Shown: positions 1 to 64,000 of the stretch, piece after piece
Layout: every line of letters starts with the position of its first letter
How positions within the stretch are numbered: position 1 is the first letter of the stretch
Assembly (NCBI GenBank): GCA_041694815.1
Contig: JBGFSC010000033.1
Coordinates: 32,001-96,000 of the forward strand
Origin: Elusimicrobiota bacterium
Lineage (GTDB): Bacteria; Elusimicrobiota; Elusimicrobia; UBA1565; JACRDR01
Reading direction: 5' to 3'
Length of the DNA: 64,000 nucleotides
The notes under the pieces: model-generated
What the model was told of the DNA's origin: nothing
The model's input: the letters and a program-made list of their open reading frames with translations, nothing else
The model's database searches: none
Made by a program: the position numbers and the translations under genes

Positions 1-2
1 GC

Positions 3-593
3 AACGGCATCATGCATTGGTATCCTCTCTTCGCCGCCGAGGTTGGATTCAAGAAATCGTTCTGGATCACCCAAAACTGGGGCTTGACGCTGCTCATCGC
101 CGGGGTGGCCGGCGCTTTCCTTACGGGCTGGGCTTCCGACCGACTATTCCAGTCCCGCCGCGCGCCGATGGCGGCCATCCTCTACGGGCTGATGGCGGTC
201 AGTTCGCTCGTGATGGCATTGACGCTCGGCAAGTCGCTGTGGTGGGGAGGAGCGGCGACGCTGCTCATTTCGCTCTCCGTTATCGGCGTCCACGGCATCC
301 TGTCGGGAACGTCGACTGCAGATTTCGGAGGCGCCAAAAACGCGGGCGCCGCGGTCGGCGTTGTCGATGGCATGGTTTATCTTGGCACGGGCCTGCAATC
401 GGTAATCATCGGTAACATCACCCCGGTCGGAGAGGCCGCCAAGGATCCCGGCAATTGGTTTTGGTGGCCTATGTTTCTTGTGCCGTTCTCATTTATCGGC
501 CTCGTTCTGTCGGCGAGAATATGGAACGCCGTGCCGAGGAAGGCCGGAGCATCGGTCCCGGTACCAAATACCGCAGAAGCGGCGGCAGCCTAG
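3..593 (+). CDS. MFS transporter, GlpT/UhpT (organophosphate antiporter)-like, 5'-truncated by window edge
   Basis: Multiple TM helices; GWASDRLFQSRR loop motif; GAAVGVVDGMVYLG resembles the GlpT-family C-terminal half; frame is open from position 3. Confidence 0.75.
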   Translation, partial: NGIMHWYPLFAAEVGFKKSFWITQNWGLTLLIAGVAGAFLTGWASDRLFQSRRAPMAAILYGLMAVSSLVMALTLGKSLWWGGAATLLISLSVIGVHGILSGTSTADFGGAKNAGAAVGVVDGMVYLGTGLQSVIIGNITPVGEAAKDPGNWFWWPMFLVPFSFIGLVLSARIWNAVPRKAGASVPVPNTAEAAAA

Positions 594-666
594 CGGGTCT
601 CATTTCCTCAAAAAGTACCAATCTTCTAAGGACACAGCTTTTTCCTGGTTAAAGGCGATTTTCTTA

Positions 667-675
667 TGCTATAAT
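667..675 (+). promoter_or_regulatory. Extended -10 promoter element (TGcTATAAT) upstream of tpiA/BMC operon
   Basis: tgctataat in AT-rich intergenic DNA ~50 bp upstream of the tpiA ATG. Confidence 0.55.
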
Positions 676-725
676 TGTGCCCTGTCGTTGACGGTGCCGT
701 TTGTGGCCAAATTGACCACAATCGA

Positions 726-1520
726 ATGACATCCACGCTTAGACGGCCGATCATCGCGGGCAATTGGAAGATGAATTTGAGCCTGCGGGAATCGGCCGAT
801 TTGATTCGCGCCCTGCTCGACGGCATCCCCGCCCCAGGCTCGGGTCCCGAGATCATTGTTGCCCCTCCCTTCACCGCCTTGACCGTGGCCGCCGAGCTTC
901 TTAGGGGCCGGCCCGTGCGCCTGGCGGCTCAAAATCTCTTTTGGGAGAAATCCGGGGCTTTCACCGGCGAGATATCTCCCGCCCAGCTCAAGGACGCCGG
1001 CTGTTCCGCGGTGATCATAGGCCACTCGGAACGCCGCAGGCTTTTCGGCGACAGCGACGCCTCCGTGGCCAAGAAGCTCAAGGCGGCGCTGGGCGAGGGG
1101 CTCCTCCCAATCGTCTGCATCGGCGAGACCTTGGAGGAACGCGAAGGCCAGAAAACCTACCGGGTGCTTGAGACCCAGATCCAGGGGGCCCTGCAGGGAC
1201 TGGCACCGTCCGAGCTGGCGACCCTGGTGATCGCCTACGAGCCGGTCTGGGCCATCGGCACGGGCAAAACGGCCACGCCGGCCCAGGCCCAGGACGCGCA
1301 TCTGTTCATCCGCAAGCAATTAGCGAGGCTGCACGGCGAGGGCTTCGCCCAGGCCGCGCGAATCCTATACGGGGGATCGGTGGCCCCGGAGAACATCGAC
1401 TCCCTGATGGCGCAGCCGGATGTCGACGGCGCCTTAGTCGGGGGGGCCAGCCTAAAACCCGTTTCATTCCTCAGGATCGTTCATTATAAAAAGGAGATTT
1501 TGCATGGATCAAAATCCTGA
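726..1520 (+). CDS. tpiA: Triosephosphate isomerase
   Basis: [44 protein letters not shown] motifs; ATG at 726 preferred over the ORF-track start at 675. Confidence 0.97.
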
Positions 1521-2142
1521 ATTGGCCAAGCGGATCACCGAAAAGGTGGTCGAGAGGATGGAGCGCTCCAAGACTCCGATTCCCGTCGGCGTGTCCAACC
1601 GGCATGCCCATCTGGACCAGGCGCATTGGGACATCCTTTTCGGCAAGGAGCTCTCCCCCCGCAAGTTCCGCTCGGTCAAGCAGCCTGGTTTCTTCGCCTG
1701 CTACGAGACCGTCGACATCGAGGGCCCCAAGGGTAAAATCTCCAACGTGCGTCTCATCGCCCCGCACCGCCCCAAGACCCAGATCGAAATTTCTAAAACC
1801 GACGCCAGCACGCTGGGCCTGCGCCCCCCGGTGCGGGACTCGGGCAAGCTGGAAGGGTCGGCCCCCGTGCGCATCATCGGCCCCAAGGGCTCCATCGAGA
1901 TCAAGGAGGGGCTCATCATCGCCCGGCGGCACATCCATTTCCACCCGCTCGAAGCCAAGGCCATGGGCGTGCAGGACGGCGAGATCGTCCGGGTACGCGC
2001 GGGATCGGGCGGCATCCGCGAACTGATTTTCGAGCAGGTCTTGGTGAGGGTCTCCGACCAGTTCAGCTTGGAGATCCACCTGGACACGGACGAGGCCAAC
2101 GCCGCATGGGTGAAGTCGGGCGACTTGGTGAATATCTGTTAA
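1504..2142 (+). CDS. pduL: PduL-type phosphotransacylase with N-terminal encapsulation-peptide-like helix
   Basis: [35 protein letters not shown] motifs. Confidence 0.93.
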
Positions 2143-2152
2143 GGAGGAGAAC

Positions 2153-2452
2153 ATGGATGCTCTGGGAATGATCGAGACGAGGGGCCTGGTGGCCTGCGTG
2201 GAAGCCGCCGACGCGGCGGTCAAGGCCGCCAACGTGCGGCTGGTGGGTTATGAGAAGGTGGGCACGGGACTGGTGACGGTGCTCTTCCGCGGAGAGGTCG
2301 CGGCCTGCCGGGCCGCCTGCGACGCGGGAGCCGCCGGCGCGCAGAAGGTGGGCGAGCTCGTGGCGGTGCACGTGATCCCGCAGCCTCACCCCGACCTCGA
2401 GGGCAAGATGCCCATCTCGCTGCCCGAGACGGTCAATCGCGGGAGGAAGTAA
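2153..2452 (+). CDS. BMC shell hexamer protein (BMC-H, PduA/EutM-like)
   Basis: [26 protein letters not shown]...GEVAAC...HVIPQPH; strong RBS AGGAGG. Confidence 0.95.
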
Positions 2453-2488
2453 CCGTCGTGGGATTAAAACGAATAGGCCCCCTCGGCT

Positions 2489-2515
2489 ACTCGCCTCCCC
2501 GTGGGGGAGGCGAGT
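2489..2515 (+). promoter_or_regulatory. 12-bp perfect hairpin occluding the RBS of the first BMC-P gene
   Basis: actcgcctcccc-gtg-ggggaggcgagt; GGAGG (2506-2510) lies in the stem, ATG at 2519. Confidence 0.6.
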
Positions 2516-2518
2516 GAC

Positions 2519-2824
2519 ATGATATTTGCCAAGGTCGTCGGCACCGTCGTTTGCACGCTTAAGGACGAGAAGCTCGTCGGCACCAAATTGCTCCTGGTCC
2601 AGCCGGTGGACTTGGGTCGCCAGCCGAAGGGAAATCCCATCGTCGCCGTCGATGCCGTCGGCGCCGGCGAGGGGGAGCTGGTGCTGCTGGTGCAAGGATC
2701 GAGCGCCCGGCAGACCGTGCGCACCGAGAGCCGCCCCGTCGACTGCGCGATCTTCGCCATCGTCGACACCGTCGAGAAGGAGGGCAAGACCCTCTTCCAC
2801 AAAGGCCAGGAGGCCGCCGCCTGA
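2519..2824 (+). CDS. BMC vertex pentamer (BMC-P, EutN/CcmL family) 1
   Basis: MIFAKVVGTVVCTLK...VAVDAVGAGEGELVLLVQGSSAR...AIFAIVD. Confidence 0.93.
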   Translation: MIFAKVVGTVVCTLKDEKLVGTKLLLVQPVDLGRQPKGNPIVAVDAVGAGEGELVLLVQGSSARQTVRTESRPVDCAIFAIVDTVEKEGKTLFHKGQEAAA

Positions 2825-4257
2825 TGGCGCTCGAACAGAAGGACATCGCCGAGATCGTGGGCGAGGTGCTCAAGCGGCTGAGCGCGCTTCCAGCGGATCG
2901 GCCGCCCGCCCCGCAGGCGACGGGGACAGGCGTGGTGTTCGCCTCCGTGGACGAGGCGGTGCGGGCGGCGGCCAAGGCGCAGGCCGCCTTCCAGGAGCTC
3001 GGCCTCGAGAAGAGGCGCGCCGTCATCGCGGCGATGCGCGAGGCGGCCGTCTCGAGCGCCGAACGCTGGGCCAAGATGGCTGTCGAGGAGACCGGCATGG
3101 GGCGCTGGCAGGACAAGGTCCAAAAAAACCTCGTCTGCGCCAAGAAGACTCCCGGAGTCGAGGACCTGCAGTCGCGTTCTTACACGGGGGACACGGGCCT
3201 GACCTTGGTCGAATACGCGCCCTACGGAGTCGTCGCGGCGGTCACGCCCTCCACCAATCCGGCCGCCACCATCATCAACAACTCGATCTCGATACTCTCG
3301 GCGGGTAACAGCGTGGTGTTCGCGCCCCACCCCGCGGCTAAGAGGGTCTGCCAGGACGCGATGAGGGCCTTAAGCGAGGCCGCCGTTTCCGCCGGGGCGC
3401 CCGCCGGAGTGATTACTACCTTCGCCGAGGCGACGCAGGAGAACACCAAGGCCTTGCTCGCGCATCCCGAGGTCCGCGTCAACATGGTCACCGGCGGCCC
3501 GGCCATCGTTAAGGTCGCCATGACCACCGGCAAGACCTGCAAGACCATCGCCGCCGGGCCGGGAAATCCGCCTGCTGTCGTTGATGAGACAGCCCTTTTT
3601 CCTAAATGCGCCTCCGACATCATCTTCGGGGCGAGCTTCGACAACTGCGTGCTCTGCACGGCGGAGAAGGAGGCGATCGTCACGCAGGCGGCCCGCGAGC
3701 GCTTCCTCAACTCGATGCGCTCCGACTCGAGGGCCTTCGAGCTTTCCCCCAAGCAGCTCGAGCAATTGACCGCCCTGGTCATCCAGGAGGGCGGGCGCGG
3801 CTGCAAGGATCCTCGGCTTAACCGCGACTATGTCGGCCGCGACGCCGCCGTCATCGCCAAGGGCATCGGGCTCAGCCTCCCGGAGGGCGCGCGGCTTTTA
3901 TGGGCCGAGGTCCCCAACGATCACCCCCTGATCTGGACCGAGCAGCTCATGCCTGTCCTGCCGGTGACCGTCGCCCGCGACGTGGACGCCGCCATAGAAT
4001 TGGCCTACGAGGCCGAGGGCGGCAATCACCACACCGCCTCGATGCACTCGATGAACGTCGACCATCTCACGCGCATGGCGCGGCGCATGCAATGCTCCAT
4101 CTTCGTCAAGAACGCCCCGACGCTATACGGATTGGGCCTGGGGGAGGGCTACGCCTCGATGTCGATCGGCACGCCGACGGGAGACGGGTTGACCAAGGCG
4201 AGCCATTTCGCCCGGCCGCTGCATTGCAGCCTGGTCGGGTATTTTAGGATCGCTTAG
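2824..4257 (+). CDS. BMC-associated acylating aldehyde dehydrogenase (EutE/PduP family)
   Basis: PYGVVAAVTPSTNP, TGGP, AGPGNPP, FDNCVLCTAEK, IGTPTGDG; N-terminal IAEIVGEVLKRL helix. Confidence 0.93.
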   Translation: MALEQKDIAEIVGEVLKRLSALPADRPPAPQATGTGVVFASVDEAVRAAAKAQAAFQELGLEKRRAVIAAMREAAVSSAERWAKMAVEETGMGRWQDKVQKNLVCAKKTPGVEDLQSRSYTGDTGLTLVEYAPYGVVAAVTPSTNPAATIINNSISILSAGNSVVFAPHPAAKRVCQDAMRALSEAAVSAGAPAGVITTFAEATQENTKALLAHPEVRVNMVTGGPAIVKVAMTTGKTCKTIAAGPGNPPAVVDETALFPKCASDIIFGASFDNCVLCTAEKEAIVTQAARERFLNSMRSDSRAFELSPKQLEQLTALVIQEGGRGCKDPRLNRDYVGRDAAVIAKGIGLSLPEGARLLWAEVPNDHPLIWTEQLMPVLPVTVARDVDAAIELAYEAEGGNHHTASMHSMNVDHLTRMARRMQCSIFVKNAPTLYGLGLGEGYASMSIGTPTGDGLTKASHFARPLHCSLVGYFRIA

Positions 4258-4265
4258 GAGGAAGC

Positions 4266-4817
4266 ATGCAAGCCAATCTCGCGGTGGGACTTCTGGAGAC
4301 CTCCTCGATCGCCCGCGGCATCGAGGCGGCCGACGCGATGTGCAAGACGGCGTCGGTGACCTTGAATAAGACCAATATCATCGCCCGCGGAAAATACACG
4401 ATCTTGATCTCGGGGCCCGTCGGGGAGGTTGAATCCTCGCTGCGCGCCGGCATTGAGATCGCCAAGGACTCCGTCATCCATCAATTCATCATCCGCAACG
4501 TGCACCAGCAAGTGCTCGACGCCTTGGAGAAGCGCCTGCCGGTGGAGGCCTTGGAGGCTGTCGGCATCATCGAGACGAAGGAGGCCATCGCGGCCGTGCA
4601 CGCCGCGGACTCCGCGGCGAAGGCGGCCCGCGTGCATCTGCTCGAGGTGAGGGCCGTCGTGCCCGGAGGCAAGGGGCTCGTGACCATGACGGGCGAAGTC
4701 GGCGCCGTGCGCTCGGCGGTGGCCGCGGGCATCGCCTCCGTTCCGCAGGGGATGCTCGTCAGCCATGTCATTATCCCGCAGGCGGATCGGCAGTTATTGG
4801 GCGCGGTCGGCAAATGA
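4266..4817 (+). CDS. Tandem-domain BMC shell protein (BMC-T, PduT-like)
   Basis: Two BMC domains (AVGLLETSSIARGIEAADAM; AVGIIETKEAIAAVHAADSAAKAA), GGKG...GEVGAV. Confidence 0.9.
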   Translation: MQANLAVGLLETSSIARGIEAADAMCKTASVTLNKTNIIARGKYTILISGPVGEVESSLRAGIEIAKDSVIHQFIIRNVHQQVLDALEKRLPVEALEAVGIIETKEAIAAVHAADSAAKAARVHLLEVRAVVPGGKGLVTMTGEVGAVRSAVAAGIASVPQGMLVSHVIIPQADRQLLGAVGK

Positions 4818-5269
4818 ATCTCGTTATCGGCTCCGACCACGCCGGCTTCGAGGCCAAGGAGAGGCTCAAGAAATTCCTCCAGGCCCAGGGGCATGCCGTG
4901 ACCGATTTCGGCTGCTATTCGACGGAGGCTGTCGATTATCCCGATATCGCCCAACTCGTCGGCGAGAGCGTCGCGCGGGGCGAGTTCGAGCGCGGGGTGC
5001 TTTTGGACGGCTTCGGAGGGGCCGTGGCCTTCGCCGCTAACAAGGTGCCCGGCGTTCGGGCCGTCTGCGCCTACGACATCGTCAGCGCCCGTTTTTCGGC
5101 GGCCCACGAGAACGCCAACGTGCTCTGCGTCGGCGGCAAGACGCATGGCGAATTGGCCCTGCAGGAGATACTCAAGGCCTTCTTGTCGACCCCCTTCGAG
5201 GGCGGGCGGCACGAGCGGCGATTGGCCAAGGTGTTGTCCATCGAGTCGAAGTACGGGGGAACCAGGTGA
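4814..5269 (+). CDS. rpiB: RpiB/LacA/LacB family sugar-phosphate isomerase
   Basis: IGSDHAGF, DYPD, AANKVPGVRA, HENANVL, FEGGRHERR. Confidence 0.88.
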   Translation: MNLVIGSDHAGFEAKERLKKFLQAQGHAVTDFGCYSTEAVDYPDIAQLVGESVARGEFERGVLLDGFGGAVAFAANKVPGVRAVCAYDIVSARFSAAHENANVLCVGGKTHGELALQEILKAFLSTPFEGGRHERRLAKVLSIESKYGGTR

Positions 5270-5547
5270 AGCTGGCTCGGGTGATCGGCCGCGTGTTCTG
5301 TGCCCGCCAGTCGGAGGCGATCGACGGCAAAAAGTTGCTCTTGATCCAGCCCCTCGCGTGGGAAGACGAGACGCCGAAGGGAGACCCGCTGGTCGCTTTG
5401 GATGCCGTCGGCGCCGGGGCCTCCGAAAAAGTCTACTGGGTCGCGGCGCGCGAGGCGGCCGTCGCCTTCGAGGACCTGCCTCCCACCGACGCCGCCGTCG
5501 TCGGCATCGTCGAGGGGCATCAGGTCCGAGACTTCAGGAGGCAATGA
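5266..5547 (+). CDS. BMC-P (EutN/CcmL family) 2
   Basis: LARVIGRV...KKLLLIQP...VALDAVGAG...DAAVVGIVE. Confidence 0.9.
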   Translation: MKLARVIGRVFCARQSEAIDGKKLLLIQPLAWEDETPKGDPLVALDAVGAGASEKVYWVAAREAAVAFEDLPPTDAAVVGIVEGHQVRDFRRQ

Positions 5548-5843
5548 TGTTCTTAGCGGAAGTGGTCGGCAATGTCTGGGGGACGCGCAAACACCCCTCC
5601 CTGGAGGGCAAGCGCCTGCTGCTGGTGCGGCCGATCGACCCGATGACGGAAAAGCCCCTTGGCGAGACGCTCATGGCCCTAGACGGTGGGGTAGGCTCGG
5701 GGCCGGGCTCCGTCGTGTTGGTGATGGACGAAGGGGGTTCCGCCCGGCAGATTTTAAAGGACGAGAAGGCGCCCGTTCGGGCAGTGGTCTGCGCGGTGGT
5801 CGACCAGGTCGCCGCGGGGCGGGAGGCGAAGCGCTATGCGTGA
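5544..5843 (+). CDS. BMC-P (EutN/CcmL family) 3
   Basis: [29 protein letters not shown]...[23 protein letters not shown]; start at 5544 or 5547, not 5145. Confidence 0.9.
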
Positions 5844-6876
5844 GGCCGAGATCAAGCAGGTCGTCGATGCCGTCGTGCGGGTACTGGCCGAGAAGGGGAT
5901 GCTCAATAAGGATTGCGGCTGCGGGGCGTCTTCCAAGGCGCACCAGCCGGTGACGGTAACGACCGGCACGGCCGGCAAGATTTTTTCGGACGCGTGGCGC
6001 TCGCCAAGCCCGGCTAAAAGCGCTCCGGTCCGGCCCCAGGCGCAGTCCCAGCCGGAAGAGGAGATCGAGCATACCTCCGCTCCCGGCTGCCCGCATTGCG
6101 CGCCCGTGGCCGAATGTAGCCCCGGGCAACTCTCGGCCCTGGGGGTCGACCGCATCGCGGTCTGTCACCCCACCAAGAACTGCTCTAAGATCGCTCGCAC
6201 CGTCGACCATACCCTGCTTAAGCCCAACGCCACCCAGGAGGAGGTCGCCAAGCTTTGCGAGGAGGCGCGCGCCTACTGCTTCGCCTCCGTCTGCGTCAAC
6301 CCGAGCTATGTGGCGCTCTGTTCGAGGCTGCTTAAGGGCTCGGGGGTCAAGATCTGCACCGTCATCGGATTCCCCCTGGGCTCCACCACGCCGACGGTCA
6401 AGGCCATCGAGGCGAGGGATGCCATCGCCAACGGGGCTGACGAGATCGACATGGTGCTAAACATCGGGGCCCTCAAGTCGGGCAATGACGCGCTGGCCGA
6501 GGGAGATATCCGCGCGGTGCGCGAGGCCACCCGAGGCAAAGTCTTGAAAGTGATTTTGGAAACTGCTCTCCTGACCCAGGACGAGAAGCTGCGCGCCTGT
6601 AAGCTCGCCAAATCGGCGGGCGCCGACTTCGTCAAGACCTCGACCGGCTTCGGCGGGGGAGGGGCGACGGTCGAGGATATCCGCCTCATGCGCGGGGCGG
6701 TTGGGCCGCTCATGGGTGTCAAGGCCTCCGGGGGCATCCGCGACGCCGCCACCGCGCAGGCCATGCTGGAGGCCGGAGCGACCCGGCTGGGCACCTCGGC
6801 GAGCATCGCGATCGTCACCACGCCGGGCGCCGCTGAGGCCGCCGCCCCCGGCGCCAAGGAAGGAGGGAAATACTGA
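5836..6876 (+). CDS. deoC: Deoxyribose-phosphate aldolase with ~115-aa N-terminal extension
   Basis: [51 protein letters not shown] motifs. Confidence 0.95.
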
Positions 6877-7148
6877 TGGCGACACGGATCAAGATGCGAA
6901 TCGACCTTCAATGCGGGTCCTGCTCCGCCCTGATCCATCAAGCCGACCCGCCGCAGCGTTTTTGCCCGTGCTGCGGGGCCGGCTTCGAGCGCTTTTGCCT
7001 CAAATGCGGCAAGAAGGTGGACATGTACTTCGAGGAGTGGTGGCCCGAGGAAGACGAGTGCCTGAGGACCTATTCTCCCGCCAAACGCTGTCCTAGCTGC
7101 AATAGCGGCTTGGAAGTCGAAGAACGCGAAATCGAAGAGGGGGACTAA
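6876..7148 (+). CDS. Double zinc-ribbon protein
   Basis: CGSC, CPCC, CLKC, CPSC knuckles; start overlaps deoC stop. Confidence 0.75.
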
Positions 7149-7447
7149 TGTCAGAAATCCGGGAAGCGCTGGGGCTCGTGGAAACCAAGGGGTTCGTCGG
7201 CATGATCGAGGCCTCCGACGCCATGGCCAAGGCGGCCAAGGTGCGGCTAGTCGGCTACGAGAAGGTGGGCAACGGGCTGGTCACGACTCTTTGCCGGGGC
7301 GAGGTGGGCGCCGTGCGCGCGGCCGTCGAGGCGGCTGCCGCAGCCGCCCAGAAGGTCGGCGAACTGGTGTCCGTCCACGTGATTCCCAGGCCCCACGACG
7401 ACCTGGAACGGTACCTGGATGCCATCGCCGTGAAGCTCAAGGCGTAA
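7148..7447 (+). CDS. BMC shell hexamer protein (BMC-H) 2
   Basis: [24 protein letters not shown]...GEVGAVRAA...HVIPRPH. Confidence 0.95.
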
Positions 7448-7471
7448 GCCCTCCGGGCGCGACGCCGGACG

Positions 7472-7705
7472 ATGTACACCGCCGACGACCTTATCGACGC
7501 TATTTTCGAATGCCTGCCCCGCGACGCCCGGGCGCCGCGGCCACCCGCCCCCTCCCCCCGCGGTCGGCCTTTCCTGACGGAGGCGGCCATCAAAAAGGCG
7601 TTGACTCCCGGAGCCCGACACCTTACAATACCAAGGGACTCCATCGTCAGCCCTTTGGCCCTCGATTGGCTGACGCTCAAGGGCGTAGAAATCATCCGCG
7701 AGTAG
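7472..7705 (+). CDS. Small BMC-locus hypothetical protein
   Basis: N-terminal amphipathic helix, Pro linker, then FLTEAAIKK...IVSPLALDWL domain; ends the BMC operon. Confidence 0.65.
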   Translation: MYTADDLIDAIFECLPRDARAPRPPAPSPRGRPFLTEAAIKKALTPGARHLTIPRDSIVSPLALDWLTLKGVEIIRE

Positions 7706-7724
7706 CATTATTAAGGAGAGCCGA

Positions 7725-8801
7725 ATGGACGTAAGCAGCTTGCTCAAATTGATGGTCCAAAGGGAGATTTCCGACATCCATTTCAAGGCGGATTCTTCCC
7801 CCGCCTTAAGGATCCATGGCCAGATGATCCCGGCCTCGAACATCCAGAAGCTTAGCGCCGAGGACGTCAAGGGAATCGCCTATCAATTGATGACCCCCCA
7901 GCAGGTCAAGCATTTCGAGGGAGAAGACGAGATGGATTTTGCCTACAGCCTTCCCGGGGTGGCGCGTTTTCGCATCAACGTCTACCGGCAGAGGGGCTCG
8001 GTGGGCCTGACCATGCGGGTAGTTCCCTTGAAGGTGGGTGATTTCCAGTCGCTCAATCTTCCCGCCCAAGCCTTGACCCGGTTGGCCCAGGAAAGCCGCG
8101 GCCTGATCCTGTTTACGGGCATCACCGGGGCGGGAAAAACAACCTCGATGAACAGTTTCCTCAACTATATCAACGCCAACTACCAGTACCGGATCATCAC
8201 CGTCGAAGACCCCATCGAGTTCTATCATCAGGACCTCAAATCCTCCGTCGTGCAGCGGGAGGTGGGCCACGACACCCGCTCCTTCGCCCACGCCCTGCGG
8301 CACGTGCTCCGGCAGGACCCGGACCTCGTCGTCATCGGGGAGATGCGGGACTTCGAGACGATCCAGGCGGCGATACTGGCGGCCGAGACAGGTCATCTGG
8401 TGCTCTCGACCCTGCATACGATGGACGCGGTGCAGACCATCGACCGAATCATCGACGCCCATCCCGCGCACCAGCACCCCCAGGTGCGGCAGCAATTGGC
8501 CAACACGCTCAAGGGGGTCGTCGGGCAGCGCCTGGTGCCGACCCAGGACGGCAAGGGCCGCGTCCCCGCCACCGAGATCATGGTGGCCAACAGCCTGTCC
8601 CGGCGGCATATCCTGGAGGGCAAGAACGCCGAGCTCTATAAGCTGATGGAGGGCGGCGCCTACTACGGCATGCACACCTTCGACCAGGACCTTATCCGCC
8701 TCGTCCAAGAGCAGAAGATCGACCAGAAGACAGCGTTGGAGAACGCCAGCAATCCCGAGGATATCGCGCTCAAGATGCGCGGCGTTTCGGCGGGGGTCTA
8801 A
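7725..8801 (+). CDS. PilT/PilU family type IV pilus retraction ATPase
   Basis: SDIH, RFRINVY, Walker A GITGAGKT, EDPIE, QREVG, LRQDPD..IGEMRD, AAETGHLVLSTLHT; lacks the AIRNLIRE motif. Confidence 0.93.
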   Translation: MDVSSLLKLMVQREISDIHFKADSSPALRIHGQMIPASNIQKLSAEDVKGIAYQLMTPQQVKHFEGEDEMDFAYSLPGVARFRINVYRQRGSVGLTMRVVPLKVGDFQSLNLPAQALTRLAQESRGLILFTGITGAGKTTSMNSFLNYINANYQYRIITVEDPIEFYHQDLKSSVVQREVGHDTRSFAHALRHVLRQDPDLVVIGEMRDFETIQAAILAAETGHLVLSTLHTMDAVQTIDRIIDAHPAHQHPQVRQQLANTLKGVVGQRLVPTQDGKGRVPATEIMVANSLSRRHILEGKNAELYKLMEGGAYYGMHTFDQDLIRLVQEQKIDQKTALENASNPEDIALKMRGVSAGV

Positions 8802-9575
8802 GTGGGAGAACCGGAGGGAGAGAAGGAGGTCGAGTCGATCCTGACGGATCTGGAGTCGATCTTGTCCGGGACTCCTCCCGCCACCCCGCCGGCCAAGGAG
8901 GCGCCCGCCAAGGCGATTGCCGCCAAGCCGGCCGATGTGCCGGAAATCAAGCTTTCCGCGAGCACGACCGCACCGGCCGAAGCAACTCCTCCGATTCCGG
9001 CATCGGCACCGCCTCCTCCGACCATCTCGCTGCCCGCGGCCGCTCCGCCGCCGGTTCAAGCCAAGCCAGCGGTCCAGGCTCCTCCCCTGGTCCAAGCGCC
9101 GCCACCGGTCCAAGAGCCGCCTCCCGTGTCCGTTCCGACGCCGGCGACCGCAGCAACACCGCCCGCTGCCGCGCCGCAGGCTTCCGGGGTTCCCGAGAAT
9201 ACTCCTAAGGACCAGATCCGGCGCGTCGGCTTTCTCTACGCCCCGGAGCAGAAAGGGAACGTGGAGGAGTTTCTGAAATTCATCGATTCGGTGGCATTGA
9301 AGGTGTCCAAGAAACCGTTGTACATCGAACGTGTGATGGTGAGCGAGTTTCCCGAGCAAGGAGATCCCAAGTTGGCCTTCGAGCAGGCTAAGGCAGGGAA
9401 GGCCGTAGGCGTGGTCGGGGTGTTGGCCTCGCTGCCCGAAAGCAGGATACGCGAAATCGAGGAGGTATTCTCTGAAAACGGCATGTTTTATCGGACCGTG
9501 CATCCAGACGACATGCTCAAACGCTCGACCGTGGTCGATCTGCTCGTAGACCTGATGTTGAGCAGCCCTGCTTGA
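8802..9575 (+). CDS. Hypothetical protein with Pro/Ala-rich linker and C-terminal alpha/beta domain
   Basis: Abuts the PilT/PilU stop; short acidic helix, ~100-aa P/A-rich linker, globular C-terminus. Confidence 0.75.
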   Translation: MGEPEGEKEVESILTDLESILSGTPPATPPAKEAPAKAIAAKPADVPEIKLSASTTAPAEATPPIPASAPPPPTISLPAAAPPPVQAKPAVQAPPLVQAPPPVQEPPPVSVPTPATAATPPAAAPQASGVPENTPKDQIRRVGFLYAPEQKGNVEEFLKFIDSVALKVSKKPLYIERVMVSEFPEQGDPKLAFEQAKAGKAVGVVGVLASLPESRIREIEEVFSENGMFYRTVHPDDMLKRSTVVDLLVDLMLSSPA

Positions 9576-11128
9576 CGATGCTGGAGATGTGGGAGCTCAT
9601 CCCTTCGCCGACCGCCGCCCAGCCCCATCGGCAAACGTTGTGGCTCAAGGGCCAATTGGCGGACGTCAACGCCGTCATCCGCCGTTTGGGCTCGGTTTGC
9701 GGCCGCCCCCGCAAGGGGTCGCGCGGCAAGTTCAATTTCAGTCTCTACCTGCATCCCGACGGCCCGCAGGCCATCGGGAATATCCAGTCGGCCCTACGGG
9801 ACATCACCTCACCGGGCTCCACCGCCGCGACGCCGCCGGTCAAGCCGGCTCCGGCCGCGCCCGCCGAAGCTCCGGAACTCCCCGCGCCCAAGCCGATCGT
9901 TCAGGAAACGCCGAGCGCGACTCCGGCCGCAGCCGCTCCAGCGCCCGCTCCGCAGCCGCTCTTCGGCGCCGCGCTGGAGCCTAATAGCGACTACAATTTC
10001 GAGGCCATGGTGGTGGGTTCCTTCAACCGCTTCTCGCACGCGGCTGCCAACTCGGTGGTCTCCAATCCCGGGACGATGTACAACCCCCTGTTCCTCTTCG
10101 GCAATCCCGGCACGGGCAAGACCCACCTACTGAGCGCCATCGCCCAGGCCTTGCAGCAGCCGGTTTGGCTCAGCAGCGGGCCACGGCTGGCGCGGGCCGT
10201 CGCGCGGGCCGCGCCAGCGGGAAGGATCGGAGAGCTAGAGGAGTTGGCCGAACGCTCGCGGGCCCTGCTCATCGACGACATCCATTTACTCTCGGTCAAC
10301 GAGCACAACCAGGACGGACTGGTGAAGCTGCTGCGCCGTTTCTTTTCGGCCTCCAAACAGGTCGTCATGAGCTCCGCCTACCCCCCGCGCGCGTTGACGG
10401 CCATGGAGCAGGCCCTGGATTTCAAAATCGCTTCGGGCTGGGCGGTCGAAATGAAGGCCTTTGGCCCGGAGGTCCAGCGCGAGATCCTCGCCATGGCCCT
10501 GCAGCGCGCCGGGTTTGCCAACGACGAGGTTGCCGTAACGCAGGTCCTGGGCCATATCGGCGAGGCCTTTTTCGATCTCGGCCGGTGGCTGCGGCGCCTC
10601 AAATCCCTCGCCGCGTTGCGCGCCGCCGCGGGCCAGGCCGCCTCGCTGCACGAGCTGCTGCCCGTCCTTTTCGTGCCCGAGCTGCCGGTGCCGGAGCCCC
10701 TTTCCGACGAGGAGGTCCAGGGCCTTCTCGGGCAGATGCCCCCGGCGCCCGCCGGCGCCGCCCAAGGCGCCGTCTTTTTCCCGAAAGGACGTAGCGCCCA
10801 TGCCGAACTTATGCTGCGCCGTTTGGCCGCCGTGTCCAAGCCCAACGGCTGGCCATTCCCGATCCGCCGGGCGGCGCTGGAGGCCTACGACCCGGACCAG
10901 CTCTTCGGCGTGCCTTTCGAAATAGCCGAGGCCTGTGAAAACGCGCGCGCCGGAGCTGCCCTGGTGTTGGGCCCCGCTCCCGGTTCGGGCCTGGCGGGCC
11001 GGGAGACCGAGCTCGCGCACGCGGTGGGGCATATACTCGAAAGCTTGGGCATACGGTTCGGTTGGATCCCATTTAGCCGAGTCAACGAGCTGGCCCCGTA
11101 TTTTCGCGCGGGGCTCGATCTGAGATGA
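9572..11128 (+). CDS. DnaA/Hda-like AAA+ domain protein (not the replication initiator)
   Basis: YNFEAMVVGSFN, YNPLFLFGNPGTGKTHLL, LLIDDIH; no DnaA domain IV recognisable; start TTG 9572 or ATG 9578. Confidence 0.8.
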   Translation: MTMLEMWELIPSPTAAQPHRQTLWLKGQLADVNAVIRRLGSVCGRPRKGSRGKFNFSLYLHPDGPQAIGNIQSALRDITSPGSTAATPPVKPAPAAPAEAPELPAPKPIVQETPSATPAAAAPAPAPQPLFGAALEPNSDYNFEAMVVGSFNRFSHAAANSVVSNPGTMYNPLFLFGNPGTGKTHLLSAIAQALQQPVWLSSGPRLARAVARAAPAGRIGELEELAERSRALLIDDIHLLSVNEHNQDGLVKLLRRFFSASKQVVMSSAYPPRALTAMEQALDFKIASGWAVEMKAFGPEVQREILAMALQRAGFANDEVAVTQVLGHIGEAFFDLGRWLRRLKSLAALRAAAGQAASLHELLPVLFVPELPVPEPLSDEEVQGLLGQMPPAPAGAAQGAVFFPKGRSAHAELMLRRLAAVSKPNGWPFPIRRAALEAYDPDQLFGVPFEIAEACENARAGAALVLGPAPGSGLAGRETELAHAVGHILESLGIRFGWIPFSRVNELAPYFRAGLDLR

Positions 11129-12492
11129 CCCTGCCCGTGTGGGTGGCCCTACTGCTCTGCGCCGCCTCGGCGGCCGCCGCGGCGCTCGCGGCTCGCCGCG
11201 TTGGCGCGAACGGGGAAGGCGAGAAGAGGCCGAAGGCTCCCGGGATCGCGCTGGAGTCGACGCTGCGCGAGGTTGCCGCCACCATCGCGGCCCGCCCCAG
11301 CCGGCCTTCCGACAGCCTGGGGGCGATCGTCTCGATCATCGCGAAGGCGGTCAGCGCCGACCTGTGCGCTTTTTTGCTCTTCGAGGAGGCCAGCGGGGAG
11401 TTGGTCACGCAGCCCGGGGCCTACGGCCTGTCCTCGGGACAGGAAGGCTCGCTCTATCGCCTCCCGCTCAACAACGATACCTCTTCCTCGGTGCGGGTGT
11501 TTAAGACCGGGTTGTCGTTCTTGACTGGGGACGCTCAAAGCGACCCAAGGGTCATCAGTCATTACGTCAAATTGTGGAAATGCCATTCCCTGATGGTGGT
11601 TCCCTTGACCCTCGAAGGCAAGCGCGTCGGCGTTCTCCGCGTGGGGAGCTTCCAAAAGGACTTTTTTTCCGCCGAGCATCTCCGTTTCGTCGAGCTGCTC
11701 GCGGAGGAGGCGGTCGTCATTCTAGGAGGGGCCCTGCTGACGCAGAAGCTGCGCGAGACCAACCAGCGGCTCGAGGAGCTTAACCGGCTCAAGGATGAGT
11801 TCGTCTCCACGGTAAGCCACGAGTTCAAGACGCCGTTGACCTCCATCAAGGGATTTGCGACCGTCATGCTCGAGGGGTCGCCGGGCCCGATCAACGCCGA
11901 CCAGAGGAAATTCCTGACCATCATCCAGAACGCCTGCGACCGCCTGACGATGCTGGTCTCGGAGCTCCTCGACATCTCACGCCTGGAGGCGGGCGTGCGC
12001 ATGGAAATGCAGGAAGTGTCCTTGGAGGAGATGCTCCGCGTCTCGCAGGAGAACCTCCAATGGCAGGCCGAGAGCCGAGGCATCCGTCTGTCGCTCGAGC
12101 TCCGGGACTCCCTGCCACCCATCCAAGGGGATCCCCGCTGGCTGCGCCAGGTGGTCGACAACCTGCTTTCGAACGCGATCAAGTTCACGCCCAAGGGCGG
12201 CAGCGTCTGTATGCGGGCGTGCCTCCAGGGCGACGCCGTCGAGGTGACCGTCGAGGACACTGGCGTGGGGATCGCGCCGGAGGACCAGCCGCACATCTTC
12301 CAGAAATTCTATCGCGCCCGCAGCCAGGCCCCTTTGAACGCGCCGGGGACGGGGCTGGGCCTGGCGATCGCCAAGACGGTAGTGGAGAAGCACGGCGGGC
12401 GGCTCTGGTTCGATTCGCAGCCCAACCGCGGCTCGAGATTTTACTTTGTCTTGCCGACCGCCGAGGCGGCGGCGCGGATGCAGCGTGTCTAA
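11125..12492 (+). CDS. GAF-domain sensor histidine kinase
   Basis: N-terminal hydrophobic segment, GAF, H-box VSHEFKTPLTSI, N-box NLLSNAIKF, DTGVG, GTGLGL. Confidence 0.92.
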   Translation: MTLPVWVALLLCAASAAAAALAARRVGANGEGEKRPKAPGIALESTLREVAATIAARPSRPSDSLGAIVSIIAKAVSADLCAFLLFEEASGELVTQPGAYGLSSGQEGSLYRLPLNNDTSSSVRVFKTGLSFLTGDAQSDPRVISHYVKLWKCHSLMVVPLTLEGKRVGVLRVGSFQKDFFSAEHLRFVELLAEEAVVILGGALLTQKLRETNQRLEELNRLKDEFVSTVSHEFKTPLTSIKGFATVMLEGSPGPINADQRKFLTIIQNACDRLTMLVSELLDISRLEAGVRMEMQEVSLEEMLRVSQENLQWQAESRGIRLSLELRDSLPPIQGDPRWLRQVVDNLLSNAIKFTPKGGSVCMRACLQGDAVEVTVEDTGVGIAPEDQPHIFQKFYRARSQAPLNAPGTGLGLAIAKTVVEKHGGRLWFDSQPNRGSRFYFVLPTAEAAARMQRV

Positions 12493-12528
12493 CGGTGCCT
12501 GGCACCGACAAATAGGAGGGGGGACTCT

Positions 12529-12981
12529 ATGCGAAAAAACTGGAAGGCAATGGGCTGGGCCTTGGCGTGCGCCGCCCTGGCCGCCGGATGCTACGGCCCG
12601 CAGAGCCGCGTCAAGAAGGGCCAGGTGCAGAACACAATCAACCAGGACCCGAACCGCAACCAATACTTAGAGGCGATCGGCATCGGCGCATCCGATCCGG
12701 CGCTCGCCAGCGACACGCAGCGCAAGGCCCTCGCGCGCGACGCCGCCATCGTCAAGGCGCAGTATGAGATGCTCTCCATGGTCAAGGGCGTCATGCTCCA
12801 GGGAGGGGTGACCGTCCAGCGGGCGATGGAGACCGATTCCACGCTCGAGGCGAAGGTCAATGACGTCATCAAAGGCGCCGAGATACTCAAGAGCGAGTTT
12901 ACCGCCGACAACGGCTGCGTCGTGACGATCCGACTCCCGAAGAAGCGGTTGGAGGAGATGATGGGAGTGAAGTTCAAATGA
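12529..12981 (+). CDS. Lipoprotein, LPP20-like
   Basis: Lipobox LAAGC; EAIGIGA..RKALARDAA..KGAEIL; RBS AGGAGG. Confidence 0.75.
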   Translation: MRKNWKAMGWALACAALAAGCYGPQSRVKKGQVQNTINQDPNRNQYLEAIGIGASDPALASDTQRKALARDAAIVKAQYEMLSMVKGVMLQGGVTVQRAMETDSTLEAKVNDVIKGAEILKSEFTADNGCVVTIRLPKKRLEEMMGVKFK

Positions 12982-14018
12982 GTCGCCTATGGCTGGCCGC
13001 GCTCTTGATCGCGGCCGGTTGCTCGCACGGGCGCCTAAAGCCGGGGCCGGGCGAGCAGGGCGAGGTCATCGAATCCGAGGGATGGTCGCCTTCAGACGGC
13101 GACCTGCTCAAGTCGCGCCAACGAGCGCTGGCGGAGGCGCAGAGGAAGGCGGTCGAACGCGTGGTGGGGGTATTTATTTCCGCCAAGACCCGCGTCGACG
13201 CCGCGGTGCACGTGGATTCCCGGATAATGGCCAATGTCGAGGGGTATATCCGGAAATACGACGTGTTGGAGGAACGAAACGAGGCGGGTTTCTTTAAGAT
13301 GCGCATCCGCGCCCTGGTGCTCTACCGCAAGATCGGCGACGATTTAAGGGAGCTCGGCCTGCTTCGCCCGCCTCCTCCCCCGGGCAATCCGAGGGTGAGC
13401 GTGCTGCTTAAGCCCGACGGCGCTGCGGGATCTGGGAGCCTGGCCGCGCGTGGGGTGCGCACGGCACTCGTGGAGCGTGGGTTCGCGGTGATCGACGGCG
13501 AGGGCGCCTACGACCTCGCGGTGACGGGGGATGCCGACGCGCATCCCATCGAGGACTCCCGCCTGGCGGGATTCCGCTCCTTCCGCGCGCGCGTCTCACT
13601 GCAGGCCAGCAAGATGGGCTCATCGCAGCTCTTGAGCCGCAAGACCCAGGAGGCCTCCGCACTCGACCCCTCACCAGAGGTGGCCCGGGCCAAGGCCCTC
13701 GACGTCGCCGGCGCCATGGCCGGCGAAGCCTTGGCGGCGGAACTCTCGAAGGCGCTGGCCTCGCGCATCGAGGTGCGTCTGCGCATCCATGGGATCAAGG
13801 GGCTCGAGAAGATACGGGCCGTGGCCGAGGATGTGCGGGGCAATCCCGGGGTGGCCGCGGTGACGCTGTCGGCCTATCGGGACGGGATCGCGGAATTACA
13901 GGTGACGACGGAGCGGATCCCGGGCGACGAGCTGGCGGCGCTCATGCTCCGGATGCGATCGCACCGCTTCGCCGCCAGGTCGGTGTCTCCCTATGAGGTC
14001 GAACTGGAGGGGCAATAG
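12978..14018 (+). CDS. Lipoprotein with FlgT-N/LPP20-like domain
   Basis: Lipobox IAAGC; RALAEAQRKAVERVVGVFI...EGYIRKYDVL. Confidence 0.7.
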   Translation: MSRLWLAALLIAAGCSHGRLKPGPGEQGEVIESEGWSPSDGDLLKSRQRALAEAQRKAVERVVGVFISAKTRVDAAVHVDSRIMANVEGYIRKYDVLEERNEAGFFKMRIRALVLYRKIGDDLRELGLLRPPPPPGNPRVSVLLKPDGAAGSGSLAARGVRTALVERGFAVIDGEGAYDLAVTGDADAHPIEDSRLAGFRSFRARVSLQASKMGSSQLLSRKTQEASALDPSPEVARAKALDVAGAMAGEALAAELSKALASRIEVRLRIHGIKGLEKIRAVAEDVRGNPGVAAVTLSAYRDGIAELQVTTERIPGDELAALMLRMRSHRFAARSVSPYEVELEGQ

Positions 14019-14613
14019 CCTTGCCGCCCTGCTCGTGGCGGCCGGCTGCGCTCCGGCGCCGGTGCGTTTCACCTCCGCCAATTTCCACGCGCTGGCTCCG
14101 CCTCGCGTGGCCGTGCTGCCGTTCGACAACTGGAGCGTCGACTTGGTCGGTCCGGCGATGCTCCGGAGCCTATTCGAGGCGCGCCTGCGGGAGCGCGGCT
14201 ACGAGGTGGTCTCTATGGAGGCGGTCGATGCCCGATTGCGGGAGCTGGGCGTCACCCACGGGGGCCAGCTGAAGGCCTTTTCGCCCCAGGCGCTCGGTTC
14301 GGCCCTGGGGGTGGAGGGGCTCATCTACGGGACGGTCGAGGAGTTCGTGATGCAGAACATCGGCTTCATCGCGCGGCGCTGCGTGCGCCTGCACGCCAGA
14401 TTGGTGCATGCCGCCGGCGGCGAGCGGCTCTGGGAGGACACGGGGGAGGGGAATTGGGCCCGGGTAACTTTCGACAAGAAGGAGGCGCAGCGTATCTTCT
14501 TGGAGGGTTGGACCTACCGCGAGATCGAAAATATATTCAGGAATCCCCTTTTACCCGAATCGAAGGCGGCCGTGCAAGACCTCATTTCGCGCCTGCCGAG
14601 GAGGAGTTCATGA
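13993..14613 (+). CDS. DUF799/GNA1162-like lipoprotein
   Basis: Lipobox VAAGC; RVAVLPFDN, RGYEVV, LGVEGLIYGTV. Confidence 0.7.
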   Translation: MRSNWRGNSLAALLVAAGCAPAPVRFTSANFHALAPPRVAVLPFDNWSVDLVGPAMLRSLFEARLRERGYEVVSMEAVDARLRELGVTHGGQLKAFSPQALGSALGVEGLIYGTVEEFVMQNIGFIARRCVRLHARLVHAAGGERLWEDTGEGNWARVTFDKKEAQRIFLEGWTYREIENIFRNPLLPESKAAVQDLISRLPRRSS

Positions 14614-15542
14614 ACAAGCGTTTGTTTTTAGCCGTGATCCTTGGGCTTTCGGCCTGCGGCCCCAGCGCGTCGGTGCATAGGCGCCAGCCCGTTACGGCCA
14701 CGGAGACTCGCGCGCTCGACTCGAAATATACCGGCCCCAAGCGCCGCATCGGCATCGTCGATTTCGAGAACAAGAGCGCCTACGGACAGAACCGGCTGGG
14801 GAGCGCAGCCTCCGACATACTCGTCACCGAGCTGGCCAAGACCGGCAAATTCGTCGTGGTGGAGCGCGATAAGCTGCAGAAAATATTCGACGAGCAGAAA
14901 TTGCAGGCTTCCGGGGCCGTCGACGCCAGGACCGTCGTGCGGGTCGGCAAGATCCTGGGGCTAAACGCCATCGTCACCGGCGCCGTCTCGCAATTCGGCG
15001 TCAAGGAGGAGGGCAGCGACTACCTCCTGGTGGCCTCCAAGCGTCAGGTCGCCGAGGTGACGGTGGACATACGCGTCGTCGACGCGGAGAACGGGCAAGT
15101 GCTCTACGCGGACTCCGGCAAGGGGGTGGGCAAGAGCACCAAGCGCAACGTGCTCGGCCTGGGGGGACGAGGGGGCTACGACGAGACGATAGAGGGCGAG
15201 GCGCTGCGGGCGGCGATCGTGCAGTTTACCGCCAACGTGGTCAGCCAGGTGCACAAGAAGCCCTGGTCCTGCCGGATCGCCGCCGTCAGCGGCGGCCGTC
15301 TCTACCTCAACGCGGGGCCGACGATGGGGCTCGAGAAGGGGGCCTCCTTGGACTGCTTCCACCTGGGCTCGGAGGTCATCGATCCGACGACGGGGCTGGT
15401 GCTGGGCCATGAGGAGGTAGCCTTGGGTCGGGCGGTGGTAGACGGGCCTTTCGGCGACAACGGGGAGGGTTCCGTGGCGCGCCTGGTGCGCCCCAGCGGG
15501 CCGGCCCCGGCGGCGAAGGATATTTGCCGGTTGGCGGAATGA
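14610..15542 (+). CDS. CsgG/HfaB-family lipoprotein
   Basis: Lipobox LSAC; RIGIVDFEN, FVVVERDKL, IVTGAVSQF, VDIRVVDAENG; C-terminal YLNAG domain; ATG at 14610 after RBS GAGGAG. Confidence 0.85.
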   Translation: MNKRLFLAVILGLSACGPSASVHRRQPVTATETRALDSKYTGPKRRIGIVDFENKSAYGQNRLGSAASDILVTELAKTGKFVVVERDKLQKIFDEQKLQASGAVDARTVVRVGKILGLNAIVTGAVSQFGVKEEGSDYLLVASKRQVAEVTVDIRVVDAENGQVLYADSGKGVGKSTKRNVLGLGGRGGYDETIEGEALRAAIVQFTANVVSQVHKKPWSCRIAAVSGGRLYLNAGPTMGLEKGASLDCFHLGSEVIDPTTGLVLGHEEVALGRAVVDGPFGDNGEGSVARLVRPSGPAPAAKDICRLAE

Positions 15543-15724
15543 ACGACAGCTTTTACGCGCTCCATAACAACGGACGCGGCGCCGACCGGAGTGTCGGCGC
15601 CGGACTTCGTCGCGCTTCGCGCGACGAAGTTCGAGGTTTCTCGCGAGTATTCCGCGCGACGAAGCTCTTTAACGACAGCTTTTACGCGCTTTGGGCGCGT
15701 GACTCGGCGCCGAGTTCGGGATTT
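15542..15724. repeat. Intergenic palindromic REP-like repeat cluster
   Basis: 20-bp direct repeat aacgacagcttttacgcgct at 15542 and 15671; hairpin acttcgtcgcgcttcgcgcgacgaagt; 15603-15647 is the exact reverse complement of 23840-23884. Confidence 0.85.
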
Positions 15725-15764
15725 AACAGATGGAACTTATTGGCATGAGAATCGTATATACGGT

Positions 15765-17285
15765 ATGCTCGCCAAGGTCTGGTCCGCGGGGGTCCGCGGC
15801 GTCGACGGCTATCCCGTATCCGTGGAACTCGACATCGCCAACGGCCTGCCGGGCTACACCACCGTCGGCTTGCCGGACAGCGCCGTGCGCGAGTCCCGGG
15901 AACGCGTCCTCAGCGCCTTGCGCAACTCGGGATTCCAATTCCCTCCGCGCCGGGTCACGGTCAACCTGGCGCCGGCGCAGCTGCGCAAGCGCGGCACCCA
16001 GTTCGACCTTCCGGTCGGGCTGGGACTCTTGGCCGCCTCGGGCCAGCTTCCCGCCGGCGACTGGATGCGGCGCTACTGCTTCCTGGGGGAGCTGGCCTTG
16101 GACGGGAGCGTGAGGCCCGTCTCCGGGGTGCTGCCCATGGCCGCGGCGGCCCTTTCGGCCGGGGCCCAGGGGGTGCTGCTCGCGCGCGAGAATTCGGGCG
16201 AGGCGGCGGCCGTGGGGATCAAGAGCTACGGCGTCTGCACCCTGCAGGAGGCAGTGCAATTCGTCGCCGGCGCCTCCGCCCTGCCGCCTGCCCGCGCTCC
16301 CCGGCCCAAGCCCATCCTTCGCGGCGAGGACATCGCGGATGTCCGGGGGCAGAGCCTGGCCAAACGGGCCCTCGAGGTCGCGGCGGCCGGAGGGCATCAC
16401 CTTCTTTTAAGCGGGCCTCCGGGCTCCGGCAAGACCATGCTCGCCCGGCGCCTGCCCGGGCTGCTTCCCCCGTTGAGTCGCGGCGAATCGCTGGAGCTCG
16501 CGAGGATACTTTCGGTACGCGGCGAGGCCGCCAGTCGCTGTTGGCCCTCGGAACGCCCCTTCCGCGCGCCTCACCACGGTGCCACCATGGCGGCGCTCAT
16601 CGGGGGCGGGCCCTACTGCCGGCCGGGCGAGATATCGATGGCGCATCGCGGCGTTTTATTCTTGGACGAGCTGCCGGAATTCAAGCGCGAGGCGCTGGAG
16701 GCGCTCCGCGTTCCCTTGGAAACGCGGCGCGTGCTGGTCTCCCGAATCAAGGAGACCGTCGAATACCCGGCCGATTTCATCCTCGTGGCGGCGCAGAATC
16801 CCTGCCCCTGCGGCTTTCTGGGGCACCCGACGCGCCCCTGCCGCTGCGGCCCGCGCGCGGTGGACGCCTACCGGCGGAGAATTTCGGGGCCCCTGCTTGA
16901 GCGCATTGACCTGCGCATCGAGGTCTCGCCGCTTCCCTTCTCCGATTGGAACGCCGACGGTCCCTGCGCCGGAGCGGAGACTTCGGCGGCGGTGCGCGAG
17001 CGGGTGTCGCGGGCGCGCCGCAGGCAGGCGGCCCGCCTGGGTGAGGGCCGAGACAATGCTTCGCTTGGGCCCGCCGAGCTGCGCCGCCACTGCGCGTTCG
17101 CGGACCGGGGGCGGGCCCTGCTCGAGGCCGCCGCCTCCCGCTGGGGTCTGTCGGCCCGGAGCCTCGACCGGATATTGAAGGTCGCCCGCACCCTGGCGGA
17201 CTTGGCGGACTCGCCGAAGTTGGAGACCCCGCATTTGACCGAGGCGATCGCGTTATGCGCCGAAAACACAGGCACGGAGGTTTGA
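15765..17285 (+). CDS. comM: YifB/ComM Mg-chelatase-like AAA+ ATPase
   Basis: VGLPDSAVRESRERV, VNLAPA, GELALDG, GPPGSGKTM, RPFRAPHH, LFLDELPEF, NPCPCG; ATG at 15765. Confidence 0.93.
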   Translation: MLAKVWSAGVRGVDGYPVSVELDIANGLPGYTTVGLPDSAVRESRERVLSALRNSGFQFPPRRVTVNLAPAQLRKRGTQFDLPVGLGLLAASGQLPAGDWMRRYCFLGELALDGSVRPVSGVLPMAAAALSAGAQGVLLARENSGEAAAVGIKSYGVCTLQEAVQFVAGASALPPARAPRPKPILRGEDIADVRGQSLAKRALEVAAAGGHHLLLSGPPGSGKTMLARRLPGLLPPLSRGESLELARILSVRGEAASRCWPSERPFRAPHHGATMAALIGGGPYCRPGEISMAHRGVLFLDELPEFKREALEALRVPLETRRVLVSRIKETVEYPADFILVAAQNPCPCGFLGHPTRPCRCGPRAVDAYRRRISGPLLERIDLRIEVSPLPFSDWNADGPCAGAETSAAVRERVSRARRRQAARLGEGRDNASLGPAELRRHCAFADRGRALLEAAASRWGLSARSLDRILKVARTLADLADSPKLETPHLTEAIALCAENTGTEV

Positions 17286-17286
17286 G

Positions 17287-18003
17287 ATGATCAACGCGTG
17301 GTTGTTATCCGTTTTACTTTGTAGGGCGGCGTCGGCTGAACGCAGCCATACGGTGGTCGAGAAGGACACGCTGTGGGACCTGGCCTCCCGTTACTACGGC
17401 GACCCGTTCCAGTGGAGGAAGATCTCGGAGGCGAATCCTCCCCCCGAGGTGCGCGACCCGCATTGGATATATCCCGGCCAACGCCTGATCATCCCGGACC
17501 TCGAGGCGGCGGGGCAGCCGCAAGATCAAGCCGAAGAAAAGCCAGAAGCCGAGCCCGCGCCTATCGCCGCCGCTCCGCCGCCGGAGCCGGCCGTAGAGCC
17601 GGCTCCCGCTCCACCCGCTCAGGTGGCGAGCGAATCCATTTCGACGAGATTCCCGGAGGGCCTCGTCGCCCAGCCGCCCTCCAATGTCCGCCTACTCGCC
17701 AAGCCTGGCTGGTCGGCGGATGGGGCCGTCAGCGGCTTCGAAGGGCAGGAATCCATGGCCGCCGAGGGCGATCTCATCGACATCCGTCTCAAGCCAGGGC
17801 TGTCGGCCTCGCCGGGAGAGCGCTTCTTCGTCTTCCGCAAGGCCGCGCCCGGCGAGGCGGACGCCGACAAGAAGGCGACGTATCTAGTTGAGATCGGCAG
17901 GATACGGATCAAGAAGGTCCTGGCCGACGGCGGCTATCGCGCCGTGATACTCAAATCGAACGATTCCCTGCAGATCGCAGACCTCGTCCAGCGAGGGGGG
18001 TAA
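17287..18003 (+). CDS. Secreted LysM-domain protein
   Basis: Signal peptide; HTVVEKDTLWDLASRYYGDPFQW...DPHWIYPGQRLIIP. Confidence 0.88.
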   Translation: MINAWLLSVLLCRAASAERSHTVVEKDTLWDLASRYYGDPFQWRKISEANPPPEVRDPHWIYPGQRLIIPDLEAAGQPQDQAEEKPEAEPAPIAAAPPPEPAVEPAPAPPAQVASESISTRFPEGLVAQPPSNVRLLAKPGWSADGAVSGFEGQESMAAEGDLIDIRLKPGLSASPGERFFVFRKAAPGEADADKKATYLVEIGRIRIKKVLADGGYRAVILKSNDSLQIADLVQRGG

Positions 18004-18007
18004 TGGT

Positions 18008-18406
18008 ATGGAATTCGACGGCTTAAAGAAGCTTCTCTGGTTCTTGGCGATACTCATCGGGCTGGGCCTCTACGTCCGCTCCCATTACGACTTTCAGGAC
18101 GCGCTGCGCTTCTCCAGGCGGCACCCGCACCCGAAACTGTCGCCGGCCGTGGATTATTATTCGGGCATGGCCTATTACCTGCGCGAGGATTACCCGCGCG
18201 CGGTGGACGCCTTCACGCAGCTGCTGACGGACTACCCCACCTCCTACTACGCGCCGCGCGGCCTCTTGAGGCTGGGCAGCAGTCATATGGAGATGCGGCA
18301 ATACCAGCAGGCCCGCGAGGCGTTCGAGAAATACATGGAGGAATTCCCTAATGGCAAGGACAGGGCCTTGGTCGATTCCAAATACGAATTCATCAAGTTC
18401 CGATGA
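18008..18406 (+). CDS. Membrane-anchored TPR protein (BamD/CpoB-like repeats)
   Basis: N-terminal TM; YYSGMAYY...FTQLLTDYP...FEKYMEEFP. Confidence 0.75.
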   Translation: MEFDGLKKLLWFLAILIGLGLYVRSHYDFQDALRFSRRHPHPKLSPAVDYYSGMAYYLREDYPRAVDAFTQLLTDYPTSYYAPRGLLRLGSSHMEMRQYQQAREAFEKYMEEFPNGKDRALVDSKYEFIKFR

Positions 18407-18798
18407 GCCCCGCGCCGCAGCCGCCTTTCGCCGGGCTCGTCCGCGAGCGGATGCGCGAGCGGGGCATCGGCCTTCGTGAGCTCTGCCGCGCCGTGCGCCT
18501 CGACCCCTCCTTCTTCTCCAAGGTGCTCGCTGGCAAGCGCAGCCCTCCCTCCGAGGAGGCCGTGCTTCGCCGCATCGCCGAGGCCCTGGCCATGGACGCC
18601 TCCGCCCTCGTCGTATCCGCCGGCCGCATCCCGATGGAATGGAGCGGCGTATGGAAGGACCCCGGCCTTTTCGAGTCCATGCATCGACTGGCTCTCCGGG
18701 GCGTCCAGGCTCCCGTCCGGCAGGCCGCTTCCTCGTGGTCGACCGGGCCCGAGCGCAAGGTGGCCAAGGCCAAGGCGTTCGGCGACGAATTGCTGTGA
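18403..18798 (+). CDS. XRE-family HTH regulator
   Basis: RERGIGLRELCRAVRLDPSFFSKVLAGKRSPPSEEAVLRRIAEAL. Confidence 0.8.
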   Translation: MSPAPQPPFAGLVRERMRERGIGLRELCRAVRLDPSFFSKVLAGKRSPPSEEAVLRRIAEALAMDASALVVSAGRIPMEWSGVWKDPGLFESMHRLALRGVQAPVRQAASSWSTGPERKVAKAKAFGDELL

Positions 18799-19668
18799 CG
18801 GCGGCCGAGGAGCGCCGGCTTTCGCGGGAGCAATTCCCGGCTCTATTAGCCTCCATCGAGGATGCGCCCCAGGCGCTGCACGTCCGCGGCGATCTCGACG
18901 AGGGCCCCGCGGTGGCCATCGTAGGCTCGCGCAGGCCGACCCCCTACGGTTGCCGGGTCGCGCGGGCACTGGCCTCGGGCGCCGCCGCGGCCGGCTTGCG
19001 CGTGGTCAGCGGACTGGCCCGAGGCATCGACGCCCGGGCGCATGAGGCGGCGCTGGAGGCCGGAGGGAAGACCTGGGCCGTGCTCGGCTCGGGACTGGGC
19101 CGCGTCTACCCTCCCGAGCATCGCGGGCTGGCCGAGCGCATCGTCTCGGCGGGCGGCGCGTTGCTGAGCGAATACCCGTTCGACCGCGGCCCCGAGGCGT
19201 ATCACTTCCCGATGCGCAACCGTATCCTAGCTGGGCTCTCGTGGGCGACGGTCGTCGTCGAGGGCGACATGAAGTCCGGCTCCCTGATCACGGCGCGCGA
19301 GGCGCTCAAGCAGGGGCGGCAGGTCCTGGCCGTCCCTGGTCCCGTCGATTCGCCGATGAGCGAGGGGCCGAACTGGCTTCTGCAAAACGGGGCGGCCCCG
19401 GCCTGCGGCGTCGAGGACATCCTGGGCGCCCTCCCGCCTTCCGTTAGGTCCCAGTTGGACGCCTCCGGTGTCACGCCCGGCCGCGGCGAAGGCGCCGGGC
19501 AAGGCGATACTACACCTGAGGAGCAAAAAATCTTAGAATTACTCGGCCCGAATTGCCGTCACTTAGACGAGATCGTCTGGGAGACGGGGATGGACGCCTC
19601 GGCCTTGTCCCGGATCCTGGTGGGTCTGCGGATGAAGGATTTGATCGGCGCGTATCCCGGGCAGCGTT

Positions 19669-19682
<14 letters not shown>
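18795..19682 (+). CDS. dprA: DNA-processing protein DprA
   Basis: VAIVGSR, VVSGLARGID, AVLGSG, YPPEH, FPMRNRI, SGSLITA, AVPG; GTG at 18795 overlaps the upstream stop. Confidence 0.93.
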
Positions 19683-21981
<2,299 letters not shown>

Positions 21982-21996
21982 AGAGACCCAACGGTC

Positions 21997-22899
21997 GTGG
22001 CAGACGATTTAGCTTATTGGATCCAACGCTTCCTGCTGCATCTGCGTTCCCAGCGCAATTATTCCGCGCACACCCTGCGCTCCTATTCTGGCGACCTCAA
22101 GCGGTTTGAGGCTTTCATGGCGAAGCAGGGCGCCGGGGCGTCCGGCCTGGAGCGCCGGCATGTCCGCGCCTATCTGGCCTCGCTGCAGGCGGCCGGGGGC
22201 AAGCGCAGTTCCCTGCTGCGAAGGATGGCCAGCCTGCGTTCCTTGCGCGCATTCCTCATCGAGCAGGGGGTCCTCGCGCGCGACCCGTTTTTGGCCGTCC
22301 GTCTTCCCAAGAAGGAGTCGCGGCTGCCCAAGTTCTTGACCGAATCGGAAATGAGCTCGCTGCTCTCGGCCCTGCCCGACCGTCGCGGAGGCTTCGACTG
22401 GCCCGAGCGCGACCTGGCGATACTGGAGCTGCTCTACTCCTGCGGGCTGCGCCGCTCGGAGCTGCACGGGCTCAACGTGGCCGACGTGGATTTCCTGGGC
22501 GGGGCCCTGCGCGTGACGGGTAAGGGTTCCAAGGAACGGGTCGTTCCCATCGGCGAGCGCGCGCTCAAGACGCTGCGCCGCTACCTGGCCTCGCGCAAGA
22601 GCGCGGGCGGGGAGGCGGGTGGAGAGGCGCTTTTCCTCAACGCGCGTGCTGGAAGGCTTTCGGAGGAGGGCATCGCCTTCATTCTCCGCCGCTGGGCGAA
22701 GGCCGCGGGTTTCCTTAAACCCGTATCGCCGCATCTATTCCGCCACAGCTTCGCCACGCATCTGGTCTCGCGCGGCTGCGACTTGAGAAGCGTCCAGGAA
22801 ATGCTCGGGCATAAGAATATCTCCAATACCCAGATTTACACGCATCTCTCGCTCGAGCACATTAAGGAAGTCTATCGGCAGAGCCACCCCCGCGCATGA
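21997..22899 (+). CDS. xerC: Tyrosine recombinase XerC/XerD
   Basis: LYSCGLRRSEL, GKGSKER, HLFRHSFATHL, LGH...TQIYTH; downstream of topA. Confidence 0.85.
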   Translation: MADDLAYWIQRFLLHLRSQRNYSAHTLRSYSGDLKRFEAFMAKQGAGASGLERRHVRAYLASLQAAGGKRSSLLRRMASLRSLRAFLIEQGVLARDPFLAVRLPKKESRLPKFLTESEMSSLLSALPDRRGGFDWPERDLAILELLYSCGLRRSELHGLNVADVDFLGGALRVTGKGSKERVVPIGERALKTLRRYLASRKSAGGEAGGEALFLNARAGRLSEEGIAFILRRWAKAAGFLKPVSPHLFRHSFATHLVSRGCDLRSVQEMLGHKNISNTQIYTHLSLEHIKEVYRQSHPRA

Positions 22900-23837
22900 A
22901 AGACAAGATCACGCTGCTTATGGAGGAAACCGGCTGCGAGCAGGGGGAAGCCGAGCTGGCGCTGGAGCTTTGCGGCTATGAGCTGGAAAAGGCCGTGGCC
23001 GCCGTGCCGCGCCTTTTTCAAAATATTATAGTTTTGAAGGGGAAATTTAAGGAAGAGGTGGAGGGACTATACGGCCTTCTCCTCATAATCTTGAATCTGC
23101 GCGAACACTCCCTACTGCGCGCCAAATCGGTTGTTTCGTACAACCCGGCCATCTACGCCGCCTCCCTGGAGCAGAACTGGTTCGAGTTCGAGAAACATCT
23201 CTATGCCTCGCGGCTTTGGGAGGGGACCCTGCAGCCCTTGAGCCAGGAGATCGAGCAGCTCATGACCGGGTATTTCAGCTCTGAGGAATCGGCGCCCTTT
23301 TACTCTGATAGCCGGGGCCTGCCGGTGCAGCAGGAGACGCTGGCATTGAGATCCTTGTTGGGCAGGCGCTTCGCCGCCGAAGGCTTCCGCTTGTTGCTCC
23401 AACGCGACGTGCTGGACATGGGCCAGTTCCAGGAGATACGCCCTTACGCCGGAAACGGGCGCCGCCCGGGGACGCGGCGCAGAGGCCCGTCCCGTGGGGG
23501 GCCGCTGATTTTGCGCATCACGCTCGAGGGTTCGCCCGATGGAGTGGAGGCGGCCGACCTGCGGGCGGGGGACATGGTCTACGCCCAGATCACCGACACG
23601 CGGGATATCGCCCAGTACCTTTCTAAGCTATTCGGGCCCGGCGCCTCGGAGGACACGAGCTCACTGCTCGTGCCGGTAGAGGCGGTCGAAAGCGGCCCTA
23701 GCCAGGAGATCGGCATCCGCGTCCGTTTCTCGCTGGGCGTTTGCGGAGACGTGAACGTGGCTCCGGAGACGAGGCTCAAGGTGATTCGCCGTTCGTCGAG
23801 ATCGAAGGAGTCTTGGTGGAAGAAGTTCTTTGGGTAA
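22896..23837 (+). CDS. Hypothetical protein with N-terminal UBA/EF-Ts-N-like helical bundle
   Basis: KITLLMEETGCEQGEAELALELCGYELEKAV; start overlaps xerC stop. Confidence 0.7.
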   Translation: MKDKITLLMEETGCEQGEAELALELCGYELEKAVAAVPRLFQNIIVLKGKFKEEVEGLYGLLLIILNLREHSLLRAKSVVSYNPAIYAASLEQNWFEFEKHLYASRLWEGTLQPLSQEIEQLMTGYFSSEESAPFYSDSRGLPVQQETLALRSLLGRRFAAEGFRLLLQRDVLDMGQFQEIRPYAGNGRRPGTRRRGPSRGGPLILRITLEGSPDGVEAADLRAGDMVYAQITDTRDIAQYLSKLFGPGASEDTSSLLVPVEAVESGPSQEIGIRVRFSLGVCGDVNVAPETRLKVIRRSSRSKESWWKKFFG

Positions 23838-23839
23838 TT

Positions 23840-23914
23840 CTCGCGAGAAACCTCGAACTTCGTCGCGCGAAGCGCGACGAAGTCACGCGCCCGAGGCGCG
23901 TAAAAGTCGCCGTT
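23840..23914. repeat. Second, inverted copy of the intergenic palindromic element
   Basis: 23840-23884 is an exact 45-bp reverse complement of 15603-15647; 23885-23914 is similar to the reverse complement of 15671-15700. Confidence 0.85.
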
Positions 23915-23933
23915 TAGTAGTTACGGAGGCATC

Positions 23934-25223
23934 ATGCCGGCCTTGGTCGTCGTAGGCGCCCAGTGGGGCGATGAGGGAAAGGGCAAGATCGTCGACTTCC
24001 TCAGCCGCGGGGCCGACATGGTGGTCCGCTACCAGGGAGGCAATAACGCCGGGCATACCATCATTTTCAAAGGACGCCCGCTCGCCCTGCACCTGATCCC
24101 ATCCGGCATCTTGTTCGCCGGCAAGCGCAACGTCATCGGAAACGGCGTCGTCGTCAGCCCGGGCGCGTTCCGCGACGAGGTGCGCCTGCTGCAGGCCCGT
24201 GGCGTGCGCGTGCGCGGCCGGCTCTTTGTGAGCCTGGGCGCGCACGTGATCCTTCCCTACCACATCGTGCTCGACGGGCTGCGGGAGGAGGGCGGCAGGG
24301 GTATCGGCACGACCAAGAAGGGCATCGGTCCTTGCTACGAGGACAAGGTCGCGCGCATCGGCATCCGCGTCTGTGATTTCCTCGACCCGGAACTGTTCAA
24401 GTCCCTGGTGGAGCAGAACCTGCGCGTCCGGGCGGTGGAATTGGGCGCGGGCCCCAAGCCCTTGGCTCAGATCCGCCGTGAGGTATTCGGCGACTACGGC
24501 GCCTTGCGGGCCTTCCTTAAGCCCTTTGCGGTCGACACGCCCCCGATCATCAACGAGGCATTGAGCCGAGGGCGGCGGGTGCTTTTCGAGAGCGCGCAGG
24601 GCGCCATGCTCGATCTGGATTTCGGGACCTACCCGTTCGTGACTTCCTCCAATCCGGTCGCCGGAGGCGCCTGCATCGGCGCGGGCGTCGGCCCAAGCCA
24701 GGTCGGCCATATCTTGGGGGTCACCAAGGCCTACACCACCCGCGTAGGCCTGGGCCCGTTCCCTACGGAGCTCGACGGGCATATCGGGCGCTACCTCCGC
24801 GAGAAGGGCAAGGAGTACGGCGCTACGACGGGCAGGCCCCGGCGCATCGGCTGGCTCGACCTGGTCCAGCTCAAGCGCGCCATCCTCGTCAGCGGGATCC
24901 GTTCGCTTGTGATGACCAAGCTCGACACGCTCGCCAACGTGCATCCCGTCAAGGTCTGCGTCGCCTACCGGCTGGGCCGCAAGAGGCTGGCGGCGTTCCC
25001 CATGGGACGCCGGGAGCAGCTCGAATGCGAGCCCGTTTACGAGACCCTGCCCGGCTTCAGCGGGGATTTTACGGGGATCCGCCGCTTCGACGCGCTGCCC
25101 AAGGCCGCGCGGGATTATGTGGCCTGGGTGGAGAAGCGCCTGGAGACACCGATCGATATCGTGTCGGTGGGCCAGAGGCGGGAAGAGACGATCGTCCGCC
25201 GGCCGAATTCCGCTTGGAAATAA
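23934..25223 (+). CDS. purA: Adenylosuccinate synthetase
   Basis: QWGDEGKGK, GGNNAGHT, GTTKKGIGP, GTYPFVTSS, TTGRPRRIGW. Confidence 0.97.
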   Translation: MPALVVVGAQWGDEGKGKIVDFLSRGADMVVRYQGGNNAGHTIIFKGRPLALHLIPSGILFAGKRNVIGNGVVVSPGAFRDEVRLLQARGVRVRGRLFVSLGAHVILPYHIVLDGLREEGGRGIGTTKKGIGPCYEDKVARIGIRVCDFLDPELFKSLVEQNLRVRAVELGAGPKPLAQIRREVFGDYGALRAFLKPFAVDTPPIINEALSRGRRVLFESAQGAMLDLDFGTYPFVTSSNPVAGGACIGAGVGPSQVGHILGVTKAYTTRVGLGPFPTELDGHIGRYLREKGKEYGATTGRPRRIGWLDLVQLKRAILVSGIRSLVMTKLDTLANVHPVKVCVAYRLGRKRLAAFPMGRREQLECEPVYETLPGFSGDFTGIRRFDALPKAARDYVAWVEKRLETPIDIVSVGQRREETIVRRPNSAWK

Positions 25224-25253
25224 AGCCTTAAATCCGTGTCAAGGGCCTAGGTC

Positions 25254-25281
25254 TTGACAGGCCAAGGGCATCTGCTATACT
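25254..25281 (+). promoter_or_regulatory. Sigma70-type promoter
   Basis: TTGACA (25254-59), 16-bp spacer, TGc-TATACT (-10 at 25276-81), directly upstream of the riboswitch. Confidence 0.8.
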
Positions 25282-25284
25282 TCG

Positions 25285-25380
25285 ACTGTTGTACCGATAA
25301 ACCGGCAAACCCTCCGCGAGGAGGGGGCGCAAAGCGTAGGGCCTGGAGGTCCAGGTCGCCTGGCTACCGAAGACAACAGT
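25285..25380 (+). ncRNA. Cyclic di-GMP-I (GEMM) riboswitch
   Basis: GGCAAAC, ccctcc-GCGA-ggaggg stem-loop, GgCGCAAAGC, gggcct...ctACCGA; flanking actgttgt/acaacagt can close P1. Confidence 0.85.
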
Positions 25381-25480
25381 AGGTTCCGGGGTCGCGCAGC
25401 TGGAGTTCCCGTTTCCGCCCGGCCTTGACTGGCTATCTTCGGGATAGAGGGGTGAGATAGTCAGCGAGGCCGGGCCTTTT

Positions 25481-26011
25481 ATGGGCAACGGGAGGCGCTT
25501 GAAAGGGAATATCGAGGCGGCTTGGGCGTACTGCGGATGGACCGCGTGGCTCGCGGTCTGGGGGTATTGCCTCCCCGCCCCCGCGTACGCCGAGCCGGCT
25601 CCGGTGGGGTTAGAGGCCCAAGGAGTCGATCCTTGGGCCGCTTTGCATAGTCGCGACCTGGACGTGCGTGACGCCTTCAATCGCCCGGTATCCAGGCGCC
25701 TCATCGAGGGCCAAATCAAGGCGGCATCCTCCGGGGCCCGGGATTCGGTCTCATTTTTCTCCAGGCTTCCCAAGGCGCGCTCGGTGCTGGTCTCCTTGGA
25801 ACGGATGCTGATAGCCAGCTGCGGCCTGGCGGCGCCCTCGCCATGGTCCGGTTTACGTATCGCCGTCACTTCCTGGCTGTGCCGCCCGTCGCCCAAGATC
25901 TCGGTGTTCTGGGCCTTCCTGAGTGTCGCCTCGGCTGCCGCTGCGTCGATTTCGCTGGTCGTCATGCAACCCCGCAAAATCGCCTCCCCCGCGCCGGTCC
26001 TGCGCTGTTAA
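25481..26011 (+). CDS. Possible hypothetical membrane/leader protein downstream of riboswitch
   Basis: 176-aa ORF with two hydrophobic segments between the riboswitch and the HEAT gene; no recognisable family. Confidence 0.4.
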   Translation: MGNGRRLKGNIEAAWAYCGWTAWLAVWGYCLPAPAYAEPAPVGLEAQGVDPWAALHSRDLDVRDAFNRPVSRRLIEGQIKAASSGARDSVSFFSRLPKARSVLVSLERMLIASCGLAAPSPWSGLRIAVTSWLCRPSPKISVFWAFLSVASAAAASISLVVMQPRKIASPAPVLRC

Positions 26012-26110
26012 TTCCCGTAAAAGCCCCGTAACAAGTTCCCTGTACAGTTGTTGAAGTTTTGCCGCTCGAGCATTCGGTTTGACGTGGAAAACGAGGAGGA
26101 ATTTTAAGCC

Positions 26111-26884
26111 ATGCCGTTTTACGCGCGCGCGCGCTTCTATAGCGTCCTGATGTGGATCGCCGGGCCGGCGCTTGGGGGTGATGTGCTCCAGAAAGAACTC
26201 GGCCGCATGTCCGACCGAAACCCCGCCGTTCGACGGCAGGCGGCCGCTCGGCTGGCTCATGCCGAAGGGCGCTCGGCTGCGGCGGCGCTCGAGTCCGCCC
26301 TGAAGGATTCCGACGCTTCCGTCCGCCGCGAGGCCGCGCTGGCCCTGGGCCTGCGCGGGTCTCTGGGGTCCGCCCAAGTCCTGATCTCCTGCCTCAAGGA
26401 CCGGGACGCGCAGGTCCGCCAGGGCTGCATCCGGGCGCTGGGACTGATCCGGGCACCCCAGGGGGTCGCACCGCTGTCTTCGGAGCTTAAGCGCGGGGAC
26501 GCGCATGAGAAGGCGGCGGTCTTGGAAAGCCTGGGCCATATAGGCGGCCCCGAGGCTTTCGGCGCCGTCCGCGATGCCTTGAGCGCCTTGCGCGGGAACC
26601 GTCGCCGTGGAGCGCCTATCGATCAGCCCCTGATGCAGGAGGAAGAGGCGATCCGGGCCTTAGGCAGGCTGGGCCGACCCGAGGGAATCCCCTTGGCGAA
26701 AGAGGGACTGAGCTCTCCGGACGATCGCATCCGCGCGGTTTCCTGCTTGGCACTGGCTCGGATGGGCGACGGCTCCGAGCGCCTGCGCTGCGCGGCCCTT
26801 CTGTCTCATCCGGACCCGTTGGTCCTCAAGGATGCGGCCGAGGCCTTGAGCCGGATGGAAGCAAGGGAGAAGGCGCGGGAATAA
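26111..26884 (+). CDS. HEAT/PBS-lyase repeat protein
   Basis: Repeated LKDxDxxVRxxAAxALG units; GAGGAGG upstream; possible signal peptide. Confidence 0.85.
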   Translation: MPFYARARFYSVLMWIAGPALGGDVLQKELGRMSDRNPAVRRQAAARLAHAEGRSAAAALESALKDSDASVRREAALALGLRGSLGSAQVLISCLKDRDAQVRQGCIRALGLIRAPQGVAPLSSELKRGDAHEKAAVLESLGHIGGPEAFGAVRDALSALRGNRRRGAPIDQPLMQEEEAIRALGRLGRPEGIPLAKEGLSSPDDRIRAVSCLALARMGDGSERLRCAALLSHPDPLVLKDAAEALSRMEAREKARE

Positions 26885-26885
26885 T

Positions 26886-29800
26886 ATGGCACGCCCTATC
26901 GCCCTGCTGGCCGGCCTTCTTCTGGCGCCAAGCTTTTGTTGGGCGGTCCCTCAGGATATCTCCGGCGGCATCTCCACCGCCGAACCGGGCTCGAGGAAGG
27001 TATTCTATCACGAATCCTATGATCGGACATGGGTGTTCTACCAGAACAGCTTAAGCAAGTTCGCCTACCAGTCCTACGACGGGGTCAACTGGACGGCAGA
27101 CACCCAGGTTTTTCCGGCGGCGGATGTTTCCGCGGCCGGCTGCACCGGAACCCCGGGCCCCGTGGGTAGCATCTGGTATGTCGCTTCCTCCACCCGCGTT
27201 TATGCCATTGCTGGGGAGGATTCCGCGAACGAAACCAACGACAATACCAACGCCAACTATCCCAACAAGGTCTATTTGCGCCGCGGAGACTTAAATTCGG
27301 ATGGGACGATCACCTGGGGCAGCGTGGCTTGCCGGGCCCGAGACATCACCTTTGACGGCGGATTGGGGGATTATCTGGCGGGGATGTCCGTGTCCATCGC
27401 GGTTCCCGAGGATGAAACCGCAAACGGCGGCAACAACCTCATGTGGGTGGCTCATTTTAGGCGCAGGACCACCGTTTTCCGCCAGGCCCCAGCCGGACAG
27501 AACCAAATCACGGCGGCGACTCTGGGCGGCGGAGTGGATTTGCAAGACGGCCACGCCCTTCAAGAAGCCAGCAACGCCAATGGCTTTGAGAGCGTGGTGC
27601 CTATCAACGATGCCGGGACCTGGAAATTCTTGGTAGGCAATAATGATCGTTCCGATCAATCGGATCCGATCGTAGACCGTTTTGTAGTCAGCGCCGCGGC
27701 CCGGGAGCTTGGCGGAGAACTCGACCCTACCGGTCCCGGGATCAACAACAACGCCTACTCCGTCTCCTTGGCTCCCGAGGGGGCCTCCTCCATTGTCCAT
27801 GCGGCCTATGTCGACAGCAGCGGCCGTATCGCGTATCAAAGGCGCACAGGCGCGGGGACCTGGGCCGCGGCGATCGTGGTGGATGCTTGCGCGGCGGTCA
27901 ATAGCTCTCCGTGCAAAAATCCGTCCGTGGCTTATGTGCCAGACCCCGCGACCTTTAATAGGGTGTATATCGTATATCTTTCCAGCTACGGCGCCGTCAA
28001 TTATGCCGTAGGCCCGGCCACCGCCACGGCAGCCGGAGAATTCACCGTCATCCAAGGCTGGCAGTCGAGCGGATCGAATCCGATCGTTCCGGTTAAAAGC
28101 ACGGCCCCGGCGCCGCTGGCGGTCGTTTGGAACGACGCCTCCCCACAAGCCAAGATCGACTTTATCATCACCTCCGGATACGCGTCCCCGACTGTCAGCT
28201 CGGTGGCCGAAAGCCCCGGCAAGGCCTGGTTAAGCTCCAACAAATTCGATCTGTTGATAACGGGGTCCAACTTCCTGGATCTGGGAGGCACGAAGAAGCC
28301 AAAGGTCAAGCTGTTGGAGAATGGAGCGGATCAATCCGCTATCACGGTCACTTCCACCACCTTCGTCAATGCCAGCACTCTTCGGGCTTCCATCGTCCTG
28401 ATCGCGCCGACGACCTCCTATGACGTGAGGGTTATCAATCCCGACGCGAAGTTTACCGTGTTTCAGGACACGGTGACCATTTCGTCTCCCACCCTGAGCT
28501 CTCTGACGGATGCAGACGGGAACATTCTTTCCGGAGGTATTTTCCCCAACAATAACGGTACGACCGCCATGACGCGGGATGTGACGGTCAACGGTTCTAA
28601 CTTTCAGAACTGGGGCTCCAGCGTTCCCAAGGTCTCCGTCGTTTCAGGGATTTCCTTATATGCCATTACGGGCCTTAGCAGCAACTCGTTTGTCGCAAGA
28701 CTCAAGATTTCAACGACGACGGTTGCCGGCACCTATGCCCTCACGGTTCAGAATCCGGACAATCAATCCGTGACCCAGTCCTCCACCTTTACGGTGACCC
28801 GGCCCTCGGCCACTATCAACTATCCCATCGAAGGCAACGGCCTGCTGGGCGGATTTACCACGGGCTTTGCCACCCTCAACGGGGTGGCAGACTATGATAC
28901 CACGGGGGACGGCCTGGGGGATTCGGTCGCCGGGATCACTCAAAATACATCGGATATACGCATCGTCTCCCTTGGAGGCGCCGGTTGTCCTGCAAACGGC
29001 TATCTCTGGAACGGAAGCGGATTCGCCGCGCCCGGGAGCTTCGCGGATCAGGAGCAGGAGTGGCAGGCGGCCAGCGCCCCGAGCCCGTGGGCGTACTCCA
29101 CCCTCAATATGAATCTATTCCAAGCGGTCGATACCGAAGGGTGTCCCTTCCGGCTGGAATCCCGGGGAAGGAGCTCCGATGGGGGGCGAAGCATGGCTTC
29201 CGGAGCCGGAATCGTCACCCTGACCATGGACCGCAAAAGGCCGGTGATCGATGTCACCTCTCCACCGGGCGGCCAGATCATCAATACGGCCGATAATATT
29301 TTCATGGTTTTCAGCGATGTCTCCGGAGTCAAGAAAGTGGAATTCACGCTCCAGGCGGATACCGAAACGGCCCGTTACTGGACCGGATCCTCCTGGACGG
29401 CGAACGAGATGTGGCTTTCCACCCCGGCCAGTCCCCAGATGCAGTTCAACCCTCCCACCGCCAGCAACAATGTCACCATCAGGACGATAACGGACGATCT
29501 CAAGCGCCCGGCCTGGGTGGATGGATGGAAATATCGGATCAAGGCCAGGGCCACCGACCGGTTGGAGCAATTGGGTTATGCTCCCGGCGGGGCGTCTGCC
29601 CCCACCGAAACGGTGTTCTTCTACGACGTTTCGGCTCCTACGGTGACCTTGGAGTCTCAATGGCTGAACGTCTCCACATGCACCGTGGCCTCCGGTTGCG
29701 CTACCAGCTGGAAAAGGTCCGTCCCGTCGATCGGCGGCGGCATTTCCGACAATGTTTCGATCCTGGAGGCGATCCACAACCCCAACGTCAAATTAAGGAT

Positions 29801-32800
29801 TTTCGACATCACCGCCACCAACCTTTACCTGGACACCGGCACCTTGAGCTTCACCAACATCGCGGCGGGCAACGCCTGGTTCGACGCCAAGAAAAGCGGA
29901 GGCCATGCCAATTGCAGCGTCAACGGCAGCGCCGGAACCTGGAATTGCAGCTTCAGCGCGGTGCCTGTCGGCGGCTCCTGCGGGGCGCAGGGAGGGCCCG
30001 GCTGCGGCTGGCAGAATGGCCGAGAATACCGCATCGAGGTCTACGGGTTAGACGGGGCCGGCAACTCGACCGGCACGGCGGCCAGCCCGCTGTTTACACG
30101 CTATTTCAAATTCGACGCGGACAATCCCACGATCACGATCGACTATCCGATCGAGGGCGGTCTCTACGGGCTCAACGGGACCAACGACCCGCGCGGAAGC
30201 TCGGGCGATTCCACCAGCGGCGTCGACTATGTCGAATACCGACTGGAGTATCCGGGCTCGGGCGGCCTCACCAAATGGACCAAGGGCGTGACCGGATCCT
30301 GTTCGGGCGGAGCCAAGGGCCCCAACGACTGGTGCGACCAGACCGCCGCGATCTGGAACATCGCCGGCACGACCACGACAGTCCCTTATGCCGTCTGGCA
30401 CGCCTCCGAGGCCACCAACGCCGGCAAATGGGTCAACGGCGAGCAATACGCACTGATCGCGCGCGTCGTCGACAAGGCCGGCAATTTCTCGGTGACTTAC
30501 GCCACCGTCACCTTCAAGCTCGACTCCTCCTCGCCCGTCGCCTCGGTGAGCTTTCCGGGCGCCTCCACCTTCTTTAGCGCCCAAATCGGAGGCGTCAATG
30601 GGTTCGTCCAGGATTATCCGTTGACCACGCGGCAAAGCGGAATCGATCTCATGAAAATCGGCATCCAGCGCTTGGGCGACGGCTTCTGGTGGAATGGGGC
30701 CTCCGGCTGGCAGGCGACCCGCAATGACCCGGCCCAAGCAGTGGTTCAGGGCAGCCCCGGGGAAAACACGGCTTGGAGCCACGCGAACTTCGGAGGGTTC
30801 TGGAGCAATATCACCTGGAGCAGCGAGACCTTCCGCGTCTATGCCTGGGCGCAGGACAAGGTGGATCAGCCGAGCTCCGCCTACCGCAATGTGGAGTCGT
30901 CCCAGACCTTGGATCAGACCTTCTATTATGACGTCATGTCCCCGACTTCCTCGGTCATCGCCCCGATCAACAATCAATGGTACAGCGCCGTCTCCGGCTA
31001 CGACCTCTCTTATATATTGGGCACCGCCACGGATCGTCCGGCCTCGGGGCCGGGCTCGGGAAACACCATCTTCCGGGCCTACGCGGAGATCCGCTATCCT
31101 GACGACGGCGATGCCAACAAATGTTGGGGCGGCACGGCTTTCGACAAGCAATGCTATCAGGACGGAGGCGCCACCTGCGGCTCGGCCGCCTCCAGCTGGC
31201 AAGAAATGACGATCTCGGGCAGCTCCTGGACCTTTCCGGTCCAAGCCGGAGGAGGGGCTTTATGGACCGCCATGACGGACGGCAAGACCTATCAGGTCCG
31301 GGTCTGCTCGCTCGACAACGCCGCCGACAGCACGGGCGCATCGAATTTCAGCAGCCGGAACAAAGAAACGAACTTCACGAGCAACGTCAACGAGAAAAGC
31401 CTGCGCGTCGACAAGTCCGGCCCGAGCTCGCTGATCCAATCCCCGAACCAGGCGGAGGTCTCGATCCTGACGACGATCAGCGGGACCGCCAGCGACGGCA
31501 ATAGCGGGATATTCCATGTCCGGGTGGCGTATTACGGCGAGACGGAAGCCAATTGGTGGAACCCCGTCACCCGGGCCTTCGACCTGGGGGGCGCCTCCTC
31601 CAATCCGCCGGATTCCGCTTTCATCGCCGCCTCCACGCAGACGTTAAACCCTGTTCCTTGGGAGGTCAGCGGAGCTTCCATTCCCGCCATGGTCAACGGC
31701 CAATTCTACCGCATCTTCGCCGCGGGCCAGGACCAGGTCTCGAATACGACCACCTTCCCCGGACATGGGAGCTACACGAATCCGCCGACCCAATCTTCCT
31801 TTATAAGGATCAAGCGCGTCGCCGCCGCCCCGACCTCGGCCATCAATGTTCCCGGAGCCGGAGAGCCCCATTACAAGCCCAGCGGCGGACAGTCGCTGAC
31901 CTCGATCTCCGGCTCGCTCGCCGACGCCACCACCCTGCAGATCCGCCTGACGAACGTGAGCGCCGAACCGGATCAGGTATGGACTGGGGCCTCCTGGGTG
32001 TCCACCGTCACGTATCTGGCCGGCTGCACGAACACGACCTATGTCGTCGGGCAGTCCACCTGCGGTTTCATCGGCGCCGACAATACGACATGGTCGGAAA
32101 GCGTCAGCGCACTGCCTTGGCCCGCGGGAACCAACCGCATCCAATGCGAGGCGCGGGCGGCCACGGAAAGCCCGCTGGTCGTGCAGAACGAGCCCTTCCC
32201 CTCGCGGCTCTTCGTTATCGACGGCGATAATCCCAACAATACCCTGACCGAACCTAACGCGGCCTATGAGAGATGGCTCTCGACGATCACCGGCATCGCT
32301 ACGGACATCGGCTTGGGCGTCATCTCGAACGTGGAAATCGCCCTCTCGACCGCCAGCCAGTCCAGTTATTGGAACGGCTCCGGCTCCTGGGTGGTAGGGC
32401 CGGCGATATGGCTGGGCGCGACGGCAAATTCTCCGCCCTTCGATTCCAATAACGAAGCCTGGTCGCGTTCCTCGGGCCTGCCGGCGTTCGAGAACAACAA
32501 GACCTACGAGATCCAGGTCCGCCTGACGGAGAAATCAGGACGGACATTCCTGTTCCCGCAACCAGGGCCGACCTTCAATTTCACGATCGATACGGCCTCC
32601 CCGACCGCGCGCATCCTCGCCCCGGTCGTCAACTCGGGCATCCGCAGCCTGCCGCAATTATGGGGCACCGCGGCCGATAACGGCCAGAACCAGAGCGTGC
32701 AGATCGCGATCCAGAAGCTTTCGGCGACCCCGCTCTGGTACGACGGCGCGGACTTCCTGGTGCCCGGTTCCAATCCCAACTGGATCTTCATCCAAAACGG

Positions 32801-35800
32801 TATCAACGGCTTTTTGTCCGCGGACGCGACGAGCTGGACCTACGCCCCGGCGGGTGTCGACGGGGATTTCACCGGGGGTTTCGAATATCTGGTGCTGACG
32901 CGCTCGACGGATGTGGCCGGCAATATCCAGGATACCTTCGCCGCGGACGTTTCCTCGCGCGTGATCCGCATCGACAAGAGGGCGCCGGAGTCCTACGGAT
33001 CGTTTCCGGTCGACGATGGCGACGGCGCCAGCGGGCGTTATCGTTCATCGCTGGTCGGGCAGACGGGGAATTCGACCCATATTCGAGGTACGGCCCAGGA
33101 CCCGGCCGAGGGGAGCACCCCGTCCGCCGGCGTATTCGCGACACAGCTCCGTCTCTCGTATTTGAGCGGAGGGACCTCGTACTATTGGACCGGGACCACG
33201 TTCAGCTCCTGGACGGTGACGCAGAATTCCGCCTGGAACAGCGCCCTGGTGACCGGCAGCGCCCCCACTTGGAATTGGGATTACCTCGTCAATATCGACT
33301 TCAACGAGGTCGACGGGGCCGCGCAGCCCGCCGTCGACCGCGAGTACCGGCTCGAGATGCGCTCCGAGGACGCCTCCCGACTGGCCGACGGAAGCGGGGC
33401 CGGCAATGTCGAAACGCCATCCAATCCGCCGGCCGACACCCTCCATTTCATCGTCGACGATTCGACCCCGGCCGTGCTTATCACCACGCCTTCGGCCGCG
33501 GCGCTGGGCTCCTTGAGCGAGATCTCAGGCACGGCCGCCGCCGCCCTTTCGGGCCATCGAAGGACGGAACTCAAGATTTCGACGGGCACCGGGGCTAGCA
33601 CCCGCTACTGGACCGGTTCTACGTGGACCGCCAACGAGCATTGGATCACGACCGCGAGGCTTGGCCAGAGCTCCTGGACCTACACCGTGCCGGCCAACCT
33701 ATTCGACGGCGATCTTCCGCTGACCGAATACACGTTCATCGCGCGTACTCTCGATTACGCGGGCAACTATTCCTCGCTGTACTCGACCAAGACCCTGGTC
33801 CATGACGACGTCGCTCCCTATGCGGCCGTCGGATTTCCCATCTCGGGAGGCTTCTACAACGCCGCCGGGATCGTGACGAGCTCTGGCAGCGTCTCGGACA
33901 GCGCCGCCGGGAATACGGGAATCACCGATGTTCGGATCGTTTTAAAACGCGTCGACCCGCCGGTCGGATATTGGAAACAATCGGATAATACCTTTCCGCC
34001 CGGCATCCAGCGATCGACGGTCAATATTTTCACTAGCTCGTGGACCGTCGCGATGCCTGCGCTATTTAGCAACGTCAGCTACCGTATGTGGGTGGAGGCC
34101 ACCGACGGCGCGGGGAACATCTACTGGGCCAACGCGAACGCCTCGCAGGCCGCGGCCGACACGGACATCGGCAATAATGTCGGGGGGGTGCCCTTCCTCT
34201 ACGATAACGATGTCCCGCTATCGGTCACGACCTCTCCCGCCAACAACGCCTTAATCCGCTCGCAGCTCTCGGCAATCGCCGGAACGAGCATCGACGGCCT
34301 GGGCTCCTCGGGACTGTCGACCTCCGCCGGAGACCAGTTCCGCTTCCGCCTGCTGCGCAGCTCCGGCCCCCCGGGAAATTACCAATATTGGCAGGGAGGG
34401 GCTTCTTGGGGCAGCGTGGCCGATTTCTTCATCACCCCCGTTGAGATTGACGCCGCGAACAAGAAATTTTCGTGGATCCAGGCACTTCCCGCCGGGGCCT
34501 TCCTGGATGACGGGCGCGAATATAAAACCCGGATCCGCGCCCGGGACCAGGCCAACAATACGGAATCGGAGAAGGAATACCGCTTCATCTTCGACAGCTC
34601 CGTACCGGACAGCAAGATTACCTCCCCCGCGCACGATTCCTTTATCAATGCCACCGCCTTCACGATCTCCGGCACGGCCGATGATCGCATCAATTACGGC
34701 CAGGGGCAGGATTTCGAGGCCGGTTTGGCCGTCAACGGGGCCTCCGTGGCCGTGCAGCGATTGAGCGACAATCAATGGTGGAGCGGTACCGCTTTCAATC
34801 AAAGCTCCCCTTTCTGGAGTTCCGCTACCTTTGTCGGCGCTTCCTCGGGGACCTTCAGCTACGCGATCACCCTCACGGCCGATACCAGCTATTACGTGGT
34901 CGCCAGGGCATTGGACCTGGCGGGCAATCTCGAAACGGATCTAAGCACCAACACCTTCACCGTCGACCTCCAGAACCCCACCTCCCGGTCGACCTCTCCG
35001 ACCGGGACGCTCAACCAAATGACGGCCATCTACGGCACGGCGAGCGACCTGCTGCCGGGCCAGCTCGACGGGATTCTCCTTAACATCGTCCAGACGGCCG
35101 GGACTGGCTCGCCTCAGACCTGGACGGACACGGGCTGGACGGCGGGGGACTCGAGCATCTGGGTGGGCACCGGCACGATCGGCGCGCTCATCACCGGAAC
35201 CACCTACGCCTGGAGCTTCTCCGGCAGCACGATCGCCTGGCTCGCCGATTCCAGCTATAAGGTAAGCACCCGCGCCCGGGACAAGGCCGGCAATTACCGC
35301 CCGATTCCCGGCAGTCCGGATATCACCTTCTCGCTCGCCGGGCCCTTATCCGGCATCACCACTCCGAGCAACGGCGCCCCGCATTTCAAGTCGGCGGCCC
35401 TGACCTCGATACTGGGCACGGCGATCAATTCCTCGACCGCCGCCGTGCGCCTGACCCAGGCCGGCCCGGACCATGCCTTCGCGGTGGGCAACGACGATCT
35501 GGCCTGGCATAGCGGCTTGGGCTGGGTGTCGACCAACACCTTCAACGGCTACATCGGCGTGACCAGCTACAACGGCGCCCCCGACCCGGACACCTGGAGC
35601 TATTCCTTCTTGGCCGCCAACTGGCAGAACAATCGCAAGTACAAGGCCGAGTCCATAGGCCGCACCCTATCGCCCGCCGTGGACCAGAGCGTGTTCACGG
35701 GAGCGGAGACCCGCGAGTTCATCATCGACGATTCCGCGCCTTCGGCGGCCGTCACCCTGCCCAGCGCGCTCTATTACCGAGCCGGGCAATTGCCGAATTT

Positions 35801-38800
35801 CACCGGCACGATCACGGATACGGTCCCCGGAGCGGCCAATTCGGCCAGCGTGCGCTTTAGGCTCTTGCGCATGAAGGATAGCTACGAGTGGAACGGTTCG
35901 ACCTTCGCGGCCTCCGGCATCGACCTCGTCCCGACCGATCAGGGCGGGGGCAATTACAGCTTCGCCAACTCCACCGGCGACGCGGTGTTCGAGGACGGCC
36001 TTCTCTACAAGGTGCGCATCACCGCCCAGGACCTGGCGACGAACCAGACGGTGGTCGAGCAGCCCTCTCCCAACGGGTTCCGCTTCGACGTGTCCAAGCC
36101 CACGGCGACGATCAGCGTCCCCAAGGCAGGGTATGTCATCAATAGCCTGCCGCAGCTCAGCGGCACGGCGGCCGATTTCATGTCCGGTTCGGGCAATTAT
36201 CAGGGCTCCGGGGTGTCCGGCGTGAATGTCTACCTGCAGAACCTGGCCAACGGCAGCTATTTCAACGGCTCGGGCTTTTTGAGCGCGACGCCGGTGCCCT
36301 TGGCGGCCTCCTTCTACGCGCCGAGCGGCACCTGGACCTATACCTCGGGATCGCTGGAGTCCTCGCTGACCGACGGGCTCTACAGCCTCTACGTCGAGGC
36401 CGCCGATAACGCGGGCAATGTCCAGGTGAATTTCACCGCCAACAACTCCTCGAGGACCTTCGCCATCGACAAGACGGCGCCGAGTAGGGCCATCACGACT
36501 CCCGTGTCCCAGGCCTATACCCCCGCGGCGATATTTTCCGCCAATGTCACGGGCACGAACACCGATTCCGTGGTCAACAGCACGGCGGCCGGGGCGGATT
36601 TCGTCGAATTGCAATTGTGGTATGTCGTCGGGGTCAGCAGCTATTACTGGAGCGGCTCCTGGAGCACGACGATCAGCACGCTGCAGGCCTCCGGCGCCTC
36701 CTGGAGCCTTCTGGCCCAGCAGCCGCCTCAGACCGGAGCCAACAGTTGGGCCCGCGGCGCCGACGCGGTGGATACCGAGCGGCGCTATTACGTTCGAGTG
36801 CGGGCGCATGACAAATCCACCCTCGGAGACGGTTCGGTGAGTCCTTCTACGGGTAATGTAAGCAGCTGGAGCTCGCCGCTGGGATTCATCGTCGACCCGA
36901 TCCTGCCTGTCTCCTCGGTGACGACGCCTTCCAACGGCAGCTTCGCCAGCGCCCTGCCCTCGATCTCGGGCACGGCCGACGGGGGGCTTTCGGGTCTCGG
37001 TTCCCCCGGCGGGGTGGTGGTCCGCATCACGACCAACCCGAGCACCGGCCCGGACTGGAACGGAAGCGCGTATTCGTTCACGGGGGTGCCGATATTCCGT
37101 TCCGTGACGGTCACGGGCAACAGCTGGTCGTATCCGGGATCTACGGGAGACAATTTGACGGGGGCCTTCCAGGACCATAACGTCTACTACGTCTATTCGA
37201 AGGCCACCGACGGCGCCGGAAATCCCGAGTCAGGCATGTTCGTTTCCACCGTCACCATCGACGCCTCGGCGCCGAGCTTGTCGATCAGCCATCCGAGCAC
37301 TCCGCCGAACCCGCCCTTCTATTCGAACAACACCGAATCGACGCGCAAGAGCACCTATACCTGGGGCGCAATTTCGGACCCCGCTCCCGTGCCTTCCGGC
37401 GTCACGCAGGTCTGGGTGGCGATTGCCTCCGGCTCCTCGCTCAATGTTTGGTGGAGCACGACGACCAACAGCTTCAGCGTCAATCAAACCGCCGTCCACT
37501 GGTCGACGCAGGTATACGTGCCCGGCGCCGCGCGCTGGGAATATTATCCGCCCTGGACGCTTTCGGACCAGATCAGCTACAAGGTCTTCGTCCGGGCCAG
37601 CGATGGGGCAGGCAACTGGACGGGCAACATCGTCAATCCCGGCGATGCCGGAGAGCTCTCGCAGCAGTTCAAGTACGACATACTCCGCCCCACGGGCACG
37701 GTGAGCGGTCCGGCCAACGGGAGCAACGTCAAATCCTTGGCCGCCTTCTCGGGCAGCGCGGCCGACCCCGGCGGCAGCGCGGGCTCGGGCATCCAGATCG
37801 TCTATGCCGGCGTGAAGAAGACCTCGGTGATCCCGAACGAATGGTGGAACTGGGGCACGAAGCAATTCGATTCCGGGCTCAGCGATCCTCCGGCCCTCTC
37901 CCCTTTAAGCGCGGCCTGGACCCAGGTGGCGACCACCAGCGCCCAAGGCTTCAATTCCGTCGGCTGGTCGACGCCGGTGCCGGTGAATATGCTGGTGAGC
38001 TCCAACACCTACCAGGTGGTGGTGGCGGCCGTGGACTGGGCGACGAATCGCCCGCCGGACGCTGAGCCGACGCTCTCGGGAGCCGGCGCGAATTTCCGCT
38101 ACGACACCCAGGCCCCGGTGGTGGCGGCCACCTTTCCGGTCAGCGGGCTGGCCTATAACGCGGCGAGCCTGACTCCTCTCGCCGGCACGGCGGCGGACAA
38201 CACGACGGGCAATTCCGGAGTGCAGAGCGTCCAGATCTTGCTTAAGAACAGCGTGACCAACTCCTATTGGAGCGGCAGCGGCAATATCTTCGATGCCCCG
38301 CCTTCCGGCTATTCCAATTGGGTAACGATGAGCGGCAAGGAAACCTGGAGCCGCTCCTGGCCGTCGCTCGACAGCAACGTCAAATACATCCTGTGGGTGC
38401 GGGGCAGCGATAACGCTGTCAACATCTCGACCTACCCGGCCTACCCGGCCGATCAGGGCCGGCTCGACGCCAACCAGAACATCGACGGCAGCGTGGCGAT
38501 CAACTTCATCTACGACACCGACCCGCCGGTGTCCAAGATGACCTCGCCCCAGCCGGGGGCCTATATCCAGAACCCGGCCGTTTTGGCGACCGTCTCCGGC
38601 ACGGCCTATTCAGACGTCGCCAACGTTTCGGGAGCCTCCTATGTCGACCAGGTGCGGCTCAATCTGTATTGCTCGGGCTGCGCGGCGGGCGATGTGCCGG
38701 GCTGGTGGACGGGAGGCGGTTGGAGCACGACGCAGCCCGATCCGCCGCAATTCGCCGCCTCCGGACCGCCTGGCAGCCCCTCGGTCAACTGGAGCTTTAG

Positions 38801-41800
38801 CTTCTCGAACAGTTGGGCTGAGGGCTACCAGTACATCGTCTACTCCCGCGCCCGGGATTTCGCCACGAACCTGGAGTCGCCCCAGGCCCAGGGCGGCTTC
38901 ATCGTGGACCTGAGCACTCCTTCGGCGAGCCTCGTCTCTCCCGCCAATAATGTCTTCTACGTGAGCGTCAGCTCGGTCACGGGGTCGGCCGACGACCGCT
39001 TCTGCACCTTCAACCCGGCTTTGTGCGTCGTCAACAACCGCGACAAGCAGGCCGGCATCGCCGGCTCCAGCGTCACCGTGGTGATCCAGCGCCTGAGCGA
39101 CTACAAATACTGGAGCGGTACCGCCTTCGACTCCACCGTGCCCGTCTGGTCCTCGGCCAATTTCGTCGGGATGTCCAGCGGAACCTGGAGCTACTCGATC
39201 AACCCGAGCTTCCTGGTCGACGGATCGAGCTTCGCGGTGACGGCGCGGGCCAAGGACCAGGCGGGCAATCTGCAGCTTTCCTATAGCACGAATGTCTTCA
39301 CCATCGACTCGCAAGCCCCGACTTCGATGGCTACGGCGCCGGCTACGACGGTCGATGTGATGACTCCCATCTACGGCACGGCCAGCGACCCCGCCATCGG
39401 AGTGCTCGATGGCGTGCTGCTCAACATCGTGCAAACGGTGGGCAACGGCTCGCCTCAGACCTGGACGGACACGGGCTGGGTCGCCGGGAACTCGAGCATC
39501 TGGGTGGGCACCGGCACGATCGGCGCGCTCATCACCGGAACCACCTACGCCTGGAGCTTCTCCGGCAGCACGATTACCTGGCTGTCGAACTCCACCTATC
39601 AGATCAAGACCCGCGCCCGGGACAAGGCCGGAAATTACCGTCCCGTTCCCGGCAGCGCGGACCTGAGCTTCTCCATCTCCGGCCCGCTTTCGGGCATCAC
39701 CACTCCGAGCAACGGCGCCCCGCATTTCAAGTCGGCGGCCCTGACCTCGATACTGGGCACGGCGATCAATTCCTCGACCGCCGCCGTGCGCCTGACCCAG
39801 GCCGGCCCGGACCATGCCTTCGCGGTGGGCAACGACGATCTGGCCTGGCATAGCGGCTTGGGCTGGGTGTCGACCAACACCTTCAACGGCTACATCGGCG
39901 TGACCAGCTACAACGGCGCCCCCGACCCGGACACCTGGAGCTATTCCTTCTTGGCCGCCAACTGGCAGAACAATCGCAAGTACAAGGCCGAGTCCATAGG
40001 CCGCACCCTATCGCCCGCCGTGGACCAGAGCGTGTTCACGGGAGCGGAGACCCGCGAGTTCATCATCGACGATTCCGCGCCTTCGGCGGCCGTCACCCTG
40101 CCCAGCGCGCTCTATTACCGAGCCGGGCAATTGCCGAATTTCACCGGCACGATCACGGATACGGTCCCCGGAGCGGCCAATTCGGCCAGCGTGCGCTTTA
40201 GGCTCTTGCGCATGAAGGATAGCTACGAGTGGAACGGTTCGACCTTCGCGGCCTCCGGCATCGACCTCGTCCCGACCGATCAGGGCGGGGGCAATTACAG
40301 CTTCGCCAACTCCACCGGCGACGCGGTGTTCGAGGACGGCCTTCTCTACAAGGTGCGCATCACCGCCCAGGACCTGGCGACGAACCAGACGGTGGTCGAG
40401 CAGCCCTCTCCCAACGGGTTCCGCTTCGACGTGTCCAAGCCCACGGCGACGATCAGCGTCCCCAAGGCAGGGTATGTCATCAATAGCCTGCCGCAGCTCA
40501 GCGGCACGGCGGCCGATTTCATGTCCGGTTCGGGCAATTATCAGGGCTCCGGGGTGTCCGGCGTGAATGTCTACCTGCAGAACCTGGCCAACGGCAGCTA
40601 TTTCAACGGCTCGGGCTTTTTGAGCGCGACGCCGGTGCCCTTGGCGGCCTCCTTCTACGCGCCGAGCGGCACCTGGACCTATACCTCGGGATCGCTGGAG
40701 TCCTCGCTGACCGACGGGCTCTACAGCCTCTACGTCGAGGCCGCCGATAACGCGGGCAATGTCCAGGTGAATTTCACCGCCAACAACTCCTCGAGGACCT
40801 TCGCCATCGACAAGACGGCGCCGAGTAGGGCCATCACGACTCCCGTGTCCCAGGCCTATACCCCCGCGGCGATATTTTCCGCCAATGTCACGGGCACGAA
40901 CACCGATTCCGTGGTCAACAGCACGGCGGCCGGGGCGGATTTCGTCGAATTGCAATTGTGGTATGTCGTCGGGGTCAGCAGCTATTACTGGAGCGGCTCC
41001 TGGAGCACGACGATCAGCACGCTGCAGGCCTCCGGCGCCTCCTGGAGCCTTCTGGCCCAGCAGCCGCCTCAGACCGGAGCCAACAGTTGGGCCCGCGGCG
41101 CCGACGCGGTGGATACCGAGCGGCGCTATTACGTTCGAGTGCGGGCGCATGACAAATCCACCCTCGGAGACGGTTCGGTGAGTCCTTCTACGGGTAATGT
41201 AAGCAGCTGGAGCTCGCCGCTGGGATTCATCGTCGACCCGATCCTGCCTGTCTCCTCGGTGACGACGCCTTCCAACGGCAGCTTCGCCAGCGCCCTGCCC
41301 TCGATCTCGGGCACGGCCGACGGGGGGCTTTCGGGTCTCGGTTCCCCCGGCGGGGTGGTGGTCCGCATCACGACCAACCCGAGCACCGGCCCGGACTGGA
41401 ACGGAAGCGCGTATTCGTTCACGGGGGTGCCGATATTCCGTTCCGTGACGGTCACGGGCAACAGCTGGTCGTATCCGGGATCTACGGGAGACAATTTGAC
41501 GGGGACCTTCCAGGACAACAACATCTACTACGTCTATTCGAAGGCCACCGACGCCGCTGGCAACCCCGAGGCCGGGATGTTCGTTTCCACCGTCACCATC
41601 GACGCCTCCGCCCCGACGGCGGCCATCCATCGGCCGGCGGCTCCCGCAGGCTCCCCGTATTCCAACGTCTCCGTTTCCACGCGAAAAATACTGTTGAGCT
41701 CGGGCGCGGTGAGCGACAACGGAGCCGGGGCCTCCGGCGTTTCCGTGGTTTGGCTGGCCATCTCCTCGGGCTCGGGAGCCTCGGCGAAATGGTGGAGCGA

Positions 41801-44800
41801 CGGGACGCAGAGCTTCAGCGTGGGGCCGCAGCTCGCCGTCTCCTGGTCGACGCAGGTCTACCAGGGAGGGAGCTCCTGGAGCTACGGGCCCGCTTCCTTC
41901 GCTTCCGCCTTCCAGAACGGAAATTACTACACGGTGTTTCTCCGCGCCCAGGACAAGGTCGGCAATTGGACCGGCAATATCGTCAATCCAGGGGACGCCG
42001 GGCAGATATCGCAGCAGTTCCTCTATGACGACGTAGTCCCGGCCACCACCATCCAAGCCCCCTGGGGCGCCTTCATGAACAGCAGCACCACCACGCTGTG
42101 GGGTACGGCCGCGGATGTCGGGCTGGTGAACTCCGACGTGTTGGACGTCAAGTTGGCCGTGCGCCAGGGCGCGGCCTGGTGGAATTTCCAGACTAACGCG
42201 GGCTTCAACGTAGCCGACCCTTCCGACATCAATGGAGCCGCCTGGAGCACGACAACGGTGACGAGCTTGGGCGGCGGGCAGTGGAAATGGCAGCTTCCCT
42301 TCTCGACGGCCAATTACACCAGCGGCACGAGTTATCAGATCGTCGCGCGCGGCAAGGATAAGGCCACCAATATCACGATCGGCGCGCCGCCCACGAGCGA
42401 GGGTACGACCTTCCTCTACGATAACGGGGCGCCCCTAATCAATTCCACCTTCCCCGCCAACGCGCAGGCCTACAATGCCGCGCGGCTCGAGCCCCTGGCG
42501 GGCACCGCCAGCGACGCGAGCACGGGCAACTCGGGAGTGCAGACGGTGCGCATACTGCTCAAGAATAAGAACTTGAACAGCTATTGGAGCGGCTCCGGCA
42601 GCACCTTCGATTCCCCGCCGGGCGGCTACTCTAATTGGGTCACGATGACCGGGACTGGCACCTGGAGCCGGGCCTTGCCGACGTTGAGCGACAACCAGCA
42701 GTACGTTCTCTGGATGCGGGCCCATGATTTCGCGACGAACGTGTCCACCTATCCGGCCTATCCCGCTGATCAAGCGCGTCTCGACTCGAACCAAAGCATG
42801 GACGGCTCGGCCGCTCTGACCTTCACCTACGACAATTCGCTGCCGGTGTCCAAGCTCACCAGCCCCAAGCCGGGCTCGGCGGTGGCCAATACCGGGGCCG
42901 TCGCGACGATCTCCGGCACGGCGTATACCGACGCGCCGAACACGATCACCGGTTCCGTGGTGGACCAGGTGCTCATCAATCTGCATTGCTCGGGCTGCGC
43001 GACCGGCAATGTTCCCGGCTGGTGGAACGGCGCCTCCTGGGATAGCGGCGCAGAGCCCAACCCGCCTCTATTCGGCGCGGCCCTGGCCTTGCCGAACTGG
43101 TCCTACTCGGCCTTCCCGTCCGGCATCTGGCTCGACGGCTACCGTTACACGATCTATTCGCGCGCCAGGGACGCGGCGCAGAACCTCGAATCGCCGGAAG
43201 CCGCCGGGGCCTTCGTCGTCGACCGCAGCACGCCGCTGTCGAAACCGGATTTTCCCGCCGACAACGGATTCACCAACGCCTCGGCGGTCACGCTGACCGG
43301 GACGGCCAACGACCGCTTCTGCGAGATCAATCCCGGGCTCTGCATCAACGGGGTCCGGAGTTTCGAGGCGGGAGTCGCCACGGTCAGCGTGCTGGTGCAG
43401 CAGATGGACGGAATCAATAACTACTTCTGGGACGGCGGCTCCTTCGCCTCGGCGGCGCCGGTGTGGTCGACGGCGCCATTCGTCGGGATGTCGAGCGGGA
43501 CTTGGAGCTACGCCCTGCCCGCCGCGCAACTCTCCACCCCGATGCGCTACAAGGCCAGCGTGCGGGTCGAGGACAAGGCCGGCAATATCCAGACCTCGGC
43601 GGTCATCACCACCAACACCTGGGTGCGCGACCTGACGCCCCCCGTGTCCATCGCCACGGCTCCCGCGGGCCAGTTCAGCGGGGTCTCCTCGATACATGGG
43701 ACCGCGCGCGACGCCTCGCCCGGAGAACTGGATGTGGTTCTCCTGTCCATCCAAGAGACCGCCTGCAGCAATCCCAGCGGCAACTGCCACGTCAACCAAT
43801 ACTGGAACGGCAGCACCTGGACCGTGGGCCAGGTCTGGCTGGCCTCGGGCACCATCGGCAGCCTGATCTCCGGCACGACATATGCCTGGACGATGAACGC
43901 CTCGAGCATCTTGTGGGACAACAAATCCACGTTTACCGTGATCGCGGCCGCCCGGGACAAGGCGGGGGTGGTGGAGGCCACGCATAGCAGCCCCGACATC
44001 ACCTTCTATATCGAGACCCCGGAGGCGACCATCGCCTTGAACCAGCCCCCGAGCCCGGGCGGCGCCTCCTACCAATCGAACGCCGCCACCGTCATCCAGA
44101 TCAACGGCACCGGGACGAATATGAAGCTCAGCGGAGGCGTCCAGCTGCACCTCAAACGCCTGAGCGAACCGACCAGCTACTGGTACGACCTTAGCCAGCG
44201 ATGGGTCAACGACGCCTCCACCTACACCCCGGTCAACGTGATCGACGGCAGCCCGCAGACCTGGAATTACTCGCTTAACTTCCCCTATTCGGTGAACAAC
44301 TCTTCCTACATCCTGACGGTGACCCCCGTCAACAACGCCAATCAAGCGGGCAGCGGACCCAAGACGGCCCTCTTCTACATCGATAATAGCGCCCCTGTCA
44401 GCGCCGTCACCAGCCCCTCGGGACCGAGCTGCGGCGGGGCCAACGGCTGCCTCAATACCTTCGCGGTCTCCATCGCCGGCAATTCCAGCGACCCGGGCAA
44501 TATCAATCCATTGCCCACCATCGTTCAGAGCGGGGTGAAGCTCCGCGTCAAGAATAACGTCACTGGAGACTATTGGAACGGCGCCAATTTCGTGGGCAGC
44601 GTCAGCGAGATCGGCGTGGGGCCCTTGAGCGGCGGACCTCCGACCTTCTCCTGGAGCACGGGTCCTTATATCGGCGGATTGCGCGACGGGGTAGACTACA
44701 CGATCTACGCCCACGCGCAGGACACCGCCGGCAACGACACGGTGTCCGAAGGGCAGATGACCTCCTTCAGCTTCGTCTATGACACCAGCCCTCCGACCGG

Positions 44801-47800
44801 CTATTTGGTCCTGCCCTCCTCGGGCTTCGCCTACGGGAACCTGACGACGATCAGCGGCACCTCGGCCGACGCCGCGGGCGCCAATCCGAATAACCGCCGC
44901 TCGGACATGGACCGCGTCGAACTCCAGATCTTCGATCCCAAGAATAATTTCTGCTGGAGATCGGATAATTCCTGGGGCGGTTGTCCGAGCTGGGTGACGG
45001 CGGCCGGAACCGCGCCGTGGAGCTACTCGAACGCCAACCTGATCGCGCCGAACCTCGTCAGCGGAAATCAGTACATCATCACCGCCCGCGGCGTGGACAA
45101 GGTCGGCAATACCCAGGGCGTCTTCGCCGTGCCCGATTCGAGCCATACCGTGGCGATCGATACGGTGGCTCCCACGATCGGCCTCATCGTCCCCGCGGAC
45201 GGGCAGGCCTATGTCAGCGGGGCGTTGAACGGCGGCACGGCCTTAAGCGGCACCGCCGCCGACGCCCAGGCCGGGCTGCATCCGTCCGGAGACGCCCTGC
45301 AGAGCGTCGAGCTCGTGCTTTGGTATCTCCATGACTCGCCGACGCCGGGCACCAGCTATTACTTCACCGGGTCCATCGGCTCCAACGGCACCAAGTTCTC
45401 GTCCAACACGGTCGAGTCCTCCAACTGGAAGGTGGCCGCGAGCACCGCGAACTGGTCCTTGCAGTTCTTCGCCGCCGACTGGGTCTTGGATCGCCGCTAC
45501 TACATCAAGGCCCGCGCTACGGACAAGTCGCGCAATCCCAACGGGACGCTCAACGGCAATCAGACGAGCGTCTTCACCCAGGGCAAGAATCTCGTCAGCT
45601 TCGTCGTCGACGACATCGCGCCCGTCTCGCGCTCCACCTTCCCGGCTCCCAACAGCTACGTCCAGAACCTCAACTTCATCTCGGGCACCTCGAATGCGGA
45701 TCTGTCGGGCGCGAGCACCTATTATTTGCGCATTGTATACCTTGCCGCGGGCGACACGTATTATTGGAACGGCACGGGCTGGGGAGCGGCCAACGTGCAG
45801 ACCCAATTGCCGATCCAGATCCCGAACTCCACGGGCACGCTCCATTGGAGCTATCCGGTGAGCTGGCATACAAGTCCGGATATGACCGGCCGGCCGGATG
45901 GGACCATCTTCTTCGTCGCGATGCAGGCCAAGGACAAGGCCGGCAATCTGGAGACTCCGACCACGATCCAGGTCACCTTGCAGACGAACCCGCCGGCGGT
46001 CTCGATCTCGACGCCGATGGCGAGCATGCCGTATTACGGCGCCGCCCGGCCGCTCGATCCGCTGCGAGGCACCTCCGCGGACTCGATTTCCGGAGTCAAA
46101 GAGGTGCGCGTGCAGATCAGCAATCTCTCGGACGGCACCAAGTGGAACAATTCCTCATGGCAGGTGCTGGCCTCTTCCTTCAATATCGCCACCGGCACGA
46201 ATCCCTGGACATACGCGGCTCCGTCTTGGGTCAATAATAAGTCCTACCGCGTCGATGTGCAGGCCGACAATTTCGCCGGGGTCTCATCCAATCCCGCGGC
46301 CGGAGTGCTATTTACCTACGATGTCAACGCCCCCTCGAGCGCGATCCAGGTGCCTTCGCTGGCCTGGTATCCCCAAGGCCAGCCGAGCTCGTTGAGCGGC
46401 ACGGCGCAGGACTGGGTGCATTATCCTTCCACGCAGGCCAAATCGGGGCTGCAGCATGTCGAGATCGCCATCACGAACCAGGCCGGCGATTACTGGCAGG
46501 GAGGCTGCCCGGGAAGCTTCGCCGCCGGAGCGAGCTGGAGATGGGTGTCGACGACGACGGCCGATCCGGCGAGTTGGAGCTATCCGCCGTCGGTTCCGGC
46601 CGGAGATTGCATCCCGCCATGGCAGAACAATCAGCAATACACGGTGCAGGTGCGCGCCTACGATAACACGGGCAATCCGGAGAACACGCCGTATCAGACG
46701 CGAACCTTTCGCTACGACGCGTTCAAGCCGACGACGACGGTGACCGAGCCGGCCAACGCCTCCTACGTGCAGAGCATCTCGACCTTCAGCGGCTCCTACA
46801 CCGAAAACGAGTCGGGAGTGGCCAGCATCAAGATCGCGATCAAGAACCAGGCGAACAATTGTTGGGACGGCAGCGGCTTCGCCCTGGACTGCTCGGTGGC
46901 GCCGCCGGCCTCGGCCTGGTTCAACGCGGCGGTGCATACCTCGACCTGGTCGTACTACAGCCCCAATTTCGCCGCTTATTTCGCCGCCCTGAGCGTTCCC
47001 GTCCAGTTCTACGTCTACGCCGCGGGCCAGGACGTGGCCGGCAATCTCAACCGCTCGACGACGACGACGCTGACGAACGGCTCCGCCAACGTCAGCTTCT
47101 TCATCGACCATTTCCCGCCCGAGTCCAGGACCACGGCACCGGCCGCGGGCTACAGCCAGAATCTGGTCGCCTCCATCGCCGGGACAGCCAACGAACTCAA
47201 CCTCAGCAACGAGGCGGGATTATCGGGCACGACGGCGGTGGGCCTGCGCGTTTCGGCTACGGACGGCAACGGAACCATCCGCTATTGGGACGGCATAGAC
47301 TGGTCGCTGACGGATCAAGGCTTCAATGTCCCGATCGACGCGGGCTACAGCGGCGGCACCCCCGGGGGCACCCAGATGTCGTGGAGCCACAACGCGACGT
47401 ATCTGCCCGTATCCCAGTTCCGGGAAGGCCTGAGCTATAGGATCTCCTCGAGGGCCCGCGACCTGAGCCTGCCGCCCAACTATGAGGGGACGAGCATCAC
47501 CACGATCACATTCCTCATCGACCGCTCAACGCCGACGGCGGCCTTCCTCGTGCCGATTTCGACCAACATCGGGCAGCCGGTCTACATCAGCACCAGCAAT
47601 TTCAGCCTGTCCTCGGGTACGCTGGCCGACCCGAACTTCACGCTCGGCGCCCCCTTCAACGCCCCGAGCGTGCCCTCGGGCATCTCGGCTGTCGACTTCC
47701 AGATCGAGGATGTCTCGGCGTCGATCCCCGACTGCACCGGGGCCTGCAAATGGTGGAACCCGAATACGCCGGGCTGGCAATCTACCGAGTTCAGCTCTTC

Positions 47801-50800
47801 GGCGGCGCTATACCAGAGCTCCTGGACCTTCGCCTCCATGCCGGACTGGACCCGCGGTTTCAGCAACGCCGATGGGCGGCAATACGCGCTGCGCACCCGC
47901 GCGCGCGACCGCGCGGGCAACCAGGGGGCCTTCCCCAACACGCTGACTTCCGTGGTCAAGGTGGTATTCGATCCCACGCGGCCGGCCTCCGGCATTACGA
48001 GCCCGGCCGACGGCTCGATCGCCAATAGTCTCGATTCGATCAGCGGTACGAGCTCCGATCCGCTGGTCAACGGCAGTTCTTCCGGGGTCAAGGCGGCACA
48101 CCTCAGCATCCAGAGCGATCCGGCCAACACGCAGAATCCGGGCCTGTTCTGGAACTCCGCGGGCAATAATTGGGTCAGCGCTCGGGTATGGAACGCGACG
48201 ACGTTGAGCGGTACGAATTGGACTTATACTTCCGCCGCCCTGACCTCCAATCTCAAGGTTGACGATTTCTATATCCTCATCTCCAGCGTCGTCGATAACG
48301 CCGGCAACCAGCAGAATTCCTTGCCGGTCTCCGGGTCGCCGGGATATAGCCGCGTGCGCTACCAGCCCCCGCCCGCCGCGACCACCGTTTCCGTCCCGCA
48401 GAGCCTAGGCTATTACAACAAATTGAGCCTGTTTCAAGGCACGGCCAACGGGAATACGGTCAAAAATGAGCTGCAGCTTATCCGCAAGGACACCGGCCGC
48501 TGCTGGGGAGACAGCCTGGGCTGGGTCGACTGCGCGGTCGACGTGGCTACGGCCACCCGGGTCGTATTCCCGTCGGGCGGCAATTGGAGTTATCCGCCCG
48601 GCGTCGAGAGCATGCCCAACTGGGCCGCGCTCAATAACTCGAGCTTCACCTTCCGGGAGCGGGGGCTCAACAGCGCCGGGATTCCCGAGGCATGGCAGCA
48701 GGTGGAATTCTTCATCGATATGTCCTCGCCCGTGTCCTCGGTGGCTTTACCGGCCAACAATTCCTTCGTCAACGGCAACCCGGTATTGGGCGGCTCTGTC
48801 TCCGACCCCGTCCTCAACGGGGTCGCGGCAGGCATCCTCAACCCCAACGGCGTCAAGCTCCGCCTCAAGCGCACCGACAACAACTACTACTGGGACGCCG
48901 CGGTCAGCACCTGGGTGGCTCCCGTCACCGCCTCGACGGCCGCCTACTGGATCGCGGGGGCCTCATGGACCTTCGCCTCGAGCAGCCCGACGTTGACCTG
49001 GATGAACGGGTTGAGCTATACGCTCGACGTCTTCGGCGTCGACAAGGCGATCGGGGGCGCGCAGGGCAATACCGAGGTCCCGGCACCGGCCATCTCGTTT
49101 ACCTACGACGTCGTGCCGCCGCAGGTCGGCGTCGCGCGTCCGGGCGCTGTCAAGGAGCGCGACCTGGCGGTGCTGACCGGCACGGCCTCCGACGCCGCGC
49201 CGGGGCTCTTGCAGCGGGTGCAGGTGCGGGTGCAGCAGCAGAACGGCTCGGCCTACTGGCACCCGACGGACCATACCTTCACCGAGCCGAACGGGGAATT
49301 GGCGTGGTTTACCGCCACCTCCAGCAACAGCTGGGCGGATTGGCATGTTTCTTCGAGCAGCATTCTGACCTTCGTCGACGGGTCCACCTACACGATCATC
49401 GCGCGCTCGCAGGATCGCGCAGGCAATTACGCCGCCGTCTACGACAGCAACACCGTGGTCTACGACAGCCTGCCTCCGATTTCCGGCATACTGACCCCGG
49501 CCAACAACTCCTTCGTCAATACCCTGCCGAAGATCGAAGGCACCGTCTCGGATTATCCCGCCGTCAATCCGGGGCTTATTCAGGTGATGAAGGTACGGCT
49601 CCGGCGCCTTTCCGACGGCACCTATTGGAACGGCAGCGACTTCATCGTCGCCATCTCCACCCTGAGCTCAGCCTCGGCGCAGGTCTCGATCTGGCCCTCC
49701 AGCTGGTCGGTGGTGACATCTTGGATCCCGACCGCCGCGAAGCTGAACTCGGGAACCTCCTACTACATCAGCTCCGCCGGCACCGACGACTCCGGCGACG
49801 GTAATATCGAGGCCTGGGGCAACCCGCAGTCTTCCATCTTTACCTACGGCAACTCCCCCGCGACGACGACGATCTCGGTGCCGGTCTCCGGCAGAATCTA
49901 TGGCGCATTGACGAGCTTCTCGGGTGCTGGCTTCAGCGACGTGGGGCTTTCCACCGTCACCTTGATGCTCAAGGATAACACCAACGGCAAATGCTACTCG
50001 GAGATCACGAGCACCTTTACGGCGGTCTGCCCCAGCGTCTTCTCGGCCCAGGGCTCGACATCCGCGTGGACCTATCTCTTGAACTCGCCGCCGTGGAGCC
50101 ACGCGCACAGCTATGTACTGTCCTCCTCGGCCACCGATCGCGCCGGCAACACGCAATTGGCCCTGAGCTCCGCGCCGTTTACCTTCGACCTCAGGGCCGC
50201 AACCGCCGCGATCACCCAGCCCTCCGGGCAGTACCTCAACCTCGCGCAGTCGTCGATGCTGCAAGGCACGGCCACCGACTCGCCGGCCGGAGTCGCCGAG
50301 TTCAGGATCGCGCTGTCCTCCGCCAACGGCGCTCTGGGCTCCTGGTACAATGGGGTGAGCTTCAACGGGGACTCGGCGGCATCGACGTACCAATCCGCCA
50401 GCCTCTACACCCCGGGCTCACCCGACAATTGGCAGCGCACGCTCTCCGGAATGACCGACGGCGGAAGCTATCTCGTCAACGTCCGGCTGCGCGACGGAGC
50501 CACCCCGTACAACCAAAGCATCACCACCTTTACCTTCGTCTACGACGTCACGCCGCCCACGGCCACGATCACCAGTCCCCCGCACGATTCCTACCAGAAG
50601 CTGGGATTTACGACGATCGCCGGCGGCTCCGCCGATCCGGTCGGCCCCGGAGGCTCGGCCTCCAATGTCTCGACGATTTCCGTCTCGATACAGCAGATGG
50701 GTGGGAACTGCTACGTCATGGGCGGCGGATTTACGGCCGGCTGCCCGAACTGGATCGCCGCCTCCGGAAGCCCCGGGAGCTGGACCTTCACGCCGAACCC

Positions 50801-53800
50801 GACGCCCTTTTCCGACGGGGTCCGCTATATCGTGAACGCGCGGGCGACCGACAATGCCGGCAACCCGCAGACCGCCTTCGCGGTAGGGACTAGCTCCAAC
50901 ACCTTCACCTATGATCTGGCGATTCCCGTGGTCGGCTTCACCGTTCCTGGAACCTCCGGCCGGGAGAAGGATTTCAGCATATTCCGGGGAACGGCCTCGG
51001 TCGCCTCTCCGGCCGTGCTTGCGGCGGCCCAATTCCGGGTCCTCAGGCTCAGCGGGGTGCAGCAATACATGGACCCGGGCAACCCTCCGAGCTACGGCTT
51101 CAACTTGGACCCCGGCACCCAATCGGAAATTGCCTGGTTCAACGCGCAATCGACCTCGTCGGTGAAGTGGACCGAATGGTTCCTGTCGAGCGGCAGCTCC
51201 TTCGCCAGCGGGCAGACCTACCGCTTCGAAACCCGGGCGCAGACTTCCGCCGGCAATTACTCGAACAACTACTCGAGCGTCACGGTGGTTTATGACACCG
51301 ATCCGCCATTCACCAACGTGCAGACCCCGGTGCATCTGAGCACCGTCTCCTCGCTGGGCTTCATCTGGGGCACGGCCTACGACCAGCCGGTCAATCCGCT
51401 GAGCTCGGGCACGATCTCGACCATGCGTGTGTACCTGCGCCGCGCCTCCGATGGAGCCTATTGGGACGGAGGGGCCTGGAACGGCAATCCGTCCATCCTT
51501 TCCGCGGCGCATCAGGTCAAGATTTGGCGCTCGAGTTGGACGATGGGCGCGAACCTGCCGAACAATTCGCAGCTCGTCTCGGGTGCTTCGTACTACATTA
51601 CGACCTCGGGCATCGACAACGCCCTGCCCGGAGGCAACACCGAGAACTTCTTCCAGCCGCCGAAATCCTCGACCTTTACGGTAGACTTGGATGTTCCCGG
51701 CTCCAGCGTCACCTCGATCACCAACGGCCAGGTGTTGAGCTCGCTGTCTTCGATCTCCGGGACGGCCGAGGACCTGCTGGCCGGCATCTCGGGCGCGAGC
51801 CAGATCGCGGTCAAAATGGAGGAAATCTCTCCCAACAACGGCTGCTGGAACGGCGCCATTGTCGGCGGGACCTTTACCGCGGCCAGCTGTCCCGCGGCCT
51901 TCTACGCGATTACAAGCGGCGACATCGGCGGGACCTACTCGCCGGTCTCGAAGTTCTGGAGCATGAGCGCGCCGCCATTGGCCAACCAGATGACCTACCG
52001 CATCTCGGTGCGGGCCACCGACAACGCCACGCCCACGGGAAACACACCATCCGGAGCGGCTATCTCCTCGATCACCTTCACCTACAACACCAGCCTGCCG
52101 CAGACCGGCGTCTCCTTCCCGCCCACATTGCCGGCGGCCGGCGGGAACCTGAGCGCCGCCTTCACGATCACGGGCACGGCCTCCGATCCCTTCGGCGTGG
52201 TGGCCGCCTCCTTCAGTATCCAGGAGGTCGACACCTCGATGTATTATGACGCAGCCACCTCGACTTTCTCCTCCGTCGCCCAGAAATGGCTGGCGGTCGG
52301 CGCCTTGGGCGGCACGAACCCCAATCGGAGCTTCAGCGTCGCGGCCCCGGCGATCGCCGCTACTTCCGGGCGCAACTACAATATCCAGTCCAAGGCGATC
52401 AACACGGCGGGCACCGAGGGCACCGGCGCCATCGTCTCGATCAAGTACGACACCACCAAGCCGGCGGCCACGGCTGCGACCCCGCCCAACGGCGGCTATA
52501 TCAATTTCTTGAGCTCCGTCACCGGCTCTTCCTCCGACCCCGGCGCGCTCAACTCCGGCGTGGCCGGCAATCAGGTGCAGATCCAGCGCGACGACGGCAG
52601 CTGCTGGAGCGGCGCGGTCTGGGGGGCCTGTGGGACAACCTGGCTGACGGCCAACGCCGGAACGCCCGCCGCCTGGCGATTGACGACCCAATTGCCGCCT
52701 TCCAACAACCAGAACAGCGGCCTCGAGGACGGGCGTCAGTACACCGTGAGCGCGCGGGCCTTCGACGTGGCGGGCAACACCCAGACGGCCACGACGAGCA
52801 ACTCCTTCCGCTTCGATGTTTCCTCGCCCACCTTGAGCATCCAAGTCCCCGCCAATGGGCAATGGTATAACGGGCTCGCCCAGATCTCGGGCCAGTCCCA
52901 GGATAACTTCAATATCCGTTTCCCCGAGGTGCGCATTTACGACATCGCGCTGGGCAAATACTGGAAAGACGGGACCGGCTGGGTCGATTCGGGTTTCGGC
53001 TATCCGGAGATATGGAACCTCTCCATCGATTCGACGAGCACCAACGGCGTGCTCAATTGGCGCTACGACGCTTCGGCCATCGGCTGGTTCAACGGAGCCA
53101 ACCGCTTCCGCGTCGACGTGAAGTCCTTCGACGCGGCGGGCAATTTCACCCTGGCGCAGTCGACCTTCAGCTACAATGTCCTTCCGCCGTACGCCAGCAT
53201 CAGCTATCCGCAGCCGGGGCTGACCTTCTCGTCGATGACGGCCCTCTCGGGCATCTCCACGGGCACCGTAGCCGACATCCAGAGCGTCGGCATCAAGATA
53301 TCCTATTTCAGCGGCGGAACGACCTATTACTACACGGCCGGCGTGCCGCACTGGAACACGACCGATCCGGGGTATTTGGCCATCACCGGCTCGGGCGGGC
53401 CTCCGGCCACCAACAATCCCTGGAGTTACACGAACCCCCAGGCGGTGGACTTCAATAATCCCACCAGCGGCAATTACGCCTGGAGGCAGGGCACGCACAA
53501 CGGCTCCAACGGGCATCTCTTCACGATCTCGGTGCGTGCCACCGACGTCTCGGGGCTCTCGCAGGTCGGCGTGACGACGACGAGCTTCCGCTTCGACAAC
53601 GTGCCGCCCACGACGATGCCGATACAGCCGAGCACCAACTCGGCCTTCACGATCAATGCCCTAAACGTCATCAAGGGCACCACTTTCGACGATGTCGCGG
53701 GAGTGCAGTCGGCCGCGGTGTCGATCTTGGGGCAGGATGAGCCGGGCGGGGCCAAATACTTCGACGGCACGGGCTTCAACTCGGCGGGGCAGCTCTGGCT

Positions 53801-56800
53801 GGCGATCACTCCGGCCAACCTCTACCCCTCGTCCTTCAGCTACAGCAACGCCAGCCTCAATTGGATCGACGGGCGCCATTACGTCGTCAGCTCCACTGCC
53901 ACCGACAAGATCGGCAATATACAGTCGGCGGTGGCCTCCGCGCGCGTGCTCATCGACACGACGCCGGCCGTCTCCTCCGTGCTCAACCCCGGCAACGCGG
54001 TCACCAGGCCCAACACGCTAATTCTCTCGGGTAACTCGTCGGATCCCGGCTTCTCCTCGGGCCAGGCCACCGACATCGAGGGCACGGGCTCGGGCGTGGT
54101 GCCGCGCTTCCCTTGGGCGGCGGGAAAGGTCGAGCTGTTGGTGTTTCGAGACACCGGCACGGCGCTTTCGGGTCCCGGGCCGGTCAATTTTGGCGGCTGG
54201 GATTCCGACGGCTTCTTCTGGAACGGCTCCACCTGGGTGGCGGCCTCGGCGGGGCAGACCTGGGTGCAGGCCGCTTTCAACGGCGACACCGGGGCCTGGG
54301 AGTACAACGGCCTCGTCTGCGTCTCGACGAGCATCCCCTGCTGGGTCAACGGACAGCAATACGTAGCCTGGGTGCGGGCGAGCGACAACGCCGGCAATCT
54401 GCAGTCGGCCATCTCGGCCGGACCCCTGTTCTTCATCTCGGCCGACGCCAAGAGCTTTGACATGAGCGTTTCGGTCAATCCGATGAACGCCGGGGCGGAC
54501 GTGACGCTGACCGTTACGGCCAAGGACGACATCAACGGCGGCGGCGGGATCGCCCGCGGCTATCAGGGCACGGTCAATTTCTCGATCGACTCCGGCGCTG
54601 GGCCGGAGACGATGGACAACGACGACACCCCTGACGACAATTTCGGCCTGCCCAAGTCCTACGCCTTCACGATCGGGGCGGGAGCCGACAACGGCACCCA
54701 TAATTTCACGATCCGCCTGCGCAAGGCGGGCGCCAGGATCATCCGCGTCCAGGACTCGGTCAACTCCGGCATCTTCGGCGACGAGCCGGTCACCGTCAAT
54801 CCGATCGCCGCCGAACGGGTCCAGCTCATCGCCGACAATCCCACCGGCCAGCAGCACAGCCCCGGAAAGACCTCCTCGCCGCAGGGCCGCACGGGTAGCC
54901 CAGCGACCAAGACCGCCGGAAATAGCGTGTCCTATCTCGTGCAGGTAGTCGACCGTTACTGGAACCTGATCGTCTCCTCGGCGGCCTCGGTCACGATCTC
55001 CGACAGCGACCCTTACAACGACGCGCTCAGCCCAGACGCGACGCTGAACTTCGTAGGCTCTACGACCTTCAACCGCACCTTCGTGACCGCCTCGCCCTCG
55101 GGGCATGTAGTGCAGGCGACCGGGCAGGGGGCCTACCCCAACAACTCCAACCCGGCCACCGCGGTGCCCGTCCAAGGCAAGGTGCGCGACCGCCTGCTGG
55201 CCCTCTGGCCCGGCGAGACCCGCGAGCAGGGCAAGTACACGGCCGCGCCTTACGGCAAATCAGGGACGGTTGAGGATCTGTTGGCCGGCACCACTTTCGC
55301 CCTGCGCGTATACGCCGTCGACGAGTATTACAACACCGACCTAGGAGCCGGCGACTCGATCACCGCGAGCCTACCCACCGATCCCAACGCGGCCGCTCTC
55401 ACGCAGGCCTTCGTCTCCGGCACGACCACCTTCGCGCTCAAGCCCATCATGGCCGGCTCCGACACGGCCAAGGTCAACACCTTGGCGGCGCTCGCCAACG
55501 CGACCTATTACTTCACGCCGAATCAGGCGACGGTCTGGTGGAACCTTCCGGTGAAGCTGCAACTCATCGCCGAGGGCCAGGCCGCAGGCCCCGGCCTGGC
55601 GCCTTATGACGCCGATCCTACGACCGGCGGTCGTTCGGACCCGACCCCCGCGGTCCTGACGGCCGGCGTGACTACGCAGATTACAGTCAATCTGGTCGAT
55701 ACCTATTTCAACGTAGTCAAGGGAACGCATCCCTTCATCCCGCAGACTTCTAGCGTGACCATGCCCCTGGCACAGCTCGAATTCATCAACGACCCCTATA
55801 TCGTGCCGCGTTTCGCTCCGCTCACGCAAAAGAGCCTGGTCAAGGGCACGACCACCTTCTCCTTCATCCCGGCCAAGCGTAGCGGATCCCTCGGCTTACG
55901 CATCCGCGACACTCAGGCGACCGGCACCAGCTACAGCACCGATACGGTGAGCAATATTACCGTCAACCCCGGCGTGGCGGTGGGCTTGCAGGTATTGGTC
56001 TCGAGCAGTCCCGCGCCCAACACGCCCGGCGAGGTGGCCCAGGAGGGCAGCGTCGCGGGCAAGACCGGCTCGCCCGGCCCCCTGATCGCGGGAGACACCT
56101 ACTATATCGTCGTCAACGCCGTCGACGCGCTCAACAACCGCGTTAATGACGGCAGCGCGGACCGGCTCGTGAACCTGCTGTCCAATGACCCGTGGGCGAA
56201 CTGGACAGGGCCCTTGAACCTCGCGCTTGGCCAGGTGACCTTCACCGATTTCGTGCCCAGCGCCTCGACGGGGAACCTGACCGTCTCCGCCATCGACGCC
56301 TCGGCCTTCAATCCCAAGCTCTCGACCCAGACCAGCTCCAATATCACGGTCAATCCGGGCAGCCCCAAGCGCCTGCTCATCGTGATGCCGGGCGAGACGC
56401 TTCAGGGAGGAAAGACCACGCCGCCGGTGGGCGTCACCGGCAGCCCGGCCGATCAACTGGCCGGAGAGGCCTTTACCGCCAGCGTCTACGCTACGGATGA
56501 TCGCTACAACCGGGTCACCGGCGTGGCCAAGCCCTCGATCAACATCACCTCCAACGACTCGCATGCCGCGACCATCGGGAGCTATTCCATGTCCAACGGC
56601 AGCGCGGCCATCACCGGTATCACCTTGCGCACCGCCGGCGCCAGGACCTTGACGGCCACCGACGGGGGTGGCGGCGGCCCGGCTCTCAGCACCGTCGTCT
56701 CGAGCTCCTTCACCTTGACGCCGCGCCCGGCGACCCGCCTACGCGTGATCTTGCCCAGCGAGAGCCGCGACCCCGGTTCGACGACGAACGGGCGCACGGG

Positions 56801-59800
56801 CTCGAGCTACAGCCTGACGGCCGGTTCGACATTGACCGTTACCGTCGACTTGACCGATTCGCTCTGGAATCTGACTCCCGGTACCTCTCAAGAAATACGG
56901 CTCACCTGCGACGATCCCTTCGCCTCGATCACGCCCTCGACGGCGGTAGTGGTCAGCTCCAAGACCTTCCAGGTCAATGTCAAGCGTGCGGGGACCACCC
57001 ACGTGACGGCGCAGCTGCTCGTCGGCCCGCCGCCGGCCTGGGGACCGAATTTGGCCAGCGACACCTCGACCGACATCAACGTCTCCCCGGGAACGCCCTC
57101 GAGGCTGCTGGTGCTCTTGCCCGGAGAAAGCTTCGACCAAGGCTCACCCACCGGTAAGGTCAACACCCCGTCGGCGCAGACCGCCGGCACGCAGTTCAAC
57201 GTCGTGGTGGGCGTAATCGACGAATATAAGAACCTGGTGACTGGGCGCGCCGCGGACGTGCAGATCGTTCCAGGGCTCGACCCGTACGCTGCGGCAGTGG
57301 CCACCAAGGCCATCAATACCAGCGTGGGCTACACTCCCTCGATGCCGGTGACGCTCAAATACGCGACGACGGGCCAATACTTCACCGCCACGGACGTGAC
57401 GCCGCCCTCAGGTTCGGGACTGAGTTCCGACCCGCAGTCCTCTACGTTCACCGTCAACGCGGCGCTGCCCGTCGGCCTGCAGGTGCTCATGCCGGGACAG
57501 ACCGCCGTGCCCGGCAGCGGCAATTATCCCAACGGGGGCCGGACGGGCAGCGTCTCGACGCCGACGGCCGGCGTTTCCTTCAACGTGACGGTGAACCTCG
57601 TCGACCCCTACATGAACGTCTACAAGGGCGCGGGTACATTCCCCAACGTTTATCTTAATTCCGACGACGTCAACGCGGTCAACTCCTCGACGATGTCCTT
57701 GTCCAACGGCAGCGTGAACGTGCCGATGACGCTGGTGACCAAACGCAACAACACGACGATACGGGCCTACCCGCGCGACCAGGCGGCCGACAAGGTCTGC
57801 ACGGGCAACGCCAGCCCTTACATTTGTCGAAATGATTCGCCCGCGGCCGTAACGCCGGCCTTTAAGGTTTACGCCGCGACGGCTACCCAGTTCCAGGTCC
57901 TATTGCCCGGTGAGACCCCGGTGCCGGGACAATGCAACGTGCAGCCCAGCGTGGTCTGTCGAACACTCACGGGCTCGCAGCGGCCCGGAAAGAACGGCCT
58001 GCCCAACTCCCAGGTCGTTCCGACTGGATTCAACGTGACGGTCAACCTGGTTGACGATTACTTCAACTTGTGCACGAACCTGACGGGCAACGGACAGGAC
58101 ACCAATCCCCCAGTGGCGACTATGCCGATCGTCCAGGTGCGCTCGCCCTCCGACTCGGCGATGGTCTCGGTCCCCTCCGGCGGGCAGCAGCTGGAGTTCG
58201 GCACTTGGGACTTTAGCGTCACCCCCTTCGCCGCCCTTTCGACCTATACCATCGTCGCCTCGACGACGGCCTCCTCGGCCATGTCCATCTCCTCGGCGAG
58301 CTCCGCGGAGGTCTGGACGTTGCCGGGCGTCGCGCATCACTTGCACTGGGCCAATATGCCATCGGTCGTGACAGCGGGCTCGTTGTTCTCCGGAGACATC
58401 ATCGCGCATGACCAGTTCCATAACCGGCTCTCCACCGGCCCCAACGTCTATAAGGACACGGTTACGGTGACGGGGCCGAACAACCCAGCGCCGCAGAACA
58501 TTAACCCGATCACCGTCCTCTTCGGTACGGGGGACCAGGGCCTGCGCACGATCAATAATCTGACACTCAAGAAGGCGGGTACGAACCAATCCCTGGTCGG
58601 CACGCAGAACACCAACAACCTCATCCACACCGCGGTCGCGAGTTTCTCGGACCCGATCCCGGCGATCACGGTCAACGCCGGCCCCGCCTCGGCGATTACC
58701 GTCGATCCCCCGGCCAACCAGGTGGTCAACGTGCGCGCGGGCTCGTTTAGCTCGCCGGGATTTAAGACCTTCACGGCGCAGATCTCCGACAGTTTCGGCA
58801 ATGCCGTTCAGGCGGCCACCACGGCGTACCTGCAGCTTGTCAGCGTCGTGGGAACGCCGGGAACGATCAGGTATTCCAGCAATACCTGGATCAACATGGG
58901 AGTATCGACCACCGTCGTCTCCGACAACAAGGGGCGCATCGGTAAGAACACCGACTCCGACAATACGAATATGCCCTTGGCCCTGTTCGTTTCGCCGACG
59001 GTGCCCGACTCGACGAGGATCTGGATCGGAACCATGACATTCCCGGGCGGCGACCTGACCCCCTACATCAATACCCGTATCAATATCTCGGGGACCTTCG
59101 CGACCATCGGCGGCGACCCCAGGACCCTCGTGTTCGTTTCGAGCCCGACCTCACCGGTGCTCGTCGACGAGGTGCCCGCCTCCGGCGCCGACTTCATCAT
59201 CGAGCGCCGAGACGATTTCGGCAACGCCACCGACAGCGGGCAGACCGATGTTACCTTGAACCTGCCCGCGGCCCAGGTACAGGCACACACAGCGGCGGGA
59301 TTTACCGCGGGCGTCTCCTTCACGATCCAGGGCGATTACGGCTTCATGGATACCGGCAACAACTATATCCCGAGCCTTTCCTTCCTGGAGGGCATCAAGC
59401 AGGTGAGTTTCCGCTACCGCGACAAGATGTCCTCGTACGCGGGGCCGAGCGTCTCCTCGAACACCGGCTTCGGCGGACGTCCCGGCGCCTGGACGCTCGA
59501 GATCGTGCCGACCTCCATCGGCGTATCATCGATCAGCTTCAATCTGCAGATGGAGCCAAAGGATCCCTTCCAACTGGGCTTCGGCAATCCCAAGCGCACG
59601 CTGCAGGCTGGCAAACCGAGAGACGCCGGCAACAAGCTGCACTCCTTCCAGGCGCAGATCCATGACCGTTTCAGGAACCCGCGCGTGCCGGTCACCCCGA
59701 TCAACGTGTTCGTGTCCACCGTGACGCGCACGCCCTCGAAGTTCGCCGACTCCTTCTCCTTCTCCCTCTCGAGCACGCTGGCGGCCGGCTCTCCCCCGGC

Positions 59801-62800
59801 CTTCGCGGCCTCCACCGACACCTTGAGCTTCCCGTTGGACCGCTACGAGACCACGTTCTATTACCTCGACACGATGGCCAGCTCCTCCTACCCTCCGGGA
59901 CAGACGGCCCCCGTAATCGGGCTCTGGGACAAGGCCACGGTGCTATTTTCCACCTCCCAGGCCGTCAACATCACCCCCGAGGTAATCCAGGCGATCCGCG
60001 TGCGTCCCTCGACAAGCACGGCGTTGCTGGCCGGGACCACCTCGGAGATGATGGTCTTCGAATTGCAGGACCAGTTCGGCAACCCATCCGCGTTGCAATC
60101 GGGCCAGGAAGATCTCGGTCCCTCGCCGTGCCCGTTCCCGTGCGTGGAGTTCCAGCTGACCTCGGATTCCAACGGCAAGAAGCAGTTCTCGAGCCCGAAC
60201 GTCGGCGCCTTCAAGAACTCCACCGGTACGGCCTACATGGCCATCGGGCAGGCCGCGACGACCTTCTACCTCATCGACGACATGGTCTCGCCGACCACCT
60301 GGACCCTCACCGTAGAGACGGTGCGCAGCCACGGCTGGACGAAGGGCATCTCCACCTATACCGTCAAGCCCGGTCCTCCGGTCCTGGCGCTGTTTACGAC
60401 CCCGCAGCGCTACCTCATCGCGGGCACCACGGTCCAGTTGAGCACGGCGACGCAGCAGCCGATCCCGACCCCGATCACGCTGCGTCTCGTCGACGCCTTC
60501 GGCAATGTCACCTCCTCGAGCTGGGCCGCCCATACGGCGAACTTCTACTCGAACTTCACGGGCTCGACTCGCGGCGGCATCGACCCGACGCAGACGGTGG
60601 TCGACGGGGCCAACTGGCCCTTGATCGCGGCGAGCTCCTTGCCGGTGACGATTCCGGCCAACAGCAATTCGGCCACGGTGTATGTCTGGGACACCGTGGT
60701 CTCGACCCTGCCGCTGATGGCCTCGGTGATCCGTCAGGACGGCTACGCCCTGCCCCTCTCAAGCCAGAGCGTGTTCATCACGCCGGCGAAGGCCGACTAC
60801 ATCACCATCTACCATCCCTTCCCGGTGACGGCGCCCTTGAAGGTCAATACCCCCGGGATCCTGACCCGCAACGTGGGCGGCAAGAACCTGGGCGTCGTGA
60901 TGCGCGACCGCTACGGCAATATCGCCTCGGGGCATCCGATCAACAAGCAGCATTTCAGCGGTGCCGTGGTCTTCAGCACGAACCGCTCCACCAAGACGGT
61001 GAGCCTCGTCGACACGACGAACAGCACCACCACGCCGCGGATGTACGTGTTCAACGGCGAGTCCGACGCGACGCCCGGCATCTACAATGGACTGCAGATC
61101 CAAGACAGCATGGTCTCGGAACTTCAGGTTTTCGCGACCGCCTACGCCAACGCGGCGATCTGGGGCCGCACCAATGACGCCAGCCGCTCCTTCAACAACT
61201 CGCCCCCGCCGCCCTCCTCCGCCTTCTCGGACGGCAATGTCTTCACCGCCGGCCTCGTGGTCACGCCGACGGACATGGCCCCAGAACAGGACCCGGCCAC
61301 GGGCCTGGTGGTGGCGCATAAGCAGTCGTTCCAGAGCCGCGCGGTGTTGCGCCAGGGTGACGGCACGACCTCGAACTCGCCCGATCCGGTCCAGATGCTA
61401 CGGCTGTCCTTCAATATCCTGCCGTCGACGCCGACACTAAACGCCAAGCTTTCCGCCATCCGGGTGCTCAAGACGGGGTTCTTGGCCACCGATAAGGTCC
61501 CGGAGGTGGCGCTCTATTATGACGAGAACCATGACGGCCTCTTCCAGTCGGGCTCCGACGTGCGCATCGCCACGGCCGCCTTCGACGGTTCGGGCTGGCG
61601 CTTCGGCGATCCCAGCTACAATCTGACCCCGCTCAACGTGGCCGATCCGGGACGCACCTTCGTCGCCGGGGTCAATACCGAGGCGATGAATTTCTTCCTG
61701 ACCGTGCGCATTTCGTCCGCCGGTTACGGGGCGACGGAGCTGCCGAGCTCCTTGGGCATGAGCATCCCCTCGCCTTCCTACGTCACGCTGACGGGCGACA
61801 GCCTCACGGGAGTGGCGGAAAACAACTTCTCCATATTGACCGCGACGTCGGTGGTGCAGCGCGCCCCGGCGCAGATCTATGTCAAGGGCACCGATATCAA
61901 CGCCTGGTGGTCGCCTCCCTCCTTGAGCCTGTCGAGCTATAATTACGTCGACCAGGGCGCTTCGTTCGTGGGCGTGCTCAAGCTTCAGATGTGGACACCG
62001 AGCTTCACGGGCACGCTGGGCCGGGTCCACGTCATCCACACCGGTACGGGCTTGGACATCGATATCAAACGCCTGCATCTGTTCGTCGACTGCGATACCA
62101 ACGGGAATATCGCCAACGGCGACGGCAAGTTCCAGGCCTCCATCGACAAGGAGATCACCGACCCGGCCATCCTCGTGAAGTTCACCACCAACACCCCACG
62201 CGCCGCCGACCTCGTGCTCAAGGTCGACCCGAACGACAGCAACAATTACTCGTTCCGCACCATCACCCAGTCGACGATCACGTATTTCGTGGTCTATGAC
62301 TATGAACCCGCGGCCGTGGCGTACCTGGACCATGGAACGCAGGTCGGAACCGCCGACATCGTCCCGCTGGGTGGGGATGGCGACGTCGTGCCCTTCTCGA
62401 CCATCCTGACGACCAACGTATACGTGCGCCCGACGGCCGACCTAGCCGCCGTCGAGAAGGTCAACAACCCCGGCACCGGCAACGCCGCGGCGGTGCCCGC
62501 CTCCATCACCCAGGCCGATGCCAATCAACCGGTCATGAAGCTGACCCTGCGGACATTGAGCGGCGCGGCGAGCTGGTCGGGCCTGAAACTGGACCGTTGG
62601 GTGCCCTCGAGCTTGAGCGGCAGCGTCATCTTGAACAAGGCGGCCGACGTCAAGAATATCCAGATATGGGCGGATGTCAACGGGAACGGACTCCTGGATC
62701 CCACCACCGACCAAATCGTAAGTCCCTTGAGCGGCATCGTGCATAATTTCCCGCAAAGCACCCTGGGCGTGGCCATCAGTTCGACGCAGGCCGGGCCGCT

Positions 62801-64000
62801 CGACGTCGTCGTCACTAATCTCTCGGCCTTCTTCCCGGCCGACGACGTGTTCCCGTCCGTTCCCCAGCGCCTGGTGTTCGCCGACGACCAGACCGACCAG
62901 GCGAATAAGGAGGTCTTCGTCTGCACTGGCATCTCCTTCTCCTCGGGAGCCTTCACCAACTGCATGCCCGGCCAGGACCAGACCACGCGCAAAAACCACG
63001 CCGTCGGCACCGTGATTTCGGGCCCCGCGCGCGTACCCGTGCAAGGCACCGGAGGCGGACAGACGCTCACCGTCTTAAACAAGGACTTCTTCGTGGCTTA
63101 TGACTTGGATCCGTTGGCCACGGTCAACCCTTCGGCCAACCTTGGCGCTATCATCCCGACCACCCATTACTTCCTTATCCAATCCCCGAAGCGGATGCAC
63201 GACAAGGATTCTAATGGCACCGTATCGGTCGGCATCCCGCCGAACGGCAAGACGATGTCCTTGGTGTCCAACGTAGCCGAATACGCGGACAAGATCGTCG
63301 TCGTCGCCTCCAATACGGTCGACGACGTGAATCTGGGCCCCTTCCTGCAGCAGAAATCGACCGGGGCGGTGCTCAATTTCTCGCTTTACACCGACGTCGC
63401 CGACGCCTTATGGCGCTGGGTGATCGTGACGGCCACGGGCACCTCGGCTGCGGCCGGCAATGTCTCCAACGACGTGCAGCTGGTCTCCTTATGGCGTGAC
63501 GCCAACAATAACGGCAGCTTGGACGTTAACGACGTGCTGGTGGGCACGGGGACTTTCGGCAACACCGGCCAGCCGCTCACCTCTCGTGTGCAGCTGAGCA
63601 CGCCGTTTAGGCTGATGACGCAGGCCAAGGCGCCGACCCCGCAGCGCTTCTTCGTCGCTTATTATCTAAGCGCCAACGCGCAGTCCAATGACCCCATCAC
63701 CCAGGCGCCTCGTACCTTAGGGGCGGTGCTCACGGCGGGCTCCTTCCCGCAGAACAATCCCACCGTCGACGATTATTTCGCCAACGCCTTCACCCTGCCC
63801 AATATCTACAATCCCGCTTCCCCGCTTCCCTTCGAGGGCAAGTCGCGGGCCATCATCCCGGCGTCGCAGACGATGTACGTCAAGACGACGCCGATGTTCT
63901 CAAGCTCCAGCGGCACCTTCGTGGCCCCCACGGTGTCCTTCGCCGTGCCGGCCTCCACGCCCGCAGCGGTGGACGCCGCTTGGGTGATCACCTCATCGGC
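26886..64000 (+). CDS. Giant secreted multi-Ig-like repeat protein (>12,370 aa, 3'-truncated by window edge)
   Basis: ATG 26886 MARPIALLAGLLLAPSFCWA signal peptide. No + strand ORF in the track after 26886 starts in this frame, as expected if it has no stop. Spot translations throughout and at the window end (AAVDAAWVITSS) are in frame and give repeating D.xP..GTA.D...YW.G..W...RA.D.AGN units. Confidence 0.92.
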   Translation, partial: MARPIALLAGLLLAPSFCWAVPQDISGGISTAEPGSRKVFYHESYDRTWVFYQNSLSKFAYQSYDGVNWTADTQVFPAADVSAAGCTGTPGPVGSIWYVASSTRVYAIAGEDSANETNDNTNANYPNKVYLRRGDLNSDGTITWGSVACRARDITFDGGLGDYLAGMSVSIAVPEDETANGGNNLMWVAHFRRRTTVFRQAPAGQNQITAATLGGGVDLQDGHALQEASNANGFESVVPINDAGTWKFLVGNNDRSDQSDPIVDRFVVSAAARELGGELDPTGPGINNNAYSVSLAPEGASSIVHAAYVDSSGRIAYQRRTGAGTWAAAIVVDACAAVNSSPCKNPSVAYVPDPATFNRVYIVYLSSYGAVNYAVGPATATAAGEFTVIQGWQSSGSNPIVPVKSTAPAPLAVVWNDASPQAKIDFIITSGYASPTVSSVAESPGKAWLSSNKFDLLITGSNFLDLGGTKKPKVKLLENGADQSAITVTSTTFVNASTLRASIVLIAPTTSYDVRVINPDAKFTVFQDTVTISSPTLSSLTDADGNILSGGIFPNNNGTTAMTRDVTVNGSNFQNWGSSVPKVSVVSGISLYAITGLSSNSFVARLKISTTTVAGTYALTVQNPDNQSVTQSSTFTVTRPSATINYPIEGNGLLGGFTTGFATLNGVADYDTTGDGLGDSVAGITQNTSDIRIVSLGGAGCPANGYLWNGSGFAAPGSFADQEQEWQAASAPSPWAYSTLNMNLFQAVDTEGCPFRLESRGRSSDGGRSMASGAGIVTLTMDRKRPVIDVTSPPGGQIINTADNIFMVFSDVSGVKKVEFTLQADTETARYWTGSSWTANEMWLSTPASPQMQFNPPTASNNVTIRTITDDLKRPAWVDGWKYRIKARATDRLEQLGYAPGGASAPTETVFFYDVSAPTVTLESQWLNVSTCTVASGCATSWKRSVPSIGGGISDNVSILEAIHNPNVKLRIFDITATNLYLDTGTLSFTNIAAGNAWFDAKKSGGHANCSVNGSAGTWNCSFSAVPVGGSCGAQGGPGCGWQNGREYRIEVYGLDGAGNSTGTAASPLFTRYFKFDADNPTITIDYPIEGGLYGLNGTNDPRGSSGDSTSGVDYVEYRLEYPGSGGLTKWTKGVTGSCSGGAKGPNDWCDQTAAIWNIAGTTTTVPYAVWHASEATNAGKWVNGEQYALIARVVDKAGNFSVTYATVTFKLDSSSPVASVSFPGASTFFSAQIGGVNGFVQDYPLTTRQSGIDLMKIGIQRLGDGFWWNGASGWQATRNDPAQAVVQGSPGENTAWSHANFGGFWSNITWSSETFRVYAWAQDKVDQPSSAYRNVESSQTLDQTFYYDVMSPTSSVIAPINNQWYSAVSGYDLSYILGTATDRPASGPGSGNTIFRAYAEIRYPDDGDANKCWGGTAFDKQCYQDGGATCGSAASSWQEMTISGSSWTFPVQAGGGALWTAMTDGKTYQVRVCSLDNAADSTGASNFSSRNKETNFTSNVNEKSLRVDKSGPSSLIQSPNQAEVSILTTISGTASDGNSGIFHVRVAYYGETEANWWNPVTRAFDLGGASSNPPDSAFIAASTQTLNPVPWEVSGASIPAMVNGQFYRIFAAGQDQVSNTTTFPGHGSYTNPPTQSSFIRIKRVAAAPTSAINVPGAGEPHYKPSGGQSLTSISGSLADATTLQIRLTNVSAEPDQVWTGASWVSTVTYLAGCTNTTYVVGQSTCGFIGADNTTWSESVSALPWPAGTNRIQCEARAATESPLVVQNEPFPSRLFVIDGDNPNNTLTEPNAAYERWLSTITGIATDIGLGVISNVEIALSTASQSSYWNGSGSWVVGPAIWLGATANSPPFDSNNEAWSRSSGLPAFENNKTYEIQVRLTEKSGRTFLFPQPGPTFNFTIDTASPTARILAPVVNSGIRSLPQLWGTAADNGQNQSVQIAIQKLSATPLWYDGADFLVPGSNPNWIFIQNGINGFLSADATSWTYAPAGVDGDFTGGFEYLVLTRSTDVAGNIQDTFAADVSSRVIRIDKRAPESYGSFPVDDGDGASGRYRSSLVGQTGNSTHIRGTAQDPAEGSTPSAGVFATQLRLSYLSGGTSYYWTGTTFSSWTVTQNSAWNSALVTGSAPTWNWDYLVNIDFNEVDGAAQPAVDREYRLEMRSEDASRLADGSGAGNVETPSNPPADTLHFIVDDSTPAVLITTPSAAALGSLSEISGTAAAALSGHRRTELKISTGTGASTRYWTGSTWTANEHWITTARLGQSSWTYTVPANLFDGDLPLTEYTFIARTLDYAGNYSSLYSTKTLVHDDVAPYAAVGFPISGGFYNAAGIVTSSGSVSDSAAGNTGITDVRIVLKRVDPPVGYWKQSDNTFPPGIQRSTVNIFTSSWTVAMPALFSNVSYRMWVEATDGAGNIYWANANASQAAADTDIGNNVGGVPFLYDNDVPLSVTTSPANNALIRSQLSAIAGTSIDGLGSSGLSTSAGDQFRFRLLRSSGPPGNYQYWQGGASWGSVADFFITPVEIDAANKKFSWIQALPAGAFLDDGREYKTRIRARDQANNTESEKEYRFIFDSSVPDSKITSPAHDSFINATAFTISGTADDRINYGQGQDFEAGLAVNGASVAVQRLSDNQWWSGTAFNQSSPFWSSATFVGASSGTFSYAITLTADTSYYVVARALDLAGNLETDLSTNTFTVDLQNPTSRSTSPTGTLNQMTAIYGTASDLLPGQLDGILLNIVQTAGTGSPQTWTDTGWTAGDSSIWVGTGTIGALITGTTYAWSFSGSTIAWLADSSYKVSTRARDKAGNYRPIPGSPDITFSLAGPLSGITTPSNGAPHFKSAALTSILGTAINSSTAAVRLTQAGPDHAFAVGNDDLAWHSGLGWVSTNTFNGYIGVTSYNGAPDPDTWSYSFLAANWQNNRKYKAESIGRTLSPAVDQSVFTGAETREFIIDDSAPSAAVTLPSALYYRAGQLPNFTGTITDTVPGAANSASVRFRLLRMKDSYEWNGSTFAASGIDLVPTDQGGGNYSFANSTGDAVFEDGLLYKVRITAQDLATNQTVVEQPSPNGFRFDVSKPTATISVPKAGYVINSLPQLSGTAADFMSGSGNYQGSGVSGVNVYLQNLANGSYFNGSGFLSATPVPLAASFYAPSGTWTYTSGSLESSLTDGLYSLYVEAADNAGNVQVNFTANNSSRTFAIDKTAPSRAITTPVSQAYTPAAIFSANVTGTNTDSVVNSTAAGADFVELQLWYVVGVSSYYWSGSWSTTISTLQASGASWSLLAQQPPQTGANSWARGADAVDTERRYYVRVRAHDKSTLGDGSVSPSTGNVSSWSSPLGFIVDPILPVSSVTTPSNGSFASALPSISGTADGGLSGLGSPGGVVVRITTNPSTGPDWNGSAYSFTGVPIFRSVTVTGNSWSYPGSTGDNLTGAFQDHNVYYVYSKATDGAGNPESGMFVSTVTIDASAPSLSISHPSTPPNPPFYSNNTESTRKSTYTWGAISDPAPVPSGVTQVWVAIASGSSLNVWWSTTTNSFSVNQTAVHWSTQVYVPGAARWEYYPPWTLSDQISYKVFVRASDGAGNWTGNIVNPGDAGELSQQFKYDILRPTGTVSGPANGSNVKSLAAFSGSAADPGGSAGSGIQIVYAGVKKTSVIPNEWWNWGTKQFDSGLSDPPALSPLSAAWTQVATTSAQGFNSVGWSTPVPVNMLVSSNTYQVVVAAVDWATNRPPDAEPTLSGAGANFRYDTQAPVVAATFPVSGLAYNAASLTPLAGTAADNTTGNSGVQSVQILLKNSVTNSYWSGSGNIFDAPPSGYSNWVTMSGKETWSRSWPSLDSNVKYILWVRGSDNAVNISTYPAYPADQGRLDANQNIDGSVAINFIYDTDPPVSKMTSPQPGAYIQNPAVLATVSGTAYSDVANVSGASYVDQVRLNLYCSGCAAGDVPGWWTGGGWSTTQPDPPQFAASGPPGSPSVNWSFSFSNSWAEGYQYIVYSRARDFATNLESPQAQGGFIVDLSTPSASLVSPANNVFYVSVSSVTGSADDRFCTFNPALCVVNNRDKQAGIAGSSVTVVIQRLSDYKYWSGTAFDSTVPVWSSANFVGMSSGTWSYSINPSFLVDGSSFAVTARAKDQAGNLQLSYSTNVFTIDSQAPTSMATAPATTVDVMTPIYGTASDPAIGVLDGVLLNIVQTVGNGSPQTWTDTGWVAGNSSIWVGTGTIGALITGTTYAWSFSGSTITWLSNSTYQIKTRARDKAGNYRPVPGSADLSFSISGPLSGITTPSNGAPHFKSAALTSILGTAINSSTAAVRLTQAGPDHAFAVGNDDLAWHSGLGWVSTNTFNGYIGVTSYNGAPDPDTWSYSFLAANWQNNRKYKAESIGRTLSPAVDQSVFTGAETREFIIDDSAPSAAVTLPSALYYRAGQLPNFTGTITDTVPGAANSASVRFRLLRMKDSYEWNGSTFAASGIDLVPTDQGGGNYSFANSTGDAVFEDGLLYKVRITAQDLATNQTVVEQPSPNGFRFDVSKPTATISVPKAGYVINSLPQLSGTAADFMSGSGNYQGSGVSGVNVYLQNLANGSYFNGSGFLSATPVPLAASFYAPSGTWTYTSGSLESSLTDGLYSLYVEAADNAGNVQVNFTANNSSRTFAIDKTAPSRAITTPVSQAYTPAAIFSANVTGTNTDSVVNSTAAGADFVELQLWYVVGVSSYYWSGSWSTTISTLQASGASWSLLAQQPPQTGANSWARGADAVDTERRYYVRVRAHDKSTLGDGSVSPSTGNVSSWSSPLGFIVDPILPVSSVTTPSNGSFASALPSISGTADGGLSGLGSPGGVVVRITTNPSTGPDWNGSAYSFTGVPIFRSVTVTGNSWSYPGSTGDNLTGTFQDNNIYYVYSKATDAAGNPEAGMFVSTVTIDASAPTAAIHRPAAPAGSPYSNVSVSTRKILLSSGAVSDNGAGASGVSVVWLAISSGSGASAKWWSDGTQSFSVGPQLAVSWSTQVYQGGSSWSYGPASFASAFQNGNYYTVFLRAQDKVGNWTGNIVNPGDAGQISQQFLYDDVVPATTIQAPWGAFMNSSTTTLWGTAADVGLVNSDVLDVKLAVRQGAAWWNFQTNAGFNVADPSDINGAAWSTTTVTSLGGGQWKWQLPFSTANYTSGTSYQIVARGKDKATNITIGAPPTSEGTTFLYDNGAPLINSTFPANAQAYNAARLEPLAGTASDASTGNSGVQTVRILLKNKNLNSYWSGSGSTFDSPPGGYSNWVTMTGTGTWSRALPTLSDNQQYVLWMRAHDFATNVSTYPAYPADQARLDSNQSMDGSAALTFTYDNSLPVSKLTSPKPGSAVANTGAVATISGTAYTDAPNTITGSVVDQVLINLHCSGCATGNVPGWWNGASWDSGAEPNPPLFGAALALPNWSYSAFPSGIWLDGYRYTIYSRARDAAQNLESPEAAGAFVVDRSTPLSKPDFPADNGFTNASAVTLTGTANDRFCEINPGLCINGVRSFEAGVATVSVLVQQMDGINNYFWDGGSFASAAPVWSTAPFVGMSSGTWSYALPAAQLSTPMRYKASVRVEDKAGNIQTSAVITTNTWVRDLTPPVSIATAPAGQFSGVSSIHGTARDASPGELDVVLLSIQETACSNPSGNCHVNQYWNGSTWTVGQVWLASGTIGSLISGTTYAWTMNASSILWDNKSTFTVIAAARDKAGVVEATHSSPDITFYIETPEATIALNQPPSPGGASYQSNAATVIQINGTGTNMKLSGGVQLHLKRLSEPTSYWYDLSQRWVNDASTYTPVNVIDGSPQTWNYSLNFPYSVNNSSYILTVTPVNNANQAGSGPKTALFYIDNSAPVSAVTSPSGPSCGGANGCLNTFAVSIAGNSSDPGNINPLPTIVQSGVKLRVKNNVTGDYWNGANFVGSVSEIGVGPLSGGPPTFSWSTGPYIGGLRDGVDYTIYAHAQDTAGNDTVSEGQMTSFSFVYDTSPPTGYLVLPSSGFAYGNLTTISGTSADAAGANPNNRRSDMDRVELQIFDPKNNFCWRSDNSWGGCPSWVTAAGTAPWSYSNANLIAPNLVSGNQYIITARGVDKVGNTQGVFAVPDSSHTVAIDTVAPTIGLIVPADGQAYVSGALNGGTALSGTAADAQAGLHPSGDALQSVELVLWYLHDSPTPGTSYYFTGSIGSNGTKFSSNTVESSNWKVAASTANWSLQFFAADWVLDRRYYIKARATDKSRNPNGTLNGNQTSVFTQGKNLVSFVVDDIAPVSRSTFPAPNSYVQNLNFISGTSNADLSGASTYYLRIVYLAAGDTYYWNGTGWGAANVQTQLPIQIPNSTGTLHWSYPVSWHTSPDMTGRPDGTIFFVAMQAKDKAGNLETPTTIQVTLQTNPPAVSISTPMASMPYYGAARPLDPLRGTSADSISGVKEVRVQISNLSDGTKWNNSSWQVLASSFNIATGTNPWTYAAPSWVNNKSYRVDVQADNFAGVSSNPAAGVLFTYDVNAPSSAIQVPSLAWYPQGQPSSLSGTAQDWVHYPSTQAKSGLQHVEIAITNQAGDYWQGGCPGSFAAGASWRWVSTTTADPASWSYPPSVPAGDCIPPWQNNQQYTVQVRAYDNTGNPENTPYQTRTFRYDAFKPTTTVTEPANASYVQSISTFSGSYTENESGVASIKIAIKNQANNCWDGSGFALDCSVAPPASAWFNAAVHTSTWSYYSPNFAAYFAALSVPVQFYVYAAGQDVAGNLNRSTTTTLTNGSANVSFFIDHFPPESRTTAPAAGYSQNLVASIAGTANELNLSNEAGLSGTTAVGLRVSATDGNGTIRYWDGIDWSLTDQGFNVPIDAGYSGGTPGGTQMSWSHNATYLPVSQFREGLSYRISSRARDLSLPPNYEGTSITTITFLIDRSTPTAAFLVPISTNIGQPVYISTSNFSLSSGTLADPNFTLGAPFNAPSVPSGISAVDFQIEDVSASIPDCTGACKWWNPNTPGWQSTEFSSSAALYQSSWTFASMPDWTRGFSNADGRQYALRTRARDRAGNQGAFPNTLTSVVKVVFDPTRPASGITSPADGSIANSLDSISGTSSDPLVNGSSSGVKAAHLSIQSDPANTQNPGLFWNSAGNNWVSARVWNATTLSGTNWTYTSAALTSNLKVDDFYILISSVVDNAGNQQNSLPVSGSPGYSRVRYQPPPAATTVSVPQSLGYYNKLSLFQGTANGNTVKNELQLIRKDTGRCWGDSLGWVDCAVDVATATRVVFPSGGNWSYPPGVESMPNWAALNNSSFTFRERGLNSAGIPEAWQQVEFFIDMSSPVSSVALPANNSFVNGNPVLGGSVSDPVLNGVAAGILNPNGVKLRLKRTDNNYYWDAAVSTWVAPVTASTAAYWIAGASWTFASSSPTLTWMNGLSYTLDVFGVDKAIGGAQGNTEVPAPAISFTYDVVPPQVGVARPGAVKERDLAVLTGTASDAAPGLLQRVQVRVQQQNGSAYWHPTDHTFTEPNGELAWFTATSSNSWADWHVSSSSILTFVDGSTYTIIARSQDRAGNYAAVYDSNTVVYDSLPPISGILTPANNSFVNTLPKIEGTVSDYPAVNPGLIQVMKVRLRRLSDGTYWNGSDFIVAISTLSSASAQVSIWPSSWSVVTSWIPTAAKLNSGTSYYISSAGTDDSGDGNIEAWGNPQSSIFTYGNSPATTTISVPVSGRIYGALTSFSGAGFSDVGLSTVTLMLKDNTNGKCYSEITSTFTAVCPSVFSAQGSTSAWTYLLNSPPWSHAHSYVLSSSATDRAGNTQLALSSAPFTFDLRAATAAITQPSGQYLNLAQSSMLQGTATDSPAGVAEFRIALSSANGALGSWYNGVSFNGDSAASTYQSASLYTPGSPDNWQRTLSGMTDGGSYLVNVRLRDGATPYNQSITTFTFVYDVTPPTATITSPPHDSYQKLGFTTIAGGSADPVGPGGSASNVSTISVSIQQMGGNCYVMGGGFTAGCPNWIAASGSPGSWTFTPNPTPFSDGVRYIVNARATDNAGNPQTAFAVGTSSNTFTYDLAIPVVGFTVPGTSGREKDFSIFRGTASVASPAVLAAAQFRVLRLSGVQQYMDPGNPPSYGFNLDPGTQSEIAWFNAQSTSSVKWTEWFLSSGSSFASGQTYRFETRAQTSAGNYSNNYSSVTVVYDTDPPFTNVQTPVHLSTVSSLGFIWGTAYDQPVNPLSSGTISTMRVYLRRASDGAYWDGGAWNGNPSILSAAHQVKIWRSSWTMGANLPNNSQLVSGASYYITTSGIDNALPGGNTENFFQPPKSSTFTVDLDVPGSSVTSITNGQVLSSLSSISGTAEDLLAGISGASQIAVKMEEISPNNGCWNGAIVGGTFTAASCPAAFYAITSGDIGGTYSPVSKFWSMSAPPLANQMTYRISVRATDNATPTGNTPSGAAISSITFTYNTSLPQTGVSFPPTLPAAGGNLSAAFTITGTASDPFGVVAASFSIQEVDTSMYYDAATSTFSSVAQKWLAVGALGGTNPNRSFSVAAPAIAATSGRNYNIQSKAINTAGTEGTGAIVSIKYDTTKPAATAATPPNGGYINFLSSVTGSSSDPGALNSGVAGNQVQIQRDDGSCWSGAVWGACGTTWLTANAGTPAAWRLTTQLPPSNNQNSGLEDGRQYTVSARAFDVAGNTQTATTSNSFRFDVSSPTLSIQVPANGQWYNGLAQISGQSQDNFNIRFPEVRIYDIALGKYWKDGTGWVDSGFGYPEIWNLSIDSTSTNGVLNWRYDASAIGWFNGANRFRVDVKSFDAAGNFTLAQSTFSYNVLPPYASISYPQPGLTFSSMTALSGISTGTVADIQSVGIKISYFSGGTTYYYTAGVPHWNTTDPGYLAITGSGGPPATNNPWSYTNPQAVDFNNPTSGNYAWRQGTHNGSNGHLFTISVRATDVSGLSQVGVTTTSFRFDNVPPTTMPIQPSTNSAFTINALNVIKGTTFDDVAGVQSAAVSILGQDEPGGAKYFDGTGFNSAGQLWLAITPANLYPSSFSYSNASLNWIDGRHYVVSSTATDKIGNIQSAVASARVLIDTTPAVSSVLNPGNAVTRPNTLILSGNSSDPGFSSGQATDIEGTGSGVVPRFPWAAGKVELLVFRDTGTALSGPGPVNFGGWDSDGFFWNGSTWVAASAGQTWVQAAFNGDTGAWEYNGLVCVSTSIPCWVNGQQYVAWVRASDNAGNLQSAISAGPLFFISADAKSFDMSVSVNPMNAGADVTLTVTAKDDINGGGGIARGYQGTVNFSIDSGAGPETMDNDDTPDDNFGLPKSYAFTIGAGADNGTHNFTIRLRKAGARIIRVQDSVNSGIFGDEPVTVNPIAAERVQLIADNPTGQQHSPGKTSSPQGRTGSPATKTAGNSVSYLVQVVDRYWNLIVSSAASVTISDSDPYNDALSPDATLNFVGSTTFNRTFVTASPSGHVVQATGQGAYPNNSNPATAVPVQGKVRDRLLALWPGETREQGKYTAAPYGKSGTVEDLLAGTTFALRVYAVDEYYNTDLGAGDSITASLPTDPNAAALTQAFVSGTTTFALKPIMAGSDTAKVNTLAALANATYYFTPNQATVWWNLPVKLQLIAEGQAAGPGLAPYDADPTTGGRSDPTPAVLTAGVTTQITVNLVDTYFNVVKGTHPFIPQTSSVTMPLAQLEFINDPYIVPRFAPLTQKSLVKGTTTFSFIPAKRSGSLGLRIRDTQATGTSYSTDTVSNITVNPGVAVGLQVLVSSSPAPNTPGEVAQEGSVAGKTGSPGPLIAGDTYYIVVNAVDALNNRVNDGSADRLVNLLSNDPWANWTGPLNLALGQVTFTDFVPSASTGNLTVSAIDASAFNPKLSTQTSSNITVNPGSPKRLLIVMPGETLQGGKTTPPVGVTGSPADQLAGEAFTASVYATDDRYNRVTGVAKPSINITSNDSHAATIGSYSMSNGSAAITGITLRTAGARTLTATDGGGGGPALSTVVSSSFTLTPRPATRLRVILPSESRDPGSTTNGRTGSSYSLTAGSTLTVTVDLTDSLWNLTPGTSQEIRLTCDDPFASITPSTAVVVSSKTFQVNVKRAGTTHVTAQLLVGPPPAWGPNLASDTSTDINVSPGTPSRLLVLLPGESFDQGSPTGKVNTPSAQTAGTQFNVVVGVIDEYKNLVTGRAADVQIVPGLDPYAAAVATKAINTSVGYTPSMPVTLKYATTGQYFTATDVTPPSGSGLSSDPQSSTFTVNAALPVGLQVLMPGQTAVPGSGNYPNGGRTGSVSTPTAGVSFNVTVNLVDPYMNVYKGAGTFPNVYLNSDDVNAVNSSTMSLSNGSVNVPMTLVTKRNNTTIRAYPRDQAADKVCTGNASPYICRNDSPAAVTPAFKVYAATATQFQVLLPGETPVPGQCNVQPSVVCRTLTGSQRPGKNGLPNSQVVPTGFNVTVNLVDDYFNLCTNLTGNGQDTNPPVATMPIVQVRSPSDSAMVSVPSGGQQLEFGTWDFSVTPFAALSTYTIVASTTASSAMSISSASSAEVWTLPGVAHHLHWANMPSVVTAGSLFSGDIIAHDQFHNRLSTGPNVYKDTVTVTGPNNPAPQNINPITVLFGTGDQGLRTINNLTLKKAGTNQSLVGTQNTNNLIHTAVASFSDPIPAITVNAGPASAITVDPPANQVVNVRAGSFSSPGFKTFTAQISDSFGNAVQAATTAYLQLVSVVGTPGTIRYSSNTWINMGVSTTVVSDNKGRIGKNTDSDNTNMPLALFVSPTVPDSTRIWIGTMTFPGGDLTPYINTRINISGTFATIGGDPRTLVFVSSPTSPVLVDEVPASGADFIIERRDDFGNATDSGQTDVTLNLPAAQVQAHTAAGFTAGVSFTIQGDYGFMDTGNNYIPSLSFLEGIKQVSFRYRDKMSSYAGPSVSSNTGFGGRPGAWTLEIVPTSIGVSSISFNLQMEPKDPFQLGFGNPKRTLQAGKPRDAGNKLHSFQAQIHDRFRNPRVPVTPINVFVSTVTRTPSKFADSFSFSLSSTLAAGSPPAFAASTDTLSFPLDRYETTFYYLDTMASSSYPPGQTAPVIGLWDKATVLFSTSQAVNITPEVIQAIRVRPSTSTALLAGTTSEMMVFELQDQFGNPSALQSGQEDLGPSPCPFPCVEFQLTSDSNGKKQFSSPNVGAFKNSTGTAYMAIGQAATTFYLIDDMVSPTTWTLTVETVRSHGWTKGISTYTVKPGPPVLALFTTPQRYLIAGTTVQLSTATQQPIPTPITLRLVDAFGNVTSSSWAAHTANFYSNFTGSTRGGIDPTQTVVDGANWPLIAASSLPVTIPANSNSATVYVWDTVVSTLPLMASVIRQDGYALPLSSQSVFITPAKADYITIYHPFPVTAPLKVNTPGILTRNVGGKNLGVVMRDRYGNIASGHPINKQHFSGAVVFSTNRSTKTVSLVDTTNSTTTPRMYVFNGESDATPGIYNGLQIQDSMVSELQVFATAYANAAIWGRTNDASRSFNNSPPPPSSAFSDGNVFTAGLVVTPTDMAPEQDPATGLVVAHKQSFQSRAVLRQGDGTTSNSPDPVQMLRLSFNILPSTPTLNAKLSAIRVLKTGFLATDKVPEVALYYDENHDGLFQSGSDVRIATAAFDGSGWRFGDPSYNLTPLNVADPGRTFVAGVNTEAMNFFLTVRISSAGYGATELPSSLGMSIPSPSYVTLTGDSLTGVAENNFSILTATSVVQRAPAQIYVKGTDINAWWSPPSLSLSSYNYVDQGASFVGVLKLQMWTPSFTGTLGRVHVIHTGTGLDIDIKRLHLFVDCDTNGNIANGDGKFQASIDKEITDPAILVKFTTNTPRAADLVLKVDPNDSNNYSFRTITQSTITYFVVYDYEPAAVAYLDHGTQVGTADIVPLGGDGDVVPFSTILTTNVYVRPTADLAAVEKVNNPGTGNAAAVPASITQADANQPVMKLTLRTLSGAASWSGLKLDRWVPSSLSGSVILNKAADVKNIQIWADVNGNGLLDPTTDQIVSPLSGIVHNFPQSTLGVAISSTQAGPLDVVVTNLSAFFPADDVFPSVPQRLVFADDQTDQANKEVFVCTGISFSSGAFTNCMPGQDQTTRKNHAVGTVISGPARVPVQGTGGGQTLTVLNKDFFVAYDLDPLATVNPSANLGAIIPTTHYFLIQSPKRMHDKDSNGTVSVGIPPNGKTMSLVSNVAEYADKIVVVASNTVDDVNLGPFLQQKSTGAVLNFSLYTDVADALWRWVIVTATGTSAAAGNVSNDVQLVSLWRDANNNGSLDVNDVLVGTGTFGNTGQPLTSRVQLSTPFRLMTQAKAPTPQRFFVAYYLSANAQSNDPITQAPRTLGAVLTAGSFPQNNPTVDDYFANAFTLPNIYNPASPLPFEGKSRAIIPASQTMYVKTTPMFSSSSGTFVAPTVSFAVPASTPAAVDAAWVITSS
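35352..37163 (+). repeat. Intragenic direct repeat copy 1 (1812 bp, apparently identical to 39693-41504)
   Basis: Offset 4341 bp; ORF-track translations in several frames are identical at this offset (35888/40229, 36544/40885, 36617/40958). Confidence 0.92.
39693..41504 (+). repeat. Intragenic direct repeat copy 2
   Basis: Matches 35352-37163; first mismatch at 41505 versus 37164. Confidence 0.92.

Follow-up and report, generated by a model that had tools for sequence, protein, structure and literature searches.

Surface cargo of type IX secretion in Bacteroidota, such as SprB, is accompanied by PorV. Elusimicrobiota frequently encode proteins of at least 10,000 aa, and a report on large Elusimicrobiota and Omnitrophota proteins mentions no riboswitch, c-di-GMP or type IX secretion in its main text (bioRxiv 10.1101/2023.11.21.568195). 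Among c-di-GMP-I riboswitches, Cd1 of C. difficile is an OFF switch over the flagellar (motility) operon (PMC9262584) and Bc2-cap, which lies over a collagen adhesin of B. thuringiensis, is of the ON type (PMC4933901). Arrest peptides include SecM, VemP and ApdA/ApdP, as well as the stop-dependent NSP-stop, NAP-stop and DGMK-stop motifs (bioRxiv 10.1101/2023.09.02.556018). Stop-codon stalling is combined with Rho-dependent attenuation in TnaC, SpeFL and CruR (PMC12360218), and CutF is an exported sensor leader protein (PMC9973294).

The window analysed here is a 64-kb stretch of an Elusimicrobiota genome, in which a giant gene closes a conserved cassette in the order promoter, aptamer, covarying terminator hairpin, 176-aa ORF (the leader ORF), HEAT gene and giant gene (Table 1). 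It had been suggested that such a combination may be undescribed; our literature searches turned up no account of this cassette, and a riboswitch over a surface adhesin gene is already of a known kind, as in Bc2-cap (PMC4933901).

Table 1. Features of the giant-gene unit (window positions)
Feature	Position	Strand	Remarks
Sigma70-type promoter, TTGACA-16-TATACT, extended -10	25254-25281	+	11/12 consensus; start site inferred near 25288
P1 extension, 5' strand GUUGU	25288-25292	+	predicted partner 25373-25377 (MFE folds)
c-di-GMP-I (GEMM-I) aptamer	25294-25371	+	Rfam RF01051, GNRA-capped P2
Switching strand CCGAAGA (contains C92/C93)	25367-25373	+	predicted antiterminator partner of 25436-25442 (truncated-transcript fold)
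Intrinsic-terminator-like hairpin and U-tract	25417-25482	+	stem 25417-25475, 11-nt loop 25441-25451, bulged U25453
176-aa exported leader ORF	25481-26011	+	signal-peptide-like N-terminus, [LI]DVRD..RPV motif, C-terminal L-R-C-stop
C-rich tract, CCCC at 26024-26027	26012-26030	+	possible Rho-loading or ribosome-edge element
257-aa HEAT-repeat protein	26111-26884	+	HEAT_2 E 4e-30; N-terminus signal-peptide-like (by inspection)
(CG)6C alternating palindromic run after U-rich stretch	26122-26134	+	conserved by position
Giant 13,779-aa Ser/Thr/Gly/Ala-rich protein	26886-64000 (open to window end)	+	C38:58886-100225

The near-consensus promoter of the original prediction is the sole promoter site within 25150-27000, where shuffles predict 0.2±0.5, and a sigma70-type promoter about 40 nt 5' of the aptamer is retained at 40/40 orthologous loci. 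The GEMM-I assignment was likewise upheld by the RF01051 covariance model, matched over its full length (model 1-87) at 56.9 bits against a gathering cut-off of 35 (E 1.8e-8); this was the one match returned by cmscan at the gathering threshold for the whole window. In Vc2 numbering the pocket positions are G20 (G25304), C92 (C25367) and A47 (A25331), the last of which we take to be a pocket nucleotide, and the P2 loop is GCGA. Roles of G20 and C92 in the ligand pocket have been described (PMC6140456). As foreseen, G25304 precedes GCAAAC and the 3' ACCG (A25366-G25369) is intact. G20 is present in 39/41 orthologous giant-type aptamers, the other two (in genomes G007 and G060) having A20. J1/2 exceeds that of the PorV-type aptamers by 2 nt, a variant common to many orthologues, and pairing like the P1 extension also occurs in many orthologues, being weak in genus g11. 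Covariance-model score and pocket sequence identify it as a true c-di-GMP aptamer of class I, carrying G20, at the head of a conserved unit.

Synteny in relatives agrees with the predicted operon. A giant N-terminal orthologue was found in 20 relatives, with an aptamer about 1.2-4.5 kb upstream in 20/20 (G011 at E 5e-5), and the second ORF matches HEAT_2 in 31/32 aligned cases. The suggested part of the HEAT protein as a chaperone or anchor stays conjectural: its N-terminus looks like a signal peptide, and G052 has no HEAT protein at that position. The giant ATG follows the HEAT TAA by 1 nt, as had been noted, and the gap between leader ORF and HEAT gene is 99 nt with a strong ribosome-binding site. 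This gap, together with a TTGACG hexamer (26079-26084), would suit the alternative raised with the original prediction, that the riboswitch governs the small ORF alone and the HEAT and giant genes have their own promoter. Such an arrangement is extremely improbable: TTGACG is not followed by a -10 hexamer at a spacing of 16-18 nt, the promoter scan did not pick it up, a start site there would fall within the HEAT reading frame, and promoter-like sites inside the unit occur in 5/40 loci at unshared positions, with none in this genome. Leader ORF, HEAT and giant genes are very probably co-transcribed. A point against the overall model is that the genome has one NusG only and lacks a paralogue that might account for 41 kb of read-through.

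Judged from the aptamer sequence, the ligand is very probably c-di-GMP. Three canonical Asp-type diguanylate cyclases (GGDEF) are encoded in the genome, and G20 discriminates against cGAMP in Vc2 (PMC6140456). The rule that G at this position marks c-di-GMP aptamers and A marks c-AMP-GMP aptamers is in accord with G20 here; its second half did not stand, as A20 alone is no mark of cGAMP and A20 aptamers are able to bind c-di-GMP (PMC6140456). The genome's only other c-di-GMP-I-type aptamer (C38:100453) lies 3' of the giant gene, heads a PorV-like gene and carries A20, as do 6/6 genomes of this family and 8/41 PorV-type aptamers overall. Along with the two A20 giant-type aptamers, this would fit a ligand that is 3',3'-cGAMP, or both messengers, with the giant answering to one and the motor operon to the other through their G20 and A20 aptamers. 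We regard this as very improbable: none of the 7 GGDEF matches has the signature Ser that distinguishes Hypr from Asp-type enzymes (PMC6456294), a search of the genome (97.8% complete) gave no SMODS domain, and among the cGAMP synthases tested none was found to match the A20 aptamer.

The expression platform in the 5' leader is a covarying terminator-like hairpin 3' of the aptamer. It comprises 22 pairs, 11 with compensatory change, and 97.5% of cells are paired (0/500 shuffles). Its conserved loop motif occurs in 32/40 loci and is missing from 8/40. The U-tract of this genome is modest (CUUUUAUGG, 5 U in 9 nt; 4-8 in 32 loci), and a simple terminator scan did not call the hairpin. The duplex between the switching strand and its partner at the hairpin apex has a calculated energy of -13.6 kcal/mol, and 0/200 shuffles were equally stable. 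When the whole leader is folded, the terminator structure (-89.7 kcal/mol) is favoured over the forced antiterminator one (-78.2 kcal/mol), and switching would therefore have to be kinetic.

These minimum-free-energy and duplex calculations suggest that the riboswitch is probably a transcriptional OFF switch at high c-di-GMP, because the ligand-binding 3' end of the aptamer (C92/C93) is also able to base-pair at the apex of the hairpin. Without ligand, CCGAAGA would pair with UCUUCGG at the apex, leaving the terminator incomplete, and RNA polymerase would enter the 43-kb unit. With c-di-GMP bound, the same strand would be locked in P1, the terminator would form and transcription would end near 25480. 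The original prediction of second-messenger gating of adhesion or lifestyle keeps its c-di-GMP aptamer at the head of the unit, with a predicted polarity that is OFF and not adhesion-ON. An ON switch, in which c-di-GMP promotes read-through and the giant is a biofilm adhesin at high c-di-GMP, comparable to Bc2-cap, appears unlikely. c-di-GMP-I aptamers are known in either direction (PMC9262584; PMC4933901), the equilibrium fold is dominated by the terminator, and a large Ig-repeat surface protein suits an adhesin. However, folding recovered no helix that blocks the terminator and can coexist with the ligand-bound aptamer; the alternative helices recovered consume aptamer nucleotides, namely C92/C93 in loci with strong pairing and P2 or J2/3 in genus g11, and P1, once stabilised by ligand, would hide a start codon beside its 3' strand instead of exposing it.

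The antiterminator duplex reaches -12 kcal/mol or lower in 14/33 loop-bearing loci, this genome among them, and is weak in 19/33. All 19 weak-duplex loci have an ATG or GTG within 12 nt past the aptamer, reading into the loop, compared with 4/14 strong loci, in a set of related genomes where 12 of the 19 belong to one genus. Truncated folds from genus g11 pair the antiterminator with P2/J2-3 and not with the P1 strand. In lineages with weak pairing, about half of the total, the ribosome and not RNA pairing appears from these sequences to antiterminate: with the start codon 4-10 nt past the aptamer, it would traverse the hairpin, giving an equivalent logic.

The leader ORF is no bystander and is the most unusual part of the unit. 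It had no match in Pfam or NCBIfam and is single copy in 43/61 genomes, with the aptamer upstream of all 43; giant and leader ORF are both present in 42 genomes, the ORF alone in 1, the giant alone in 2 and neither in 16. Two further genomes, of other families and outside the alignment, again have aptamer, ORF and LRC-stop 5' of a giant homologue. A hydrophobic N-terminal window occurs in 89/95 homologues (by Kyte-Doolittle alone), and dN/dS of 0.30-0.39 indicates purifying selection over the whole protein. By these criteria it is a real, unnamed exported family. The distance from the N-terminal motif to the C-terminus is 118.4±2.0 aa (95 homologues), in contrast to a HEAT length of 244±29. 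The C-terminus is L-x-[C/L/I] in 102/116 short homologues and LRC in 83, with ends VLRC or PLRC, counts obtained with a search profile that itself contained the C-terminus. Stop codons are TGA in 21, TAA in 18 and TAG in 0 of 39 (TAG background 25%), and TGT makes up 29/35 terminal Cys codons (giant, 11/68).

Further signals lie 3' of the stop. CCCC occurs at +11 to +21 in 34/40 loci (3.6% of 1,031 other stops), and the C-G excess in the 20 nt past the stop averages 6.8 against a background of 0.3; in this genome it is only 4, which 15% of background stops reach. Rho is encoded in this genome. At no more than some 20 nt, and with GC hairpins often coming next, the C-rich tract is short for a Rho site. 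In 35/40 loci an alternating CG run of at least 8 nt lies no further than 330 nt from the stop (7.7% of random windows). It is non-coding in genus g10 and lies inside non-HEAT genes in G052 and G025; the (CG)6C run is a putative cis element.

A co-translational role of the leader ORF as a candidate stop-codon arrest or monitor peptide, proposed from these patterns, we put at slightly below even. LRC bears no resemblance to known arrest motifs, including RAPP/RAGP-like ones, and a stalled ribosome is predicted to unmask the HEAT ribosome-binding site (gain >0.15) in 3/34 loci, this genome not among them. The 176-aa protein might instead be an ordinary envelope accessory for giant export or assembly, its hydrophobic-x-hydrophobic C-terminus being a protease/PDZ tag or structural end without a stall, a possible reading to which we give rather less weight. 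An L-x-[C/L/I]-COOH ending is of the kind generally seen in ligands that PDZ/Tsp proteins bind by the C-terminus, the AlphaFold model is that of an unremarkable helical protein (pLDDT 73, pTM 0.40), selection extends over the whole protein, and C-terminal conservation is limited to the last 3-4 residues. An accessory role does not account for the stop-linked nucleotide signals, namely the TGT bias, the lack of TAG and the constant spacing of CCCC. It is also at odds with the position of the leader ORF, always first and ahead of a 100-220-nt untranslated gap, and with the predicted location of the tail, which would be cytoplasmic in about half of the homologues and periplasmic in others; a C-terminal hydrophobic segment is present in only 51/95, so that released LRC ends would lie in differing compartments.

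The giant has a signal peptide, Ig-like repeats and Big_13 matches. Its C-terminal domain has a weak T9SS-type-A/FlgD-like character, with TIGR04183 at 16.9 bits against a cut-off of 23 (E 0.0047), a FlgD match (E 1.6e-5) and related weak matches to PorU tails. The adjoining gene is of the PorV/PorQ family (E 6e-28), in a PorV-like/motor operon with its own promoter. Folded PorV-type leaders have a start codon 1-6 nt past the aptamer in 21/21 cases, and a U-run, mostly behind a hairpin, in the first 130 nt of 18/21. From these sequences we infer that the giant is a surface filament, exported in a type-IX-like manner and working together with the PorV-like/motor operon 3' of it.

Taken as a whole, we moderately favour a model in which a c-di-GMP OFF riboswitch heads the unit and the leader ORF possibly adds a second, ribosome-stalling checkpoint. 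The ribosome would stall at L-R-C-stop and gate the downstream genes, most plausibly via Rho, and high c-di-GMP would silence both the giant unit and the PorV-like/motor operon, as would suit a motility apparatus. A more elaborate version is doubtful. Here a two-stage RNA/ribosome checkpoint would gate a 1.4-MDa surface filament, antitermination would have swapped between RNA pairing and ribosome in evolution, LRC exported arrest peptides with a 118-residue ruler would monitor envelope export or assembly and control giant transcription, and the twin riboswitch would coordinate the PorV/motor operon; the pair would therefore serve as the regulatory signature of a surface-motility machine that is undescribed and repressed by c-di-GMP.

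The riboswitch offers a testable handle on the function of Elusimicrobiota giant proteins, as OFF polarity would point to motility or surface exploration and ON polarity to biofilm adhesion. The leader ORF is a candidate new stop-codon arrest motif which, if true, would monitor export of giant cargo and not the Sec machinery itself. RNA-pairing versus ribosome-driven antitermination at one orthologous terminator would constitute a natural experiment in expression-platform evolution.

Among known systems, SprB and PorV share with this locus a giant with signal peptide, repeats and type-A-like tail beside a PorV/PorQ-family neighbour, whereas the host here is outside Bacteroidota and the tail scores under the cut-off. 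The leader ORF resembles SecM/VemP-type peptides in being a small unannotated upstream ORF with an N-terminal export signal, a spacer of more than 30 aa and a conserved C-terminus at the stop; L-R-C-stop is absent from the main text of that survey (bioRxiv 10.1101/2023.09.02.556018). Unlike the SecM/VemP/RQH family, it is not 5' of secA, secDF or yidC, HEAT or giant genes being downstream in the loci read, and unlike SecM, ribosome-binding-site unmasking is predicted in only the 3/34 loci. With TnaC, SpeFL and CruR it shares a conserved C-terminus at the stop, a C-rich tract after it and Rho in the host (PMC12360218), and with CutF an exported leader protein (PMC9973294). It differs from all four in having no RAPP/proline-rich motif, no metal-binding Cys/His motif and a short C-rich tract, and in sitting between a riboswitch and a giant surface protein. 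Like Bc2-cap, the locus places a c-di-GMP-I riboswitch and terminator ahead of a surface protein gene; Bc2-cap is ON and serves one Gram-positive wall protein, whereas OFF is predicted here, for a T9SS-like giant of a diderm host (PMC4933901). Cd1 likewise heads a long surface/motility operon, and here too the aptamer 3' strand is predicted to swap between P1 and antiterminator (PMC9262584). In contrast to Cd1, the target here comprises one 41-kb gene together with two small exported proteins, and the predicted terminator has a near-invariant 11-nt loop and in about half of lineages is apparently traversed by the ribosome.

The riboswitch is a real member of the c-di-GMP-I class and lies within a conserved cassette. 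It gave the sole Rfam match at gathering threshold in the window (56.9 bits, cut-off 35), and this covariance-model result, together with a promoter scan, the open reading frames and a HEAT_2 match, confirmed the layout of the original prediction, in which promoter, aptamer, small ORF, HEAT gene and giant gene follow one another. A separate promoter for the HEAT and giant genes, for which a TTGACG near 26079 had been named as a candidate, was rejected from the promoter scan and a comparison of 40 loci: the upstream promoter was retained at 40/40, and promoter-like sites within the unit occurred at five, at unshared positions and never in the genome under study (G000). Two inverted repeats surround the -35 box and are a possible operator; CTTGA-N3-[T/C]CAAG scored 9-10 of 10 in 20/40 orthologous promoters and is found at 9 of 51 strong promoters of G000, that of the second riboswitch among them.

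Features of the cassette and of neighbouring loci (window positions unless marked C38, the contig, or L108, a locus handle)
Feature	Position	Remarks
Bacterial microcompartment locus	1504-7447	Phosphate propanoyltransferase, BMC shells, EutN vertices, aldehyde dehydrogenase, RpiB, DeoC-type aldolase
Predicted lipoprotein gene cluster	12529-15542	LPP20, GNA1162-like and CsgG matches
Inverted repeats round -35 box	25237-25266	TGTCAAG-N9-CTTGACA; CTTGA-N3-[T/C]CAAG
Promoter	25254-25281	TTGACA-16-TATACT; no other such site in 25150-27000
c-di-GMP-I aptamer	25294-25371	G20 = 25304, A47 = 25331, C92 = 25367 (Vc2 numbering)
CCGAAGA strand	25367-25373	Includes C92/C93
UCUUCGG strand	25436-25442	
Leader ORF	25481-26011	176 aa; without Pfam or NCBIfam family
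Leader motif LDVRDAFNRPV	25640-25690	
HEAT ORF	26111-26884	HEAT_2 match, E 4e-30
(CG)n palindromic run	26122-26134	
Giant ORF	from 26886	Open to window end; 13,779 aa in assembly
Identical duplication in giant gene	35352-37163 and 39693-41504	1,812 bp
Palindromic REP-like repeat	L108:5230-5315	80-90 nt, just past giant stop
Second GEMM-I aptamer	C38:100453-100529 (L108:5454-5530)	4.5 kb past window, 228 nt after giant stop; A20

GEMM-I was present in 49 of the 61 genomes searched. An orthologue of the giant N-terminus was found in 20 relatives, with the aptamer about 1.2-4.5 kb upstream in 19 and a divergent aptamer carrying a P2 insertion in the twentieth. The leader ORF was single-copy in 43 of the 61 genomes and the aptamer lay just upstream in all 43 (40 parsed loci plus G002, G011 and G039, the last with its aptamer placed from coordinates alone), a synteny in relatives that agrees with the layout of the original prediction. 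Giant and leader ORF occurred together in 42 genomes, the ORF only in one, the giant only in two and neither in 16, counts drawn from related genomes and many fragmented assemblies. HEAT_2 was matched by 31 of 32 aligned second ORFs (36 were assigned; two near-duplicates, an inserted gene in G025, and G052 were dropped), and in G052 the giant directly follows the leader ORF. Of 301 genomes in a phylum sample, 22 had the leader. Two of these belong to other families and were outside the alignment; they too have the aptamer and an ORF ending in LRC-stop, with further genes between it and a homologue of the giant. Elusimicrobiota was the source name for 7 of 10 clusters of leader-ORF homologues looked up. 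A published description of the cassette was not found under Elusimicrobiota riboswitches, giants, T9SS or motility, leader or arrest peptides, or giant adhesins, in a literature mostly outside subscription journals.

In some relatives extra genes lie between leader/HEAT and giant (loci L105, L106, L116, L117, L089, L090, L092, L191 and L192). One such insert is a 900-990-aa membrane protein, which may be spermidine-synthase-like; genus g10 carries repeated small ORFs at this place, and G190 and G192 have inserted genes labelled by eye as radical-SAM/glycosyltransferase-like. Additional GEMM-I aptamers of relatives (L035, L043, L049, L119, L124, L125 and L118) head a ~290-aa secreted family or large secreted proteins, and in G019 an inserted gene is flanked by two near-identical aptamers with a spacing of 1.6 kb.

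The HEAT protein has, by inspection, a signal-peptide-like N-terminus, and its gene abuts or overlaps the next one in most loci. In the giant, the Ig-like Big_13 domain was matched, and the tail scored weakly, below cut-off, as type-IX-like. That the giant is really of this size is shown, as judged from sequence, by open frames of 10,000-14,000 codons in its orthologues; the identical duplication within it may be either a recent event or an error of assembly. Large Elusimicrobiota proteins were noted in bioRxiv 10.1101/2023.11.21.568195, the main text of which mentions neither riboswitches nor type IX secretion.

Downstream of the aptamer lies a hairpin of 22 pairs. Among 31 loci picked for carrying the loop motif, 97.5% of the alignment cells were paired, with compensatory change at 11 pairs, a result equalled by 0/500 shuffles, and pairing dropped to 31-52% in slid controls. 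The loop motif (32/40 loci) is conserved as RNA and not as the peptide RDRGV, which falls in any of the three frames (0, 1 or 2) with respect to the leader ORF, with upstream stops and invariant third positions. A fixed long-range partner of the loop was likewise rejected, no partner position being common to the loci. Across loci, the U-tracts have between 4 and 8 U per 9 nt (5 in G000), and a simple terminator scan made no call at the G000 hairpin.

When the transcript is truncated at the loop, CCGAAGA is predicted to pair with UCUUCGG in a duplex of -13.6 kcal/mol, and 0/200 shuffles were as stable. Since P1 is formed by the CCGAAGA strand and its flank, binding of c-di-GMP would hold that strand in P1 and favour the terminator, a predicted logic like that described for the Cd1 OFF switch over flagellar genes of C. 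difficile (PMC9262584). An ON switch after Bc2-cap, a known example (PMC4933901), is the rival reading, and the terminator fold of the full leader, 11.5 kcal/mol more stable than the antiterminator fold, was counted against the OFF switch; with such a difference, switching must be kinetic. Of 33 loci, 14 have a strong antiterminator duplex. A start codon at most 12 nt from the aptamer, reading into the loop, occurs at 19/19 weak-duplex loci (12 of them from one genus) versus 4/14 strong ones, which suggests that ribosome-driven antitermination took over from RNA pairing in the former. A NusG paralogue as antiterminator was discarded because G000 has one NusG only.

Among aptamers heading the leader ORF-HEAT-giant unit, G20 is present in 39/41. 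Guanine is recognised by G20, wild-type Vc2 discriminates against cGAMP, and A20 aptamers can bind both ligands, according to PMC6140456. The rule of the original prediction, by which G at this base marks c-di-GMP and A the cGAMP class, needs changing in its second part, A20 by itself being no mark of cGAMP. Three of the seven GGDEF matches of G000 are canonical with Asp at the Hypr-Ser position, the signature Ser (as defined in PMC6456294) was seen in 0/7, and a SMODS domain was looked for in G000 and not found; on these grounds, and because A20 aptamers accept both ligands, c-di-GMP is the likely ligand of both G000 aptamers.

These are the only two GEMM-I aptamers of G000. The second is served by a TTGACA/TATACT promoter of its own, and the gene that it heads belongs to the PorV/PorQ family. 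A20 occurs in 8 of 41 such PorV-type aptamers, 6/6 genomes of the G000 family among them, most others having G20, and may tune the affinity of the downstream aptamer. The PorV-type aptamer has a start codon right behind it and a hairpin with a U-run within the signal-peptide coding region. The REP-like repeat past the giant stop had BLAST matches on 21 contigs of G000.

With a dN/dS of 0.30-0.39 in six g11 genomes, the leader ORF is a real gene. When 1.84 billion representatives were searched with a profile, 120 matched, and the 116 short ones were kept; the four long ones, Ig-repeat proteins sharing only a VRD..NPV hairpin motif, were dropped. The weak likeness of the leader motif to this VRD..NPV stretch may be chance or cargo mimicry. 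The short homologues end in L-x-[C/L/I] in 102/116 cases and in LRC in 83/116. Between the DVRD motif and the C-terminus lie 118.4±2.0 aa in the 95 homologues where this could be measured; HEAT orthologues, by comparison, are 244±29 aa long. A C-terminal hydrophobic segment occurs in only 51/95. LRC-ending genes of G000 were rejected as a sorting family, there being no second convincing gene in 24 segments and one leader per genome. The leader model matched no fold in the PDB, and the ESM Atlas gave no usable match; a complex prediction of leader and HEAT protein scored 0.00, which speaks neither for nor against.

The region around the leader stop also carries DNA signals. Of 35 leaders ending in Cys, 29 have TGT as the last codon, as against 11 of the 68 Cys codons of the giant, and TAG serves as the stop at 0/39 loci (background 25%); in G060, whose row lies at an assembly gap, the LRC stop is TGA. 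CCCC follows 11-21 nt past the stop in 34/40 loci (background 3.6%), and a (CG)n run of at least 8 nt in 35/40 (background 7.7%). This run is kept 100-260 nt past the stop both where it is coding and where it is not, and may act as a pause, a protein site or a Z-forming element. The idea that the surroundings of the stop codon pair with one fixed partner failed for want of a partner position common to the loci, and that of read-through or frameshifting into HEAT because frame spacing varies.

From these sequence data a co-translational role of the leader ORF is a tentative reading with a chance just short of even; that its C-terminus is a protease or PDZ tag, or has a structural role, is somewhat less probable. 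The leader agrees with the monitoring arrest peptides of bioRxiv 10.1101/2023.09.02.556018 in three of four screening features, but those lie beside sec/yidC and the leader does not lie upstream of these genes. The main text of that screen, limited to sec/yidC neighbours, also reports stop-dependent arresters and does not mention LRC. A SecM-type mechanism, in which the ribosome-binding site of HEAT is unmasked, was rejected, since this is predicted in only 3/34 loci, all of genus g10. Although the C-rich tract of the leader is short, Rho attenuation of the TnaC/SpeFL/CruR type described in PMC12360218 would fit better than the SecM type, Rho being present in G000, and exported leaders can sense the periplasmic state, as reported for CutF (PMC9973294).

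Follow-up and report, generated by a model that had tools for sequence, protein, structure and literature searches.

The window, that is, the whole 64,000-nucleotide stretch of Elusimicrobiota DNA analysed here, contains an operon composed of a small gene, a HEAT-repeat gene and a giant gene whose frame continues past the window edge. The features localized in this operon are given below, with positions outside the window as L001 coordinates (L001 coordinate = window coordinate - 60000).

25254-25281, + strand: sigma-70-like promoter, TTGACA-16-TATACT (11/12 matches with TG)
25294-25371, + strand: c-di-GMP-I riboswitch aptamer (riboswitch 1), RF01051
25417-25481, + strand: long GC-rich hairpin followed by UUUUAU, running into the orf176 ATG (MFE fold of 25285-25490)
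25481-26011, + strand: orf176, with a signal-like N-terminus and one C-terminal hydrophobic segment
26111-26884, + strand: HEAT-repeat protein of 257 aa (HEAT_2, 4.1e-30)
26886-64000, + strand: giant ORF, in-window part (aa 1-12,371; 26886-63998 listed as 3′-open)
26886-26945, + strand: signal-peptide-like N-terminus (20 aa), read by eye from the translation
26946-28145, + strand: beta-propeller head (aa 21-420), from AF2 and Foldseek
28143-28853, + strand: two related units of ~130 aa (aa 420-656), IPT-like by eye, from a self-HMM
28749-54554, + strand: 66 tandem class-I Ig-like units of ~131 aa (aa 622-9223), from an iterated HMM
35019-37275, + strand: segmental duplication, copy 1, in-frame (partner 39360-41616)
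39360-41616, + strand: segmental duplication, copy 2 (partner 35019-37275)
54690-58400, + strand: 10 class-II units of ~130 aa (motif TAG..F.V.V..VD.Y.N), from an iterated HMM
58383-61955, + strand: conserved non-repetitive region (aa 10,500-11,690; 1,191 aa), used as the family marker
61929-64000, + strand: first 3 of 7 class-III units, with calcium-loop-like D.NGNG..D motifs, from an iterated HMM and motif positions
up to L001 6395: class-III array beyond the window
L001 6396-8222: conserved tail, with a FlgD_ig/T9SS-like C-terminal domain (CTD) at L001 7914-8222

The giant gene starts at an ATG located 1 nt after the stop codon (TAA) of the HEAT gene, as had been predicted, and its frame, translated along the contig sequence with zero N and no in-frame stop, extends from position 26886 to a TAA at window-equivalent 68223-68225 (L001 8223-8225), 4,225 nt beyond the window edge. 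The single ORF of at least 37 kb, expected to encode more than 12,370 aa and more than 1.2 MDa, proved even larger: the whole gene comprises 41,340 nt and encodes 13,779 aa with a computed mass of 1.448 MDa and a pI of 4.9, and it represents 1.5% of the genome. Its GC3 value (0.84) is similar to that of nearby housekeeping genes (0.83-0.87), GC3 is the highest codon position in 27/27 windows of 1.5 kb across the gene, and its codon usage is native throughout. The gene showed zero matches to the other contigs of the same genome. It is real and encodes one genuine 13,779-residue secreted protein, which is composed almost entirely of beta-sandwich repeats. In order, the protein consists of a signal peptide, a propeller head, 2 + 66 + 10 beta-sandwich repeats, the 1,191-aa conserved region, 7 calcium-loop repeats, an fn3-like domain and the FlgD-Ig/T9SS-like CTD.

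The repeat architecture that the original prediction had read by eye was redrawn in several places. The two proposed IPT/TIG-like domains correspond to two related units (aa 420-656), the second of which matches the NCBIfam choice-of-anchor-Z repeat CoaZ_rpt_PGGG (35.2 bits, cut-off 30), but Pfam TIG was not detected in either unit at E<=0.01. The Ig-like array stands, with 66 units at 28749-54554 instead of 55-60 units at 28800-54440. The median pairwise identity of these class-I units is 23%; their matches to Pfam Big_13 are mostly sub-threshold, the 27-bit cut-off being reached in 2/69 tiles, and the class-I profile gave weak matches in the PDB to SiiE (2yn3, E 2e-4) and an RTX adhesin (5irb, E 4e-4). 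The second repeat class, proposed to span 54440-61260, was recovered as 10 units at 54690-58400, while the segment at 58383-61955 is non-repetitive and conserved. The third class, placed beyond 61350, does consist of units with DxDxDG-like loops, seven in total, and it starts at 61929. Compared with the PDB by sequence, class-II and class-III units gave zero matches.

Within the class-I array, the two copies of the segmental duplication are 96.9% identical over 2,262 aligned positions, with a core of 1,812 identical bases, and units 14-26 pair with units 25-37 at identities of 36-100%. Since an identical 1,812-bp repeat lies inside the gene, the repeat copy number could be mis-assembled. Nevertheless, the offset between copies is 4341 nt (1447 aa, or 11 units), which is divisible by 3, so any assembly traversal keeps the frame. 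Apart from this block, the repeat units are easy to assemble because their median identity is so low.

The signal peptide of the original prediction is consistent with the segment seen by eye and with the hydrophobic N-terminus present in 11/11 aligned homologues. The beta-rich head, placed at ~26950-28170, was identified as a beta-propeller by an AF2 model built from 12 sequences (pLDDT 78.9, pTM 0.86) and by Foldseek, whose best matches were the sialidase Neu2 (2f24, E 2.6e-9), the PLL/PHL lectins and the glycoside hydrolase BT3686. These are generic propeller matches (TM ~0.45-0.55, identity 10-12%). With respect to a six-bladed, sialidase-type fold, sialidases rank at the top and seven-bladed lectins and GH145-type enzymes score alike. 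In the protein atlas, the head leads to WD40/BNR families, and no BNR or sialidase Pfam match was obtained in it. In the head alignment, R300, Y344 and Y353 are invariant and R17, D91 and E258 are nearly invariant. Given its likeness to the propellers of sialidases/glycosidases and lectins, the head probably binds glycans or cuts them, either on a surface or on another cell, as judged from its predicted fold.

The 1,191-aa region is conserved over its full length, with 38-50% identity, in 5/5 giant homologues (AF2 pLDDT 36). In the same number of homologues, the tail is 41-50% identical and the CTD, measured over the last 103 aa, is 53-79% identical. The CTD is a beta-sandwich domain of ~80-100 aa at the extreme C-terminus, the position of a T9SS type A domain, and it matches Pfam FlgD_ig with 34.2 bits (cut-off 27). 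This match covers residues 94-163 of the final tile (179 residues), which leaves 16 residues up to the stop. Its score against TIGR04183 (Por_Secre_tail, T9SS type A) was 17.9 bits, under the curated cut-off of 23, and in the PDB its profile gave E 1.7e-4 with FlgD, a better match than the PorU CTD (E 0.16). No match to CHU_C (T9SS type B) was obtained in the tail. A separate protein of this genome, on contig C41, matches CHU_C with 31.8 bits (cut-off 27) and adjoins a PorP_SprF-like gene.

Downstream of the giant gene, a second operon was localized as follows.

L001 8454-8530: riboswitch 2, RF03167 (60.7 bits, gathering score 59)
L001 8534-10144: PorV/PorQ-family barrel with TPR, NF033709 (98.4 bits, cut-off 90)
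L001 10228-12180: FliF/FliG-like protein with TPR
L001 12193-13566: coiled-coil protein
L001 13563-13787: FlbD (89.6 bits)
L001 13801-14616: MotA, flagellar type (E 6.6e-53 to 6ysf)
L001 14616-15359: MotB/OmpA, with MotB plug and OmpA domain

Riboswitch 1 heads orf176, the HEAT gene and the giant gene, while riboswitch 2 heads the barrel/TPR, FliF/FliG-like, coiled-coil, FlbD, MotA and MotB genes; in both operon leaders, the c-di-GMP aptamer reaches its Rfam gathering score. Riboswitch 1 scored 56.9 bits against RF01051 (gathering 35, E 1.8e-8) and follows the sigma-70-like promoter, for which shuffled sequences gave a mean of 0.3 sites. The hairpin that follows it (fold z = -3.15) is its probable expression platform, according to the computed fold. 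A c-di-GMP-I aptamer was also identified upstream of the giant homologue in 8/17 relatives and was unseen in the other 9/17, many of these loci having only 1.5 kb of upstream flank. Riboswitch 2 was present in 5/5 relatives with the downstream module. From these sequence matches, both operons would be under c-di-GMP control, with a presumed ligand response and a presumed direction of that response. No family was assigned to orf176; in two relatives (L024 and L034), the riboswitch is likewise followed by an ORF of comparable length (175 and 186 aa) without family. A HEAT gene is located upstream of the giant gene in 5/8 relatives whose upstream ORFs were scanned.

The barrel gene begins 309 nt past the giant gene stop, and likewise in 5/7 relatives; in 5/5 relatives, the PorV_fam gene downstream of the giant homologue scored above the cut-off. 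Complexes of PorV with CTDs have already been solved, so the favourable complex prediction obtained for our CTD and barrel may mirror likeness to those structures. The prediction reached a score of 0.91 (0.90-0.91 among runs; best control 0.00), a mark that was reached by 116/157 solved complexes and 2/215 mismatched pairs. At least 96% of contacts were shared between runs, the partner pLDDT was at least 91, and the interface was large (150 contacts), with contacts on the invariant CTD motifs PNPF, YDLLGY, KGGY and RKIGVIH. The CTD therefore appears, in the modelled complex, to dock into the adjacent barrel.

This arrangement recurs in the genome. Among the 15 FlgD_ig-bearing frames, 10 have a PorV_fam match within 500 nt downstream and 3 more have one just upstream, from a genome-wide total of 22 PorV_fam matches. 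An SprA/Sov-like protein of 1,829 aa is encoded elsewhere (E 9.4e-42; 142.5 bits, under the equivalog cut-off of 200). The GldK profile matched only generic FGE-sulfatase parts (52-82 bits, cut-off 350). Searches of the genome for GldM and for Peptidase_C25/PorU gave no match, and their controls were silent, so these results are uninformative. According to the abstract of a review, T9SS is limited to Bacteroidetes (PMC11611037), and we found no paper describing T9SS-like sorting in Elusimicrobiota. Our results would extend such sorting, comprising CTD, PorV-family barrel and SprA-like translocon, to this phylum, with one barrel per cargo.

Regarding the motor-type genes, the FliG-like protein retains the FliG middle and C-terminal domains (E 6.4e-34 to 3ajc) and has a signal/TM segment, an external part of ~180 aa and a second TM segment, while the 457-aa coiled-coil protein has no TM segment and looks cytoplasmic. 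In 52/57 genomes with both genes on one contig, a FliG-like gene lies just past the giant gene 3′ end; in the other 5/57, including one single-contig genome, the two are far apart. The whole barrel-to-motor module was present in 5/7 relatives inspected. Four FliG-like genes were identified in the genome; MotAB pairs adjoin those on C38, C15 and C7, and no MotAB was seen near the fourth (C41). CTD/PorV or CHU_C/PorP-like pairs are also encoded at C15 and C41. FlhA was not found in this 97.8%-complete genome, in a search whose positive controls matched. The motor genes after the barrel gene probably act on the anchoring or secretion complex, and among the candidate clients of such a flagellar-type rotor/stator set, in cells that lack flagella, the giant fibre is the likeliest; the mechanical link between them, conserved in synteny, is unproven. 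If this link holds, it bears on the evolution of the flagellar motor core and on what else such motors drive.

Taking the conserved region as marker, the giant family was identified in 107/401 sampled genomes of the phylum, mostly in single copy; the records of named MAGs contain it at 79 loci. Of the 107 marker-bearing genomes, 54 have a frame of 10,000 aa or more, the longest being 19,358 aa, and a homologous frame of 13,707 aa is present in a single-contig genome. Collinear homologous loci of 33-36 kb were found in two closed assemblies. FliG-like genes are commoner (174/401). The head was found in 31/401 genomes and was not found in 4 genomes possessing the conserved region. Compared with the 107/401 of the conserved region, this frequency indicates a polarity of conservation in which the anchor end is kept and the tip varies. 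This conservation of the cell-proximal end (1,191-aa region, tail and CTD), with a head and a repeat number that vary, is what would be expected if the anchoring machine were conserved and the tip facing the environment variable. We found no paper describing the giant family or its gene cluster. This phylum-wide spread, like the riboswitches, the CTD, the PorV-like partner and the motor genes, goes beyond the original prediction.

The best-supported reading of these data is the giant adhesin or surface filament initially proposed, since the protein has a signal-like start, beta-sandwich repeats, weak profile matches to the BIg extender domains of known giant adhesins and a CTD beside a PorV-family barrel. 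With a probability of roughly 0.7, we consider it an adhesive fibre of ~0.4 um that is induced by c-di-GMP and anchored at its C-terminus, its tip being a glycan-binding module or a glycosidase; its function would be adhesion, or contact with a host or prey. In many bacteria, c-di-GMP is the second messenger that switches on surface attachment. Here, acting through the two riboswitches, it would govern the giant-gene operon and the barrel/motor operon. The pre-protein would exit the cytoplasm via its signal peptide and may then use a divergent T9SS-like route through the outer membrane, with the SprA-like translocon encoded elsewhere. Its conserved C-terminal Ig-like domain is predicted to remain docked in the dedicated downstream barrel, one of 10 such gene pairs in the genome, and ~95-100 beta-sandwich domains would hold the propeller head away from the cell. 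A protein of 1.45 MDa is a major cellular investment, and its being kept in about one quarter of the sampled genomes of the phylum suggests that the family must be important in the encounters of these uncultured groundwater bacteria with surfaces or other cells. The locus would also lend itself well to testing how c-di-GMP controls a giant adhesin at the riboswitch level.

Tentatively, the fibre could instead serve as the output of a machine, rotary or force-transducing but not flagellar, in which MotA/MotB and FlbD would turn or push the membrane-anchored FliF/FliG-fusion ring and the movement would reach the barrel/TPR protein. The fibre would then be moved, tensioned or reeled in, resulting in SprB-like gliding or in particle or prey capture. 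The 52/57 synteny, the complete module in 5/7 relatives, the flagellar-type MotA, the retained FliG domains, the FlbD match, the TM segments and external part of the FliG-like protein, the missing FlhA and the riboswitch heading the motor module all point in this direction. However, what connects fibre and motor is synteny, we know of no protein that carries torque across the periplasm here, and the coiled-coil protein looks cytoplasmic. Moreover, FliG-like genes outnumber the giant family (174 vs 107 of 401), with four in this genome, and both genes are far apart in 5/57 cases. In its fullest and equally tentative form, this proposal makes the fibre the effector part of a machine, so far undescribed, that would span the envelope of non-flagellated Elusimicrobiota and have a c-di-GMP-gated MotAB/FlbD stator driving a FliF/FliG-fusion ring. 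The ring might be coupled through the TPR domain of the barrel to the barrel that holds the fibre CTD; therefore, the fibre could be rotated, pulled or moved along the cell. If true, the flagellar motor core would have been put to use a second time, independently, and there would be a T9SS-like cargo-anchor system outside Bacteroidota.

It is rather doubtful that the MotAB/FliF-FliG modules power a divergent T9SS-like system as a replacement of GldLM/PorLM that serves all CTD cargos, the giant protein being only the largest of them and its adjacency reflecting co-regulation rather than a dedicated motor. The three MotAB pairs beside FliG-like genes, the fourth FliG-like gene on C41, the CTD/PorV or CHU_C/PorP-like pairs at C15 and C41, the SprA-like translocon with 22 PorV_fam matches and the wider distribution of FliG-like genes agree with such a role, as does the failure to find GldM, although that search had a silent control. 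GldM is a periplasmic shaft, whereas the MotB peptidoglycan anchor of OmpA type is typical of a stator acting on a cytoplasmic rotor, and in 52/57 genomes the module follows the giant gene so closely that a specific relation is suggested.

We regard as unlikely that the protein is released, its CTD being cleaved after transport, to become part of a biofilm matrix or sheath or to act as a long-stalked secreted glycosidase, akin to the cell-wall-degrading role proposed for Omnitrophota giant proteins. The head resembles sialidases and glycoside hydrolases, and c-di-GMP control fits matrix production. In the parts of the sources consulted, T9SS type A cargos lose their CTD (PMC9143113) and giant genes of predatory bacteria are implicated in cell-wall degradation (10.1101/2023.11.21.568195). 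Nevertheless, a C25/PorU-type sortase was not found (control silent), the 150-contact predicted interface is large, and one barrel per cargo (10 pairs) is the anchoring logic of SprB-SprF and PG1035-PorP (PMC9143113, as consulted) rather than that of a shuttle that releases its cargo.

Finally, an assembly artefact or pseudogene, either a repeat chimera or a decaying gene without protein product, is highly improbable: the identical internal repeat and the 3-4 overlapping frames that make up the homologous locus in the two closed assemblies favour it, but frames of at least 10,000 aa come from 54 independent genomes, the head, conserved region and tail are collinear across families at 30-50% identity, unit identity outside the one duplicated block is low, GC3 periodicity is native, and the other contigs contain no match to the gene.

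Among known systems, SprB is moved by a proton-driven motor, and the giant protein is presumably about twice its length. Like SprB-SprF of Flavobacterium johnsoniae, where a T9SS type B cargo has a PorP-like barrel as its anchor, and PG1035-PorP of Porphyromonas gingivalis, our locus combines a very large repetitive surface adhesin, a C-terminal sorting domain and an adjacent cognate barrel gene; in those pairs, according to the part of the source consulted, an adhesin with a sorting CTD is kept on the surface by barrel binding (PMC9143113). In contrast to SprB-SprF, the CTD is FlgD_ig/type-A-like and not CHU_C/type B, the barrel belongs to the PorV/PorQ family with a TPR extension and not to PorP/SprF, the phylum is Elusimicrobiota, and the motor neighbours are of MotAB/FliG type and not GldLM. 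The predicted grip of a PorV/PorQ-family barrel on a C-terminal Ig-like domain recalls the PorV-CTD shuttle and the PorQ-PorZ attachment complex in the T9SS of P. gingivalis, which has one general shuttle, whereas here each of 10 cargo genes has its own barrel gene, TIGR04183 is below its cut-off and PorU was not found (control silent).

The T1SS giant adhesins, such as Marinomonas MpIBP, Salmonella SiiE and Pseudomonas LapA, are also megadalton proteins with a long array of Ig-like extenders, and they carry a ligand-binding module at the distal end. Our protein has an N-terminal signal-peptide-like segment and a C-terminal CTD instead of an RTX/T1SS signal, its polarity being therefore reversed, and HemolysinCabind/RTX was absent among the Pfam matches in 69 tiles at E<=0.01. 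The surface display of LapA is controlled by c-di-GMP, which here would act through riboswitches. The Omnitrophota giant genes similarly exceed 10,000 aa, occur in uncultured bacteria and are often fragmented in assemblies (10.1101/2023.11.21.568195). In the main text of that work, as far as it was available, the terms T9SS, PorV, riboswitch and Ig-like each appear 0 times, Elusimicrobia are named only in a methods passage on downloaded genomes, and the giant family, CTD-barrel pairing, riboswitches and motor neighbours are not described.

With the flagellar motor core (FliF MS-ring, FliG, MotA5B2 and FlbD), the downstream module shares MotA, the FliG domains, MotB with its plug and OmpA domain, and FlbD. 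It differs from that core in that FliG is fused behind a membrane anchor and has a TPR tail, in a genome without FlhA, and in that its genes adjoin those of a PorV-like barrel and a giant adhesin instead of flagellar genes.

An open frame of at least 37 kb had been proposed at the right-hand edge of the window, and the ORF listing contains it at 26886..63998 (+), as 12,371 aa with an open 3′ end. Based on translation beyond the window, the frame reaches a TAA at window-equivalent 68223-68225, so that it spans 13,779 aa and 41,340 nt and contains no N; its ATG lies one base past the TAA of the HEAT gene, in agreement with the original prediction. The product has a mass of 1.448 MDa and a pI of 4.9, and the gene accounts for 1.49% of the 2.77-Mb genome. 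The GC content of its third codon position (GC3) is 0.84, the highest of the three positions in all 27 windows of 1.5 kb. This pattern matches that of purA, topA and comM, whose GC3 values range from 0.83 to 0.87, and a single native coding frame is thus used throughout. The gene is real and very large. Its product is organized as follows:

aa 1-20, signal-peptide-like segment
aa 21-420, head, unique
aa 420-656, pair of related units
aa 622-9223, 66 class-I units of ~131 aa each
aa 9269-10499, 10 class-II units
aa 10,500-11,690, non-repetitive region
aa 11,688-13,170, array of 7 class-III units bearing D-x-N-G-N-G-type loops, with 50-170 aa between units
aa 13,171-13,779, tail ending in FlgD_ig, with two further Ca-loop motifs and an fn3-like domain

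Pfam coverage of this protein is sparse: Big_13 reached its cut-off in only two of the 69 tiles scanned, FlgD_ig was found in the last tile, and TIG/IPT was not detected in the two units at aa 420-656. The same scan of the tiles led us to reject an RTX adhesin secreted by a T1SS. The class-I profile weakly matched the BIg extender domains of SiiE (2yn3, E 2e-4) and of an RTX adhesin (5irb, E 4e-4); in the PDB profile search at E≤1, the class-II and class-III profiles had no match. For the 1,191-aa non-repetitive region, AF2 with six sequences gave no confident model (pLDDT 36, pTM 0.26). An hhalign probability of 27% and a D-x-[FY]-x-N motif at five places hint that this region may be a string of diverged class-II domains.

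A self-BLAST of the gene showed one DNA repeat, 35019-37275 versus 39360-41616, with 96.9% identity, an offset of 4341 nt and a core of 1,812 identical bases. At the protein level, a block of 11 units has been duplicated (units 14-26 versus 25-37), with a gradient of identity from 36% to 100% that suggests an old event whose core was homogenised recently. The duplicated block is the single spot where a short-read assembler could have set the copy number wrongly. Since the offset equals 1447 codons (11 units), the frame survives any traversal of the repeat. Outside it, the median identity among the 66 class-I units is only 23%, and no part of the gene matched the other contigs of the genome by BLAST. 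Relatives support the integrity of the gene independently: frames of at least 10,000 aa bearing the non-repetitive region, which we used as the marker of the family, are present in 54 of 107 genomes, and one single-contig genome has a frame of 13,707 aa. Additionally, the homologous locus is collinear over 33-36 kb in two closed assemblies, G401 (record L094, titled complete genome) and G402, where it is tiled by end-overlapping frames of 2177, 2043, 4768 and 3470 aa in one and of 1628, 4910 and 6024 aa in the other, indicating long-range contiguity. The two to three frame switches in these loci are either long-read indels or decay.

Among 401 sampled Elusimicrobiota genomes, the marker was found in 107, covering 60 of 123 genera, with a single match in nearly all of them and in frames of up to 19,358 aa. 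Two large families, both with small genomes, yielded no match (0/118 and 0/89). Among named records, the marker was present in 79 loci, nearly all labelled as Elusimicrobia or Elusimicrobiota MAGs, which supports the assignment of the source genome to this phylum. The longest frame (G073, contig C1, marker at 122793-126380) belongs to a genome of ~1.5 Mb, roughly 4% of which is thus one gene. In the five giant homologues compared, identity amounts to 38-50% across the entire marker and 41-50% in the 609-aa tail, both at the same relative position in 5/5; the last 103 residues are 53-79% identical among homologues and end in an invariant RKIGVIH. Conservation is thus concentrated in the C-terminal, presumably cell-proximal, portion: the marker and tail are kept, while the head and the number of repeats vary.

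The head was aligned from 12 sequences, which share 29-40% identity with the head of the giant gene and are all preceded by a hydrophobic N-terminus. The AF2 model obtained from this alignment is all-beta and confident (pLDDT 78.9, pTM 0.86). Its Foldseek matches are beta-propellers, namely sialidase Neu2 (E 2.6e-9), the Photorhabdus PLL/PHL lectins and the glycoside hydrolase BT3686, all with a TM of about 0.45-0.55 and 10-12% identity. Leads from the protein atlas (WD40, BNR_4) agree, and the modelled structure thus shows the head to have a beta-propeller fold. Against 1.84 billion representative proteins, the head profile retrieved only 139 relatives at E≤1e-3 and 16 at E≤1e-30; in nearly all strong matches, the head begins no more than about 30 residues from the N-terminus. 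In the phylum, it is present in 31 of the 401 genomes, where it opens frames of 8,112 to 14,446 aa. In relative G212 (contig C35, 226013-229597), two tandem propeller heads open the 14,446-aa frame. The head query gave no full match in four marker-bearing genomes (none in three, one weak and partial in the fourth), which we take to reflect variability of the head and not loss of the gene.

The regulatory region upstream of the operon orf176-HEAT-giant contains a c-di-GMP-I aptamer at 25294-25371 (RF01051, 56.9 vs 35 bits), preceded by a promoter-like site (11 of 12 positions matched) and followed by a strong hairpin and U-run that reach the orf176 ATG. Riboswitches of the same class precede the giant homologue in at least 8 of the 17 relatives examined, a lower bound because the upstream flank was only 1.5 kb in nine of them, and a HEAT gene precedes the giant gene in five of the eight relatives scanned. 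A second aptamer, of the c-di-GMP-I-GGC variant (60.7 vs 59 bits), is located between the giant stop codon and the next gene, at 8454-8530 of locus L001 (window coordinates minus 60000); a c-di-GMP-I aptamer occupies this place in all five relatives having the downstream module. In the 4.5 kb preceding their giant genes, relatives G354 and G282 showed no riboswitch. The gene before the giant gene in the loci of these two relatives is a large fusion, with spermine-synthase-like, MFS-like and TPR parts in L029 (238-3207) and with a spermine-synthase-like domain in L032 (1535-4336). Upstream of the giant gene of another relative (L024, 2211-4322, and L018), a tRNA and two small ORFs of 178 and 110 aa are tandemly duplicated.

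Two other loci of the window were noted. Consecutive LPP20-like, LipL46-like, GNA1162-like and CsgG-family lipoprotein genes at 12529-15542 form a putative curli-type or other outer-membrane export set. The second is a bacterial microcompartment locus of the sugar-phosphate type:

675-7447, genes for triosephosphate isomerase, PTAC phosphotransacylase, aldehyde dehydrogenase, two BMC shell proteins, RpiB, EutN/CcmL and a DeoC-family aldolase

The second riboswitch is followed by a gene for a barrel of the PorV/PorQ family (NF033709, 98.4 vs 90 bits) that carries TPR at its C-terminus, and the counterparts of this barrel in 5/5 relatives score 99-114 bits. In the source genome, FlgD_ig occurs on 15 frames (19 matches) and PorV_fam has 22 matches. 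The two are linked: a PorV_fam match lies less than 500 nt downstream on the same strand for 10 of the 15 FlgD_ig frames, just upstream for three, and is absent for two. This distribution suggests a genome-wide rule in which a FlgD_ig-tailed protein is followed by its own PorV/PorQ-family barrel gene. The FlgD_ig-barrel pattern is found on the following contigs of the source genome:

C44, C19, C54, C40, C53, C2 and C27

Complex prediction of barrel residues 38-335 with the C-terminal FlgD_ig domain (CTD) gave 0.91 (median of three runs), versus 0.00 for the best control. At least 96% of the contacts were common to the runs, the partner pLDDT was ≥91, and the predicted contacts sit on invariant CTD motifs. 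Of 157 solved complexes, 116 attained the mark applied, as did 2 of 215 mismatched pairs. The model supports binding of the CTD to the barrel, although the pair may have scored well because it resembles PorV-CTD complexes already solved.

With respect to the canonical type IX machinery, the CTD falls below the TIGR04183 cut-off (17.9 vs 23 bits), and its profile is closer to FlgD than to the PorU CTD. Neither GldM nor the C25 sortase (Peptidase_C25) was matched in the genome, and the control genomes were equally silent in both searches, so that these negatives carry no information on absence. A 1,829-aa protein on contig C19 (L002, 8829-14315) matched the Sov/SprA translocon model with E 9.4e-42 and 142.5 bits, the equivalog cut-off being 200. 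The GldK matches were generic FGE-sulfatase domains that also occur in control genomes, and all fell below the family cut-off. Three of the 11 such matches (the GldK-like part) in the genome lie at C19 1572-4478, 4-7 kb upstream of the SprA-like gene. On contig C41 (L004, 7248-14218), an fn3 protein bearing CHU_C, a sorting domain of type B, is followed by a PorP/SprF-like barrel with TPR and by a third gene in which a FliF C-terminal ring domain is joined to FliG; this set represents a second kind of cargo-barrel pair, adjoining a FliG-like gene.

Downstream of the barrel gene of the giant locus, the module continues with flagellar-type genes:

FliG-like protein, 650 aa, in which an external stretch of ~180 aa lies between a signal/TM and a second TM, with the middle and C-terminal domains of FliG (3ajc, E 6.4e-34) and a TPR tail
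second gene after the barrel, a charged coiled-coil protein of 457 aa
third gene, FlbD (89.6 bits)
fourth gene, MotA, matching the solved MotA 6ysf
fifth gene, MotB, with plug and OmpA domains

We did not retain a reading of MotAB as a Zorya-type defence system, as MotA is short (271 aa) and matches the solved flagellar MotA with E 6.6e-53. FlhA was not found in the source genome, which is 97.8% complete; four control genomes gave matches. FliG_C is present in four copies, adjoined by MotA/MotB at three loci (on C15, on C7 and on C38, the contig whose positions 32001-96000 make up the window), and CTD/PorV or CHU_C/PorP-like genes also occur at the C15 and C41 FliG loci. On C15 (13379-35580, L005/L006), a set of FliG-like, MotA, MotB and TPR genes lies ~4.5 kb from the second-largest FlgD_ig-tailed protein of the genome (3,533 aa), which has a PorV-like gene nearby.

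Across the phylum, the marker and a FliG-like gene share a contig in 57 genomes, are on different contigs in 45, and have no listed row in five. In 52 of these 57 genomes, the FliG-like gene follows the marker on the same strand at a distance of 7.3-17.4 kb (median 8.4 kb), and in five it is far away; as the relatives are not independent, these counts describe the pattern and do not constitute a test of it. FliG-like genes (174/401 genomes) are commoner than the giant family (107/401), and both are nearly missing from the same two small-genome families. One FliG-like gene (G332) is 49% identical to that of the source genome over residues 17-646, yet it was not flagged by Pfam at E≤1e-6.

In published work, the main text of a preprint on giant genes of Omnitrophota (10.1101/2023.11.21.568195) includes Elusimicrobia only as downloaded genomes and uses T9SS, PorV, riboswitch and Ig-like zero times each. 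A literature search on type IX secretion and Elusimicrobia returned, in the excerpts available, nothing relevant; Elusimicrobia are absent among the matches listed for FliG/MotA/non-flagellar; and a 2025 survey of MotAB homologues contains no occurrence of Elusimicrobiota, adhesin or FlbD.

We propose that c-di-GMP would turn on both operons and that the giant protein would be exported by Sec and cross the outer membrane via a divergent T9SS-like route. With 95-100 beta-sandwich domains of an estimated 3.5-4.5 nm (roughly) each, the head would be placed about 0.35-0.45 µm from the cell, where, as predicted from its fold, it would bind glycans or cleave them. The anchoring/secretion complex is probably the target of the motor genes, which may move the fibre, power secretion or serve another role.

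The giant Ig-repeat adhesin is an already known kind of protein, and Elusimicrobia are counted among the phyla rich in huge proteins in excerpts of a previous study (PMC11573180). The CTD would keep the protein in its own barrel in the way that, according to PMC9143113, SprB is held by SprF and PG1035 by PorP. What is unusual is the conserved company of the gene: predicted control by riboswitches, a putative T9SS-like anchor with one barrel per cargo outside Bacteroidota, and components of the flagellar motor in a cell without flagella.
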